Shown one piece after another: positions 1-64,000 of a stretch of DNA of 64,000 nucleotides. The translations under genes and the position numbers were made by a program. Below the pieces are notes generated by a model, which was not told where the DNA came from, ran no database searches, and saw only the letters and a program-made list of their open reading frames with translations. This stretch comes from Mobula hypostoma (lineage: Eukaryota), in NCBI RefSeq assembly GCF_963921235.1, contig NC_086118.1:28024001-28088000 (forward strand), written 5' to 3'. Position 1 is the stretch's first letter, and every line of letters begins with the position of its first letter.

Positions 1-360
1 ATTGTAACTTATAGTTTTGTATGATTTTCTCTGTACTTATGCCATAAAACAAAGGATTATTAAGTATCCATTAGGAAGGAACCCCATCACCCAAGATATG
101 CCCTCTTCTCATTGTTACCATGAGGAAGGAGGTACAGGGCCTGAAGGCATACACTCAGCAATTCAGGAACATCTTCTTCCCCTCTACCATCCAATTTCTA
201 AATGGACATTAAGCCCATTAACACTACCCCACTTTATTTTTTTTAATCATTTTTTTTCTCTTTTTGCACTGCTATTCTTAATTTACCTATTTAAGTTCCA
301 TATCTATACTTACTGTAATTCATTTTCTCTCTGTATATCTATTTATCTGAAACTTTGATG

Positions 361-655
361 AACTTCTATAGTTGCGTGGTGGAGAGTATACTGACTGGTT
401 ACATTATGGCCTAGTATGGAAAGACTAATGCCCTTGAATGGAAAATACTACAAAAACTAGTGGTCCCTCCCCACCATTGACCACCAAGGAGTGCTGTCAC
501 TTGAAAGCAGCATGCACCTTCAAGAACCCCTGCCATCAAGGCCATGCTCTCCTCTTGCTGCTGCCATTGGTCCGAAGGTAAAGGAACCTTAAGTCCCAGA
601 CCATCAGGTTCAGGAACAGTTATTATATCTCAGCCATCGGATACTAAGCAGAGAG
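361..655 (+). mobile_element. Rex1/Babar-type LINE 3' fragment, decayed
   Basis: Translates to NFYSCVVESILTGYIMA*YGK... and continues into a 'ccatcaggttcaggaacagttat' tail, typical of the Rex1 ORF2 C-terminus; contains stops and indels. Confidence 0.6.
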
Positions 656-2480
656 ATTATTCCAGAAATTTGAACAACACTCTTTAAAAATGCAGCTTTG
701 TTATTTGTACGCCTGTTGCCTCCTTCCCTGCTGGCCAATTGCAGTTTAATCACATTCTTTATATGCCACACCTTCAAAGTTGTGGAACCTAATGTCTCTG
801 CTGTAACTTGGATCCTTTCCCATCTATTTTCCCTAATATCTTTTCTATTCTCTGCTACACAACTAATTAAGTATAGTACCTCCAGCAACTAGACTTCCTT
901 ACAAGTACCATTACTTTAGCATGTTATTCTCGGCTTTCTGTTGCACCCTCAATATCCTCTGCTTTCGCGTTTCCATCAACTGTGGTCAGGTCTGGTGCAG
1001 CCAGCTGGCGTTCATTTCTTAGGTTCTCTGTAATTACACTGATGTCCCACTCTCTCTGGGTGGGCTACAAGAAGGTGAGTTGTACGGTTTAATTTGAGTC
1101 CAGTGTTTTCAATGATTAACTTGCCGAGCCTGCACATAGACTAAGAGTCATTTGTTAAGACTACCGTCTGCGGTCCTAACCATCTGGGAGCAAACCCTGC
1201 CTTTACAGGCTGCACCATCACCAGGATTTGGTCACTCAGCTATGAGATGACTACCTCCTTTCTTTCTGGATCTCTCTGATCTGTAATGTGCTACTGTTGT
1301 TTTGCTCGGTCTTTCAACACTTTACCCTGATTACAGTGGTCCTTCACATCCCCACGTAATCTTATTAAATTGGTAGTTGCGGTTTCTTTCTATACACTTG
1401 TAACTTCTGTTGCTTCTTGCTTGTCTGCTGCCCTCCTCACACAGAGGTCTATCCACTCGCTCGCTTTTGGCTCCTTACTATCTCCTTTCTGGCGAGCCTT
1501 TACTGTAATCACCTCAGGCAGCTGCACTACGTCAAACAGCTCCTGACTGTGCTTGGCTCCTCCCCTGGGGACCTCCTGACATGATTCCCTCATATCGCCT
1601 TGTCTCTCCGCCCTGCTTGGGGCTGCTCTCTCTCCGTGGGCCATGTTAGCTGCTTTGCAGGTCACACACTTTGCTCTCCCTCTCTTGTCCATGTTATTTC
1701 TCCTTTTCCTAAGTCTGTGATCGCACCTGCTTTACTCAGTGCTTTGATTTCCAGGGTGTTGCTTTTAATGTTTGGGCACACCCAGAAATCTACAGCAAGA
1801 TGCACTCTCTCAATGTCAAGTACCCGGGGCTGACTCCTCTTCACCCTCATTGTTTCGCCTCCTGCACTGGTAATGTAATTCACCTCTCTAGTCGTGGGCA
1901 AGGGTAGATCATGTTATTGATACTGACGACCCTGTGTCCACTAATATTTCACGTTGCTAGCCCCCGAATAAATCTCTTGTGTATATCCGTGGATAACCAT
2001 CACTGGCAACAGAGGCTGTCACCAGCCATTTGTTTGATCTCACCAACTCTATAATCCGGTCAGCAGTCAAATCGAAAAGAGAGCGTGCTGCTATGGATTC
2101 TGCCTGCTTCGGTGAGTGATTTTCATACTTACACTGTTCCTCAGAGCCCTACGTCCAACCTTGGTCTGAGAAGCCACAGCTGTAACAAATCATCTCCTTT
2201 ACCCTCCCACGTCTATTCCAGCAGTTCCCTGCAATGTGCCCTGGCTGCTGGCATTCAAAGCAAGTTCTCAGCAGCTACATTCACTACAGCCACTTTACGA
2301 CTTCCCCTGCCCCTCCTCTGGTCTCTCCCACTGGTCCATGACACTATTGCTGAGTAGGTCACCACTATCCTGAAATCTAAAACTTCCTGTTGGCTGTGCT
2401 CAGACACAGATTTTCCTTCAGTATTTTCAGGAAGACTGGGTTTTCTCTCCCTGGGATTATCCAACCCTGAATCATTCCTC
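610..2480 (-). mobile_element. Collapsed, degenerate endogenous retrovirus (gamma/epsilon-like), RT not detected
   Basis: Minus-strand motifs in retroviral order: CCHC knuckle CFECQQPGHIAGNC (2262-2221); protease ILVDTGSSVSIT (DTG 1938-1930) plus ORF 1662-1901; RNase H C-terminus-like LFDVVQLPEVITVKARQKGDSKEPKASEWIDLCVRRAA (~1539-1426); integrase C-terminus PRWLGPQTVVLTN (1188-1150) and KHWTQIKPY (1108-1082); possible env remnant 888-610. Confidence 0.75.
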
Positions 2481-3466
2481 ATACATGTACACACACACAC
2501 ACACAAACTTTTATAACTACCAGTTCAACTCCCACCATGTTCATATTACCTAACGATCCTGTAGCCACCAACCTGAACAGTCCAAGCGCGAGTGCTAATT
2601 TTAAAAATACTCACCCACTTAGACTGCTGAAATTGCTGATCGTACAATGGGTCATGAAGGCCTTACAGACGAGCCCCCAACATCGCTGTGTGAACAAAGT
2701 CACCAGGGAGAAGTACTAATAGCTATGAAGCAGTCACTTTATTCATCAAAATGAGGCACAGCAGGTATCATATGGAGATCCTTTCAGAGGAAAAGACCTG
2801 CTCGACCCAACACCTCACAACATTTGATGTGCTGAAGATCAAAGGACAATTCCGTATTTACAATGCATCCACAATGCTTCCTTTCAACTACTCACAAACT
2901 TCAAATTTGCCCCTTCGCACCCACACCACTGACATTTAAATGCATTTTAATCAGCATTGTCTGGTCTTCCCATGAACCGTGATTCAGGGTTTTCAGGGAC
3001 CCATTGTTCAGAACAGCATTTTAAATTTAATCTACAGTCTATGTCCACATTTGAAGATTGGTGGTGGAAATCAGTTGCCGAAGTTAACAGAATCAGAATC
3101 AGAATCAGGTTTATTATCAACGGAATGCAACGTGAAATTTGTTAACTTAGCAGCAACAATTCAATGCAATACATAATCTAGCAGAGAGAAAAAAATAAAT
3201 AAAATAAAACATAATAAATAGACAAGTAAATCAATTATATATATTAAATAGATTTTTAAAACCGTGCAGAAACAGAAATAGTCTATATTAAAATAAGTGA
3301 GGTAGTGTGCAAACATTCAATGTCCATTTAGGAATCGGACGGCAGAGGGGAAGAAGCTGTTCCTGAATCGCTGAGTGTGTGCCTTCAGGCTTCTGTACCT
3401 CCTACCTGCTGGTAACAGTGAGAAAAAAGCATGCCCTGGGTGCTGGAGGCCCTTAATAATGGACAC

Positions 3467-4370
3467 AAAATATTCTGCAGATGCTGGGGTCAAAGTAACA
3501 CTCACAACACGCTGGAGGGACTCAGCAGGTCGGGCAGCATCCGTGGAAACGATGAGTCGACGTTTCGGGCCGGAACCCTTCCTCAGGACTGTAGAGGGAA
3601 GGAGCAGAGGCCCTATAAAGAAGGTGGGGGGAGGGTGGGAAGGAGAAGGCTGGTAGGTACCAGGTGAAAAACCAGTAAGGGGAAAGATAAAGGGGTGGGG
3701 GAGGGGAAGCAGAGAGGTGATAGGCAGGAAAGGTGAAGAAGGAATAGGGGAAAACACAATGGGTAGTAGAAGGAGGCGGAACCATGAGGGAGGTGATAGG
3801 CAGCTGGGGGAGGGGGCAGAGTGACATAGAGACAGAGGAAGGGAGGGGGAGGGAATTACCGGAAGTTGGAGAATTCTATGTTCATACCAAGGGGCTGGAG
3901 ACTACCTAGACGGTATATGAGGTGTTGCTCCTCCAACCTGAGTTTAGCCTCATCATGGCAGTAAAGGCCATGTATGGACATATCTGAATGGCAGTGGGAA
4001 GCAGAGTTGAAGTGGGTGGCTACAGGGAGATCCTGTCTGTTTTGGCGGACGGAGTGGAGGTGCTCAACGAAGCGGTCCCCCAATCTGCGTCGGGTTTCAC
4101 CGATGTAGAGGAGGCCGCACCGGGAGCACCGGATGCAATAGATGACCCCAACAGACTCACAAGTGAAGTGTTGCCTCACCTGGAAGGACTGTTTGGGGCC
4201 CTGAGTGGTGGCAAGAGAGGAGGTGTAGGGACAGGTGTAGCACTTACGCTTACAGGGATAAGTGCCAGGTGGGAGATCCGTGGGGAGGGACGTGTGGATC
4301 AGGGAGTCGCGGTGGGACCGATCCCTGCGGAAAGCGGAGAGGGGTGGAGAGGGAAAGATGTGCTTGGTGG
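3467..4370 (-). mobile_element. 5'-truncated Penelope-like element (GIY-YIG endonuclease end plus terminal repeat)
   Basis: ORF 3856-4383 VIYCIRCSRCGLLYIGETRRRLGDRFVEH...MNIEFSNFR; perfect 13-bp TSD TAATAATGGACAC at 3454-3466 and 4371-4383. Confidence 0.92.
3555..3590 (-). ncRNA. Minimal type-I hammerhead ribozyme in Penelope terminal repeat (intact)
   Basis: Minus strand reads AGTC-CTGAGGA-A-GGG-TTCCGG-CCC-GAAA-CGT-C-GACT: CUGANGA and GAAA core, stem I AGTC/GACT, stem II GGG/CCC, palindromic ACGU helix III. Confidence 0.8.
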
Positions 4371-4474
4371 TAATAATGGACACTACCTTTCTGAGACACT
4401 GCTCCCTGAAGATGTCTTATGTGCTAAGTTATATGTGCTAACCGCAAATATATCCTAACAATCACTAAAATATT

Positions 4475-5690
4475 TGAATTTGAATTTATTTAAATCTTAC
4501 ATCCATCCCACAATGTGAGGGAGTAAAAATCTTTGCGTGATGACTCCGTTGCAATGTACAGGCATGTGAATTTAAAAGTCTAATGGTTTGTAGAAGGAAG
4601 CTGTCCTGTAGCCTGTTGGTTCTGGCTTTAATGCTGCGGTACTATTTGCCAGATGGAAGCAGCTGAAACAGTTTATGGTTGGGTTGACTGGTGTCGCCAA
4701 TGATCTTCCAGGCCTTCTTTCTGCACCTGCTGCCATAAACGTCCTCAATGGAGGGAAGTTCACATCCACAGATCCACTGGATTGTCCGTACCATGTTCTG
4801 CAGTGCCCAGCAATCAAGATTAGTGCAGTTCCCATACCAGCTGGTGATACAGCCAGTCAGGATGCTCTCAGTAGGGCCCCTGTGGAAGGATTATGGGGAT
4901 TTCGGGGATTATGCCAAATTTCTTCAATTGCCTGAGGTGGAAGAGACGCCGCAATGCTTTTTTTTTGCCACAAAGCCTGTGTGTACAGTCCAGTTACGAT
5001 CTTCAGTGATGCGTACACTGAGGAACTTGAAACTACTCACCCTCTCAACTGCAGCCCCATTGATGTTGATCAGGGGTGAGCCTGTCTCCGTTCCTCCTGT
5101 AATCACGATCAGCTTCTTTGTTTTTTGGACACTGAGGAAGAGGTTGTTATCTTGGCGCCACTGTGTCAGCGTGTTAACCACTTATCTGTAGGCTGTCTTG
5201 TCACCGCTAGAAATAAGACCAATCGATGTCGTGTCACCTGCAAATTTGATCGGCAGATTGGAGCTGTGTGTGGCAGCACAGTTGTGGGTGTAAAGGGAGT
5301 AGAGAAGGGGACTCAGGACACAATCCTGGGGGCATCTGTGTTGAGGGTCAGAGGGGCAGAGGGGCAGAGGTGAGGGAACCCATCCTTACCACCTGTCGGC
5401 AATCCAATAGGAAGTCTAGGATCCAGCTGCACACGGCAGGGTGCAGGCCGAGGTCTCCGGGCTTCCTGTCGACTCTGGAGAGAATAATGGCGTCAAGTGC
5501 TCAGGAACAGCATTCTAACATGCACATCCCTCTTACCAGGTGAGTGAAGACAGTGTGTAGTGCTGTGGTATGGTGTAATGGGTAGACCGGTTCCGTCAGT
5601 AGGCAAATTGTAAGGGGTCCAGTGTAGCTGAGGGCACGCTGCAGATATAATCTTTAAACAGCCTTTCTAAGCACTTGCTTATTGTTGAGG
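4475..5690 (-). mobile_element. Rex1/Babar LINE, RT C-terminal half and 3' end, decayed
   Basis: NTLTQWRQDNNLFLSVQKTKKLIV...INGAAVERVSSFKFLSVRITED; frameshifted; (TTTGAA)n-like tail at 4475. Confidence 0.8.
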
Positions 5691-5804
5691 TGAGTGCAAC
5701 AGGGCTCACTTTAGCGTGAGAGAGCTGGCAATTCTAAAATTTAAGGATAAAGCCACATAATAGACATGGTTTAGTGTGAAATTTCTTATTCTCATTGGTT
5801 TGAG

Positions 5805-5903
5805 TCGTGGTATGGTATGGTCAGGAAAGGGAAGATTTATCTCTCATAATGACTAACTGGAGGTTTGGAAGAGGAGCATTGGATCCTCTTCAGCAGCTGA
5901 TCG
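5805..5903 (+). CDS. Candidate internal exon of an unidentified gene
   Basis: Open frame VVWYGQEREDLSLIMTNWRFGRGALDPLQQLI ending in phase 1 at a strong donor CG|GTGAGT; acceptor ambiguous (GAG at 5804 or CAG at 5824). Confidence 0.3.
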
Positions 5904-6949
5904 GTGAGTTCAGTGTGTCTGATATAAAAAAGGTATTTTTGAATGGAACATGAAGGTGGAGATGGCCCAATCTGGAATGTTTACCATGCTATCAATTGAA
6001 TGGGATAAGTATCAATTAGCTTCTAATAGTGCAACCATACAAGGTTGCATTAATAAAAATCTTTCTTATTGTCTACATGCCTTTAAAATCAAGCACGCAC
6101 GCAAAACTCACACAAATAAAATCATGACAAGCAGGTGACAGCCCGCTTCAGGGCTCTACTGACATACACCCACACATGTCTAACAATCAACTGCAGATTC
6201 ACACCTTTGCGCAAATGACAATACTCATACAACTAAATAAATATCCTCCATCTCGGAAGAGGGCACCAGACACATCATCCCATTATCGTCTTTGTGCTCA
6301 TCCTGCACACTTCTGGATTACATAAAATGGTAAATAAATATAAGTAGAGGTCTTGTGTTTAGAAGTAGAGGGACTGGGTTGGGTAAGGAGACCTCTCAAG
6401 ATAGAATACCGCATGAGGGTCTTTTGTACTGTTGGTCTGTAGGAATGTAACAGAACCCTACTTGAAGCATTGACTATGAATGAAGGAATAAAAAGGCTTT
6501 GCATGGTATACTTCTGTAAATACTTTTTATTATGAATAAAGTTTGTATTGACATTAAAATTTCTATCACTCATGAACTTTTCCACTCTCCATAACGTCAT
6601 GCATGATCCATTCTTCACTCAACAGTCTCCCTTGCTCTACCTGTAACACTCATTGCCATGCTGTAAAAATCTTTTTGCAGTTCATTTGAAAGGTCACTGC
6701 TCCAAATGAACGTTTTGCTTGCTTGAAGCTCCAGTTCAGAGAGTTCAAGCAGTAAAAAGGCAAATAAAAAAGTTGCAGATGCTGGGAATCCAGAACAAAA
6801 GAAGGAAAAAAAAACAAGACTATTTGATTTGAAGGCAGTTTGTACATGTTTTGTTTGTATTTCTTTCCCCACGTTACCCATGCAGATCTACAGTACTTTG
6901 AGCCCTCGAATTGTTTAAGGAAGGAGCTATTCAAAAAATTTACTTTCAA

Positions 6950-7126
6950 GGTGTGGTACAGTAGTGTTGCCATTAACGTAATGCTTTACAATAGCTGTGA
7001 CCTGGGTTAAATTTCTGCTACTGTCTATAAGGAGGAGTTCATGCGTTCTCCCTGTGAATGCATGAGTTCCCTCCAGCTGCTGCAGTTTTCTCCCATATTT
7101 CAAAGACATACAGGATAGTAGTTTTA
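6950..7126 (+). mobile_element. HE1/V-SINE-like element split by a Penelope insertion (resumes ~8321-8340)
   Basis: V-domain-like core 'gttcatgcgttctccctgtgaatgcatgagttccctccagctgctgcagttttctcccatatttcaaagac'. Confidence 0.6.
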
Positions 7127-7230
7127 AAATGCAAACAACAGGAATTCTGCAGATGCTGAAAATTCAAGCAACACACATAAAAGTTGCTGGTGAATGCAGC
7201 AGGCCAGGCAGCATCTCTAGGAAGAGGTCC

Positions 7231-7266
7231 AGTCGACGTTTCAGGCCGAGACCCTTCGTCAGGACT
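7231..7266 (-). ncRNA. Minimal hammerhead ribozyme (intact)
   Basis: AGTC-CTGACGA-A-GGG-TCTCGG-CCT-GAAA-CGT-C-GACT. Confidence 0.8.
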
Positions 7267-8227
7267 AACTGAAGGAAGAGTGAGTAAGGGATTTGAAAGT
7301 TGGAGGGGGAGGAGGAGATCCAAAATGATAGGAAAAGACAGGAGGGGGAGGGCTGGAGCCGAGAGCTGGACAGGTGATTGGCAAAAAGGATACGAGAGGA
7401 TCATGGGACAGGAGGTCTGGGAAGAAAGACAGGGGGGGGGAACCCAGGGGACGGGCAAGGGGTATATTCAGAGGGACAGAGGGAGAAAAAGGAGAGTGAG
7501 AGAAAGAATGTGTGTATAAAAATAACGGATGGGGTACGAGGGGGAGGTGGGGCATTAGCGGAAGTTAGAGAAGTCGATGTTCATGCCATCAGGTTGGAGG
7601 CTACCCAGACAGAATACAAGGTGTTGTTCCTCCAACCTGAGTGTGGCTTCGTCTGTACAGTAGAGGAGGCCTTTTATATATTGGCGAGACCCGACGCAGA
7701 CTGGAAGACCGCTTTGCTGAACACCTGCGCTCTGTCCGCCAGAGAAAGCAAGATCTCCCAGTGGCCACACATTTTAATTCCACATCTCATTCCCATTCTG
7801 ACATGTCTATCCACGGCCTCCTCTACTGTAAAGATGAAGCCACACTCAGGTTGGAGGAACAACACCTTATATTCCGTCTGGGTAGCCTCCAACCTGATGG
7901 CATGAACATCGACTTCTTTAACTTCCGCTAATGCCCCACCTCTGCCTCGTACCCCATCTGTTACTTATTTTTATACACACATTCTTTCTCTCACTCTCCT
8001 TTTTCTCCCTCTGTCCCTCTGAATATACCCCTTGCCCATCCTCTGGGTCCCCCCCCCCACCCCGTCTTTCTTCCCGGACCTCCTGTCCCATGATCCTCTC
8101 GTATCCCTTTTGCCTATCACCTGTCCAGCACTTGGCTCCATCCCTCCCCCTCCTGTCTTCTCCTATCATTTTGGATCTCCCACTCCCCCTCCAACTTTCA
8201 AATCCCTTACTCACTCTTCCTTCAGTT

Positions 8228-8263
8228 AGTCCTGACGAAGGGTCTCGGGCTGAAACGTCGACT
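8228..8263 (+). ncRNA. Minimal hammerhead ribozyme (stem II disrupted)
   Basis: AGTC-CTGACGA-A-GGG-TCTCGG-GCT-GAAA-CGT-C-GACT. Confidence 0.6.
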
Positions 8264-8364
8264 GCACCTCTTCCTAGAGATGCTGCCTGGTCTGCTGCGT
8301 TCACCAGGATAGTAGTTTTATCGGTCACTTGGATGCACTGTGCTATATCTCTAAATAAAAAATA

Positions 8365-11320
8365 AAATGTCAACACGAGGAAATCTGCAGATGCTGGAAG
8401 TTCAAGCAACACACACAAAAAACGCTGATGAATGCAGCAGGCCAGGCAGCATCTATAGAAAGAGGTACAGTCGAAGTTTCAGGCCGAGACCCTTCGTCAG
8501 GACGAACTGAAAGAAGAGATAGTTAGAGATTTGAAAGTGGGAGGGGGAGGGGGAGATCCGAAATGATAGGAGAAGACAGGAGGGGAAGGGATGGAGCTAA
8601 GAGCTGGAAAGTTGATTGACAAAAGGGATATGAGAAGGGAGAGGATCATGGGACGGGAGGCCTGGGCAGAAAGAAGGGCGGTGGGGGGGGGGGAGACCAG
8701 AGGATGAGCAAGGAGCTATAGTGAGAGGACAGAGGGAGAAAAAAAAGGGGGAAATAATTAATTAATTAAATAAATAAGGGATGGGGTATGGAGGGCAGGT
8801 GGGGCATTAGCGGAAGTTAGAGAAGTCAATGTTCATGCCATCAGGTTGGAGGCTACCCAGACAGAATATAAGGTGTTGTTCCTCCAACCTGAGTGTGGCT
8901 TCATCTTGACAGCAGAGGAGGCCGTGGATAGACATATCAGAATGGGAATGGGACGTGGAATTAAAATGTATGGCCACTGGGAGATCCTGCTTTCTCTGGC
9001 GGACAGAGCGTAGGTGTTCAGCGAAATGGTCTCCCAGCCTGCGTTGGGTCTTGCCAATATATAGAAGGCCGCATCGGGAGCACCGGACGCAGTATATCAC
9101 CCCAGCCGACTCACAGGTGAAGTGACGCCTCATCTGGAACGACTGTCTGGGGCCCTGAATGGTGGTAAGGGAGGAAGTGTAAGGGCATGTGTAGCACTTG
9201 TTCTGCTTACAAGGATAAGTGCCAGAAGGGGGATCGGTGGGAAGGGATGGGGGGAACGAATGAATAAGGGAGTCGCGTAGGGAGTGATCCCTGCGGAAAG
9301 CAAAAGGAGGGGGCACTGGGAAAGATGTGCTTAGTGGTGGGATCCCGTTGGAGGTGGCGGAAATTACGAAGAATTATATGTTGGACCTGAAGGCTGGTGG
9401 GGTGGCAGGTGAGGACAAGGGGAACCCTGTTCCTAGTGGGATGGCAGGAGGATGGGGTGAGGGCAGATGTGTGTGAAATGGGAGAGGTGTGTTTGAGAGC
9501 AAAGTCGGTGGTGGAAGAAGGGAAGCCCCTTTCTTTAAAAAAGGAGGACATCTCCTTCGTCCTGGAATGAAAAGCCTCATCCTGAGAGCAGATGCGGCAG
9601 AGACGGAGGAATTGCGAGAAGGGGATGGCATTTTTGCAAGAGACAGGGTGAGAAGAGGAATAGTCCAAGTAGCTGTGAGAGTCCGTAGGCTTATAGTAGA
9701 CATCAGTAGATAAGCTGTCTCCTGAGATAGAGTCAGAAAGATCAAGAAAGGGGAGGGAGGTGTCAGAAGTGGACCAGGTAAACTTGAGGGCAGGGTGAAA
9801 GTTGCAGACAAAGTTAATGAAGTCAACGAGCTCAACATATGTGCAGGAAGCAGTGCCAATACAGGTCGTCAATGTAGCGAAGGAAAAGTGGGGGACAGAT
9901 ACCAGAATAGGCTTGGAAGATGGATTGTTCCACAAAGCCAACAAAAAGACAGGTATAGCTAGGACCCATACGGGTACCCATGGCTACACCTTTAGTTTGG
10001 AGGAAGTGGGAGGAACCAAAGGAGAAATTATTAAGAGTAAGGACAAATTCCGCTAGACGGAGGAGAGTGGTGGTAGAGGGGAACTGGTTAGGTCTGGAAT
10101 CCAAAAAGAAGCAGAGAGCTTTGAGACCTTCCTGGTGGGGGATGGAGGTATATAGGGACTGGACATCCATGGTGAAAATAAAGTGGTGGGGGCCAGGGAA
10201 CTTAAAATCATTGAAAAAATTCAGAGTGTGAGAGGTGTCACGAACATAGGTGGGAAGGGATTCAACAAGGGGGGAGTGTCGAGGTATGCAGAAATGAGTT
10301 TGGTGGGGCAGGAGCAAGCTGAGACAATGGGACCACCTGGACAGGCAGGTTTGTAGATCTTGAGTAGGAGGTAGAAACGGGAAGTGCGGGGTGTGGGAAC
10401 TATAAGGTTGGTAGCAGTGGATGGGAGATCCCCTGAGCTGATAAAGTTGGTGATGGTGTGGGAGACAATGGCCTGATGCTCTTTAGTGGGGTCATGATCA
10501 AGGGGTAAATAAGAGGAGGTATCCGCGAGTTGTCATTGTGCCTCAGCAGTACGCCAGACTACAAAAGCACCCCCCTTATCGGCGGGTTTTATAGCAAGGT
10601 TAGGATTAGTGCGGAGGGAGTGGAGAGCAGAGCGTTCTGAAAGAGTGAGGTTGGAATGGGAACAAGGTGGTGAAATCGAGACGGTTGATGTCCCATCGGC
10701 AGTTAGCAATAAAGAGATCCAGAGCAGGCAGAAGCCCAGAGTTGGGTGTCCATTAAGAGGAGGAGGGTTGAAGACGGGAGAAGGGTTCATCGGTGGGGGT
10801 GGGAGAGTCATTGCCAAAGAATTAGGCTTGAAGACGGAGCTGGCGGAAGAAGAGTTCAGCATCATGGCGAACACGGAACTCGCTGAGGTGTGGGCGAAGG
10901 GGGACAAAGGTACAGCCCTTATTGAGGATAGAGCACTCTGCATCAGAGAGTTGAAGGTCATAGGGGATGGTAAAGACCCAGCAGAGATGAGAAGTGGGAT
11001 CAGAGGGGGGAGGGGAGGGAGGCTGGTAGTGTCAGTGGAGAGGGGAGGGTTGGGGTGAGAGGAAGAAGGAGCCTCTGAGGGCCCCCTCCCCCTTTCTTTC
11101 TCCCTGGGCCTCCCGTTCCATGATCCTCTCCCTTCTCCAGCCTTGTATCCCTTTTGCCAATCAACTTTCCAGCTCTTAGCTCCATCCCTCCCCCTCCTGT
11201 CTTCTCCTATCATTTTGGATCTCCCCCTCCCCCTCCCACTTTCAAATCTCGTACTATCTCTTCTTTCAGTTAGTCCTGACGAAGGGTCTCGGCCCGAAAT
11301 GTCAACTGTACCTCTTCCTA
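8365..11320 (-). mobile_element. Near-full-length Penelope-like retroelement (RT plus GIY-YIG), frameshifted, with an inverted terminal repeat at its 5' end
   Basis: Fragments 10533-11060 (…LAIKPADKGGAFVVW), 9832-10317 (MDVQSLYTSIPH…GVAMGTRMGPSY…FLRYIDD), 9207-9944 (FLDL…YYKPTDSHSYLDYSSSHP), 8807-9316 (GIY-YIG); 11063-11320 is the reverse complement of 8460-8700; variant hammerheads at 8469-8504 (-) and 11272-11307 (+). Confidence 0.95.
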
Positions 11321-11345
11321 TAATCAGCGACATGTCTGTAATCAT

Positions 11346-12100
11346 GTAAGTCAAGTCAAGTCAAGTCAAGTCACTTTTTATTGTCATTTCAATCATGACT
11401 GCTGGTACAGTACACAGTAAAAACAAGACAACATTTTTCAGGACCATGGTGCTACATGAAACAATACAAAAACTACACTAGACTATGTAAAACAACACAA
11501 AAACGACACTAGACTACAGACCTACCCAGAACTGCAAAAAGTGCACAAAATAGTGCCGGCATTGCAATAAATAATAAACAAGACAATAGGCACAGTAGAG
11601 GGCAGTAGGTTGGTGTCTGTCCAGGCTCTGGGTATTGAGGAGTCTGATGGCTTGGGGGAAGAAACTGTTACATAGTCTGATCGTGACAGCCCGAATACTT
11701 TGGTGCCTTTTTCCAGATGGCAGGAGGGAGAAAAGTTTGTATGAGGGGTGTGTGGGGTCCTTCATAATGCTGTTTGCTTTACGGATGCAACGTGTGGAAT
11801 AAATGTCCGTAATAGCAGGAGGAGAAACCCCGATGATCTTCTCAGCTGACCTCACTATCCGTTGCAGGGTCTTGCGATCCGAGATGGTGCAATTTCCGAA
11901 CCAGGCCGTGATGCAGCTCAATACAACCTCTGTAGAATGTGGTGAGGATGGGGGGTGGGAGATGGACTGTTCTCAGCCTTCGCAGAAAGTAGAGATGCTA
12001 CTGGGCTTTCTTTGCTATGGAGCTGGTGTTGAGGGACCAGGTGAGATTCTCCGCCAGGTGAACACCAAGAAATATGATGTTTTTAACAATCCCTGAGGAG
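11346..12100 (-). mobile_element. Rex1/Babar LINE 3' fragment
   Basis: SCITAWFGNCTISDRKTLQRIVRSAEKIIG…LFSLLPSGKRHQSIRAVTIRLCNSFFPQAIRLLN; (AAGTC)n tail at 11347-11372. Confidence 0.85.
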
Positions 12101-12169
12101 GAGTCGTCGACATTCAGCGGAGAGTGGTCACTCCGTGTAAGAGGTTGTCCATAGAGCTCCTTTGTGGTA

Positions 12170-12570
12170 GGGTTATGGTTGGGCAAGTTAGTTCAATACT
12201 CTGTTCGTTGTAGGAAAGAGGCTGTTCAATGAACCTGCTCATGACATTGAACATACTATAAGCACCACCAACTAATCACTTGGCCTTCAAATTTCCACTC
12301 ACACTAAACAGTTGCAGCTGCTACCATCTGGGAAACAGTACCGCAGCATAAAGTCCATGACCAACAGTCTTCGGGACAGCTTCTTCCACCAGGCTATCGG
12401 ACTGATTAATTAATGCTGATACAATTGTATTTCTATGCTATATTGACTGTCCTGTTGTACATACTACCTATTATAAATTGCTATAAATTGCACATTGCAC
12501 GTTTAGACAGAAATGTAAGGATTTTTACTCCCCATGTATATGAAGCATGTAAGTAGTAAAGTCAATTCAA
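12170..12570 (+). mobile_element. Rex1/Babar 3' fragment
   Basis: 'ctgctaccatctgggaaacagtaccgcagcataaag…gacagcttcttccaccaggctatc' followed by the family 3' UTR. Confidence 0.65.
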
Positions 12571-13223
12571 ACTTCAGAGTTCTTGATCCAGATTTTTAAT
12601 CACATGCTCGCTTTTCTCCAAACTCTTGGTTCTTCCACAATTCATGGCCTCCAGTTGACACCAAACCCCCACCCCTCAATGATGATGTGATGGTTCATTT
12701 CCCTCCCACAAAACCAAAAAAGATGCTTGGTCTCCAAGCATCCTTTACAGAACACACTGTCTGACTCCACCCTAAAGTTTGGAAAGATCACTATACTCCT
12801 CCACTCGTAGCAGTTTGTTGATTCCAATCTCTAAACTTACTGATTGCTTCTCATGGTATTCCTGTGGTTCAGCAGAGAACTGGTAAACTTGTCAGTAGGA
12901 CTTGCGCGAGGTTAAAATAGATGTGGGAAAAGTGAGTGCATTCATATGACTGGTAAACTCTGTGTTAGAATCTATGCAAATTCTTTCAAAAAAATGTCAA
13001 GAACTGATGAAGCATCTCAGCCTGAAACATTGATTCTTTATTTATTTTCATAGATGCTCATTTCCTCCAGCATCTTGTTTGGGTTACTCTGGGTTTACAG
13101 CGTCTGAAGAATCTCAATTGTTTATTATTTAAAATATTTGTTTCTGAATTGTTAGTAAACATAATTGTAGTTTATGAATATTTGGAGATGTCAGAGATGT
13201 CAGCAGCTTTCACTGTCTTACAG

Positions 13224-13354
13224 CTGGTAAATTTAAAGCTAGGAATTTGATCAGGCCAGACTACATGATGCTAGATACTAGTGAGAATGCTTTTGTGCCT
13301 ACTGAATCAAAAAAAAGCTATCTTTTGACGTTCACATGTAGGAACCTAGCCCAG
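13224..13354 (+). CDS. Candidate internal exon of an unidentified gene
   Basis: Acceptor ctttcactgtcttacAG, donor CAG|GTAAGA; only one open frame, (A)GKFKARNLIRPDYMMLDTSENAFVPTESKKSYLLTFTCRNLAQ; phase 1 to 0; non-repetitive. Confidence 0.45.
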
Positions 13355-13465
13355 GTAAGAACTGTTTTACTACTAGAGTAGGTTTGCTGTTGAAAATAAA
13401 ATCAGTTGGGCCCATATACTGCATTCCAAATCCTGTGCACTGTTTCCATAATTTGTTTCATTTAG

Positions 13466-13552
13466 CTTTATCTCTGCACTAAACCAAAATTGATGCCATC
13501 ATCTCACCCCAGTGTCCTTATAAGCAATTCACAAGGAGCCCGTGTAATGGTG
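13466..13552 (+). CDS. Candidate exon following 13224-13354
   Basis: Acceptor atttgtttcatttAG, donor GTG|GTAAAT; phase 0 to 0 open frame LYLCTKPKLMPSSHPSVLISNSQGARVMV; 111-nt intron from the previous candidate. Confidence 0.3.
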
Positions 13553-14272
13553 GTAAATATTGGTAGGTCAGGTTGAGGTGCCTGATGTTGATGTATTTGT
13601 CAAGCTTGGCAATTAACTTGCAGACATCCTCAGCGATGTGCACAAAATGTCAGCTCGACCAGTGATGAGACATCTGCAAGCTAATTGCCAAGCTCGGTGA
13701 ACACCACAACATCAAGTAGATATAATATACTCCCTCATAATTTACCATAGTGTTATGTGTTACCCGTCTCCACTTGTCCTTCCTTCATCCAATGCATGCA
13801 TTCTTAACATTTCAAAGTGATCCATTTTACACAAGTGTTATCCAAAAACCTTTTTACATACTTTTCTTCGCTATTACATCCTTTCTGTGATTTTGTGTCA
13901 AAAGGACTATTTCTCCGAGGCTGCGAAGAATGGTGAAGAAATGTGATTTAAGTGACTTTGATCTTGGAATGCTTGTTGGTGCCAGAAAGGAGGTTTGAGA
14001 ATCTCAGAAAATGCTGATTGCCTGGCATTTTCATGTACAACACCAAACCCCCACCGCTCAATGATGATGTGATGGTTCATTTCCCTCCCACAAAAACAAA
14101 AAAGATGCTTGGTCTCCAAGCATCCTTTACAGAACACACTGTCTGACTCCACCCTAACTCTACAAAGTTTGGAAAGATCACTGTAGAGTTGACAGAGACT
14201 GGTGTAAAAAACAAAACAAAAAAATCCAGTGAACAGCAGTTCTGTGGGTAAAAACACTTTGTTAATGAGAGA

Positions 14273-15301
14273 CACACACAAAATGCTGGTGGAATGCAGC
14301 AGGCCAGGCAGCATCTATAGGAAGAGCGCAAACAACAGGAATTCTGCAGATGCTGGAAATTCAAGCAACACACATCAAAGTTGCTGGTGAACGCAGCAGG
14401 CCAGGCAGCATCTCTAGGAAGAGGTACAGTTGACGTTTCAGGCCGAGACCCTTCATCAGGACTAACTGAAGAAAAAGATAGTAAGAGATTTGAAAGTAGG
14501 AGGGGGAGGGGGAGGGGGACTGGGAGATCAGAAATGATAGGAGAAGACAGGAGGGGGAGAGATGGAGCCAAGAGCTGGAAAGTTGATTGGCAAAAGGGAT
14601 ACAAGGGTGGAGAAGGGAGAGGATCATATGATGGGAGGCCTGGGAGAAAGAAAGGGGAAGGGGACTGCCAGAGGAAGATGGAGAGCAGGCAAGGAGTTGT
14701 GAGAGAGACAGAGAGAGAAAAAAGAGAGGAAAAAAAAGGAATAAATAAATAAATAAATACATACATACATACATACATACATACATACCTCTGGGATGGG
14801 GTAAGAACGGGAGGGGGGCATTAACGGAAGTTAGAGAAGTCAATGTTCATGCCATCAGGTTGGAGGCTACCCAGACAGAATATAAGGTGTTGTTCCTCCA
14901 ACCTGAGTGTGGCTTTATCTTGACAGTAGAGGAGGCCATGGATAGACATATCAGAATGGGAATGGGACATGGAATTAAAATGTGTGGCCACTGGAAGATC
15001 CTGCTCTCTCTGGCAGACAGAGCGTAGATGTTCAGCGAAACGGTCTCCCAGTCTGCGTCGGGTCTCACCAATATATAGAAGGCCTCACCGGGAGCAATAT
15101 AGCACACCAGATTATTCGCTAGACCCATTCTGATATGTCTATCCATGGCCTCCTCTACAACACCTTATATTCCGTCTGGCTCTCGGCCTGAAACATCGAC
15201 TGTGCATCTTCCTATGGATGCTGTCTGGCCTGCTGCATTCCACCAGCATTTTACGTGTGTTGCTTGAATTTCCAGCATCTGCAGATTTCCTCGTGTTTGC
15301 G
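14273..15301. mobile_element. Composite/nested Penelope insertion with inverted ends
   Basis: 14-bp TSD TTGTTAATGAGAGA at 14259-14272 and 15302-15315; GIY-YIG remnant 14847-15146; hammerhead at 14428-14463 (-); short inverted repeat at 15170-15300. Confidence 0.85.
14740..14787. repeat. (AAAT)n(ATAC)n microsatellite within Penelope terminal repeat
   Basis: Read directly from the sequence. Confidence 0.9.
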
Positions 15302-16539
15302 TTGTTAATGAGAGAGGTTGAAGTTGACAGGAAGGCGACAGTAACCCAAATAACCACGCATTACAACAATGATGTGCAGAAGCACATCTCTGATGGCACA
15401 ACATGTTGAACCTTGAAGTGGGTGGCCTACAGCAGCAGAAGACCACACCAGGTTCCTCTCCTGTAGCTAATGAAGTAGACACTGAGTGTATTTCATATCA
15501 AAAACTCTTAAAATAAATATCTCCCCAAATGACCTAATGGACAGATAGTGAAAAGGTGACAGATCATTATTCATGTCCAGCTTTCTCATTTGTGGAATGA
15601 GACCCACAAAAATATATGTCAGAATGAATTCTTGCCTTGAAGGACGTTGCTGAGTCTGTGAGTCATATGTGAACATAAGAACAGTTGGTGATATTTAGTT
15701 ATTTTTGCCAATGTATTTAATGTTATGATAGAGCTGTTTCCTGTTCAACATATCTTTGACACAAAAAGATTATGGCCAGAGGTCTAGTCGCAGGGACGTA
15801 GGTTCCTTTAGTCAGTAATAGAAAATTCAGGGTCGGAAGAGAAATCTTTACATTTGTACTAATAAGGACACCATGTAGTTGCAATGAGGAAGTGAAATAG
15901 CTGTTGTTGAAAGTGCAGAAAAGAAAGCATTTGACTTTTCCACTTGAGAAGGGAGAAATGAAAAGGTTACGAAATCTAGGTGTCAGAATAAGAATTGGAA
16001 TCAGAAAATTACCAGGAATATGACTTTCGTAATTTCTTCTAGTGTAAGGATGCCATGATCTCACTAGATTGACAGGTTGAAGGGTAATTTGAGATGAATA
16101 AAAGGACAGTTGATAGAATAGGGTATTGTGAGGCAACATTTCCTGTAATGATAACATGGCAGTGTAGGTGCAATATTTCCTCACTGCATGGTGCAACAAT
16201 GACCATTTTGACTGCGAGGTTTACCATTGTGGCCTTGACAACGGGATCTGAAACAGTAAGTTCAGTTAGAACAATGCATTCTCCCTTCAGGACAAGAATA
16301 GGTAATGCCACAGTACAGTATCAGGTATTTGTAAATACATGACTATAATTTGTTTCTATAATTGCTGGAGATGAAAAATTGGGCTTTCCATGTGTTTAGA
16401 GTAAGAACGTGTATAACTACTTTATTTGCTTTGTGGTTATAAAATCTCTTCCACGACTATTAGTAACATCAGAAGAGAGCCTCAAAGTAACTGATGAAGA
16501 TGAGAGCATGAATGACACAACTTCTGTCTTTTCTTTTAG

Positions 16540-16673
16540 ATGCTGATAGCCAAGAGACAGGAATGAAGGTAGATGAAGGCAACATCACACATCTCCTTTT
16601 GTTCTCGGAAAGCTTCACCCAGCCAGCCTGGAATCTTTCACCATCACCTATCAGCTCAAGAGACTATGATTGA
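16540..16673 (+). CDS. Candidate terminal exon of an unidentified gene
   Basis: Strong acceptor cttctgtcttttcttttAG; phase-1 frame (D)ADSQETGMKVDEGNITHLLLFSESFTQPAWNLSPSPISSRDYD*; phase does not directly match the 13552 donor. Confidence 0.2.
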
Positions 16674-16679
16674 TCTCAG

Positions 16680-17400
16680 AGAATGAATCAGAGTCAGGTT
16701 TAATATCTCTGGCTTATGTCATGAAATTTGCAGTTTTGTGATGGCAGTACATATAATTAAAATAAATTAGTAGTGCAAGAAGGGAGCAAAAATACTGAGG
16801 AAGAGTATATGGGGTCATTGCCCATTCAGAAATCTGATGGTGGAGTGAAGAAGCTGTAGACATTTGCTAGAATCTTAGGTAACATGCCAAATTTCCTCAA
16901 ACTCCTAGTGAAATATAGCTACTCTTGTGCCTTCTTTGTCATCAGTATGTTGGTCCCAGGATAAATCTTCAGAGATATTGACACCCAGGAACTTGAAACT
17001 GCTCACCCTTTTCATTACTAATCCCTCAGTGAGAACTGGTGTGAGATCTTCAACTTCTCCTTCCTGAAGTCCACAATCAATTTTTGATTTTACTGGCATT
17101 GAGTGCAGGGCTGTTGTTATGACAGCACTCAGCCAACTGACCTATCTCACTTCTGAACACCTCCTTGCCACCTGCCATAGTTGTGTCATTGGCAAATTTA
17201 TAGGTAGTGTTTGATCGTGGGTGTAGGGAGAGTAGAGCAGTGGGCTAAACACTCATCCTTGAGGTACACCAGGGTTGACTGTCAGCAAGAAGGAGATGTT
17301 ATTTCTTTTTTGCAGGGCAATTAATAGACAGTAGTACAGCATCAGCCAGATCTACAGGGCTTCATTTATTGTGTGATACAATGGCTAACGTAATGGCAAA
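16680..17400 (-). mobile_element. Rex1/Babar fragments
   Basis: RVSSFKFLGVNISEDLSWDQHT in ORF 16905-17099; gaatcagagtcaggtttaat tail. Confidence 0.65.
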
Positions 17401-18079
17401 GTCTTTGTCTAGAGTGCATTTATTTTAATGTTCCATTTATTGCTGGCTAGCTTTCAATAGTGGTTAGTTATTGGGTCATCAATCAATATGGGTTCATTTA
17501 GCCCCTCTTCCTCACCACCACCTGCCATCCCTCCACTGCAACTCTAATTGATATTCTCAGCAAGCAAAACATCTATTGATTTCTGTTGCCATGTGATTCT
17601 TGGAATGATATCTACTAATGTTTTATGAAGGTTCCGAGCATATAATTTAAGTCAATGCCTGGTATGACTAAGGATCTTATCCCCTCCACTGAGCAACATG
17701 AAAACTTTGGCTAATCCTCCCAGAGTCATGCTTCTCATGGGATAAGGTCAGTTTACCTACTGATTCCTCTTAACCAGTACTTTTCCGGAAGCTGTCATCT
17801 AGGTCTTTCAAAATGCTTCTCCTCAGAGCAACTCCATGCTATTCTCCTACTTAACCATAGTTTGTGTTACGGAGGGCCTTAATTTTGGAGAAGCAATACC
17901 TGATTTTAAATTTTACATTGCAAAACTTTTCCAATTACTGTGGCAAATCTAAATATATTTAATAGTGCTAGCTCCAAAGTTTAAATCTTAACTTGGCATT
18001 GGAGCCAATACATTTGAACTGTTTATTTAGAAATTCACACAGGAAATGTGTATCTTTTGTCACAAAACATACACTCAGA

Positions 18080-18470
18080 AGCCATTTTATTAGGTAAACC
18101 TGTACACTGCTCATTAATGCAAATATCTAATCAGTCAATCATGTGGCAGCAAGCAACTCAGTGCTAAAAGCATGCAGATATGATCAAGAGGTTTAGTTGC
18201 TATTCAGACCAAACATCAGAATGGGGAAGAAATGTGATCGAAGTGGTTGACTGTGGAATGATTGTTGGTGCCAGATGGGGTGGTTTTGAGTATCTCAGAA
18301 ACTGCTGATCTCCTGTGATTTTCATGTACAACAGTCGCTAGAGTTTACAGAGAATGTTGAGGAAAACAAAAAAAAAATCCAGTGAATAGCTGTTCTGTGA
18401 GTGAATGAGAGACGTCAGAGGAATATGACCAGACTGGTTTAAACTGACAGAAAAATGACATGTTGTGGGT
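18080..18470 (+). mobile_element. Tc1-like non-autonomous remnant
   Basis: TIR-like 'ccattttattaggtaaacctg' and body shared with 47725-48178. Confidence 0.6.
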
Positions 18471-18885
18471 CTTTTGTCACATATAAATACAGAAAAAGAT
18501 GTCAACTCTCCTTTAATAAAAGATGCAAATGAGCCAGATAATTTCACTTGTACCAGCACATTACTAACTTTTTATTTAATGAATTGCAATTAATTTTTTC
18601 CAATTCCTTCAGTGGGATATAATCTTATGCCCCCCCTTTTATTAGACCATGGCTCTAGAATGATATTGCAATCATTTAATTTTATGCCCTTTGCTTCCTG
18701 ATGATTGAAGCTTCTAAGAGTTATTTCCTGTTTTAGTGAGATAGAGCTGATGATTTTATCAGGAGTATTTTCATTTGTGCATGTGTTTTGGAAATCGTTT
18801 TTTAAAATCTACGTATGTTTGCTTCCTGCAAACCATACTAAGAAAAGAAATAAGAACAGCGACTTGTAACCACGGTATGTTATAG

Positions 18886-19120
18886 ACACAAGAGATCCTG
18901 CAGATGGTGGAAATTTTGAAAATTTTGAGCAACATGCATAATATGCTGGAGGAACTCAGCAAGTCAAGCAGCATCTATAGAGAGAAATAAACAGTCAACA
19001 TTTTGGGCAAAGACCGTTCATCAGGACTCCTGATAAAGTATCTTTTGGATTGAAACATCGACAGTTTATTTCCCTGCACAGATGCTGCCTGACTTGCTGA
19101 GTTCCTCCAGCACTTGTCTG
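18886..19120. mobile_element. Old back-to-back Penelope terminal-repeat mini element
   Basis: Inverted arms centred on 'catcaggactcctgataaag' (~19028); decayed hammerhead cores on both strands. Confidence 0.6.
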
Positions 19121-21429
19121 TCTTACTTTTAACTATATTCATCTTCTAACATATTGAAGTGACTCTAGCTTCCCCCACAACAGTGTTACTAAACAAAACT
19201 TAACACCTTTTCATACAAAAACATCTTACAACAACAGACTAATATTTTCTGCAAATATGCAGGTTTGCAACAGACTTTTCTAGAAGACAAAAAAGGAAAG
19301 ATTAGTTAAAGGAGGGAATTCAAGAGCTACTGAAGCAATTAAAAGTGGAGTATGCGAGAATCTAGAATTGGAGAATCTTGAAAGGTCATTATACTGAAGG
19401 ATTTATGTAATTTAAGTAAGTCCAGACTAAGTAGAGATTTTAAAATATGTTAGCAGGATTTGAGATAAAGCTATGTTTGCCTATTAGGTGGCATTAGGGA
19501 TATCAACCAAGAAGCACAGTATAAAAGCAATAAAGGTGGAAATTTCAATGTGTGGTTTAAGCAGACTGGAAGCAGGCATGGCAACAGAGGTGAAGGTAAT
19601 GATGGAGTTAATATTTGATGTGCAACATGCGGTACGTATTAAGTATGATGCAAGGCCATGAACAACTTGGTTCAAACGGTCGTGAAAGTAAAATTGGTTT
19701 TTAAGTTATTTAATCTTACCATTTCAGTTTTGATCATTTGTATATGTATGCATTAACTATTGTTAAATAGTAATTTTCCTAACATTAGTGGATTTCAAAG
19801 AAATTAATATTCTTTGTCTGAAGTTTTGTTATTCCATGAAGTGAAGTAAAATTCCAAAAAGTTATGCCTTTTTGATAAGAATTTTTATTCACCATGTAGC
19901 AAAGCTGAATTTATATTACAATCTGTATTTACAACCAGTATAAATGACTATCAGTAAATTCATTTTGATATTCATACCCACTCAGAGAATGATAGCAATG
20001 TTTTGTAACCAGCATTACATGAATTTATTAGAGGAACGTAAAACAGAAGCATCAGATCAGATCTTTGGAAAGAATGATAATATTTCCATAAGCTAAGTGC
20101 CTAGACTTGTTTAGCAGTAGTATCTTAAGCACATACGTGTTCACAATTTCAGAAAGGAATGGTAAATATTGTTGAATGAAACTGATCTGGAAGTCATCTA
20201 CAAACACTAAAGACTGATAAAACATAGAATGTATAACAAACAAACAGGTCAAACAGTTGACTTTGCTGGTAAAGATTTTAGCAATCAGTCCTGCATTTGT
20301 TCCCATCAAAAACTACAGATAACACATTCTCTATTTGTTTTAAATCTATGAATAAAAGGGGTCCAAATCTAATTTATTTCCAATCATTTGTCTCCTGTTA
20401 CCTACACTAAAGTCAAGTCAAATTTGAGTTTATTGTCATCAATATCCATAGTAGAAGTGCAATCACTTGAGTTGAATATGATGTTCTCCTAAGGGGTTGC
20501 CTACTGGTGGGTCCTCAGATGGTTGTAGAGGCTGATAAAGGAACCACATATTCTGGTGCAACGTGGGCAAGAGTAAATGGCGGCTGTGGTTTGTGGTTAG
20601 GTATTTTCATTGCTCATTCTTTCCTTTCACAGCTGCCACTTGTTCTCTGTGGCACCACAGAGATTATTCTCATGTAGCACAGCTCCCTCTTGAACATATT
20701 TCCAGATAGAGCCACTCTATCACAGGCACAACCCTCCTAGCTGTTGAGGACATCTTCAAAAGGTGGTTATTTAAGAAGGTGGCATCCATCACTCACCATC
20801 TGGGCATGCCATTTTCTCCTCACTAACATCAGGGAGGAGCTACAGATGTCTGAAGACCTATAACAAAGTAGTCACCTTCCTGTTCTTCACATATGTGTAG
20901 ATGCCTTGGGTTTTTTCTTGATCCTTTTCATCAAGGCTTTCTCATGTCCCTTTTTAGCTCTCTTATGTTTCTTATGTTCTTTTCTTGTTACCTTATAACT
21001 CTCAAGACTCTTGTCTGATCCTTGCTTGCTAAAATTCTTGACTAGATGTTCCACCTCTCATGTCAATTATAGTTCCTTTTCCCTACCAATCTTTCCCTGT
21101 CTCAATGACAAAACCAATCCAGAATCCCATGCAAATACTCCCTAAACAAGCTACATATTTCCAATATAAATTTTCCTGAGTACATCTGTCCCCAATTACT
21201 GTTCTCAAAAATTTATCAGCTTTACAGGAAATACTAAGCCCGCTGCTCTTTGACCTGCTTTGATAGTCATCTCTCCAGTGACTGATCCAGTTGAGGTGCT
21301 GATCAGAAAACAATCTGCCGATGAACTCATGGGGTCAAGCAGTTTCACTCACTGACTTCCTCCAGAAGTTTGTTTTTGCTTAAGATACCAGCACCTGCTG
21401 CGTCTTAAATCTCTGGTCTTCTGGTCAGT

Positions 21430-22070
21430 GTTGACAGTAAAGCACTTGGAATTATTGAAAGGATCTCTGCGGGAGGCTATGTGGTGTGAATGTCACGTTT
21501 GGTTTTCAGCCTGGGTGCTGATATTAACTCAGACCCTATTGACGAAGAAGCAAGGATGGAAAGATCATTTACAAGAATGGAAAAGTCTGCAAGAAGTGGT
21601 GGATATATCACAGGCAAGGTTCTCCCCACCACCAAGCATATTTACAAGTAGTACTGCCACAGAAAAGCTGCATCCATCATTAATCATCTGTACCATCCAG
21701 CCTATGCTCACTTCTTTATGTTGACAATGGGAAGGAGGTACAAGAGCTATAGGTCCAACACCAACAGGTTCAGGAATAGTTATTACCCTACAACCATCAG
21801 GCTCCTGAACCTATAGGGATGACTTCTCTCAACCTATGGGTGCACTTTCAAGAACTCTCCAACTCATATTCTCAGTATTATTTATTCATTATAATTTTTT
21901 AATTTTTGCCATTTGTCTTCTTTTGCACATTTGTTGTTTATAAGTCTTTATGTGTAGTTTTTCATTGAACCTATTATACAGCAGTTTTTGTTTTAATGCC
22001 TTCAAGAAAATGAAGCTCAAGGCAGTATATGGTGACATAAAGTAATTTGATAATAAATGTATTTTGAAAC
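21430..22070 (+). mobile_element. Rex1/Babar 3' fragment
   Basis: 'gggaaggaggtacaagagctataggtccaacaccaacaggttcaggaatagttattaccctacaaccatcaggctcctgaac' plus family 3' UTR. Confidence 0.65.
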
Positions 22071-22248
22071 TTGAACTATTTTTAAAACTTACTTGTGATG
22101 CTTCATTTCAACTGAAACCTCTGAGAACTTTAAGTCGAATATAACTAACAATTGCAATGTCCATAATCTCAGCTTCATGAATTCGCAAGTCTAATCATCT
22201 TCATCCAGGACTTTCCCTTAACCAATAACTTGGAAGGGTGTTTACTTA

Positions 22249-22262
22249 AGTTTTCAGTTTCG
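22249..22262 (-). promoter_or_regulatory. IRF-binding (ISRE-like) motif
   Basis: AGTTTTCAGTTTCG, i.e. GAAACTGAAAACT on the minus strand, in non-repetitive DNA 4.5 kb upstream of the gene 1 promoter. Confidence 0.3.
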
Positions 22263-23144
22263 TTCAAAGTTACTCAGTGAAATAGTTATGTGCTCTGGGA
22301 CCGAGAGGATGTTATGAGTCAAGAATTGTGGCTCCACACTGGCGATTCACATTCCCTTTTGGTTTAGGGTAAATTATCTATAAGTCTTAGCACAAGGTCA
22401 CTGATCCCACTTTGCAGAGTGAATATTTTAACATTACCCGGGTCAGGTGTACATCTTTAAGGAAAACGTGTGCCCTCCTTTGAGATAAGTAGAGGGTCAT
22501 CAGATGGTTGAGGTGACAACAAATTTTCATGCCACAAAAGCCAATGATAATGAATCTGATTCTGATTTTGACTAACCCAGCTATCAATTATTCACTGTGA
22601 AGGCAATCAAGTGGAGTTTATTGTCCGAGAGTCACTTTTCCTCTAAGCTGTGCAGGGACACAGCTGTGCAGTAGCATAAATGCTCCCATGAACATAGCCC
22701 TCATTGCTGTGCGTCTCTAATTTTCTTTTATATAATGGTTTACTAAGGTATCACACTGTTTTCAGGCCAAGTAAAAATTTCCATCTTAGAGCAATTGTTG
22801 GTCTGCACAGCTGTAAAAAAATAAGGAAACATTGCTGAGAGTTTTCTTCTGCACAGTACACTTAACAGCTGATGTGTTCATGGCAAGTCCTATGTAATGC
22901 AGTTGAAATACGCCTGAGCTCCCAATCAATTTTTGTCCAACCTTGAGGATTCCAGCAAATCTCCTGTTAAGGGTCCTCACTAACAAACACATGAACTACA
23001 GTGAACACAGGAAAAGCTTACAAAAAATAATAGGCTATATGTTCCTCCAGTGTGTTCCCTTAATCAGTAAGATCACAGATGAATTCCCTACATCCCACTT
23101 CCTCCACAACACAGCCTTGACCGATGCATTTCATTTGCTGTGAT

Positions 23145-26100
23145 CCACATGGAGCATAGAGACATAGAAAACTGCAGCACAGAAACAGGCCCTTCAGTCC
23201 ATCTAGTCCATGCTGAGCTATTAGTCTCCCTAGTCCCATTGACCTACAGTCCTCCATACGCCTTCCATCCACGTACTTATCCAAATTTATGTTAAATTGT
23301 GTAATCAACACCCCCCCCCCCATCCATCACTTGCACAGGCAGCTCACTCCACAATCTCACCACCCTCTGAGTGAAGCAGCTCCCTCTCATGTTCCCCTTA
23401 AACATTTCACCTTTCACCCTTAACCCATGTTCTTTAGTTCTCATCTCACCCCAACTTCAGTTGAAAAAGCCTGCTTGTATTTATCCTAGCTGTACACCTC
23501 ATAATTTTGTATACCTTTATCAAATCTCCTCTCAACCTTCTATGTTCTAAGGAATAAAATCCTAACCTAGTCAACCTTTCCATATAACTCAAGTCCTCAA
23601 GTCCTGGGAACATCTATGTAAATTTTCTCTGCACTCTTTCAGTCTTATTTACAGCTTTCCTTTGAGTATGTGACCAAATCTACACACAACACACCAAATT
23701 AAGGCCTCACCAACATCTTATACAATTTCAACATTACATCCCAACTCCTGCACTAATCCGTTGATTTATGAAGGGCAACGTGCCAAAATCTTTCTTTATG
23801 ACCCTATCAACCTTGGAAAAGGAATTCAAGGAATTAGGAATCTGTATTCCCAAATCTCACTGCTTTATTATACTCCTACCACTCACTGTATAAGACCTAC
23901 ACTGCTTGAACCTCCCAAAGTGCAACACCTCACACTTGTCTGCATTAAATTCCATCTGCCATTTTGCAACCCACTTTTCCAGCTGGTCCTTGGCCCGCTC
24001 CAAGCTTTGATAGTATTTGTCTCTCTCCACTACTGTCCTGGTCTGGTCCGTGAAGTCTGCATTCTGGTTCACGGTCTGGTCCGTGGATTCCGTACTCCAG
24101 TTATTCAAATTTTTTCCCTTGTTCCGTTGGGTGTCTTAATTAAGGCATCTGATTCTGGTTTTGGGGTGGCAACATAAATAGCTCTGGGGTCCAGTGATTC
24201 CTTGCAGGACTATCCCCATCAGAATCCACGCCTAGTAACCTCGGCAGTAACCTAGTCAGTAACCTCATCAAGTAACCTTGTCCGTGTTCCGTGTCCTTGT
24301 GTCGAAGAAGAGTCCCGGCTCTGTGTCCTGTGTCAAAGGAGGAGCCCCGGCTCAGAGTTCCATGTCCTGTGTCGAAGAAGAGTCCTAGCTCTGTGTCCTG
24401 TGTCAAAGGAGGAGCCCTGGATCAGTGTTCTGAGTCCTGTGTCTAAGTCAAGTCTGAGCCTAGTCCAAGTCAAGAGCCAAGTTCCAAGTCCAGTCCAAGC
24501 CAAGTCCCAGTTCTAGTCAAGAAGCCAAGTCTAGACCCAGTTACCGAGTCCCTGCCAAGACCCAAGTCCCGCGTCATGACCTGAGTTCCCTGTCAAGTTC
24601 AAGTCCCACATCCAAGTCCAGGTTTTCCGGTTTGTCGCTCTTTGTTTACTTTCGTGTTATCATTTCATCCTCACTCCTTGACTTCCGTAGCACTCTTAAT
24701 AAACATAGTCCAGTTCCTAGTACTTCAGTGTCTGTGTCTGCATTTGTGTCCGCTACCAACGTCCCCGTGTAACAACTACACCTGCAATTTTGGTGTTATC
24801 GTAAATTTTCTGATCCAATTTGCCACATTATCATTCAGTTCATTGATATAGGTGACAAACAACAATGGGCCTAGCACTAGTCCCAGTGGCAGTCCACTGG
24901 TCACAGGCCTCGAGTCAAAGAGGCAACCATCTATCACCACTCTCTGACTTCTCCTGCGAAGACAATGTCAAATCCAATTTACTACCTCATCTTGAATAGC
25001 AAGCAATTCAACCTTCTTGACCATCCTCCTATGTAGGACCTTGTCAAAGGCCTTGCTAAACTCCATGCAGCCAACATCCACTGCTTTACCTTCAACTTTC
25101 CCGGTAATTTCCTCAAAAAACTCTTTAAGCACGATTGGTTATACATGACCTGCCATGCACAAAGCCATGCTGGCTATCCCTAATCAGTCCCTGCCTATCC
25201 AAATACTTAAACATCTGATCCCTCAGAATACCTTCCAATAACTCCTACTACTGATGTCAGGCTTGCCAGTCTTTAGTTTCCTTTCTTATTCTTAGAATAC
25301 TTTCTTAAACAACAGAACAACATTAGCTATTATCCAATCCTCTGGCATCTCACCTGTGACTAAGGATGTTTTAAATGTCTCTGCTAGGGCCCTGAAATTT
25401 CTGCACTGGCCTCCCTTGTCAGGCCCTGGGGATTCATCCACCTTCTTTGCCTCATGCCACCTCCTCCTCTGTTACCTGTATAGCATGCATAGCCTTGCAG
25501 CTGCATTGATTAACATATATAGATCTCGTGTCCCTCTCCTGAATACAGTTGCAAAAACTCCATTTACAATCTCCCTCATCCCTTTCAGCTCCATACATAG
25601 ATTGCCATTCTGATCTTCCAGAAGACCATTGTTGTTCCTTGCTGTCTTTTTGCTCTTAATATATCTATAGACACCCTCAGGATTGTCCTTCACCTTGTAT
25701 GCTAGAGCAATCTCATGTCCTTTTTAGCCCTCTGATTTCCTTCTTAGTGTTCTCTTGCATTTCCTATACTCCTCAAGTATCTCCCTTGTTCCTGCCTGCC
25801 TATGTCTGTTATGCATCTCCTTATTTTTCTTTACCAGGGCCTCAATATCTCAAGAAAATCAAGGTTTCCTAAAGCTGTTATCCTTGCCTTTTATTCTGAC
25901 AGGAACATACAATCTCTGTACTCTCAAATTTTCATTTTCTGAAGGCCACTCACTTACCAAGTACACTTTTGTCAGAAAACAACCTGCCCCTTTCCACACT
26001 TGCCAGATTCTTTCTGATATCATCAAAATTGGCCTTTCTCCAGTTTGGAATCTCAATCCAAGGAGCAGACCTATCCTTTTCCATAATTACCTTGAAACTG

Positions 26101-26330
26101 ATGTCATTGTGAACACTAGATACAACGTGTTTCCCTACACAAATTTCTGTCACCTGCACTGCTCACTCCCTAATAGGTGATCCAGTAACGCACTGTCTCT
26201 AGTTGGGACTTCGATGTATTGATTAAATATGTGGTAAGTTTAAATTACCTATTATCACACCCTTGTTTCTTGCAACTGTCTGCGACCTCTCTACAAATTT
26301 GTTCCTCTAAATCCCGCGGACTGTTGAGCG
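23145..26330 (-). mobile_element. CR1 LINE ORF2, decayed, interrupted by a solo LTR
   Basis: WRKANFDDIRKNL, KDNPEGVYRYIKSKK, DQLEKWVAKWQMEFNADKCEVLHFGR; CR1 3' tail (reverse complement of 'gaagggcctgtttctgtgctg') at ~23160-23200. Confidence 0.85.
24034..24774 (+). mobile_element. Solo LTR, 741 bp
   Basis: TGT…ACA ends; 5-bp TSD ACTAC at 24029-24033 and 24775-24779; TATA-like ATAAATA ~24174; AATAAA ~24698; internal tandem repeats at 24290-24620. Confidence 0.9.
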
Positions 26331-27490
26331 TTCTATAATAAAGTCCCATAAATGTGGTCATACCATCTGCCTGAGCAGTTCGTATGAAAGGAATACTGCG
26401 CTATTTCTGATATCAGAGACACATCCTTCTCGCGTTTAATTAGCGACATCAGGACCGCTGAGCTGCGCTGGTCCGCACTGTGTGAAGTAGATCGGGTAGC
26501 GGGGGTTACCCAACCCAATAAATGATTGCTGAGCCCTAATGCAATGTGATTAATAGGCTGCTGAGAACTTTGTGTTCGATTAGATTACTTCATATTTAAT
26601 AAGTTAGAAGTAGGTATGCTTCTTTGAAATGATTCCTCATTTAATACTGTTTCAGTAGTTTGGATTGTTCAAAACTTTTACTTTCAACAAGGCAGTTTAC
26701 CAAGTCTCTCAGCGACGGAACACAAATTGCGCCGAGAATGATTTGCTTTCCTTTGCAAGAAATTATAATTACAGTACAACCTGTTCCCGATTCTCTAGAG
26801 TGAAACAGAAACTACGGCGGCGCTAGTTTAGCGAGTGGTGTAGGAGAGTTAAAGTGTCCTCCCGTGCCCCGGTTTTAATGGGAACGTAAAGTCCCTTCAA
26901 CATCAGTCAGAATGGATATTGTCAACGAGCATTAACAGCGTTCAGGACTGCAGGACGACAGGACACACCATCTCCTTATTGACGGTTAGTGGTCATTTCT
27001 CTCTCGGCAACTCTTCGACAAAAATAAACTACTCGTTTCAGGCACAAGAAAGTGTTAACGCTGGGCGCTTAATCAACAAGCAAACTGCTGGAGGAACTTC
27101 GGTGGTCGGGTCGGAGGGGAAGGAATTGTCAACGTTTCGGCTCGAAACTAACTTGTTGGATTTGGGACAGGGTTCATAATAGACTTAAATGAAGCGCGTA
27201 GTAGCTACAACGCACTTAATGGCGCTTGGTGCGTTCTCCGAACATAGCCCCGACGTCAGCTTTTAGGGTCACCTCTCCAGATGACCCAGCGCTCAGCGAA
27301 ACGGACAGCGCAACAGAAGGGGGACCATTTGTTTCTACCCAGTGGAGCTTTTCTTTTCAGGCAAGATCCCGGCTGCTGTGTGTATTTTTAGTCCAGGTGT
27401 GTGGTTTAAAGATCACCCCGCTAATCTAACTTCACCAAATTGTTCGCCTGTGAGTAATAAGAGCGGCATAGGAGCTTCCAGGAGATACGT
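26290..27490. promoter_or_regulatory. CpG-rich promoter region of B7-like gene 1 (possibly bidirectional)
   Basis: CpG-rich by eye against a depleted background; ISRE GAAACAGAAACT at 26802-26813; TTGCAAGAA at 26753-26761. Confidence 0.6.
27361..27449 (+). other. Candidate 5' UTR exon of gene 1
   Basis: Acceptor gagcttttcttttcAG and donor CCT|GTGAGT. Confidence 0.35.
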
Positions 27491-27639
27491 GCTGACTAAC
27501 TAAACTGGGAATGGCAGGACAAGAGGAATGCGAGGTAGGAAACAATGGTAGAGTGGTATCCTCTTAGGGAGAACAAGAAGTTGAAAGAGAAACATTTTGT
27601 AAATCCAGGGAGATGGAAAGCCGTTGATGCTCAGAGGAA

Positions 27640-28320
27640 TCAGATTATCCACAAAGTACGTATATGTCACCATACAACCCTGAGAGCGTTTTGAGGGCAT
27701 ACACAATAACTCCATAATAGAATAATAACCATAATAGAATCAATGAAAGACTTATCAACTGAGCGTCAACTGGTGTGCAAAATACAACAAACTGTGCAAA
27801 TACAAAAATAAATTAATAATATAATATATAAATAAGCAATAAGTATCAAGAGCATGAGATGAAGAGTCCTTGAAAACGAGTCCATAGGTTGTGGGAACAT
27901 TTCAGTGATGGAGCAAGTGAAGTTGAGTTAAGATATCCTCTTTGGTTCAAGAGCTTTGATGTAACAATAACTGTTCCTGAACTTGCTGGTGTGAGACCTA
28001 AGGATCCTGTACCCTCTCTCCCGATGGCACCAGTGAGAAGGATGCATGACCTGGGTGGTAGTGATCCCTGATGATGGATACTACTTTCCTGCAACAATGC
28101 TCCACGAAGATGTGCTCAATGGTTGGGAGGGCTTTACCCATGATGTACTGGGGATTATCCATTACTTTTCGTAGGATTTTCCATTCGAAGGCATTGATGT
28201 TCTGTATAGGCTGTGCTGCAGCCTGTTCACATACTATTGACCACACGTCTATCAATGCTTGACCAAGTTTTAGGTGTCATGCTGAATCTTCACAAAACCC
28301 CTAAGGAAGTAGAGGCACAG
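27640..28320 (-). mobile_element. Rex1/Babar 3' fragment
   Basis: NAFEWKILRKVMDNPQYIMGKALPTIEHI…HPGHASFSLVPSG. Confidence 0.8.
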
Positions 28321-28339
28321 CTGTGGTTTCTTTGTAATT

Positions 28340-31300
28340 CAGGGGTTCATCCATCTCACTGCAATTACTAAGGGCCCTGAGGAAGTGCACTGGAATATTA
28401 TGTATAATTCTGGTCTCCCTACCCAAGATAGAGGAATTGGTACAAGGGTTAATATCTGGAGGTGGGTTTTGTTGGTGGTGGACTGATCAGTTTGAGGGTA
28501 CAGAAACAATATGGGTGATATCATAGAAAAGTATACTGTCGAATCCCTATGGAGTTTGACAAGGATGATAATTGCAGGATGAAGATTTCTCTGGATGGGA
28601 AACCAGGTGTCACTGCCCTTAGCATGAAGAGTCAATGGTTCAGGACCACTATGAATGTAAAAGTCTTCTCGCAAAGGGGAGAAAATCTTAGGAATTCTCT
28701 GTCCAAGAGGGACATACTGTAGAATCTTTGTTGCTGAGTATGTTCAATGCAGAAACTTATGTTTTTTTTTGGAATTAAGGAATATCAAGGGATATTTAAG
28801 GTTTAGTGCAGGAAAGTGGTACTAAAGTAAATGATCAGCCACAATCTGGTGGGATGGTCGATCATGCAAGCGGGGTCAAATGGCCTGTTCCTCATATTTC
28901 CCATGCTCTTATATTGGTCTTAGAAAGTACTATGTGAAGCTCAGTGTCTTATCTTCCTTCACTGAACATTTAAAATCTGCTCATTAATATTCAGCATTGG
29001 ATGAAATTATGATTTATTAGTAAAGGGAGTGCCCGTTCAAATAATTTCCTCATGACAGACTGCAATCAATTTGGATCTCCAATGAAGGCCAGCATTGTTT
29101 CTCTTGGGTGATTTGAGAGCAAATGGTGTGATAGCATCACTCAACTTAGAACCAACCACTCTGGTACTTGGGTCAGGAAATTCATTAATAAAAACAAGCA
29201 TGCTCTAGGTATTGTGCTATCAATTTTCTATTCATGGCACTTTTTTTTATTGCAGGGCTATTGAGAATCCTTCTACTCACTTTACCCTTCTCACTCCCTG
29301 TCTCTAGAACTGCACTTACTCCTTCAGATCTTTTACATAGTTCTAGATGTTGTATTCTATGCTTCTTGGTTGAAACATTACTTAACTCCATTCACTCACT
29401 TTGGTCTCATTACTCTTCATACTCTTGTCTGAAAAAAAAATCTATTAATGTCAATTTTGAAATCACCATCTGAACTAACTTCAGAAATTCTCTGGATAGA
29501 GAATTTTACATTATCTCCAAGCTTGAATGAGAGATGCTTTCTGGCCCATGTTTTGCTTTTAAGTTCATGTTTCAAATATTCCCACCAAATAAATTCATTT
29601 CAGGCTATGCTGTCAATGGCTTTCCTCATTTAGAATACTTTTATTAAATCTCCACTTAATTTTCAATAATCAGAGGAATTTTAATAAGGTGATACAGACT
29701 GGCATCACATGTTATTTAGCCACTTACCCCACCACCCCACCACCCCACCTTCAAAGGCAATATTTGCTAACTAAATTGTGGCACTCTGCAATGATTTGTT
29801 TGTTCTGACCACAAGTTTGTATAACTGTAAGGTAATTTCAGCCCTGTTGACATGGAGTCATGGAGACATGAAACTTGCCTTTCAGCCAACATGTCAATTC
29901 TCATCTATTTATTGAACAAACCTTATTCCATTTGTCTGCATCATGACTGTATCCTTCTTTGCCTTGTCTGTTTAAATGTCTGCTAAGCATAGTAATTGTA
30001 TCTGATTGCACCATCTCCTCTGGCAACACATTCTAGAAATCAACCACTCTGTAAAAAAACTCACCCTTTAGATTCTTTTTTTTAAAAAAAGCTATTCTCC
30101 TGATCTTAATTCTATGCCATCATGCAAAAGAGATCTCATCCTTTAGCCTCTTTTCCTCTAGGGATAAAAGACCAACCTATAGAGTCTTACCCCAAACTAA
30201 AGTTCTCCAACCCAGTCAATATTTTGATAAATCTCTTTTGCACACTTCACAATGCAGTCACATCTTTCCTGCACTATGATGAAAAGAACTACACACAATA
30301 TTCCAAGTGTGGCTTACACAGAGCATAGTCATAGTCATACTTTATTGATCCCGGGGGAAAACAGTGCAGCATGGGAGCAGGGCTTTCAGCCCATGATATC
30401 TGCTGAAGCTGAAATAAGTGAAACCTCTGAGCGTGTCTGTATATAACCCATATCTCTTTATTGCCCACATATCCATGTGTCTATCTAACGAACCCTTAAC
30501 ACCATTACCATTTCTGCTTTGGCTATGAACCCAGGCACCTCAGTCCAGGCACGTACCATAATCTTTGTTTAAAAAAATGCCTAGCACATCTCCTTTAAAC
30601 CTTCCCTTTCTCATATTAAATGCACTTTCTCCAGTACTTGACATTGCTACCGTGGGAAAAAAGAGAGTCTCTCTATGTCTATTATCTATCTCCTCTTGTA
30701 TCCCTAAGTCTCTGTTCACTCAGTGTCCTACAATTTACTGCATATATCCTATCAACATGTCACTTCCCAAAGTGTATCACCTTGCATTGTCTGGGATTAA
30801 GTTCCATTTTCCAATGCTCTGCCCCAGCATTCCATCTGAACTATATCTTTCTGTACGCTTAGGTAACCTCCTTGCTCTACACAACACTGCCATCTGCAAC
30901 CTTACAAACCATACCTCGTATGTTCACAAACAAGTCAGTGATTTATACTACAAGCAAAGTTTCCAATGATATCTTTATGGCCACAAATATCCAGTCAGAA
31001 AAATATACTCCCATCACTCCCCTCAGTGTTGTTTCATTTAGCCAGCTTTGGATCCAATTAGCCAGCTCGGCTTGAATTTCAAATAGCTTAACTTCTACAC
31101 CAGTTTACTTAAGCAGGATCTTGTCAAGTATCTAGCTAAGGTAGATACAGACATTATCTCTCACCCTACCTTCACTGATCTCCTTTGCTACCTCCTAAAA
31201 TCTCAATCAAATTACTAGGACAGTATTTACCCCCTCACAATGCTATAGTGATTATTTCTCACCAGTTCCTGCTTTTCCAACTGTACATAAATTCTGTGCC

Positions 31301-31760
31301 AGTATTTTCTCCAGTAATTTCCCTACCACAGGCTTGTAGCTATCTGATTTATCTCTGCACTTCTTAAACAAAGGAACAGTATCAGCTATACATAAATCTT
31401 CTGATTGATGGCGAACAGAGATGCAAAAATCTCCATCTGTGCCCCAGCAATCTTGTCCTTTATTTCTTAAAGCATTCTGAAATGGATCTCATATCGTCCT
31501 GGAGATTTATCCACCCTTACATGTTTCAAGGAATTCAACACCTCCACGTTTTTAACACCTATATGCTCCAAGCAACTCATCTCACCGCAAACTTGCTAGG
31601 CTCCACCTCCTTGTCCTTGGTGAACAAAGGTGATAAGTATTTATTTAGAATATTGCCCTCTTGGTTGCATGCATAAATTACCCTTTGGGCCCTAACTTGT
31701 TGCTTGTGACTTACAGAAGGACTTAAGATTCTGTTTAATCTTATTTGCTAAGAATATTTC
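28340..31760. mobile_element. Cluster of decayed CR1 fragments in gene 1 intron (28340-28920 +, ~29850-31760 -)
   Basis: CR1 RT-region motifs and 'gggtcaaatggcctgttcct' 3' tails. Confidence 0.55.
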
Positions 31761-32409
31761 ATAGCCTCATTTTTGTCCTCTTAATTTCTTTTTACATACT
31801 CTCATAAAACTTCTATATTCCTCAAATGTCCCTTTTGATTGTAGATGCCTATACCTGCCATATGCTTCTTCTTTTTTCTGATCAAACCTTGTATTCCACT
31901 ACTTTTCAGAAAAAAAAATCAGCATATCATCAGGTTTTAAATTATGACGTGGAGGCTTCTGCATTCAGACTCCAGGATTTTAGCCATGGTTGCTAGCTGC
32001 TTTTTTTTCACTACATCTCACTTCTGCCTGTAGTTCAGCAGCCATGAATGTTGCTGCTCAGGCTAAGATGGTGAAATTTGCAATTATATGTTCTCTATCC
32101 ACTTCCCCGCTGGAGATAAGCATTCTTCCCAAGCCACAAGGGAAACATCTTTTGGAGACACTTGCAGAAGGAAAGTCATGTAAAAGAGACACTGAGATTA
32201 TGTAGAGGAGTGGTGATTTTACTGTTAAATTATTGCACATGATCAATTTAATATATTTTTGAAATATGAAACTCTATTCACTTACATTTTCATGACTAAA
32301 GTACAAGTAATTTTCAGACAATGCTGACTTAATGATACAAAAGTGGAATGGGTTTTATAAGATTCCTGTGACTTTAGCTGTTTATCTGTATTATCTGCAG
32401 GTGAATCAA

Positions 32410-32479
32410 ATGACAGAAATGGGGTTATGCTTGAACTTTTTTTATTTGATCATGTACCTGAGCATGCACTATGCAGAAC
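32410..32479 (+). CDS. B7-like gene 1: signal-peptide exon
   Basis: Acceptor ttatctgcAG at 32400; MTEMGLCLNFFYLIMYLSMHYAE; phase-1 donor AAC|GTAAGT. Confidence 0.85.
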
Positions 32480-32569
32480 GTAAGTACTGAAATGTTTTTC
32501 AATAAATAGCTCATTCAACATTGATTGTTAAACTTGTTTCTGAAGTTATTGGAAATTAATGATTTCTAG

Positions 32570-32896
32570 CATTTGTGAAGCTGAATTGTGTGGAGTCAGT
32601 AACAGGAATATTTAACGAAGACACCGTACTACCATGCAGTATGGAAGGAGCAGGGATGAAAATACTAACTCTAACAAAACTAAATGAAGATGGATCGAAT
32701 GGTAAAATTGTCTTTAAGTCTAACTCAAGTGCAAGTGACAGTGGAGTTCAGGGTCGAATTAAATTACGTCATCAAGATCCACCGGATGTGTCTCTGATAA
32801 TCCAGAAAATACAAGCATCTGATAACGGAAAATATCAATACCTTGTGGAAACGGATCATGGATATGACTATAAAATCATCAATTTGATATTTAGAG
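32570..32896 (+). CDS. B7-like gene 1: IgV exon (atypical V-set)
   Basis: PFVKLNCVESVTGIFNEDTVLPCSMEGAG…RIKLRHQDPPDVSLIIQKIQASDNGKYQYLVETDHGYDYKIINLIFR; AG/GT phase 1-1; 327 nt; V-set E-F motif SLxI…DxGxY. Confidence 0.92.
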
Positions 32897-33899
32897 GTGG
32901 GTAATATAATACTTTCTCTGCTTTTAATTTTCTTTATGAATATTGGTTACGTCTAATTGGTAATAAATTGCAGTTAATACTGTATCTCTCAAAGTGCCTT
33001 GATTTGTGAGTTAGTTTGACATATGCAATATTGATAGTTATATTTGTACAGGGAAGAATGACTGAATTTATGTCATCGTTACAAGTCATATCACTGCACC
33101 AAATTGTTTTGAATTCTACCAACTTGAGTGAAGCTCTTTTCCATCAAACACTGAATAAATGTGCATGAATAAAATAAGTGATTTTTAGTTTGTGGATTAA
33201 ATACATAATTTACATTTGAGAATATGGAAGTTTCTAATGAAGCAAGACATCAGAGATTCGTAAATTGTAGACCATTGTGGGTGACAAGAAAAAATACTTG
33301 AGTGAATAGTATATAAAGTACATAGGCTTTCTGACATTTGAAGAAGGCAAGAGATAGTAATATATTCGATTAGTCATGATAGCAATAAAGGAGCAAGCTA
33401 CAACACTTGTAATTTCTGCCCTAGTGCATTAATAATCTCCTAAGGTTATTGGGACATAAAAAGAAGATTTAGTACCTTTAATGATGTATTTGTATACAGT
33501 ATCTGCAATTGGCAGTAATGCATACAAAATACATTTGGCAAGAAATCATTTTACTGGAAGTATGTACTTTAGATCTTTGGTTTTGAGGCTCTATTAGTTG
33601 AAGATCCGCATCTTTTTTTCCTGGATTTAGTTATAGATCTCTTGCACTAAGTAACGGAGAACTCCTACCTCATATCTCACTATGTTCCAGCTTTGATCTG
33701 GCTATGCCCTAATAGTTTGATTAGTCAAATAGTTTCAGATTTGAATTACGCAGTGAGTTATATGAATATAAGCTGTTCTATAAAGAAGACTGGGAAATGG
33801 CATTCATAATGTTAATATGGGTGTTAGTGCTAATTCTATTAGACATTGTGCATCCAATGCTATGGTCACATGGCTAAAGATGTAAAGCATGTCTTTCAG

Positions 33900-34151
33900 C
33901 TCCATATACTGGGCCACACATCAGCAAAAAAGAAGAAAATGGCAGAACGTTTCTTGTGTGCACAACAGTTGGATATCCACTGGCACAACTTTATTGGAAG
34001 ACTGACAAAGAAACCAACTTGAATTATAGTGTTGACATCACGCGACTGGGTGTACTGTACAACATCACCAGCTGCATTCCAGTAGTTTATGACTGGTGCT
34101 CTGTAAACTATATTTGTTCTGTTTGCATTGAAAATGGTTGCATATCTAAAG
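33900..34151 (+). CDS. B7-like gene 1: IgC exon (Cys-rich)
   Basis: APYTGPHISKKEENGRTFLVCTTVGYPLAQLYWKTD…NITSCIPVVYDWCSVNYICSVCIENGCISK; B7/BTN-type CxxxGYPxxxxxW; phase 1-1; donor AAG|GTAAGT. Confidence 0.9.
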
Positions 34152-34569
34152 GTAAGTTTGAATCTTATTTATCATTAAATGCAAGCACTGCAACTTCTGA
34201 GCCTTTATTGTGAATTGGCTGTTTATAAAATACAAGGCCTCCATGTATGCTGTAACAATTTCAATCAATGATTCAAGGAAAAGAAACACATGTACTTATT
34301 CACTACTGACACTTAATCAACATTGCGACTTGGAGTACAGTATGTGGCAGTTGTCTTGAGCAAAGCAGGCACATCTGCACGCCAATGTGATAATGATGAA
34401 GCAATGTGCTGAAGAGAGGAAATAGAAGACCCTAATGGCTGTGACTAGAGCTGTGTAGACAATGTGGATATCAGGACAAGATCTGAAGCTGGATAGAGGA
34501 AGAAAGTTGGGAAGTTTGCAGCTGCTTAATGGAACTTGATAATCAGTTTGAACTAAATACATGATCAAG

Positions 34570-37500
34570 AATGTCAAAGATCATGAAGCTCCCTTGTGTG
34601 ATTCATTGTAATGGGGTTTTGAATCATACATCAAAATCATATTTATAGTGGGCAGAAATAGTGAACCCAACAATTATAACTCCCCTCAGTTCTGCGTTGT
34701 CACAAATTACCAAAATATGCACATTCAATGAGTGTATGTTTGTAGTCTTTACCTGCTGTAGCTCATCCACTTTAAGGTTTGCCATGTTGTACATTCAGAG
34801 ATGCTCTTCTGCACCCTACTGTTGTAACATAAGATTATTTGAGTTCCTGATGCCTTCCTGTCAGGATGAACCAACCTGTACTTCGGGACTTTCTGGACTT
34901 TCTCCTCTAACCGCTCTCATTGATAAGGGTTTTTCACCTACAAAACTGTCACTCAGTGGATGTGCTTTGTTTTTTGCACCGTCCTCTGTGAACTCTAGAG
35001 ACTGCTGTGCATGAAAATGCCAGCTCAGCAGTTTCAGAGATACTCCAACCACTACACCTGACACCAACAATCATTCCACAGTCAGGCATACAGCAGGTGT
35101 AGAGTTTCGAATGAAATGGCAACTGAGTGTAGATCAGCATGATCTACTGCATATAATTATATTTTCCATTCCTTATAACATGTGGAATAATTTTAATAGC
35201 ATTTTTCTTCTTATTTTGTAATCATATTTAAAATGTTTGCATTATTTCTGCTCCACCTGTGTTCCAGGGAACACTCTTCAGTTTAACGGTAAAATAGAAA
35301 CTACTGCAGTGAGCTGAACTAAGACCATTTCACCATGGCTGATCCATTTCCTTCTCAGCACTATTCTCCTGGCTTCTCCCCATAAGCTTTCACGCCCTGA
35401 CTAATGAAGAGCTTATCAACTTATGCCTTAAATACACCCAGTGATCTGGCTTCCACAGCCACCTATGGCAACAAATTGCCCAGATTCAACAACCATTCTA
35501 AATGGACATCCCACTATTCTGAGGCTGGGTCTCTGGTCATAGACTCACCACAATAGGAAGTATATACTCTACAGCCTCTCTATCTAGGCTTGTCAACATT
35601 CGATAGGTTTCAATGAGATCACCCCTGATTCTTCTAAATTCCAGTGAGTACAGGCAAGCAAACACTCCTCATAGGATAACCCTATCATTCCTGGAAACAT
35701 TCTCATGAACATCCTCTGAACCCTCCCCAATGTCAACACATTGATTCTCATATAAGGAGCCCAAAACTGCTCACAATTTTCCAAGTGAGGCCTCACCAGT
35801 GCCTTATAAAGACTCAGCATTACATCCTTGTTTTTATATTCTAGTCCCCTGGAAATGAATGCTAACATTACACTTGCCTTCCTCACCACAAACTTAACCT
35901 GCAAATTATTCTTTAGGGAATCCTGCATGAGGTCTCCCAAGTCCCTTTGCTCCTTGGATTTTTGAATTTTTCGCCTGTTTAGAAAATAGTCGGTGCTTTT
36001 ATTCCTTTTATCAAAAAGCATGACCATGCACTTCCTGACACTGTATTCTGATTACAATATCTTTGCCCTTTCTCCAGATCTGTCTAAGTCCTACTGCAGA
36101 CTCCCTGCTTCCTGAACACTACCTACCCCTCCACCTATCTTGCTATCATGTGCAAACTTGGCCAGTTTTGTGCTTTCTACCGAGCTCCCTAAATCCTTTC
36201 TTAAGGACTTCCTCTCTTTCCCTTCCTATGTTATTGGTGCCAATAGATACCAAGACTTCTGCCTGCTCACCTACCCTCTTTAGAATGTTGTGTATCTGAT
36301 CATTCCAGGTGTCCCTATCATCTCTATACTCCCGACTTGTGAGGACCTTTTTGAAAGCAGTGTTCTATGATTTAGTTCTCTTTAAATTATAATTACATTG
36401 AAACCCTCCAAAGCTGAAATTCTCTTCAAGTTGAATCGCTATTAATATGGTTCATGTTTCCTGTGCCTCAAAGAATCATATGCAATAAGTGTGGGCAAGT
36501 TGCAGCTGAGCATGAGCATATCTGGCTTGTCTTAAAGTTCCTATTCAGTGTAACCTATGTATCCTAAGACTAGCACACAGTTCACTTGGCCCAGCGCAGT
36601 TATCTCATAAATTGATATTCTACATAGTCAATTACAAAATTAAATATTAAGTTTACATTTTTGTGCTACAGAATGTAAATTCTACATTTTGAGAAAAGTT
36701 AATTATTCATTTTCCATTGCAGAATTGGATTGTCTAAAAGTTGAAGCAATTTCTGAGCAACCATTGGATGACAATAGAACACGTGTTGGTGTTCTTCTCT
36801 GCTTGGGGTTCTTAATGCTGCTGTGCACAGCAGCTTTTTACTGCAGAAAGCAATTTTCTAAAGGTAGAGTATTAATTCTGGTCAGTGAAAGGGAAGGATA
36901 TAAAACATCGAACACTACAGCACAGTACCATGATATTGTGTTCACCTTTCAGCACAGTCCCATGATATTGTGTTCACTTTTCAGCCTACCCCAAGATCAA
37001 TCTAACTCTTCCCTCCCACAGAGCCCTCTAATTTTCTTTCATGCAATGGACATCTAAGAGTCCCTTTCATTTTTCTAACGTATCTGCCTCTACCACTATC
37101 ACTGGCAGTGTGTTTGTTCCATACATTTACCACTTCGTGTGTAAATAAAACCTACCACCAACAGACAACCCTCTACAATTTCCTACAATCATTAAAATGT
37201 ATGCTGTCTCATATTAGCCATTGATGCCCTGGGAAAAAGGTGCGGGCTGTCTACTTGATCTACACCACTTTTCACCTTATACACCTCTATCAAGTTCAAA
37301 GTTCAAAGTAAATGTATTATCAAAGTACATATATGTCTCATGTACAACCTTGAGATCAATTTCTTCCGGGCATACAGAGTAAATCCAAGAAACACAATAG
37401 AATCATTGAAACATCATATCCAACAAGGTGGACAAACAACCAATATGCAAAAGACAAAAACTGTGCAAACAGAAATGAAATATATAAATACATAAATAAA

Positions 37501-38560
37501 GTTGAGAACAAGAGATGAAGAGTCTTTGAAAGTGACTCCATAGAATGTGGAACAGTTCAGTGATGGTGCAAGTGAAGCTGTAAGGAAATAGAGGTACTGC
37601 TGTGCTTTCGTTGTAATTGTATTTACCTGCTGGGTCAAGGACAGGACATCTGAAATGATAACACTGAGGAATTTAAAGTTGCTGACACTCATTCTCATGA
37701 ATAAAGTCATCTCTCTTTCTTCTTTGCTCCAAAGTGAAAAGTCTTAGCTTGCTCCACTTTTTCTTATAAGGTCTGCACTCTAGAATAGTCAACATCCTGG
37801 TAAGTCTACTCTGCACCCTCTCTAAAGCTTCCAATCCCCCAAATAATGAAGGCCAACACACTGTACACCTTAACCACCCTATCAACTTGCATGATAACTC
37901 TAAAGGATCTATGTATGTGCACCACAAGATCCCTCTGTTCCTCAACACTGTTAAAAATGCTGCCATTAGCGCTGTACCTTACCTTCAAGTTTGACCTTCC
38001 CAAGTGAATCACTTGACACTTTTCTGAACTGAATTCCATCTGCCACTTCTCAGTCCATCAGTCCAGCCCTATATTCTGTCAATGTCCCATTGTAATCTAC
38101 GACAACCTTCTACACTAACCACAGCACCACCAATCTTTGTGTAATCTGAAAACTTACTAACCCACCCTTCCATTTCCTCATCCAAGTCATCTATAAAAAT
38201 TACAAAGAATAGGGGTCCCATAACAGGTCCCTGGGAATTCCACTCGTCATCAATCTCCAGGCAGAAGACATTCCATCTACAACCACCATCTGACTTTTAT
38301 AGGGAAGCTAATTCAGAATCCATACAGGCAGGTTTTCCTAGATCACTTCTCTGCTTGCTTTTCTAAGTGAGCTTACCATGGGGAATCTTTTTTGGTGCCT
38401 TACTAAATCTATAAGTGCCAAATCTATCACTCCATCTTCACCAATTTGTTTTGTCACTTCCTCAGAAAAGTCACTCAGGCTCAAGAAGCACGACCTCCCC
38501 CTCACAAAGCCACACTGATTGTTCCAAGTCAGACTATGCTACTTCAAAGACTCCAAAACT
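34570..38560 (-). mobile_element. Intronic Rex1 (34570-35140, 37295-37690) and CR1 (35330-36300, 37700-38560) fragments
   Basis: CR1: LYKALVRPHLENCEQFWAPY, MEFSSEKCQVIHLGRSN; Rex1: VSNFKFLSVIISDVLSLTQQVNTITTKAQQYLYFL. The span encloses the TM exon, which is listed separately. Confidence 0.7.
36723..36863 (+). CDS. B7-like gene 1: stalk and transmembrane exon
   Basis: ELDCLKVEAISEQPLDDNRTR-VGVLLCLGFLMLLCTAAFYC-RKQFSK; acceptor ttttccattgcAG; phase 1-1. Confidence 0.87.
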
Positions 38561-39316
38561 GGTGTTACATAGCAGTTTTTGAAGGTTCTGTTCTCCATTC
38601 CATTCAATAAAGACCCATTCACACTTTTACCAATCCATCTTTCTCTACTCCAACTTTAGCTAGGGTAAGACTGCAGCACCCACCACACTTAACTGAGTGA
38701 CCATTTTTCATAAAAGAGTCTAAAGAGCATCAATCATAAGCAATATAAAGTAAAAGTGGCCATTGCTGACCTCAGTCTTTTTCTCGCTCAATACCATCAC
38801 ATATTCACTACAGAAAATAAGCAATTTAACAGCAAAACATCTCAACATGGACAGAATTATAATGAAATCTGACACTGATCTTAAGAAGGAGATAATATCC
38901 CATGCAAAGAAATAACTGGTCCAAAGTGGTGGATATTGAGAGGTACTTGAAGGAGAGAAGGAGAGAGGATTAAGAGGTGGAAAATTAAAATCTGCAATAA
39001 ATGTTTACTGGAAGCCAAGTGTGGAGGAAGCAAAAAGTTTCCAGCAAGTTGCAGGGTCTTAAAATGAGAGAAACACAGGTTCAGGAAACTACTTAAATGC
39101 ATGGATAACAAATGTAAGGCATTGCTTAAAAATGAACTATTCAGATCAGCAAGGTGTAATGACTGAATGGATTTGGTCCATTTAACATGAAAACTTTAAA
39201 ACGTAGAACATAGGGGACAAATATGCCATTTGGCCTTGAGTCACCATTTAACGTGATCATGGATGATCATTCACTTCAGTATTCCTGCCTTCCCTTTTCT
39301 CTTGATCCTTCTAAGC

Positions 39317-39396
39317 CAGGGGTTCCCAACCTGGAGTCCACAACCTCCTTGGTTAATGGTAGGTGTCCCTGGCATAAAAAGAGTTGGGAACCCCTG
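39317..39396. mobile_element. 80-bp hAT-type MITE
   Basis: 14-bp TIRs CAGGGGTTCCCAAC / GTTGGGAACCCCTG. Confidence 0.75.
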
Positions 39397-40239
39397 CTCG
39401 AAACATCTAGCTACCCTCTTGAATATATTTAATGTTTTGGCCTCTACTCCCTACTGTGTGTATAATTTTTCCGATCTCGGTATGGTATACACCATACCTT
39501 GAGCCATGACCCCTTCTTCTGCACTCCTCAGCCTCTATTTAGTCCTCTTAGATTTTTTGTGTGTGTGGCTTTTAGGAAATCCACCTTCATTCTTCTAAAT
39601 TAATGTCGATATTTGTCTAACTGACCCAATCTCTCTGCATAGAATAGTCATTCCATCTCAGGGATCTCTCTGTTAAACACTTGTTCACTCCACCCATGAC
39701 AAGCAGATTCTTTCTCACATAAGGAGACCAAAAGTCCAGTTGGGCTTTCACCAAGATGACAACATTGCTTTTGCAATGAAAATCATCTAATATGAATACT
39801 TGCTTGCTTCAACTATCAACGTACAAAAGCACCCACTTGAAACACATTTCCTTTTCCCAATTTGTCATTGCTTAGATAATAATCTGCCTTTCAGTTTTCA
39901 GAAACAAAACAGATACCTTCACATTGATTCACATCAAAATGCATTAGCCATGCATTTGCCCACTGAGCACATTTTGAAGTTAAAAAATGAAGAGAAGTTC
40001 TGCAGCAAACTAAGTCTGAAATGGTTCATGGTTAAGTATTAAATCACCTGAGGCTGTTTCAAGAAACATCTTTTCAGATTCAATGTAATGCTATTTTTAC
40101 TTGAAATATTAATGTTGTCATTTTCTCAAAAGCATACACCAGGAAACAATCTGCATCAGCGCTGGTATATTTTGTGGGTATGTAACTTTTAAGAATATCT
40201 TTACAATTTCTAAAAGGAAGGGTTATCTTACCTTTAATT

Positions 40240-41830
40240 AGAACATAGAACAGTATAGTGTGGGATCAGGCACTTTGACCTACAATGGCCATAATGAAAA
40301 CAAAGAATTTCCATCTGCCTGTACATGGTCTATAACCCTCCAGTTCCTGTCTGTTTATGTGACTGTATAAATGCCTCTTGAACATTGCCATTCTGTTTTT
40401 TCCAAGTTCCTGCCACACACTGTGTAAAAAAAAAGCCTTGTAAATCTCCTTTAAATTTTTCCGTCTCACCTTAAAGCTATGCCGTTTCGTATTTGATATT
40501 TCCACCTGGAGCAAGATTCTATCAACTATGTCTGTGCCTCTCATAATGTACGATGCTCCTATCTGGTCACTCCTCAGCCTCCTGTGCTCAGGCAAAACAA
40601 TCCAAGTTTGTCCAACGTCTCCTTACAGTGAATACTCTTTAATTCAGGAAATATACTAGCAGACCTTCTTCAAAGCCCTCACGTCCTTTCTATAATACAG
40701 CAACATGAACTGCTAACTGTACTCCAAATGTGGCCTTACCAAAGTTTAATACAACTGCAATATGACTTCCCAATGTTTATACTCAACACCCCAAAAGCTG
40801 AAAGCATGTATGCCAAATCCCTTCCTTACCACCTTGACTTGTGTTGCAGCTTTCAATGAGCTATTGACTTCTTCCTCAGTATCCCTAAGTACAATAATGC
40901 TCCTCACTTCCTGCTATTTACGGAACAAATTCCTTGTGCATTTGACCTCCCAAGGTACAACACCTCACATGTATTCAGATTAAACTCCATCTGCAATTTC
41001 TCTGCTCGTATTTCCAATTGGTGTATATCCTACTGATTCCTTCCGCACTATTCACAACTCCCCCAGTTTTTGCATTGTTTACAAACTCAGCCACTTACTT
41101 CCATCCAAATCATTTATATAAATCACAAGCAACAGAGGTCCCAGCTTTGACCCTTGTGGAACGTCACTGGCCACAGACCTCCAGCCAGATTAACACCCCT
41201 GCGTAATTATACTCTGTCTTTTATGGCCAAGCCAATTTTGCATCCAACCTATCAAGTCTCCATGGATCTGTTGGGCCTTAGTAGTCTCGATTAACCTACC
41301 ACAAGTAACCTTATCCACAGCTTTAATACAGCATTTACTGCCTTGCCATTATCAATCACCTCAAAAGGCACAATCAAGTTTGTGATATATGTCCTCCTCC
41401 AAAGGAAGGAATGATGGAGTAGACTCGATGTGCCAGTTGGCCTAATTCTGCTTCTGTGCCTTATGGTCTTTGCTTTTCCAGATACGAGTAGATCCTGTCC
41501 ATAACAATTCTCTCCAATAATTTTGTGTAAGGCTCACAGGCCTGTAATTTGCTGGTTTGTCTCAAAAATAGAGGAACAGCATTGACTATTCTCCATTCCC
41601 CTGGGACCTGTCAATATACAAAGATATCTGTCAAGGCCCCAGCGATCTCCTGCCTTGCCTCTCTCGGTAACCTGGGATAGATCACATTAAGCTCTGGGGA
41701 TTTACTCAGCATAATACTCTTCAGCAGCCCCAAGTTCTCCTGCTGTTTAGTATCAACATGATCTAGAATATCAGCATAACACACTCAGATCTCACGATCC
41801 TTCGTGTACTTATCTTTGAATGCAAAATAT
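40240..41830 (-). mobile_element. CR1 fragments, decayed
   Basis: EHRRLRSDQIGASYIMRGTDIVDR…RHSFKVR; CR1 tail near 40240. Confidence 0.65.
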
Positions 41831-41894
41831 TTGTTTCCTCTGAGGTTCCTTGAATTCCATCCTTCAACTGACGAGTTATTTTTTTCTCCAACAG

Positions 41895-41911
41895 ATGGTG
41901 AAGAAAATTGA
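41895..41911 (+). CDS. B7-like gene 1: probable terminal coding exon (DGEEN*)
   Basis: Strong acceptor gttatttttttctccaacAG; phase 1; followed by AT-rich sequence with several AATAAA (~42093-42303). Confidence 0.5.
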
Positions 41912-42416
41912 ATATGTATATCAAGTTAATTCTCAAAAAAAGAACCAGTTTCTGTCATCAATCTACTCCTGTCAATCAACATAATTATTCATGTTAATTA
42001 GCAAAATCACTCCTGTCAATATATTTTCACTAGATTCCTGTGTTGATAACTCATAGTTTAATCAGCTAATCATGTTGTTCTTTCTGCATCCAAATAAATG
42101 GACTGAAATCTGAACTGAGAGATATCAAAAGAAAAAATTAAGAGAATTTTCCGAGAAGCAGGCAGGATGAAGCCTGACTTTCTGAAGGTTATGATCAAGG
42201 CACAGAACAGCTGAACTCAATAAGAAAAATAAATCCTTTCTGTTTGATTACTTAACTTCGTGGAAATGTAATAAATCTTTAGTAATCGACTTTTAAAATA
42301 AATATACTCCAGATTTTAGACAGTATTCAGAATGATTTTATTGTAATGGCAAGTTAATCAATTTTTCAGTCAGAAAATTAATGTGAAAGTTATTTCCTAA
42401 TTCCAAAACCATGTTC

Positions 42417-43887
42417 CAGACATCCCACCCTGCAAAAACTCATTACAGGGAGGAAGCATCCCTGCCCCCCGCAACCCCATATCCCCCCACCCCCCCCACC
42501 GGTCGACCTCCAAGGGTGTATGTAATACTTTGTTTAGTGCTTTTGTCTAATCTGTAAACCAAGTTGGATATATGCAGAAAATGTGACATTAAAATATGTA
42601 TTTATATTATATTATCATGTTTATTCTATTACAACTTTAAGCAAGTCTACAGGGAGTTTGGCCTCATTAATAGCGTAGCTCCTTAGCAGCCAGCCAGCTA
42701 GTTTAAGTAACGTTAGCTATGCTAATGAACGAATGACAGCTGTTAAACTCACCTCAACACGTCTTTTACATTTTAACCCACCAAGGGCAATAGAAAAGTC
42801 ACTGTTGCAAATAGTGCAGTGAGCAACACTGTCATTATTTTTGAGGTCGACTGTAAAGCCCACCCACAGAGAAAACTGATAGGTCTACTTCGCAGGGGTC
42901 CCCAACCTTTTTTGCACCCCGGACCGGTTTAATGTTGACAATATTCTTGCAGACCGGCCGACTGTGGGGGGGGGGGGTGGGGGCAGTGTTAATCACGGCC
43001 AGAACATAAGTGATAAGTCAACTATAAGTCACTTATAAGTGGCTAATACACTCAATTTCGTTTCTAAAAGGGTTTATCTAACAAATTTAATATTAAACAC
43101 ACAGCGCACATTTTCCTCGCATGAATATGATGATAAGTCAATTATAAGTCAATAGCATCATAACATGTTAAGTAACGTTTGGATATTAAACACACAGCAC
43201 ATATTTTCCTCGTATGAACATATAAAATCATTGCAATACACAAATATTGCTGAATCAGTGGGAGCCCTGGGCTTGTTTTCCTGCAACAAGACGGTCCTAT
43301 TGAGGGGTGATGGGAGACAGCGATACTTGAAGGGGGTTCCTTATGTCCAGTCTATTCTGCAATTTAGTTTTCGTTGCATTCATTGCAGAAAAGCCTGCTT
43401 CACAGAGATATGTCGGAAATGGAAGCAATGTTTTCAGTGCTTCCATGGCTATTTCAGGATATTCAGCCTTGACTTTGATCCAGAATGCCGGCAGAGATGG
43501 TATGTCAAACATACTTTTCAGTCCGCTGTCATTTGCAAGCTCGAGGAGTTGATCTTCTTCCCGCACTGATATGGATGACGCATGCGTAATAACCTCGCGT
43601 GCGTTCAGTTCAACAGTGGGCGTGACAGGGAATGAGGAAAGGTGCAGCTGACTCATATCGTTTCATATCATCAAATCACATTGTTTCCTCATGGCCCGGT
43701 GGTTGGGGACCACTCTTAGCACGAAGAGAGACCAATCAGGATGCTCGCTCTCCCTCTCTCCCTCCCTCTCCCACTCTTTCTCAAAAAAAATCAATTTCCA
43801 GGATATTGTATATAATTTCCGGGTGTCAGGGAGCCACTATCAATATGCGGGAGACTCCTGGAACTTCCGGGAGAGGTGGGATGTCTG
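42417..43887. mobile_element. Non-autonomous TIR DNA transposon (hAT-like) hosting a nested Charlie element
   Basis: 13-bp TIRs CAGACATCCCACC (42417-42429) / GGTGGGATGTCTG (43875-43887). Confidence 0.7.
42893..43715 (-). mobile_element. hAT-Charlie/Buster deletion derivative with transposase C-terminus
   Basis: TIRs CAGGGGTCCCCAACC / GGTTGGGGACCACTC; ORF 43297-43656 FWIKVKAEYPEIAMEALKTLLPFPTYLCEAGFS (hAT dimerisation domain). Confidence 0.85.
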
Positions 43888-44125
43888 ACGTTCAGACCCA
43901 TCCTACAATCCATGTAAGCTTAGACTCTTAGATGTGGAAGCCCAGAGCACAATACCAAGAATTGCTTCATTCAATGCTTACAATGTGTTAGGACTGTTAG
44001 GGTTGATGAATAAGGCAACGGTTCAGGTATACAGTATAGAAAGTGGGCAAGTAGATGCACAGACTATACGGGCAATAGTCTTCTACCATAATATGTGTCA
44101 TGTAAGGTTAATGATGTGTACACTG

Positions 44126-45006
44126 TGTTACGTACCCCGTAACTGGGTTGCCAAACCAGCAGAAATGGATCACTCAGTTGGAGTCTGGATTACTAGAACT
44201 AAGAAAGTTTTATTAAAGAAACAAGCAACACAGTAATCGAAAGGATAATAAATGCAACAGTTCAGTGATGATAAACACACATGTGCACAGAATTAAGATA
44301 ACAGCATCAATCAAGCTCTATCGTTGTCTAGGAGTAAATGACCAATTTCAAAATGACTCAAAGTTCAGTCCAGTTAGTAGTTCAGTTCGCAGTAATCTTT
44401 GCCATGGCGATGGACAAGGTGGGGGAAGAGAGACAGAGAGAACAGGAACAACTCATCATTCAGCACAGCTTCACTCACAGACCAGCAAGATGGCTCACAG
44501 ACCAGCGAGATGGCTCACAAACAGCTTTTTGGGCGGGTCCTTGGTGATGTCACCTGAGGTCACCGACTGTGACCCCTCCTCCAGATGCGGTCGATCCTCT
44601 GCAGTGAACCCGGCACCCAGGCAAGGGCGGACACACACCGGGTTCCCGCTGATCGTACCTTTCCACCCTGGTCGTTGTCTGGTACTTCTCACCCACTCGT
44701 GAGAAGCGTACCGCTTCCAGGGTCTCGTTACCTCGGGTGGCGTGTGTGTCTGTCTTAGCGAACCTGTCCCTTTTTATCCCCCTGCTGGGGTATCACCTGT
44801 CCATCACTTCAAACAGTTCAGGGTTCAAAGGGGGAGCCCCTCCAGGCAGCTCTCCCTCCCACATCCCTTCATTACACATCTCCAGACGCTGCTCCATTGT
44901 TCCTTATCTCTCCTTCCCCTGAGGGCAGGTGGCAGACCAACTGCTGATGCCACTGATGCTAGCCCAGGCCAGCAAACATCTTAATTTTATGTGTATTCTC
45001 GTAACA
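44126..45006 (-). mobile_element. Solo LTR, 881 bp (Gypsy-like)
   Basis: TGTTACG…CGTAACA termini; 4-bp TSD ACTG at 44122-44125 and 45007-45010; minus-strand AATAAA (TTTATT ~44209). Confidence 0.88.
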
Positions 45007-45419
45007 ACTGGTATAGAATGGTGGGTAAGACAGCACCTGGAATTTTGTTTGAAGGTCTGGTTGGCACATGATAGAGAAGAATTAGAATTGGAATCAGTTT
45101 ACTGTTATCACGTGTACAGTGAAAAATTTGCCTTGCACAAAATTCATACAGATCAGTTGATTACAGAAGTGCATTGAGGTCTTACAATGTAAAACAGTAA
45201 CAGTGTGCATAATAAAGTGTTACAGAGAAAGTGCAGTGCTGTAGACTACAAGATGCAAAGTCATAATGAGGCCGACTGTGAGGTCAGGAGTTCATCTTAT
45301 CATACTGGGGAAACATGCAATTGTCTTATAACAGCAGGGCAGAAGTTGTCCTTGAGCCTGGTAGTAAGTGCTTTCAGGCTTTTTTATTTTTTGCCTGATG
45401 GAAGGGGGAGAAGAAAGAT

Positions 45420-47062
45420 TCTCCATAGTGGCCAGAGCCATCAATGCTATTCATTAACCCTTTCATTCCCAAGAACATTTTCACGAACCTCCCCTGAACC
45501 CTCTCCAGTACCAGTGTATTCTTTCTTAGAAAAGAGATGCAAAAATGTTCACAGTGCTCCAAATGCAGTCTGACCAATTCCTTAAAAAGTTTCAGCATTA
45601 TACCTTTGCTTTTATTCTCTTCCTCTGAAAATTTAATTTGCCTTCCTTACCACCAACTTGAACAACAAGTTAACCTTTTGGGAATCCTGCTCAAGGACTC
45701 CCAAGTCCCTTTGCACCTGAGCGTTCTGAAATTTTTCTGTTTAGAAAATAGTCTACAGCTTTATTCCTTCTACTAAAATGCAAGAAAATACCATTCCCTA
45801 CACTGTACTCCATTTGCCACTTCTTCACCCATTCTCCTAACCTGTACAAATTCTTCTGCAGACTCAGTACTTCCTCAACATATCCTTTCCCTCCACCTAC
45901 CTTTGTACCATCAATTGGCCACAAAGCCATCAATTCCATCATCTAAATCATTGCCATATATTGTGACAAAAAGCAGTCCCAAAACCAAATATTGCAGAAC
46001 ACCAGTAATCAATGGCAGCCAATCAGAAAAGGTCTCTTTTATCCCCCCTTTTTTCCTCCTGGCAGGGAGCCAATCTTCTTCACACTGTACTTCAATCAAT
46101 AAATAAACAAACAAACAAACAAAAAAAAACACATTAAGCTTTCCCACTTAAATGTCAGTCACCTGGTCAGGCTAGCTTCCCAATATATGGTCCCTCCTGT
46201 AGTTAAACTACGTTTCAAGAAATCGTCACGGATGCAGCTTACTATGTTTAAGCCTTTTTACACTGAGGAAGTCCAAGTCAATATTGAGGAAGTTAAGATC
46301 ACCCTCTACAACAACCCTGTTGTTTTTAGGTATTTCCATAATTTGCCTACATACCTGTTCCTCTACCTTCTGCTGGCTATTAAGCAAATTATTTCTCACT
46401 AGTCTCCAATGCATATCACTTCCCCTTTACCAATCATTTTCTCTTACTATGTTTACATTAAACCTGCAGGTTTAACATCTCTGCTAAATCCCCTTGTTTT
46501 ATAACCTTATATTCTCTTTCAAATTCATTTTGTATCCCAATACTACCTTTTCTAGCTCTCTCAGTCAACTGTATTTCCGCTTTACCGTGTATTTGACTTC
46601 TTATGTAGCCTTCTCTTACTTTATTTGTTGACATTTATCATTGATAAGGGCAAGCCACTGTTTTGCTTGGAGTGAGAGAGGATGAGAAGTGACCTGATAG
46701 AGGTGTATAAGATGATGAGAGGCATTGATCATATGGATAGTCAGAGGCTTTTTCCCCAGGGCTGAAATGGCTAGCATGAGAGGGCACAGTTTTAAGGTGC
46801 TTGGAAGTGGGTACAGAGGCGATGTCAGGGCTAAGTTTTTTACACAGAGAGTGGTGAGTGCGTGGAATGGGCAGCCAGTGATGGTGGTGGAGGTGGATAT
46901 GATAGGTTCTTTTAAGAGACTCCTGGATAGGTACATGGAGCTTAGAAAAATAGAGGGCTATGGGTAACCCTAGGTAATTTCTAAAGTAAGTACATGTTCG
47001 GCACAGCCTTGTGGGCCGAAGGGCCTGTATTGTGCTGTAGGTTTTCCATGTTTTTCTATGTT
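45420..47062. mobile_element. CR1 fragments (45420-46620 -, 3' end 46660-47062 +)
   Basis: LQKNLYRLGEWVKKWQMEYSVG; RGHSFKVLGSGYRGDVRAKFFTQRVVSAWNG; tail 'ggccgaagggcctgtattgtgctgtag'. Confidence 0.8.
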
Positions 47063-47094
47063 AACCATGTGAGTATCCAATGTTATATTGGTGG

Positions 47095-47325
47095 AGCAAC
47101 ACACATCAAAGTTGCTGGTGAACGCAGCAGGCCAAGCAGCATCTATAGGAAGAGGCGCAGTCGACGTTTCAGGCCGAGACCCTTCGTCAGGACAGTCCTG
47201 ATGAAGGGTCTCGGCCTGAAACGTCGACTGCGCCTCTTCCTATAGATGCTGCTTGGCCTGCTGCGTTCACCAGCAACTTTGATGTGTGTTGCTTGAATTT
47301 CCAGCATCTGCAGAATTCCTGTTGT
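47095..47325. mobile_element. 231-bp palindromic Penelope-derived mini element with back-to-back hammerhead ribozymes
   Basis: 99-bp arms 47095-47193 / 47195-47293 (one mismatch seen) around a 1-nt centre; hammerheads at 47194-47229 (+) and 47159-47193 (-); 12-bp TSD TTATATTGGTGG at 47083-47094 and 47326-47337. Confidence 0.92.
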
Positions 47326-47724
47326 TTATATTGGTGGATTTAGGGAGGGATAGGCTTCTATGGAAGTCTGGGCACAGAAACATTCATTCAATAGGTCTCA
47401 ATAGGTACATTTAATGTCAGAGATATGTATACAATATACATCCTGAAATTCTTTTTTATGCCAACATCCACAAAAACAGAGGAGTGCCCCGAAGAATGAA
47501 TGAATGAAGACAAAATGCATTTTGTGTCTGCACTTCTCTTGACCTGTCCCCATCGTCCATCCCATACATTGTTGAGGAGTAGCAAGTGAGAATGCAGGGG
47601 TACATACATGGTGCAGTTGACTTTGTCTTGATGAAGGTGTTTGAATTTTCAAAGCTAGACATCAATTGGGATGTGTACACATAGAACTATACCGAACTAT
47701 CTGTTCACACCCAATATAGTGACA

Positions 47725-48178
47725 TACACTTAATGACCCCTTTATTAGGTACACCTGCGCATTAATGTAAATGTTTTATCAGCCAATTGTGTGACTGCAA
47801 TGCAATGCAAAGTTCCTGTTCAGACCGAATGTTAAAATGGAGAAGAAATGTGATCTAAGTGCCTTTGAGCATGGAATGATGGCTGGTGCTAGATGGAGTG
47901 GCTTTGAGTATCTCAGAAACCACTAGTCCCCTGGGAGCAGCAGTTTTGTGGGTGAAAATGCTTTGTTAGTGATAGACGTCGGAGGAGAATGGCCAGACTG
48001 TTTCAAGTTGACAGGAAGGTGACAGTAAACAATGCAGATCTACTGATCACACAGCACCAATCTGATTACACAACACATCAAACCTTGAAGCTGATGGGCT
48101 AGAGCAGCAAAAGGCCACTAACATAGTAGTCACTATATTATGCACAGGAGGTTCCTTATAAAGTGGCAACGGTGAGTT
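47725..48178 (+). mobile_element. Tc1-like non-autonomous element
   Basis: Degenerate TIRs 'ctttattaggtacacctg' / 'aggaggttccttataaagtggc'. Confidence 0.65.
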
Positions 48179-48399
48179 AATCTTGTATGTTGATTGTTGA
48201 TATTGATCAACTGCTCTCGTTGTAGTAACTTAAAACAAAATTAAAAGCTATTTTTTTTGGTTTTTGAGAGATTCTCCCACCAGCCCCCTCCCTGTATGTT
48301 TGCTAGAAGCGAACATAAAGCCTGCAAAGTCTACAGCTTCGTTTGTTTGTTTGTGGCTCACTTAACCACAAAACAGGTTTCCTTGCCAGTGCAATCCAA

Positions 48400-48936
48400 A
48401 CCAACGCTCAGAATGCGGAAGTGATTATTTTGTGCTCGTTATGAATGCAAATATTTGCGATGTCAGACCACAATATTAATTAACGTTCACGAAGAAAACT
48501 AAAATAAAAATTGGAAGACGGTCTTTAGACAATGTCCCTGGAATAAATGCCGGAGCAGTGCAATAAGGAGAAAGTCCGGCTGGGGACAGTATATTTCTTA
48601 CAAGAAAGGGTAGGGTTTTCTGAAATTACAGTCCCGGGTAATTCCCGCTTTAGTTTCGGTTTTCGCAGCAGGCATTGACCTTCATTTCGTAAGACGCTTC
48701 TCCGAGCGGGCTGTTGGTGATTAGACTGCGGGTTACCTGCAAGTTTAACAGCCGTACAACTTAACAAAGTTGCATGTCAGGCATAAATCTTCGGTAGTTA
48801 TTTTTCGAATTGAAACTCGGTATCGCCACTGAAACAGAAAGCAAGAAAATTGAAAGTCCAGGAAACAGAGTGTCCCCAGTCCGCCGAATCGAACGCGAGT
48901 TTTGGGGGCTCTCGGGAGACAGCGTTCAGCGCGTTG
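48400..48936 (+). promoter_or_regulatory. CpG-rich promoter and non-coding exon 1 of B7-like gene 2 with IRF/NF-kB-like motifs
   Basis: IRF-E AGTTTCGGTTTTC at 48652-48664; GAATTGAAACT 48807-48817; GAAACAGAAAGC 48831-48842; GAAAATTGAAAGT 48845-48857; kB-like GGGTAATTCCC 48636-48646; donor TTG|GTAAGC after 48936. Confidence 0.7.
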
Positions 48937-49315
48937 GTAAGCTTGGCTCCGCGATTTCTCCACAGCTCATCGCAGACTCTTGCAGCTTTCTCAAGTGGAT
49001 CGAAATGGCAAATCCGGTTGCCCTCTGTAGATTCCTCCACTTGCCTGTTGCTTTAGCTCTTCTGATTTTCTGTGTTTGCATTAACACTTTGATCCAGGCA
49101 GCGAATGTCCGCAGTCGCGAAGAGTCTGCTGAATGTAGAGCAAACTAGAAAACCAGCAGGTTACCAGGTTTTCTGATTGATCAACAATATGTAGTTGATG
49201 CAATTTACCTTTTTAATGACCTACTTGGAATTTACATTATATGAAATTCCTGACAAATATTCGATTTCTGATCTTTAAACTTTTTTTTCTATATTGTGTT
49301 TCAATCGGCAGGCAA

Positions 49316-49397
49316 ATGAAGGGAATTCTGGAAATGGATTTAAACCTACAAATATATTTTTATTTTGTGCTGTTTGCAAACCTTTACTCTGCACAAG
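49316..49397 (+). CDS. B7-like gene 2: signal-peptide exon
   Basis: Acceptor ggcAG at 49311; MKGILEMDLNLQIYFYFVLFANLYSAQ; phase-1 donor AAG|GTAAGT; resembles the gene 1 leader (EMxLxL). Confidence 0.85.
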
Positions 49398-49481
49398 GTA
49401 AGTAGTAAATCGTTTTTCGGTCACTAGCTCATTCAACGTGATGATAGTAATGGAAGATGATGGGATGTATTTTTTTTGCAG

Positions 49482-49805
49482 AGTTCATGACTTTGAAGTG
49501 CGAGGAGACGGTGACGGGAATATTTGAGGAGGACACGATATTGCCATGCAACCTGACAATAACAAAGCCAAGTAAAATCACAATTGAATTGAGCAAAGAT
49601 GATGGAAATTCTAGAATTGTTTTTAAGTTTGATAGAAATCATAATGCCAGAGAAGCTCAGAATCGAATTAAATTACTTCGTTCGGATCTACAAAATGTAT
49701 CGCTGCTACTTCAAAAAACAAAACTTTCAGATAGTGGGAAATATACTTACTATATGGAAACAGATGTGGGATATAAGCAAGTTAACATCGTTTTAGTGGT
49801 TAAAG
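49482..49805 (+). CDS. B7-like gene 2: IgV exon (atypical V-set)
   Basis: EFMTLKCEETVTGIFEEDTILPCNLT…RIKLLRSDLQNVSLLLQKTKLSDSGKYTYYMETDVGYKQVNIVLVVK; phase 1-1; donor AAG|GTGAGT; about 42% identical to gene 1 V by manual alignment. Confidence 0.93.
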
Positions 49806-50693
49806 GTGAGTAACAGTGTGCTTTCCCTGTTTTTTCATTTCAAAACCTGGTTAATTCTAACTGACTTCAAATGCAGTTTTACTTACCCAAACACCTTTGT
49901 TTTGCTTTTATTATTTCAAATATAGACTTCATTTATGAAAAAAAGATAGAAAGTTACAGTAGGTAAATAAACACTATGAGAATTTTATCTGTAAAACAAA
50001 GAATACTTTTGCATTTATATAACAGGTTTCAAATCTCCAGACTGTCCCCAATCATATCACTTTCATTGCAACCAAGCCCCACTTATATTAGTAAACTCAC
50101 CAGGTAACTGGTAGGGTGAAAGTATCCACTCATGCTGGATGACTGTACTACTGAGTAGATTACCCACTTTTGGTGTTTTTGCATCAACCTATGCTGGCAA
50201 GAATCCCTTGGCATTAATGCTGAGAATGAACTGCTATCTCTCCTGAGTAGTGACGTACCCCACAGGCAGCGGTTGCACCAAGAGTATCCTCCAGGAATCT
50301 GTACCCAGGGCTTTGCAGCTTAAAGATGGTGTAAGCATAGCAGTACCCATTCAAAGGAATGGAAAATGTCTCCTGGAACTATTTTCCTTAAATAGTTATA
50401 TAGCATAGATAAGAGTTTGTTTTTCAATGCAAAAATATTTACAGCTCGATGAATGTTCATGAAAGTGAAAGCCTCTGACGCAGAGCTCAGGGTCTCACTG
50501 GTTGCTGCATCTATTCAGTGGGTCCTGCTGATTACCTGAGCTGCGATAGCAATTGGGTGGCGTTCAGCCATTATTAAGTGTTAAGAGTTTTGATTTTCAG
50601 GGGCCACGCTGGAATACCATGACAGGGATGGCAGATTTTGGAATAATGAAAGATTGGCCAATATTATCAAATAATACAATGCTCTCTTTTTAG

Positions 50694-50978
50694 CTCCCTA
50701 CAGTTTGCCAAAACTGGCCTTAGTTAATTTGACAGAAACGACCAAGGTGGTCAGTTGTGAAACAACTGGATATCCTTCTGCTCAGATTCATTGGACCGTC
50801 AATGGGAAAAACCTCACATCTAGGTCAAAAAACAAAGAAAGTGAAACTGCTCAAGGACTGATCTCTATTACCAGCACACTTCCAATTATAAAGTCAGAAA
50901 CTGACCAGGAGCATATCTACACCTGTGCTGTATGGAATGAGGCAGAGCATAAATATGAAGCCAAGAACAGTATCTCAA
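50694..50978 (+). CDS. B7-like gene 2: IgC exon
   Basis: APYSLPKLALVNLTETTKVVSCETTGYPSAQIHWTVNG…ITSTLPI…IYTCAVWNEAEHKYEAKNSIS; canonical C-W-C; phase 1-1; donor CAA|GTATGT. Confidence 0.92.
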
Positions 50979-51019
50979 GTATGTTCATAATCTTCTTTTT
51001 CATGATTAGGAAAATGATT

Positions 51020-52150
51020 GTTTAACTAATTGCTACAATATTTCTGCTTCTCAATGCTGCCAACTTGGTATATTTGGATTTCCAGAAGAACTTTGAGTGG
51101 GTGTAACAAAACAAATTTCAGCATATGTCACAAGGTGCAATATACTGGCCAAGTCTGAACATTGGGATATGGACAAAAAAATTAGAAATAGGCTGGTGAT
51201 TTTCAATCTGGGAGGCATGACAAGTGGGGTGCTGCAGTGATCAGTCTTAGCTAGAAAAAACTAGAAGAAGTTAATGGTTCAGGTAGCATTTGTAAGAAAA
51301 ATGGCCAGTTGATACCTTGGGTTTAGCCCCTCCATCTGGACTGAAAGAGGAGAGATATAAACCATTAGAGGGTGAAGAGAAGGGCTGGAACAAGAGCTAG
51401 CAGGTGATAGGTGAATTCAGGTAAGACTGGGTTAGTCAGATGTGGAATCAAAGGGGGAAGGTACAGAGAGAAGATGGGAGTAGTGGGGGAGGGAAACAAT
51501 TGAATATATGAACATAAAAAATAGAAACATGATGATGCCATCTGGCCTGTCAAACCTGCTCCACCATTAAATAGTGATAAATTGAAAGCTGTTGGTGTTC
51601 AGAGGAATGTACACATCATTTGACACAAATCACTGGAATTTCATATCCATTTGATGCAATAAATAGGAAGCCAGATTATTTATTAGGTTTTAATTGCACA
51701 ATGATTTGACTTCAAGAATAGGGCCATCTTGCTCCAATTATTTAGGGCCCTGGAGAGCCAACATTTGGAATACTATTTGCCTATGGATTTGCAGTGGAGA
51801 GACTGGAGCAATGGGTAACTAGGTTAATTCCCAGAATAGGGGTTTTGACCTCTGCTCCCTTAAATTTAAAAGAATCAGTGTTGATCTCATTGGAAGGTAC
51901 AAAATTATCACAGTTCTTCCCTGGCTGAAGTGTCTGGACACAGCATCAGTTTCAAAATTCAGGATTGTCCTTTCGTGACCCAGATGAGAAGAAGGTTTTT
52001 CATCAGAAGCTGGTCAATCTACCCATGGAGACTGCAGAGACTGAATCGCCAAATATTTCCGTGATTGAGATAAATAGAAGTTTGGATATTTAGAGATATG
52101 GGGAAGTGTTTGAAAATATAGCTGAGAAAAAAAGCACAATCTCATTGAAT
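51020..52150 (+). mobile_element. Decayed CR1 fragments plus an old Penelope remnant
   Basis: CR1 RT-region similarity ('gggaggcatgacaagtggggtgctgcag', 'ccaacatttggaatact'). Confidence 0.5.
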
Positions 52151-52391
52151 GATAGGGAAGTTGTTATATTTTAGTTGTTCCAATCATTCTTTTTCTTACA
52201 TTTGTTATGCTCCAGAGGCTATATTTAGCTCTCTAGGGTGTTTTTTTCCGGGGTGGTTATGGGATTATACAGTTTTGCTTGGAGATCAACATGACTGATT
52301 TTTAAAAATTGTGGAGTGTATAAGCATATGACGTCAGTGTTCTTATAAAGATTGATGATGAAATTTACAGCTCTTCTGTTGTTTTTTTTAG

Positions 52392-52538
52392 TTTCAAATG
52401 TATATCAGCTAAATAATAAAAAACACACTGAAGAAAAAAGGAGAAAAGCCCTCACAGCAGTAGGTATCGTTATTGGAGGTCTTGCAGTTGGAATACTCAT
52501 CCTGGGTCTTCTGAAATTCAGGAGAAGGCACCATCCAG
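52392..52538 (+). CDS. B7-like gene 2: stalk and transmembrane exon
   Basis: ISNVYQLNNKKHTEEKRRK-ALTAVGIVIGGLAVGILILGLL-KFRRRHHP; phase 1-1. Confidence 0.88.
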
Positions 52539-52852
52539 GTACACTATTTCAGCAAATGATTTTAATTCCAAGTAAAACTTCTGAATCCTTGTAACTCAAA
52601 GTATTAATTATTGGTGTAAAATTATGCATAGATAACCAATGATCAATATAAAATATAATTTCATAATCTGTGAAAGATTTAAAACTTTAATGGTTGCCAA
52701 ATTGTTATGATCTACAGCTGGCTGGTTGAAATCATTAGCAGGGCTGTATTTGTGCATTTGCCTTCCAAAAACAAGCAGATTTGAAATCCTGTCTACAGTG
52801 GATGTTTACGGTGATAGGTAGATAAAGTATCAATATACACCATAATAAATTA

Positions 52853-53836
52853 CACTGGACAATAAAGATTTTGCTTCCTGAATACCTTTAGGTGTATCTT
52901 ATGAATTCTGGGCTACTGACCATGAAAATCATCATGAAATTTCCCTATCATGTACCATTTTGAAAAATAAACTTACGTTTAGTATTTCAATTCATAATTC
53001 AAGTCACTTAAAATGTTACCTACAACGTAAGCTGGAAAGTTTCCTATCTTGTCCAGGCGTGCTTAGGCGGCGCGGCTGCCGCATGACACGACAGGTTTTA
53101 GTAATAATTATTGAGTTCAGGACTGTAAGGATGGAATTTGCTATCACCAGGCACAAATATTTCTATGAAGGATTTTGATATTTGAGACAGATGCTTCCCA
53201 GACTAACTGATGCCAAGATTAAGGAAAGCATTTTTGTTGGTCCACAAATCAAACAGGTCATCAATGACAGGCAGTTTGAAGAATTTCTAGTGGGATTGGA
53301 GAAAATCACATGGAAGGCATTCAAGGAAGTTGTTGAAATTTTTCTCAGCATCAGCAGAGCACCAAACTACATGCAGCTGGTTGAAAGCATGCTTCAAGCA
53401 TGTAAAACCACAAAGTCCAACATGTCACTAAAGATTCATTGCCTGCCTTCCCATTTAGACTTCTTCCCTGCAAATCTTGGTGCTGTTAGTGATGAGCATG
53501 GTGAAAGGTTTCACCATGGAGAAAAGATACCAGACCAACTGGAATCTATCAATACTGGCGAACTGTTGTGGACACTTAAGCGAGAAGCTTCAGACACTGA
53601 GTACAAATGAAAATCGTTAACAAAATATTTTCAACTTAGTTGAACTATTGGAAAGCATCAGCACCATTATGCAATTAAACACATTATATTCAATAAAAGT
53701 TAATTTGTTGTTTCTCCAAATTCCTACGTGGTAAAAGTAGCCTGAAGTTATATTTGTGTTCATCTTCAAGCAGTCTACCATAAACAAAAAAAAAATTCTG
53801 AGGAAGCAACACTTCTGAAAAATTTGTTGTCCAGTG
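52853..53836 (+). mobile_element. Chapaev3-like (CMC) DNA transposon deletion derivative
   Basis: TIRs CACTGGACAATAAA / TTTGTTGTCCAGTG; ORF 53182-53610 KIKESIFVGPQIK…NMSLKIHCLPSHLDFFPANLGAVSDEHGERFH. Confidence 0.75.
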
Positions 53837-54099
53837 TTTTATAATCGATTATTCCAAATCCTGGCCTCAGAATGTGCAGAACTTTTCACCAAACTCCCAC
53901 TTGCACCTAAAGACTCACCAGGTGAGTCACCCTGGAAAGTTCTGATTTACCTTCTGCAGGGTCTGATTCTGTTATCAAACTACCACCATTTACAGTGCAC
54001 CAAGTATTGGTGTAGTATTAGGTAAAGCAAATGGTGCTGGAGAGAGCATTCCATAAAAAAGAACAGAAGCTTTTAAAAACATAATTTATGTGTGAAATT

Positions 54100-54990
54100 A
54101 TGGAGCCATTTGTCCCACACTACCAGGCTCAGGAACAATTATTACCCTTGAACCATCAAACTCCTGAGCAGTGTGGATATCTTCACACACCTCGACACTG
54201 AACTGATTCCACAACTCACTTTAGACAACTCTACAACTCATCTTCTTAATATTATTTACTACATTCTTTTTGCATTTGCAAAGTTTGCCTTCTTTTGAAC
54301 ATTGGTTGTTTGACCAGCTTTCTGTGTAGTTTTTACTGATTCCATTGTATTTCTTTGTGTCTACTGTGAATATCCACAGGAAAAATGAATCTCATGGTAG
54401 TAGTACATATGGTGATATGTACGTACTTTAATAATAAATTGTTAACTTTTGAACTTTGAAGTGCATTGAGTAAGTCTTTGTGTGTGTTTTTAGCAGTTAG
54501 TTGAGTGACTTGCCAGTGTATAGGATAGTTGAGATAGCAACGTAGGAATTTTCTCAGATTTTAAAAAAGCCAGACCAATTAAGAGTAGTGTGTTTTCTTT
54601 GTTAAAGGACATGAATAAGCAATTGGTTTGTTTTCTACAATATTCTAAAGAGAATGAATCTTAAGCAAACACACAGAACGCTGGAAGAACTCAGCAAGTC
54701 AGGCAGCATATGTGGAAAAGAGTAAACAGTTGACATTTTGGGCTGAGACCATTCTTTAGGACTGTGAAAGAAGGGGGTAAGATGCCAGAAAAAAATGTGG
54801 GAGGTGGGGGAGGTGAAAGAGGCTCGCTGGAAAGTGATAGGTGAAGCGAGGTGGGTTGGAAAGGTCAAGGGCTGGAGAAGAAAGAATCTGATAGAGGAAA
54901 ATGGACCACATGGAGAAAGCGGAGGAGGAATGGAGCCAGGATAACAATAGGCAGGTGGGAAGAAGTGAAAGAACAGGATGGGGAATAGAT
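54100..54990. mobile_element. Rex1 3' fragment (54100-54420 +) and old Penelope terminal repeat (54655-54990 -)
   Basis: 'accaggctcaggaacaattattacccttgaaccatcaaactcctg'; 'agtcaggcagcatatgtgg…cagttgacattttgggctgagacc'. Confidence 0.6.
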
Positions 54991-55421
54991 AGAGTTAAAT
55001 CTTTATGCTTACAGTTACTGGCAGCAGGCAATTGATTAAACTGCGCTCAACTACCCATATTGTGAGGCTAGGATTTGAATTAATTTCACCTGGATTATTT
55101 ATAACTTGAGACAATTAAACTGATCGATTGGTAACATAATTTCCTATTGAAAAGGAGTGACATATTATTTGTAGCCTGGTCCCAGTCTAAAAATTGGATC
55201 AATTTTGCATTCCATTATTGTTGGAAATACCTGAATATTACAGAAAATGTAAGAATTCATTATTACTGTCATTGTTACTACTCTTAGTATACGTGATTAG
55301 GACTTTAAGAACAATAAGGAAAATAATTTGCATTATTTTTACATCAAGAAATATTAATTTACTTAAAATTAATGTGACATAAATAATAATAATTCACTTT
55401 CTTTTGTTTTTAGTTCAACAG

Positions 55422-55448
55422 TCCAAGGAAGAATCAGAACATCAAGTG
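55422..55448 (+). CDS. B7-like gene 2: candidate 27-nt cytoplasmic mini-exon (VQGRIRTSS)
   Basis: Acceptor cttttgtttttagttcaacAG, donor GTG|GTAGGT, phase 1-1; an alternative AG at 55413 would give a phase-0 end. Confidence 0.45.
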
Positions 55449-56018
55449 GTAGGTTTGATTTCAAACATTGACTTATTTTTAGCCCCACACATCACGATTT
55501 TCAAAGTTTATTTGTTCTTGTTTAATAGCTTAAGTAATTTCTTATTCAGCTTTGAAGACTGCCCCGCTAACTTCAAACTTACATGGAGGAACCATCATTT
55601 TGTGACGTGATGTCTGATCTGCCTGATGTTCTGTTGTGCAACTGTGAAACTTCAACATCCTTCACAAAGAACTAAGACATTCCTCTGTAATAACTTGAAA
55701 GCAGGAATTGTGCTTTCAAAAATCTCAGCTCTTGGGTAAAATAACAATTCCAGTTTTAACTTTGGCACTTTGTTGAACTCTTCACCATTGCTTTTATCTG
55801 AAGTTAATGACTTCACATATTGATAAATCTCATCAGTGAGATCAAACTTAAGTGTCAAGGAATGACCCTGTTTTATACCTGAAATACTAAGTCTGTGTAC
55901 GAAATCACCATAAGGCAATGAAAAGAGAATAAGCTCTTAAGCTTAGTTGCACTTTGAAAGTTTGCTTCCTGTTGAATGAATCCATTAAGCTATTTTTCCG
56001 CTGAGCTGTACTTCTCAG

Positions 56019-56039
56019 GAACTAAAAAAGTGAAATGTG
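56019..56039 (+). CDS. B7-like gene 2: candidate 21-nt cytoplasmic mini-exon (GTKKVKC)
   Basis: Acceptor ctgtacttctcAG, donor TG|GTATGT, phase 1-1. Confidence 0.5.
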
Positions 56040-56089
56040 GTATGTAGTCAGCTTCAGTCGAAAACAGAAGCAGAAGGAGCATTATGTAA

Positions 56090-56455
56090 GTGGAATACTA
56101 CATGTATTTGCCACTTGTAATGTATGTATGGAGAAGGAAATCTCTGATTTTAAATCTCCGCTGCCTTGCGGCCATACCCACCCGTGGGAAAGGCTTCGGG
56201 AGTAAACCCAGAGGAAGAAATCCGGAACCAGGGTCCCTAAGGCAGTTTAATAATGTTTGCAACTTCACTCTGGCAACCTCTGCTACAACACTGGTGACAA
56301 GCTGTATTGGCACTTGCCCTTCCCTTGGACTACATCAGTGACATGGAGAGGGGGAACACGCTGCGTGGGCAACAGCCGGTTCTTCAAATCTTCCTGCCCA
56401 GGCTTGCACCCTGGAGAGGACACAGACCAGCAGAGGTGCAAACCCACGGCTGTCT
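56090..56455 (+). mobile_element. SINE/RTE-related fragment
   Basis: Body shared with the 57291 SINE ('caagctgtat…cccttggac…gcccaggc'). Confidence 0.5.
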
Positions 56456-56987
56456 ATTATTATAACAAATGTATGTGTTGTAATTTTTTGTGCTTTGTCT
56501 TTTGAGTCAAATGCAGTGAGCACATGTGCAATATTATAGATTATAGTTTGATCAGTTGTCTTTTCTCTGTTTTAAGGATTAGAATATCAAAATTAACTTC
56601 TATAAAATTTCTGTTTATTTTATGTATTTCTACTTTAATTTGTTTTATGTACATAGCCCAGTTATAAAGCTCATTTGATATTTTATACATATTTTATACT
56701 AATTATTTTGTAAATCTTATATTGTTCTTTTCCTCCTAAAAGTACTTAGATACATTAACCATTTCTATTATCTTACTCTCCTACACTATTGCTTATGTGA
56801 GCCATGCCAATGAATGTGAGCTGGCTGTACAAATGTAAGTTTTAAAATCAAGCCCTAACATTTGGTGACAGCAACCTTAAAATATATCAGGTCCTCCAGT
56901 GGATCCTCATAAAAATACTATTCAGTTCAAGTGAGTAATTCAAACAAAATGAAAATTGAGTGTCATTTGCTTTATGTTTTATTACAG

Positions 56988-56995
56988 AAGAGTGA
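56988..56995 (+). CDS. B7-like gene 2: candidate short terminal exon (EE*)
   Basis: Acceptor tttatgttttattacAG; phase 1; AATAAA at 57063-57068. Confidence 0.35.
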
Positions 56996-57290
56996 AAAGG
57001 TGTGGGATTTAAAAAAAATTGTTTTGTGAAGTGATTAGAAACGTTGCTGACTTAATTTGGGAAATAAACATAACCTTTCACTTCTTTTTCTCCGTGGTGT
57101 GATTCCTTTGCCAACAGATTGAACCACATGATCTTCTGTGAGTCCCAGCCCAAAGGGTTTCAGCCCATTCATCTGTGGACCCATGATGTAAAGTGGTAGT
57201 TGTATAATCAATAGAATTCAGTTCTCAAGCATCCACTGTGGGATTTGTATTCAGTGACTCTAGATTAATAATCTTGGCTTTTGCATTATT

Positions 57291-57575
57291 AGCCCGGTGG
57301 CTAAGTGGTTAAGGCATCGGTCTAGTGATCTGAAGGTCATTAGTTTGAGCCTCAGCTGAGGCAGCGTGTTGTGTCCTTGAGCAAGGCACTTAACCACATA
57401 TTGCTCTGCGACAACACCGGTGCCAAGCTGTATGGGTCCTAGTGGCCCTCCCTTGGACAACTTCGGTGATGTGGAAAGGGGAGACTTGCAGCATGGGAAA
57501 CTGCCAGTCTTCCATACAACCTTGCCCAGGCCTCAGTCAACATCGAAAATCGATGGACAACGGAAAAAGAAAATT
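57291..57575 (+). mobile_element. tRNA-derived SINE
   Basis: A box TGGCTAAGTGG, decayed B box GTTTGAGCC, 'gtgtccttgagcaaggcacttaac' body, A-rich end. Confidence 0.8.
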
Positions 57576-58296
57576 AGCCCGGAATCATCACTGACTAACT
57601 GGATTCTGACAACTCACTCTCATTCCTCAATCACACTTTATTTAATTGTGCACAAGAAGAACAGTTCAGCTCTTGTCATCGAACTGTTCTGAAGTTGGAA
57701 TGAGGAAATGCCATTTTTATACACAGATTGACTCACTGGCAGATATTGATTCAATAGAAACTTAGTGTACCTCTGAATTCTACCATTTGCGTATTTAGGT
57801 ACCAATAATAATATATATTTCAGGTATTAATAACCAATTAAATCCATGTGCTAAAGGCCAATAATACTTGAGATATTAGTAAAATAACTGTGCAATATTC
57901 AGTGCGTCCTGTGTTTGCATCTTTGTCTCGTTTTGGTAATCTTGGTTCCCCAGCTTGAACAAAAAATCTGTGCAAACGAGAGTTAGACTTTCAAGGGACA
58001 TGTTCAGTCTGGGTGACTGCAGTTTGTGTCAGTTGATCAGATTAATTCTTACCTTTCTGAACTTCCACATTCTGTTCTATCAGTGCACCATTTTAACCCT
58101 TGCCTTGCTGCAATTTCCACACTGAACTATCCACAATGGGAGTTGTATTCAGTGACTCCAGATTAATAATCCAGGCTTTTGGATTACTCCTCTAGTGATA
58201 CAACCATATTATATTCCATTACTATTGATTACCTTTCTGATGATACACTTCACAGCAGAAAAGTGACATTCTTTCCAAAAAAATCTTAAGTTTGCG

Positions 58297-58610
58297 CCGA
58301 AGGTAGAAGGGGATGAGTTATACAGCTCTCATTACATGCACGTGCAGTTCAACTCTTTCAGTGATTATGCAGAAAGTTTGAAGTTAATAATTCATCTCCT
58401 GCTACCTTAGGCCATGAACTTATCAATCACCCTGTTGTGGTCCACATTCTGGAGGTCCAAGATGCTGACTTCTACAAAGAAGGGATCCATACGCTCCACA
58501 CCGCTGGACTAAGTGTGTGAATATAGTAGGGGACAATGTTGAAGAATAAATGTGCTAGGTTTTCTAAAATTGACTCCTTCTATCTTAGGCCATGAACTTA
58601 TCAATCACTC
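58297..58610 (+). mobile_element. mariner-derived non-autonomous remnant
   Basis: HRWTKCVNIVGDNVEE* (mariner transposase C-terminus); TIR-like 'ttaggccatgaacttatcaatcac' twice. Confidence 0.65.
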
Positions 58611-58617
58611 TGTGTGT

Positions 58618-58651
<34 letters not shown>
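58611..58651. repeat. (TG)n microsatellite
   Basis: Read directly from the sequence. Confidence 0.95.
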
Positions 58652-58655
<4 letters not shown>

Positions 58656-59452
58656 GTATGATTTTGCAATATTGACAGCGATTCAGACTTACTGTACAAA
58701 AACAGGCATTAATCGCCACTGCGGAGATCAGGGCTTCAGCTATTCAGACTTATAACAATGTTTTTGATGAGAAAGCCATTTGTATTATTTCCCTGAAGTG
58801 ACACACACAAGTGCTGGAGGAACTCAAGCAGGTCATCAGGACTAATGAAGGATCTTGGCTTGAAGCTGTTATTTCCTTCCACAGATGCTGCCTAACCTGC
58901 TGAGTTCCTTCAGTATTCTGTGCGTGTTGCTCAAGATTTCCAGATGGCTGTTGATTTTGCAATTCAGAAATTGGAGATTTTGAAAGATTTCCAGTATCTG
59001 CAGAACCTCTTTGTATCTGTAATATTTCTCTGTTTCTTGAGAACATAATGGCAGGTGGGAGTGTGAGCACATCCTCCCCCGAATCCTTGTTCAGCCACTC
59101 TCAGAAACAACCTACTCTCCATTAATGCAAGTGATCACTATTCACTGGACAGAGCAACAAAATGCTTATTCTGGCAAGAATATTGCAAACCTCAATCTCT
59201 AAATATAAAAGAAATCCCGGTAGAGCTCAAATCAACCACCTTTGTCCACCTGCAGCTGCAAGATAAAGGAAAATATTACCACAAAGATATACAACAGATA
59301 CAGAAACTGCAATGTCAACAATGCCACATCAAGACAATTAGTAAAGATAAATATAGAACAACTTTAAAGATAGAAGGAAGTAGAAGAGGGAGTGAGTGAG
59401 AAGACACAATATTTATTTGTTTTTGATTATTGTATTTGATTTGCATTGTTAG

Positions 59453-59565
59453 CTGGAGATAATTCCTCTTTGGAAGGCAGAAGAGACCCACTGCTCAGAG
59501 TAGTGATAATTAGCGATAACCCTTTCAGAAGAGAGACTACAGTAGTTCAGCAAACTAGTCTTTGA
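59453..59565 (+). CDS. B7-like gene 2: candidate alternative long terminal exon ending QQTSL*
   Basis: T-rich acceptor …tttgatttgcattgttAG; phase-1 open frame AGDNSSLEGRRDPLLRVVIISDNPFRRETTVVQQTSL*. Confidence 0.35.
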
Positions 59566-59729
59566 AATATAACTTAATATTGTGTCACCTCTCTTGAATG
59601 ACATGCCAGTAGATAACGACCAGGTAAAATTTAAGATCTTAACATGATATAGAACGAATAGAACTGCATATCATCACACTTCTCTATCAACTAGGCTCTA
59701 ATGCCCTCTGATTTTTATGCCTCGTTCCC

Positions 59730-60160
59730 TGATGTTTGCTTTCTTTGATCTCTACTCCCAAGGTCTTCCCTTCTATTGCTTCGCTTTGCCCTCCACTCCC
59801 CATTTCTACCCTTCAATCCCTTCTTCTCTGCTCTCCACTCCTCCCCCTCCCCTTTGATTCCTTCTGTCCTTCCACTTGCAATACCGCCCCATCATCTCCC
59901 CCCTTAATCTCCTGTGCTCTTCTCATCAATCTCCTTTCCACTCCTCACCAGTTCCCTCTTTCTCATCTGACACTTTCTCCTTTCCCCTCTCATTCTTTCG
60001 CTCTCCAGTCCAATTCTCATTCACTTCCCTCTGATTCCAGTTCCTCATTTCTCCACTCCTCTCATCCCTTCTTCTCTGCTTCAGATCATTTGAACTTTCT
60101 TCCACACAGCCCATTGCTTCTCCCTCCTCTTCCCACATCACATTTCCCTTTCTGTTTTCA
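59730..60160. repeat. CT-rich low-complexity tract
   Basis: Polypyrimidine composition. Confidence 0.8.
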
Positions 60161-60559
60161 ATTAAGTAACAAGCTGACGAAATCGTGACATTAGAAAATA
60201 CACTCTGGCTACCTCACCCATTCATGCATTGTGCACAGATTGGATTGCAGTTCGGTCCTGTAGGATTCTGACCTTCCAATAAAGTCATCTGTAAATCTGC
60301 TTACTGCCATGGGAAAATTTTGTTGGTTGGCTGTGACATGGGTTTATTGTACCACTGGTTTATTCAGCTGCACCGATCTCTCACTCCACCTAGTGGGCAG
60401 AATCATATTCCTCAATATGAGGAAATGTCCCCTTGCTGAAATTAAAAGGAAGTGCTGAATTAAATATACAAATGCTGTTAATTCATGGTTCAGAGTTAGA
60501 AGTTCGCATTACAGACAGCAGAAAACGTACAACACTGTCCTGGTGGTGCTTTCAGCTCC

Positions 60560-62020
60560 TTGTTCAAACTATTTGTTGGGAGTCAGAGATACAGACCAGT
60601 CTATGAGCAACACAAAAGTTACCGGTGGAACTCCGTAGGTCAGGCAGCATCAATGGAGGGGAATAAACAGTCAACATTCTGGACTGAGACTCGTCATCAG
60701 GACTGGAAAGAAAAGGGGAAGAGGTCAGAATAAGAAGAAGGGGAGAAGAAACAGCACAAGCTGGCAGGTGATAGGTGAAGCCAGGAGAGGGGGAAAGAAC
60801 TGTGAAGCTGGGAGGTGATAGGTAGAAAACATAACGGGCTGAAAAAGAAGGAATTTCATAGGAGAGATCCAAGGGAGAAAGGGAAGAAAAGGGGCACCAG
60901 AGAGGGGTGTTGAGCAAGTGAGGAGACACAAAGTGGTAAGAGGGAACCAGAATGGGAATAGAATAAGACAGAAGGAGGAGGGGGAAGAAATTACCAGAAG
61001 TTAGAGAAATGGTGTTTATGTCATCAGGTTGGAGGCTACCTAGATGGAATATGGGGAGCTGCTCTTCCAACCTGACAGTGGCCTCATTGTCATAGTAGAG
61101 GAGGCCATGGACTGATATGTTGGAATGTGAATAGGAAGTAGAATGTAGATATATGGCCAATGGGAAATCCTGCCAGATGATGACGTGTTGCCTCACCTGG
61201 ACGGACTGTTTGGGGCCCTGAATGTTGGTGATGGAAGAAGTGAAGGGGCAGGTGTAGCACTTGTGCCACTTGCAGGGATAAGTGCCTGGAGGGAGATCAG
61301 TGGGGAAGGATGAGTGGACAATGGAGTCACCTAGAGATGGAAATCTGTGCCCTACAGAAAACAGAGAATGGGGGGTGGTAGGGAAAGATGTGCTTAGTGA
61401 AGATGGCAGATGTTAAAGAGAATGATGTTCTGGATGTGGAGGCTCGTGGGATTATAGGTAATGGTTAGGCGAGCATGGATATCCAGGAAATAAAGGAGAT
61501 ACGGGTAAGGGCGGTATCAATTGTAGAGGAAATGAAACTGCATTCTTTGAAGGAAGCGGACATCTCAGATGTTCTGGAATGGAAAGCCTTATCCTGAGAA
61601 CAGAGGAAGCAGAGTTAAGGGAATTGAGAGAAGGGAAAAGCATTTTTACAAGTGACAGAGTGAAAAAAGGGCTACACAAGATATCTGTGAGATTCGATAG
61701 GTTTATATAAAAAAAATCAGTAAACAGTGTGCTTTCAGAGAGATTGAGAAAGGGGAGAGAACTGTCAACAATTCACCAAGTAAATCTGAGAGTGGAGTAG
61801 AAGTTGGGGGCAAAGTTGATGAAATTGATAAAGCAGTGCCAAGTTGTAAATGTGGTGCAGAAAGTATTGGAGAGCATTACCAGTGTAGGCTTGGAGCATG
61901 GACTGTTCCAAGCAGCTGATGAAAAGGTAGGCATAGTGCCAGGTCCAGCATTGGGAAAGTGGTCCTATCATTATACCATTTGTGGGGTTGAACACACAGA
62001 TTCTGCATATACAGCACATT
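60560..62020 (-). mobile_element. Old decayed Penelope element (GIY-YIG and RT fragments)
   Basis: SHSNISVHGLLYYDNEATVRLEEQLPIFHLGSLQPDDIN; degenerate hammerhead ~60669-60703. Confidence 0.75.
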
Positions 62021-62519
62021 GAGATTACTGACTTAGATTAATAACGCAGAGAGAAGATAAGGATTCCTCTCATATTTGAGCACAGGAAGAATGTGGTAAC
62101 AACGGAAAGAGTGCAGAAGAAAGTCACCATGATGTTGCTTGGAATAGAGTGCTGTAGTGCAATAGTGAGACTGGATAGAGATTTACCAAATTAACAGGGA
62201 TACAAATGGATAAAGTGTCACGAATCTTTGGTTTCTCAAGGCAGGAGACTCTAGAACTAGTAGGACACATTTTAGGTGAGAGGGGTTGAAATTTAAATGA
62301 GTTTGAAAGGGTAAGCTTTCACACAGAGTGTGGTGATTATCTGGACTGAGCTGCTGGAGGAAGTGGCAGAGGAATATATAATGGTTAAAAGGGCTTTAGA
62401 AAGGTATTTGGATTGCAAAGGCATCCAGGGAGAAGGGCCTAATGCGGGGAAAAAAGGGTTTGCTTAGATGGGCACCACAATCATTGCAGATCAAGTCCAT
62501 TTTAGAGCTACAACTCTAC

Positions 62520-63170
62520 AGTTCCAAACCAGACACACACAATAGACGTACTTTCTTTCAGCTGTGTTGCCTAACTAAAGCCCCATTTGCTCTCTCTAGT
62601 GGGTACGAAACTTCCAAAAAGAGAAACATGTAGGCCTGGTAGTTTCCTGCCCTTCTTTGAGAAAAAAAAAGCTGTACCTAACATACTTAGCATTCACTGT
62701 GTAATTTATAGACAACATCTTGTAACAAAATATCTAAGTGACCGGCCAGAGAAATCATTAAACACTTATTTCAGCGGTAAATAAAATAATGTCCCATATT
62801 CTCAATTCTAGAAATTTAGAGAGCTTTGTATTGAGAATAATGAACAGTTTGAAGGCCTGCTGTTGCACACAGAAGTCAAATGGCTCTCAAAAGGAACCTG
62901 CTAGAGACGCTTTTATGGGCTTTTTGAAATTGTGATAAAATTCTTTGAGCACTTGAAAGCTTCATTCAGTAATAAACATAAGAATATTAGGCATGACATT
63001 TCTTATTATTTGCAAAGCTTTCTGAAATAACTCTTCAATTGCAATGAAATGATGTGAATCTTATCAAAGTCAAATCAGTGGTCTCCATGTTTTTGTCCAT
63101 GTTATCTCTATTGAAGTACAACATTGGTCATTGCAACCTTTTCCAATTTCCAAGCCTCTATGAGTTGGGC
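62520..63170 (+). mobile_element. hAT (Charlie/Buster) transposase remnant
   Basis: PNILSIHCVIYRQHL and LLLHTEVKWLSKGTC*, matching the HCxxHR…HTEVRWLSKG motifs; contains stops and frameshifts. Confidence 0.75.
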
Positions 63171-63189
63171 ATGAGAACATTAGTTTTTT

Positions 63190-63960
63190 GACAACAACAA
63201 GCTATTCGGCCCAATTATGCTTGCTAAATTCCTATTCAAATAGTGTGTTGAAATAACTTATCGAGTTTAGATTTAGAAGTTACTAAGGTACTACTCTCAA
63301 CTACACAAGTGGGTAGTTTGTTCCATGTATCCACTTGCTCTGTAAAGAAATGCTTCCTGATGTTAATCTGAAATCTCCCTTTAACCAGTTAAGGGCCTGT
63401 GCCCTTGATGATGGATTAATTTTGAAATAATAACTGGCACCCACTTTACTTATACCCTTAATGATGTGGAACACCTATATCATGTCTCCTTTCATTCTAC
63501 ATCTACTTAGGCTAAAAATATTCAATTCTTTCAATCTTTCTTCAGAGTTCAAATCCTGCAGACCTGGAATGAATCTAGTTGCCCTTCTCTGAACTTTCTT
63601 CACATTCCTCACAAAATATGGAGCCAAAATTGTACACAGAACTCAAGGTGACCTCACAGGAGCATTAAACAGCTTAAGGAGAATGTATTTTGACTTGAAC
63701 TCCACTGAACATATGCAAGTGATATCAACCACTCTATTGTTATCATAAACTTTAGTTGCTTCTTCATAGAACTCCAGCACATTAGTAAAACATGGTTTCC
63801 TCTTTCCGAACTCATGCTGGGATTCTGGTAACACACCTGTTCTAGTCAGCTTCTTTTCCATCTCATTTGTTATTATTGTTTCCATTATCTTGCCTGCGAC
63901 AAATGTCAAGCTTACTGGATTATAGTTACCAGTGTCAGTGTGGTCACCCTTCTTATATGG
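63190..63960 (-). mobile_element. CR1 fragment
   Basis: TFVAGKIMETII…LPESQHEFGKRKPCFTNVLEFYEE. Confidence 0.75.
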
Positions 63961-64000
63961 TTGGTTAGTTGTTCGTCCATCTTTGACGTCGATGAGGACC

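Follow-up and report, generated by a model that had tools for sequence, protein, structure and literature searches.

Two adjacent genes on one strand of a 64-kb stretch of Mobula hypostoma DNA (hereafter the window), g1 (from 32410) and g2 (from 49316), raise the question of which member of the B7 family, if any named one, they encode. A sequence-only reading had described them as a diverged tandem pair of B7-type V-C-transmembrane genes with identical layout. Rebuilt gene models, Pfam matches and nearest matches among B7 and butyrophilin (BTN) proteins support that description.

Gene models and transcripts

Both genes run from leader to V domain, C domain, transmembrane segment and short tail, with the first four parts each on an exon of its own (Table 1). 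The leader-V introns measure 90 nt in g1 and 84 nt in g2, in agreement with the 84-90 nt first read, and the leader/V, V/C, C/transmembrane and transmembrane/tail junctions of the rebuilt models are all GT..AG and phase 1. Phase 1 had been claimed throughout, and the last g2 junction, at phase 0, is the only exception.

Table 1. Coding exons of g1 and g2, numbered from the first letter of the window.
Feature	Position	Strand	Evidence
g1 exon 1: start codon and leader, phase 1 end	32410..32479	+	ATG, GTAAGT donor; leader matches Hemitrygon/Hypanus orthologues P0010/P0012
g1 exon 2: V domain	32570..32896	+	Pfam V-set E=1.8e-6; 72% identity to P0010
g1 exon 3: Cys-rich C domain, CTTVGYPLAQLYW, six Cys	33900..34151	+	Pfam C2-set_3 E=0.002 (weak)
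g1 exon 4: stalk, uncharged transmembrane segment, tail start	36723..36863	+	AG/GT phase 1; 77% identity with P0010 residues 213-260
g1 exon 5: cytoplasmic tail piece AYTRKQSASALVYFV	40133..40177	+	Placed by P0010/P0138 tail homology and AG/GT sites only
g2 exon 1: start codon and leader	49316..49397	+	Joint 49397/49482 in RNA contigs, 4 runs
g2 exon 2: V domain	49482..49805	+	Pfam V-set E=1.1e-7; joint 49805/50694, 3 runs
g2 exon 3: C domain, CETTGYPSAQIHW ... YTC	50694..50978	+	Pfam C2-set_2 E=7e-11; joint 50978/52392, 4 runs
g2 exon 4: stalk, uncharged transmembrane segment, RRRHH stop-transfer	52392..52538	+	RNA contig coverage over 52392-52538
g2 exon 5: tail VQQSKEESEHQV	55414..55448	+	Unique exact match of RNA loose end; P0122 C-terminus matches
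g2 last coding exon start: Leu and TGA, then 3'UTR	55550..55555	+	Predicted splice site; reproduces P0122 '...QVL' end

The g2 gene is transcribed and spliced. Its first three joints occur in RNA contigs exactly as predicted, in 3-4 runs each, and the loose end of these contigs past 52538 matches exactly at 55414. The spliced contigs come from four runs and two organisms, with exon depths of 40-525 against 0-15 in most intron bins; the absence of spliced transcripts, which would have undermined the sequence-only reading, was thus not what we found. For g1 the support is indirect and takes the form of a k-mer share: of the words sampled from 32410-32896, a share of 0.76 is present in four RNA-type runs, as would follow from removal of the 90-nt intron by splicing.

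The pair had been drawn out to 59565; coding in g2 stops at 55555, and in 55556-59565 we found nothing that links the stretch to g2 apart from a possible 3'UTR. Two sites in 55449-60000 combine an AG with a Leu codon and a stop, and we chose 55550 over 56662 because it is preceded by a pyrimidine tract and the other is not. Downstream of g1 exon 5, the last exon of Hemitrygon isoform X1 matches 42043-42135, a stretch that holds an in-frame stop in Mobula hypostoma. A tblastn search with all family proteins returned g1 and g2 only, and no other genes were found in the window; the 32 kb upstream of the pair is Penelope-like retroelement debris.

The two proteins are 43.9% identical in their V domains and 26.5% in their C domains, close to the earlier estimates of about 42% and 25%. 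As had also been noted, each carries four NxS/T sequons and an uncharged transmembrane segment, and our search for ITIM and ITAM motifs in both proteins found none. Pfam recognizes a V-set domain in both V exons and C2-set_2/C1-set in the g2 C exon; on the g1 C exon it gives a weak C2-set_3 match only. The AF2 models contain a pair of beta-sandwich domains and a transmembrane helix. We rejected the reading of g1 as a pseudogene because its unusual C domain is kept in stingrays (73-77% identity with the orthologues) and is predicted to fold, with a pLDDT of 82-92 over the C domain in the AF2 model of orthologue P0010.

Wiring and divergence of the V domain

The g1 V domain has an A-strand Cys30 and a B-strand Cys46, reads 'YQY' at the F-strand Cys site and is without the core Trp; g2 repeats this pattern with Cys34, Cys50 and 'YTY', again without the core Trp. 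Across the aligned family, Cys42 (A strand) and Cys58 (B strand) are invariant in 25/25 sequences, and the F-strand Cys site is Tyr or Phe in all 25. The core Trp site is Leu in 23 of the 25, these 23 being the elasmobranch members. In the AF2 model (pLDDT 80.5, ectodomain mostly 81-97), strand A as assigned by DSSP (38-42) closes with Cys42, and Cys58 opens the matching stretch 58-62 of strand B. This strand register suggests that an A-B disulfide probably takes the place of the canonical B-F bond. The family does not have the canonical V core of B-strand Cys, C-strand Trp and F-strand Cys, a departure from the usual Ig core and not from any B7-specific criterion. The family illustrates that an Ig V domain can lose its hallmark disulfide and Trp yet stay conserved across the deepest shark, ray and skate splits.

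Divergence is concentrated in this domain. Between Mobula species, g2 differs at 24/108 V residues (78% identity within the genus) and at 2/95 C residues (Fisher p=1e-5, protein level); a figure of 98% identity to Mobula birostris P0122, cited for g2 exon 2, conflicts with this V count. The V substitutions are grouped in the BC loop, along the C'-D stretch and at the end of the F/FG loop.

A multi-copy family in elasmobranchs and its bony-fish relatives

An exhaustive phmmer search with the g2 V domain (V2) as query gave 112 proteins at E<=1e-3 among 1.84 billion representatives, the full-length relatives being 285-300 aa long. The sharks, rays and skates among the matches all carry the family in several copies, with 2-6 paralogues per species that share one chromosome-scale contig. 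Relatives were found in the ray and skate genera Hypanus, Hemitrygon, Mobula, Pristis, Rhinoraja and Amblyraja and in the shark genera Scyliorhinus, Carcharodon, Heterodontus, Chiloscyllium, Rhincodon, Stegostoma, Mustelus and Pristiophorus. In a tree rooted with HHLA2-like sequences only, the ray/skate g1 clade has an SH-aLRT support of 98, the ray/skate g2 clade 96 and the shark clade 96, a sturgeon and teleost group falls outside all three, the g1/g2 split occurs within rays and skates only, and the shark copies stem from separate duplications. The pair had been put forward as a candidate for an undescribed system, and literature on shark B7-H3, CD80/86 and non-canonical B7 V domains yielded no description of the family.

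A restriction to cartilaginous fish, as first proposed, is not supported. Sturgeon, paddlefish, eel, Hoplias, Umbra and Silurus have relatives (P0109, P0142, P0003, P0007, P0102, P0110) that share the A-strand and B-strand Cys, the motif 'NVSLL.Q.T..SD.G.Y', an 'APY' junction ('TAPYS.P'), a GGYP..IHWF C domain and a similar transmembrane segment, 'ITAVFIVVGALASGILIL'; the sturgeon and paddlefish proteins are annotated 'CD276 antigen-like' and the teleost ones are unnamed. The F-strand Cys is gone in sturgeon, Hoplias and Silurus, as in the elasmobranch family, whereas the eel and Umbra proteins retain it. Identity to the g1/g2 family is only 20-30%, the sturgeon protein retains the core Trp and has an additional Cys pair, and the annotation presents the teleost copies as long multi-unit arrays. 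Sturgeon P0109 and a mixed profile, used as queries in word-indexed searches, matched only Acipenseriformes and elasmobranchs. Judged by identity, shared motifs and the HHLA2-like-rooted tree, the bony-fish group probably represents distant relatives; its members are likewise undescribed and supply no function for the family. The sturgeon locus is neighboured by a JUPITER-family gene, to which nothing in the Mobula window matches, and within 10-kb flanks of the Umbra, Hoplias, M. hypostoma, S. canicula and Chiloscyllium loci no neighbour gene appeared wherever DNA was present.

Place in the B7 family and possible role

Searched against the PDB, the family profile scored CD276 highest at 84 bits (mouse 2Ig B7-H3, E=8e-23), followed by PD-L1 (79), BTN1A1 (70), PD-L2 (65) and CD80 (46). 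In Foldseek searches CD276 was the top match in each of three libraries (Swiss-Prot, PDB and AFDB clusters), with identities of 19-24%. CD276, PD-L1 and the BTNs stood near the top, with ICOSL and B7-H6 also among the profile and fold matches. Taken alone, the V2 exon gave weak matches only (CD276 E=0.08) and the g2 C exon matched generic Ig constant domains. By profile and fold, B7-H3/CD276 comes out as the nearest named family. Of the earlier view that the pair is unassignable, the lack of a one-to-one named member stands, since automatic names clash and published elasmobranch PD-L1 is canonical and different, but a clear nearest named neighbour exists. Butyrophilins (BTN1A1, BTN2A, BTN3A, BTNL) share the V-C fold of the ectodomain, with a TM by hit close to 0.7, whereas the family has no B30.2/SPRY tail, a far shorter cytoplasmic part and a non-canonical V core.

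We lean towards reading g1 and g2 as ray/skate paralogues in a B7 subfamily of all sharks, rays and skates, ligands whose receptor-facing V domain is evolving fast. The family would add a new member to the B7 group, in all likelihood a ligand; we infer both this function and the identity of the receptor. Each product would be a glycosylated type I membrane protein with an outer V domain, then C domain, transmembrane helix and a motif-less short tail, its V domain held by the invariant A-strand/B-strand Cys pair instead of the canonical B-F disulfide and core Trp. Displayed at the cell surface, the V domain may engage an IgV-type receptor on another cell, possibly a chondrichthyan CD28-family member to which no ligand is assigned; the signal would arise in the cell that bears the receptor, and the loops facing that receptor would evolve quickly. 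The CD28 receptor family of jawed vertebrates now counts nine members, several of them present in sharks and rays and absent in humans, and those of Chondrichthyes without assigned ligands are the CD28/CTLA4-like trio, CD28HL1, CD28HL2 and CD28X (PMC11599192). The present B7-type family, which is expressed, occurs throughout elasmobranchs and is distinct from PD-L1, HHLA2 and B7-H6, offers candidate ligands for such receptors. A more specific proposal, on which we place little weight, is that the family comprises the missing ligands of CD28HL1, CD28X or the CD28/CTLA4-like trio, forming an early-jawed-vertebrate axis with an A-B-disulfide V domain that was lost in tetrapods. If true, a co-signalling axis would survive in elasmobranchs, sturgeons and some teleosts.

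The family could instead consist of elasmobranch orthologues or co-orthologues of B7-H3/CD276, tandem-duplicated and strongly diverged in the V domain, an identity we consider unlikely. CD276 came top in every HMM-versus-PDB and Foldseek comparison, and the family shares with it the leader-V-C-transmembrane-short-tail type I layout, an 'AAPYS.P' V-C junction and the GYP..W and QGLF motifs of the C domain; close alignment to human B7-H3 is seen at the junction, 'VKAPYSLP', and in the C domain, 'GYP..W ... QGLF..TS.L', and for neither protein is a receptor known. A 2026 survey finds CD276 in all gnathostomes (PMC13262535), and no separate canonical CD276 was established in elasmobranchs here. 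However, the same survey describes CD276 as highly conserved, far more so than its B7 partners (PMC13262535), which fits poorly with the low identity, the multiple paralogues and the fast-evolving V domain of g1 and g2. Their V domain also differs in lacking the F-strand Cys and core Trp and in having an extra A-strand Cys, and the 112 V2 matches at E<=1e-3 contain the A-strand-Cys sturgeon and teleost proteins but no canonical CD276 V domain. Canonical B7-H3 is reported for teleosts, and a cyprinid CD276 is among the Foldseek matches. The bony-fish relatives probably coexist with it (same species not established), which would make the group a paralogue.

It is improbable that g1 and g2 are the elasmobranch counterparts of CD80/CD86, ligands of the CD28/CTLA4-like trio that diverged past recognition. 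The 'C[NS][AT]SGGYP' and 'SSKL.F' motifs of the bony-fish relatives, which we take to resemble the human CD80 C domain, count toward it, as does the presence of CD80 in the fold (Foldseek E=1.6e-15) and profile match lists. The chondrichthyan CD28/CTLA4-like receptors are an independently evolved cluster of 2-3 genes, which fits lineage-specific duplicated ligands, and CD80/86 are poorly conserved across gnathostomes (PMC13262535). Against this, CD80 falls far under CD276 and PD-L1 with the family profile, and reaches 42 against 75 bits with the bony-fish profile.

Very improbable is a non-immune identity, in which g1 and g2 would encode adhesion molecules of the Ig type, akin to CD200, nectins or IgLONs, and their likeness to B7 would be a generic V-C resemblance. 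ESM-atlas language-model features rank 'OX-2 membrane glycoprotein-like' (CD200-like) clusters first, with no alignment or E-value; we set this ranking aside because it is non-alignment evidence contradicted by the profile and fold searches. Nectins, IgLONs and DSCAM do appear in the HMM and fold lists, but score under CD276, PD-L1 and BTN, and the APY junction, GYP..W C domain, exon phases and top folds are all of B7/BTN type.

We reject, as having next to no chance of being right, an assignment of g1 and g2 to ray PD-L1 and PD-L2, for which the shared architecture, the 'R.xLL' D-strand motif, a tandem arrangement reminiscent of mammalian CD274-PDCD1LG2, a PD-L1 profile score second only to CD276 among B7 members and NCBI names ('programmed cell death 1 ligand 1-like/2-like') could be cited: the PD-L1 published for catshark, nurse shark and thorny skate (PMC12151841) comes from a different gene and has the canonical Cys, Trp and Cys, and the g1/g2 split, confined to the ray/skate lineage, is not the PD-L1/PD-L2 duplication, reported only in tetrapods. 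The PD-L1 comparison was made by eye on the printed catshark XP_038660173 and thorny skate XP_032874294, which show C..W..C and different loops. Automatic names within the family clash, running from PD-L1-like, PD-L2-like and CD276-like to BTN1A1-like and hemicentin-like with no curated name among them, and labels such as 'PD-L2-like' or 'CD276 antigen' on these genes are unfit for cross-species inference about checkpoint pathways.

Structure and transcription of the gene pair

From gene models rebuilt from the sequence and from RNA contigs, we find that g1 and g2, two same-strand V-C-TM genes, are a real, expressed tandem pair belonging to an unnamed B7 subfamily with a structurally unusual V domain. 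The introns between leader and V measure 90 nt in g1 and 84 nt in g2, and in both genes phase 1 is kept at every boundary from leader/V through V/C and C/TM to TM/tail. Pfam recognizes V-set in both V exons, C2-set_2/C1-set in the C exon of g2 and, weakly, C2-set_3 in that of g1. Identity between the two genes is 43.9% in the V domain and 26.5% in the C domain; both proteins carry four N-glycosylation sequons each and an uncharged TM helix, and a search of the short tails revealed no ITIM or ITAM. The sequence-only reading had thus described the pair accurately except for its end at 59565: coding in g2 ends at 55555, and nothing was found tying 55556-59565 to g2 except a 3'UTR of indefinite length.

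Genes and retroelement remnants located in the window
Feature	Positions	Strand	Basis or remark
g1 exons	32410-32479, 32570-32896, 33900-34151, 36723-36863	+	models rebuilt from sequence
g1 tail exon	40133-40177	+	homology placement only
g2 exons	49316-49397, 49482-49805, 50694-50978, 52392-52538, 55414-55448	+	models rebuilt from sequence
g2 final Leu-stop	55550-55555	+	g2 product of 292 residues
Penelope-like retroelement debris	3856-4383	-	ORF Pfam matches
Penelope-like retroelement debris	7641-7931	+	ORF Pfam matches
Penelope-like retroelement debris	8807-10317	-	ORF Pfam matches

The sequencing runs that carry this DNA have their type listed as a guess ('RNA?'), and they behave as RNA because their contigs skip introns. 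Contigs from four runs, representing two closely related organisms, joined g2 as predicted at 49397/49482, 49805/50694 and 50978/52392, all three joints having GT..AG ends, and contigs of 1825 and 1441 nt span the V, C and TM exons. Contig depth was 40-525 over g2 exons versus 0-15 in most intron bins, and contig letters beyond 52538 match 55414, uniquely. For g1, the share of sampled words from 32410-32896 found in four runs of the same study was exactly 0.76, the value expected with the 90-nt intron absent, which we take as indirect support for transcription.

Repeats within g2 intron 4 (52850-53850 and 54650-55050) reached RNA-contig depths in the thousands in all four runs; they yielded many divergent contigs and are probably expressed transposable elements. 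A Pfam search with a 142-aa ORF in the same intron (53182-53610) gave no match. Penelope-like debris takes up a large part of the 32 kb that precede g1, with ORFs matching RVT_1 (E=9e-6) and GIY-YIG (E=4e-4 and 2e-3), all below Pfam cut-offs.

An unusual V domain and the g1 C domain

Cysteines of the A and B strands are invariant in all 25 aligned family proteins, and the F-strand cysteine site is occupied by Tyr or Phe in every one of them; Leu stands in place of the core Trp in 23 of 23 elasmobranch sequences. The A and B strands normally pair antiparallel. In the AlphaFold2 model of P0122, a Mobula birostris protein 97% identical to g2 (mean pLDDT 80.5; ectodomain mostly 81-97), strand A (38-42) ends at Cys42 and a strand B stretch (58-62) begins at Cys58, so that antiparallel pairing of these five-residue stretches would bring the two cysteines face to face. 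We infer from this model that a cross-strand A-B disulfide, Cys34-Cys50 in g2 numbering, replaces the canonical B-F bond.

Six cysteines lie in the g1 C domain, and its Pfam score is poor. We rejected the reading of g1 as a pseudogene because this domain is 73-77% identical to its stingray orthologues and is modelled, in the Hemitrygon orthologue, as a confident beta-sandwich (pLDDT 82-92). Further downstream, 42043-42135 shows homology to the final coding exon of isoform X1 of Hemitrygon g1. In the window this segment has an in-frame stop, and no AG stands where the Hemitrygon protein would place the acceptor; the tail of g1 is therefore probably not the same in all rays.

Distribution of the family and its relation to named B7 members

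An exhaustive phmmer search of 1.84 billion representatives with the g2 V domain returned 112 proteins at E<=1e-3. Full-length relatives are V-C-TM proteins of 285-300 aa from stingrays, mobulids, sawfish, skates and many sharks, and their automatic names conflict (PD-L1-like, PD-L2-like, PD-L2, CD276 antigen, CD276-like, BTN1A1-like, hemicentin-like, uncharacterized). Species that yielded several copies carry them together on one chromosome-scale contig. A quick maximum-likelihood tree resolved three well-supported clades, namely ray/skate g1, ray/skate g2 and a shark clade in which copies duplicated separately. Because both types occur in skates, the duplication that produced g1 and g2 is older than the divergence of skates and stingrays; the order in which the three groups branch has SH-aLRT under 80, leaving the tree silent on whether sharks ever had the pair. 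Domain composition varies: skate g1-lineage proteins include V-TM and V-V-TM forms with no C domain (P0028, Amblyraja; P0002, Rhinoraja), and some Hemitrygon g2-type models (P0113/P0114) contain two matches to the C exon and so read V-C-C.

The same search found bony-fish relatives, comprising sturgeon and paddlefish 'CD276 antigen-like' proteins, multi-unit proteins of eel and Hoplias, an Umbra protein and a Silurus V-TM protein. They share the A-strand Cys, the motif 'NVSLL.Q.T..SD.G.Y', a 'TAPYS.P' junction and a GGYP..IHWF C domain, so the proposal that the family is specific to cartilaginous fish was too strong. The TM segment of the sturgeon relative is very similar to that of the elasmobranch family. 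Bony-fish relatives fall outside the elasmobranch clade in a tree rooted only on HHLA2-like sequences, with long branches. Because the eel and Umbra relatives retain the F-strand Cys beside the A-strand Cys, the alignment suggests that the A-strand Cys may have been gained first and the F-strand Cys lost later. In Acipenser oxyrinchus (L001:1-14035), the sturgeon relative is preceded, 7.5 kb upstream and in the same orientation, by a JUPITER (JPT/HN1)-family gene, and the NCBI model P0143 fuses the two sturgeon genes; no JPT-like exon was found in the ray window.

We next considered whether the family could be a named B7 member. Searching all PDB sequences with a profile of 25 family members placed CD276 first (mouse 2Ig B7-H3; 84 bits, E=8e-23), ahead of PD-L1 (79 bits), BTN1A1 (70), PD-L2 (65) and CD80 (46), and a profile of the bony-fish relatives favoured CD276 more clearly (75 bits versus 54, 42 and 42). 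CD276 was likewise the top match of the P0122 model among Swiss-Prot models (E=6e-19), PDB structures (E=1.6e-15, rmsd 3.4 Å, 24% identity) and AFDB clusters. However, family-CD276 identity is at most 24%, the 112 V-domain matches at E<=1e-3 include no canonical CD276 V domain, and a multi-copy, fast-changing family does not fit CD276, reported as the most conserved of its B7 cluster (PMC13262535). As the tree set the family only beside its bony-fish relatives and HHLA2-like sequences, and no flanking genes were found around g1 and g2 in the 64-kb window, we leave some room for orthology to a named member, judging CD276 unlikely and CD80/86 a still poorer candidate. PD-L1 is ruled out, since the catshark, nurse shark and thorny skate PD-L1 listed by Kondo et al. 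2025 (PMC12151841), who place the PD-L1/PD-L2 duplication in tetrapods, have canonical Cys, Trp and Cys and a clearly different sequence.

Divergence of the V domain and proposed role

Comparison of g2 (V exon 49482-49805) with the proteins P0121/P0122, between this Mobula genome and Mobula hypostoma, revealed changes concentrated in the V domain, where 24 of 108 residues differ versus 2 of 95 in the C domain (78% and 98% identity; Fisher's exact p=1e-5). Sixteen of 25 differing alignment columns fall in the BC loop, C'-D stretch, strand F and FG loop. At the protein level this pattern fits a receptor-binding face that may be co-evolving with its partner or be subject to diversifying pressure; it could equally arise if paralogues had exchanged sequence or if the genes compared were not orthologues.

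The g1 and g2 products would be glycosylated type I surface proteins and, having no signalling tail, are read as ligands rather than receptors, with the V domain held out on a C-domain stalk toward an IgV receptor on another cell. Chondrichthyans have CD28-family receptors with no assigned ligand, namely an independently evolved CD28/CTLA4-like trio, CD28HL1, CD28HL2 and CD28X (Quiniou et al. 2024, PMC11599192); these receptors could be natural candidate partners of the g1/g2 family. CD28HL1 is present in skate, sharks, sterlet, pike, trout and catfish (Quiniou et al. 2024, PMC11599192), and its taxon overlap with the family is suggestive.

Follow-up and report, generated by a model that had tools for sequence, protein, structure and literature searches.

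A predicted A-B cysteine pair probably takes the place of the canonical V-domain disulfide in two ray genes of a fish-specific B7 lineage

Introduction

Ig domains are conserved above all in the disulfide linking strands B and F and in the core Trp, and a class of them with non-canonical disulfides has already been recognised. What, then, pins a V domain that carries Tyr at the F-strand Cys position and whose only cysteines lie elsewhere? This question is raised by a 64-kb window of the Mobula hypostoma genome (the whole stretch of DNA analysed here), in which an earlier note had pointed out two paralogous V domains of this kind. Both belong to the B7 proteins, which are immune checkpoints.

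Results and discussion

Two tandem B7-type genes in the window

The window contains two tandem intact paralogues, termed gene A (upstream) and gene B (downstream), which are predicted type I membrane proteins with a short tail. Each gene is encoded on the + strand and devotes one phase-1 exon each to the signal peptide, the IgV domain, the IgC domain and the transmembrane segment, which is the exon layout of the B7 family. A six-frame scan of the whole 64-kb window with the family HMM revealed no members beyond genes A and B, and no flanking genes were found within these 64 kb. The features of gene A are as follows.

32410..32479, + strand: signal-peptide exon, MTEMGLCLNFFYLIMYLSMHYAE; donor GTAAGT, phase 1; collinear with Hemitrygon akajei P0003 (tblastn)
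32570..32896, + strand: IgV exon; AG/GT boundaries, phase 1
32581-32637, + strand: peptide LNCVESVTGIFNEDTVLPC, A-to-B strand segment with both Cys
32587-32589, + strand: Cys6 codon, IgV exon
32635-32637, + strand: Cys22 codon, IgV exon
32680-32682, + strand: Leu at the Trp41 position, IgV exon
32821-32844, + strand: peptide DNGKYQYL, F strand
32839-32841, + strand: Tyr at the F-strand Cys position, IgV exon
33900..34151, + strand: IgC exon; 62 bits to the family HMM, weak Pfam C2-set_3 match only
36723..36863, + strand: stalk and transmembrane exon, ELDCLKVE...VGVLLCLGFLMLLCTAAFYCRK; 77% identity to P0003 residues 213-260
40123-40200, + strand: weaker tail-exon candidate, alternative to 42043..42135
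42043..42135, + strand: probable cytoplasmic-tail exon; tblastn with Hemitrygon isoform P0152, 68% over 31 aa, E 3e-8

The IgC domain of gene A is divergent, retaining the canonical C...W...C and carrying four extra Cys. Gene B comprises the following features.

48521..48610, + strand: alternative upstream coding exon of a longer isoform; 100% identity to residues 2-31 of Mobula birostris isoform P0186
49311..49397, + strand: start-codon exon, ATG at 49316, MKGILEMDLNLQIYFYFVLFANLYSAQ
49482..49805, + strand: IgV exon; AG/GT boundaries, phase 1; splice joints in RNA-derived contigs
49493-49549, + strand: peptide LKCEETVTGIFEEDTILPC, A-to-B strand segment with both Cys
49499-49501, + strand: Cys6 codon, IgV exon
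49547-49549, + strand: Cys22 codon, IgV exon
49589-49591, + strand: Leu at the Trp41 position, IgV exon
49730-49753, + strand: peptide DSGKYTYY, F strand
49748-49750, + strand: Tyr at the F-strand Cys position, IgV exon
50694..50978, + strand: IgC exon, CETTGYPSAQIHW...YTCAVWN; CD80-like C2-set / C1-set (PF08205 42.5 bits, PF07654 34.5 bits)
52392..52538, + strand: stalk and transmembrane exon; joint 50978>52392 in contigs
55383..55451, + strand: probable cytoplasmic-tail exon, VQQSKEESE...; weak tblastn match

Gene B is expressed and spliced. Spliced contigs from two studies (public runs) contain the joints 49397>49482, 49805>50694 and 50978>52392, all of them GT..AG, and exon depth exceeds intron depth about ten-fold in these RNA-derived contigs. 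The spliced model is identical, from the start codon to the transmembrane exon, to Mobula hypostoma LOC134360239 / XP_062930410 (P0189). At the 5' side, spliced contigs and loose ends at 49311 indicate that an upstream 5' exon joins there, and at the 3' side contigs run on beyond 52538 with letters encoding QQSKEESEN, which supports the tail exon.

Both V domains keep the V-set fold and lack its canonical core

As claimed previously, each V domain possesses exactly two Cys 16 residues apart: both IgV exons carry them at residues 6 and 22 and have no others. The four peptides quoted in support are all found on the + strand where listed above, and Tyr replaces the F-strand Cys in both paralogues. 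The reported absence of a core Trp holds for both ray V exons, which are devoid of Trp, but does not extend to the bichir, sturgeon, eel and percomorph relatives, which keep it. Judged from the aligned sequences, loss of Trp is lineage-specific and separate from the rewiring of the cysteines. The description of the BC-C and C'-D segments as nearly unalignable was too strong, as the two paralogues align at 44% identity with one 1-residue gap within the domain (plus an end gap). Identity amounts to 0/6 in the BC loop, 3/8 in strand C, 4/8 in C', 5/14 from C' to D, 6/9 in F and 4/5 in A', a divergence typical of variable loops on a conserved framework. Whether it may also reflect different binding partners, as the earlier note suggested for the front-face segments, is a separate matter.

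Both V exons match Pfam V-set (28.5 and 32.4 bits; cut-off 26), and there is also a weak match of the V domain to Receptor_2B4 (E 0.17). In AlphaFold2 (AF2) predictions, both fold as normal V-set domains (pLDDT 86.5 for gene A and 88.7 for gene B). The V model matches known structures at Z 15.7 and an rmsd of 1.6 Å over 105 residues, with a Foldseek TM of ~0.8; CRIg, B7-H6, B7-H3 and PD-L1 are among the matches. Thus, the V-set fold is present, but the canonical Cys23-Cys104 pair and Trp41 are not, position 104 being occupied by Tyr and position 41 by Leu.

The AF2 models assign the same strands to both paralogues, namely A at residues 3-6, A' at 9-12 and B at 18-20 and 22-25, which makes Cys6 the last residue of strand A and Cys22 the first residue of the 22-25 part of strand B. 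These matching strand limits, from which the register is inferred, fit an antiparallel A-B pairing in which residue 6 would face residue 22 in both models. In addition, hydrophobic residues 2, 4 and 6 alternate with polar residues 3 and 5, so Cys6 is predicted to point into the core.

This geometry also bears on a different role for Cys6, that is an intermolecular disulfide that would covalently dimerise the protein or tether it to a partner, leaving Cys22 free. Cys6 lies near the predicted start of the mature protein (~7 residues away), and gene A possesses an additional, unpaired Cys in the stalk, both of which would suit such a bond. However, on a strand modelled with confidence (block pLDDT 93), Cys6 follows the same alternation as the hydrophobic residues that face inward, and its spacing of 15-16 residues to the B-strand Cys recurs in nearly all family members, which renders an intermolecular bond very improbable.

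The A- and B-strand cysteines are invariant in the fish family

Relatives of the two genes occur in sharks, rays, sturgeons, bichirs and some bony fish, where the teleost name is "zgc:174863"; in the literature searched, the lineage has no name. Both the A- and B-strand Cys as well as the IgC Cys pair and Trp are invariant in 24 full-length relatives, which were picked irrespective of their Cys content, and the A and B Cys are likewise present in 37/37 family rows of the tree set. Invariance of the latter two holds at 20-45% identity over >400 My.

The F position, by comparison, varies. Elasmobranchs, bichirs, sturgeons and otomorph teleosts have an aromatic residue there (Tyr or Phe), whereas eels and percomorphs have Cys and keep the Trp; the Trp41 position is Leu or Ile in elasmobranchs and otomorph teleosts. 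Four ectodomain Cys are found in most Tyr/Phe-type relatives (the A/B pair and the IgC pair), and gene B likewise has four in all, the V-domain A/B pair and a canonical IgC pair. Eel and percomorph orthologues carry the A, B and F Cys together with Trp and have five ectodomain Cys. The earlier note had mentioned that some CD276-like proteins of teleosts combine an A-strand Cys with a retained F-strand Cys, which orthologues from eel, Mastacembelus, Scophthalmus, Centropristis and Cebidichthys confirm.

In a maximum-likelihood tree, the F position switched at least three times between Cys and an aromatic residue, while the A and B Cys never change. Of 161 related V domains, 72 have an A Cys and 62 of these lack the F Cys, as compared to 3 of the 89 without an A Cys, a contrast that counts related sequences and not independent events. 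The A and B Cys are 15-16 residues apart in 59/62 Tyr/Phe-type domains; a divergent caecilian protein has a spacing of 13. With swaps in either direction at the F position, at least three in number, beside an invariant A Cys, the family represents a natural experiment in re-pinning the Ig core.

A probable A-B disulfide in place of the B-F bond

Taken together, the invariant A and B Cys, the strand ends in the AF2 models and the association of F-Cys loss with the A Cys make replacement of the B-F bond by an A-B bond, as proposed in the earlier note, the best reading. With Tyr at the F position, Leu at the Trp position and both remaining Cys invariant, we consider it fairly probable that the V domain of these fish B7-family paralogues is pinned by a bond between Cys6 and Cys22 and not by a B-F bond. 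Mechanistically, the additional Cys of strand A precedes the B-strand Cys by 16 residues, both being invariant, and would allow formation of an intra-sheet, cross-strand Cys6-Cys22 disulfide standing in for the inter-sheet B-F bond; Tyr and Leu would refill the core. The S-S bond itself is suggested by the fact that these are the sole Cys of the V domain, by their invariance, by the strand ends predicted to face each other and by the precedent of KIR2DL4. What does not fit as readily is that eels and percomorphs keep the A Cys although a B-F pair is available, so conservation of the A Cys alone is no proof of an A-B bond.

The latter observation leads to an alternative, in which the V domain has no disulfide at all, as in CD2, CD58 and the SLAM family. 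Cys6 and Cys22 would then be unbonded thiols in the core, retained for packing, and some other role, common to the three-Cys orthologues as well, would account for the conserved A Cys. V domains without a disulfide are well known, and in eels and percomorphs an A Cys beside the canonical B-F pair and Trp leaves one Cys unpaired. Moreover, bichir domain P0106 d2 and Betta protein P0115 have the B Cys and an aromatic F residue and lack the A Cys; a lone buried B Cys is thus evidently tolerated. Nevertheless, adjacent inward-facing thiols are expected to bond in the oxidising secretory pathway, and packing would be served just as well by Val, Ala or Ser at positions where Cys has stayed invariant at such low identity and over such a time span. 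The F Cys was lost repeatedly and almost only where an A Cys is present, and in the KIR2DL4 crystal an A-B bond is seen even with an F Cys available. We therefore regard free thiols as rather unlikely and favour the A-B bond.

Comparison with known systems

In the crystal structure of the KIR2DL4 D0 domain (3WYR), A-strand Cys10 is joined to B-strand Cys28 by a -RHstaple bond and F-strand Cys74 is free (PMC13661046). This human NK receptor resembles the ray genes in having a strand-A Cys beside the canonical B-strand Cys, and its three-Cys layout (A, B, F) is that of the eel and percomorph orthologues. It differs in that D0 is of the KIR D0 type and not V-set, in the spacing (18 versus 16 residues) and in being confined to one primate KIR, and the relationship goes no further than the Ig fold. 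Owing to its F Cys the bond of D0 can swap, whereas in both window genes this third Cys is replaced by Tyr and the A-B bond, if formed, is without a canonical alternative. To our knowledge, no A-B bond of this type has been characterised apart from that of KIR2DL4, where it is a functional redox switch; the fish family may thus offer a way of testing whether a costimulatory ligand is under redox control. By analogy, the invariant A-strand Cys might make the V core of the family a natural thiol-disulfide switch: eel and percomorph orthologues could toggle between A-B and B-F bonds, the elasmobranch, sturgeon, bichir and otomorph forms being fixed in the strained A-B (-RHstaple) state, and reduction by PDI or thioredoxin could gate binding to an orphan CD28-family receptor of fish, a scenario that we consider improbable.

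Siglecs provide a second comparison, as their V-set domain is held by a B-E bond within the ABED sheet instead of the inter-sheet B-F bond (PMC9875244). Sialoadhesin and Siglec-7 are among the Foldseek matches of the ray V model, and an intra-sheet bond using the B-strand Cys is common to Siglecs and the arrangement favoured here. However, the partner strand is E in one case and A, on the opposite side of B, in the other, and Siglecs are lectins with a conserved Arg that are unrelated to the fish family. Pairing of the B-E type was rejected for the ray genes, whose only V-domain Cys are at residues 6 and 22 with none on strand E.

CD2, CD58 and SLAM proteins share with the ray genes an N-terminal immune-surface V domain without the canonical disulfide. 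They differ in having no compensating Cys pair and in continuing with a C2 domain with two disulfides. Membership in the CD2/SLAM group was also dismissed: the second ray domain is B7-type (PF08205/C1-set) with one canonical pair, and no SLAM proteins are among the best 60 profile matches.

Placement within the B7 family

On the basis of sequence comparisons, the genes belong to a fish-specific B7 lineage >400 My old that is closest to B7-H3/CD276 and PD-L1. A profile of the V and C domains matched CD276 (88 bits, E 4e-24) and PD-L1 (80 bits, 1e-21) best in the PDB, followed by BTN1A1 (68 bits, 8e-18), PD-L2 (67 bits, 2e-17) and CD80/86 (~50 bits, ~2e-12). B7-H3/CD276 and PD-L1/CD274 share with the ray genes the phase-1 SP-IgV-IgC-TM layout, the APYS junction, the IgC motif C..GYP.A.I.W and a short tail, and the ray V model superposes on them at Z 14-15. 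The ray V domain differs in lacking Cys104 and Trp41, in its extra A-strand Cys and in that the Asp contacting PD-1 (D122) is not conserved.

These similarities raise the possibility that the genes are ordinary ray orthologues of PD-L1/PD-L2 or CD276 with a private substitution. Indeed, relatives have been automatically named PD-L2-like, PD-L1-like, CD276 or BTN1A1-like; CD276 and PD-L1 are the best PDB profile matches; the APYS V-C junction and the GYP..W IgC motif are common to the family and shark PD-L1, and an N-terminal Phe occupies the place it has in shark PD-L1, 21 residues ahead of the B-strand Cys. However, the family forms a 100/100 clade of elasmobranchs and ray-finned fishes apart from three canonical outgroups in the maximum-likelihood tree, and its gene neighbours a JUPITER/JPT gene in Chanos and sturgeon, which we take not to be the neighbourhood of human CD276. 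In catshark, nurse shark and skate, PD-L1 is encoded by a gene of its own with canonical C/W/C and a conserved D122, the equivalent of which is variable in the family, and PD-L2 did not arise before the tetrapods (PMC12151841 and its supplement). Plain orthology is thus quite unlikely, the case against CD276 being less firm than that against PD-L1/PD-L2, and the family is distinct from true shark PD-L1. As PD-L1/PD-L2 orthologues the genes were rejected: of the PD-1 contact residues F19 and D122, the former has its counterpart in the Phe ahead of the B Cys, but the equivalent of the latter varies, and the V domain has neither the F Cys nor the Trp. The members of this fish-specific lineage presumably act as cell-surface ligands for a putative receptor, probably of the CD28 family, of which orphan receptors exist in fish (PMC11599192). 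Automatic names such as PD-L2-like, CD276, BTN1A1-like and hemicentin-like are misleading for these genes in shark and ray genomes.

Gene structure of the two paralogues and expression of gene B

The four peptides quoted in the earlier note were located on the + strand at 32581-32637, 32821-32844, 49493-49549 and 49730-49753. They lie in two V exons, 32570-32896 and 49482-49805, each flanked by an AG acceptor and a GT donor, both in phase 1; the interval to which that note had assigned the feature runs from the start of the first V exon to the end of the second. The exons belong to two tandem B7-like paralogues, designated gene A and gene B, which share the same plan:

32410-32479, + strand, gene A signal-peptide exon
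32570-32896, + strand, gene A IgV exon
33900-34151, + strand, gene A IgC exon
36723-36863, + strand, gene A stalk/transmembrane (TM) exon
49316-49397, + strand, gene B signal-peptide part from the start codon
49482-49805, + strand, gene B IgV exon
50694-50978, + strand, gene B IgC exon
52392-52538, + strand, gene B stalk/TM exon

Translation of each V exon yields a domain of 107-108 residues containing only two Cys, at residues 6 (strand A) and 22 (strand B), and no Trp, which upholds the earlier claim of a two-Cys, Trp-less V domain in both paralogues. Both exons score above the gathering score of the Pfam V-set model. A six-frame search with the family HMM revealed no further family genes in the window besides A and B.

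The spliced model of gene B, which begins at the start codon and includes the TM exon, is identical to the corresponding part of Mobula hypostoma XP_062930410 (LOC134360239, labelled 'uncharacterized protein'), and its V domain is 98% identical to a protein from Mobula birostris. Transcription of gene B and splicing as modelled are evident from contigs of four public runs that represent two studies and two closely related organisms: these contigs omit precisely 49398-49481, 49806-50693 and 50979-52391 at GT..AG, and exon depth is ~10x that of introns. All four exons are joined in one contig of 1825 nt. Runs X1-X6, inspected over window positions 49300-52600, are labelled merely 'RNA? (a guess)'; in them, the depth of spliced gene B contigs is high and that of intron contigs low, so that they behave as RNA-seq with some unspliced/genomic background. 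An alternative upstream coding exon of gene B (48521-48610) encodes a peptide that agrees at 100% with residues 2-31 of a longer isoform from Mobula birostris, and the acceptor at 49311 is joined by a 5' exon, visible as loose ends of RNA-derived contigs. In the second organism, contigs (95-99% alike) differ in the V exon at 49616 and 49706, resulting in Ile45Leu and Leu75Val; the Mobula birostris protein has precisely Leu45 and Val75, and the Cys codons are the same.

Both genes belong to an unnamed B7 lineage of fishes

A search with a profile of the two V exons against 1.84 billion representatives retrieved relatives of ~290 aa from many fishes:

Sharks: Scyliorhinus, Carcharodon, Chiloscyllium, Mustelus, Heterodontus, Stegostoma, Rhincodon, Pristiophorus, Cetorhinus
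Rays and skates: Hemitrygon, Hypanus, Mobula, Pristis, Rhinoraja
Other non-teleosts: sturgeons, paddlefish, bichir, reedfish
Teleosts: Chanos ('zgc:174863'), Astyanax, Pangasianodon, Hoplias, Anguilla, Mastacembelus, Scophthalmus, Centropristis, Cebidichthys

Automatic names within the family disagree (PD-L2-like, PD-L1-like, CD276, BTN1A1/2A2-like, hemicentin-like), and a word-based search from the sturgeon protein P0084 returned matches in Acipenseriformes only. Comparison of a single V exon with the PDB by phmmer gave weak Ig matches alone (titin 1e-3, CD276 0.08). The full-length family profile matched solved structures of CD276 best (88 bits), followed by PD-L1 (80), BTN1A1 (68), PD-L2 (67) and CD80/CD86 (~50 bits), and the IgC domain of gene B matches CD80-like C2-set and C1-set models; these profile matches to the PDB and to IgC Pfam models rule out a CD2/SLAM reading. 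Orthology to PD-L1 or PD-L2 is likewise ruled out by Kondo et al. 2025 and its supplement (PMC12151841): PD-L1 of catshark, nurse shark and skate is encoded by separate genes with canonical Cys/Trp/Cys and a conserved D122, so that the family is not PD-L1, and PD-L2 originated in tetrapods only. The family could conceivably be orthologous to CD276, although its gene adjoins a JUPITER/JPT gene in Chanos and sturgeon. In Chanos chanos (L001 2178-6069) this HN1-like gene is the immediate upstream neighbour of the family member, and in Acipenser ruthenus (P0182) the two are fused in the gene model. Conserved JPT synteny could help in naming the family; a JPT/JUPITER neighbour was looked for in the window and is absent.

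A V-domain-only tree of 128 rows resolved too poorly to root the trait and was replaced by a maximum likelihood (ML) tree built from V+C sequences after masking of the three trait columns, with three canonical outgroups. Here, the family forms a 100/100 clade relative to the outgroups and splits into an elasmobranch (90/93) and a ray-finned (99/99) group. Gene A sits on a long branch together with a Hemitrygon 'BTN1A1-like' gene, and the split between genes A and B is old.

The cysteine pattern is conserved, with repeated changes on strand F

Among 24 full-length relatives, picked without regard to Cys, the A- and B-strand Cys, the IgC Cys pair and the IgC Trp are invariant (24/24); in the tree set, none of the 37 family rows lacks the A or the B Cys. 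In elasmobranchs, bichirs, sturgeons and otomorph teleosts, Tyr or Phe occupies the position of the F-strand Cys (Cys104); eel and percomorphs have Cys there and have kept Trp41 as well. The earlier note had mentioned teleost CD276-like proteins combining an A-strand Cys with the F Cys, and this is true of the eel and percomorph relatives. Ectodomains of Cys-type proteins contain five Cys; gene B and most of the Tyr/Phe-type proteins examined besides it contain four (A, B and the IgC pair). The ML tree, outgroup included, requires a minimum of three switches between Cys and an aromatic residue at F. Bichir and sturgeon keep Trp41 and have already lost the F Cys; hence, the Trp was lost separately and later, in elasmobranchs and otomorphs. 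In agreement with repeated switches on the tree, the F Cys is absent from 62/72 V domains in which a Cys precedes the B Cys by 13-17 residues, as compared to 3/89 without such a Cys; these counts are phylogenetically non-independent and cover the 161 B7-like V domains that were aligned from the search. We interpret the A-strand Cys as the defining novelty of the family, whose presence renders the otherwise near-immutable F Cys dispensable.

Hagfish P0027 (Myxine glutinosa 'CD276-like'), in which a Cys precedes the B Cys by 17 residues and the F Cys is retained, was considered as a three-Cys intermediate and rejected, as a fourth Cys lies nine residues upstream. This CX8C pair is probably self-bonded and differs from the A-strand Cys of the fish family; each of the three V domains of P0027 has CX8C just before strand B plus the canonical B-F Cys. 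The sole tetrapod match without F Cys, P0125 from the caecilian Rhinatrema bivittatum, is a long-branch protein with three tandem V domains, Trp at the F-strand Cys position and a four-Cys cluster in the A, B and C-strand region (C..C…C…EHC).

Predicted fold and a putative A-B disulfide

AlphaFold2 models of both V exons, computed from a 48-sequence family alignment, are confident (mean pLDDT 88.7 and 86.5; pTM 0.82 and 0.81). They share strands A (3-6), A' (9-12), B (18-20/22-25), C, C', D, E, F and G; a short C'' strand is present in the gene B model only. In structural comparisons, which included a Foldseek search, the gene B model superposes with solved V-set domains along its full length (CRIg and B7-H6, Z 15.7, rmsd 1.6 A over 105-106 residues; B7-H3, Z 14.9; PD-L1, Z 14.6), and the domain is therefore predicted to be an ordinary V-set sandwich although it lacks Cys104 and Trp41. 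In the models, Cys6 closes strand A and Cys22 opens the four-residue B segment. If residues 3-6 pair antiparallel with 22-25, a register that we infer, residue 6 would be opposite residue 22. Across the family, hydrophobic residues or Cys occupy positions 2, 4 and 6 and alternate with polar residues at 3 and 5, which suggests that Cys6 faces the core like the B-strand Cys.

The simplest mechanism would be a bond of Cys6 to Cys22 within the ABED sheet, replacing the B-F disulfide as the earlier note had proposed, and we regard this bond as fairly likely. Non-canonical Ig disulfides, the A-B bond included, are already known. The same bond type is seen in the D0 crystal of KIR2DL4 (3WYR), where A-strand Cys10 and B-strand Cys28 form a strained -RHstaple bond and F-strand Cys74 is free; in cells, A-B and B-F states both occur and PDI controls the switch (PMC13661046). 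Such -RHstaple bonds typically connect adjacent antiparallel strands at a Cα-Cα distance of ~4.3 A (PMC1949407). A second precedent is the Siglec V-set domain, in which an intra-sheet bond takes the place of the inter-sheet bond (PMC9875244). The main alternative is that Cys6 and Cys22 are buried free thiols: three-Cys orthologues conserve the A Cys without need of an A-B bond, and rare relatives with a single Cys exist. We consider this rather improbable and favour the A-B disulfide. The rewired pattern itself is real, conserved and, in gene B, expressed, and its interest lies in the repeated Cys/aromatic toggling at F and a possible parallel to the KIR2DL4 redox switch. In the accessible literature on zgc:174863, fish B7 proteins without canonical Cys and V-set A-B disulfides, we found no description of the family or its cysteine pattern.

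Paralogue divergence and possible function

The earlier note had taken divergence in the BC-C and C'-D segments as a sign that the paralogues may have different binding partners. Identity between them varies by segment (BC loop 0/6, C 3/8, C' 4/8, C'-D 5/14, F 6/9), which is the usual contrast of loops versus framework; at 44% identity, dN/dS is saturated. By family resemblance only, we infer that the proteins act as cell-surface ligands, whose receptor may be among the recently reported orphan members of the CD28 family in fishes (PMC11599192).

The IgC exon of gene A (33900-34151) encodes a canonical Cys pair plus four extra Cys (NITSCIPVVYDWCSVNYICSVCIENGC) and matches Pfam weakly (18 bits). 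With the single stalk Cys in ELDC (exon 36723-36863), IgC and stalk contain seven Cys, an odd total. Two A-type skate relatives are devoid of IgC (P0001, V-V-TM; P0016, V-TM).

Other elements in the window

ORFs on the - strand at 3856-4383, 8807-9316 and 9207-10317 include a GIY-YIG-type endonuclease motif (…YIGETRRRLGDRFVEHL…) and reverse-transcriptase-like sequence, at least two copies being present in the window. Judged from the ORF list alone, they look like copies of a Penelope-like retroelement. Related low-complexity ORFs repeat at 7-8.4 kb, 10.5-11.4 kb and 14-14.8 kb of the window.
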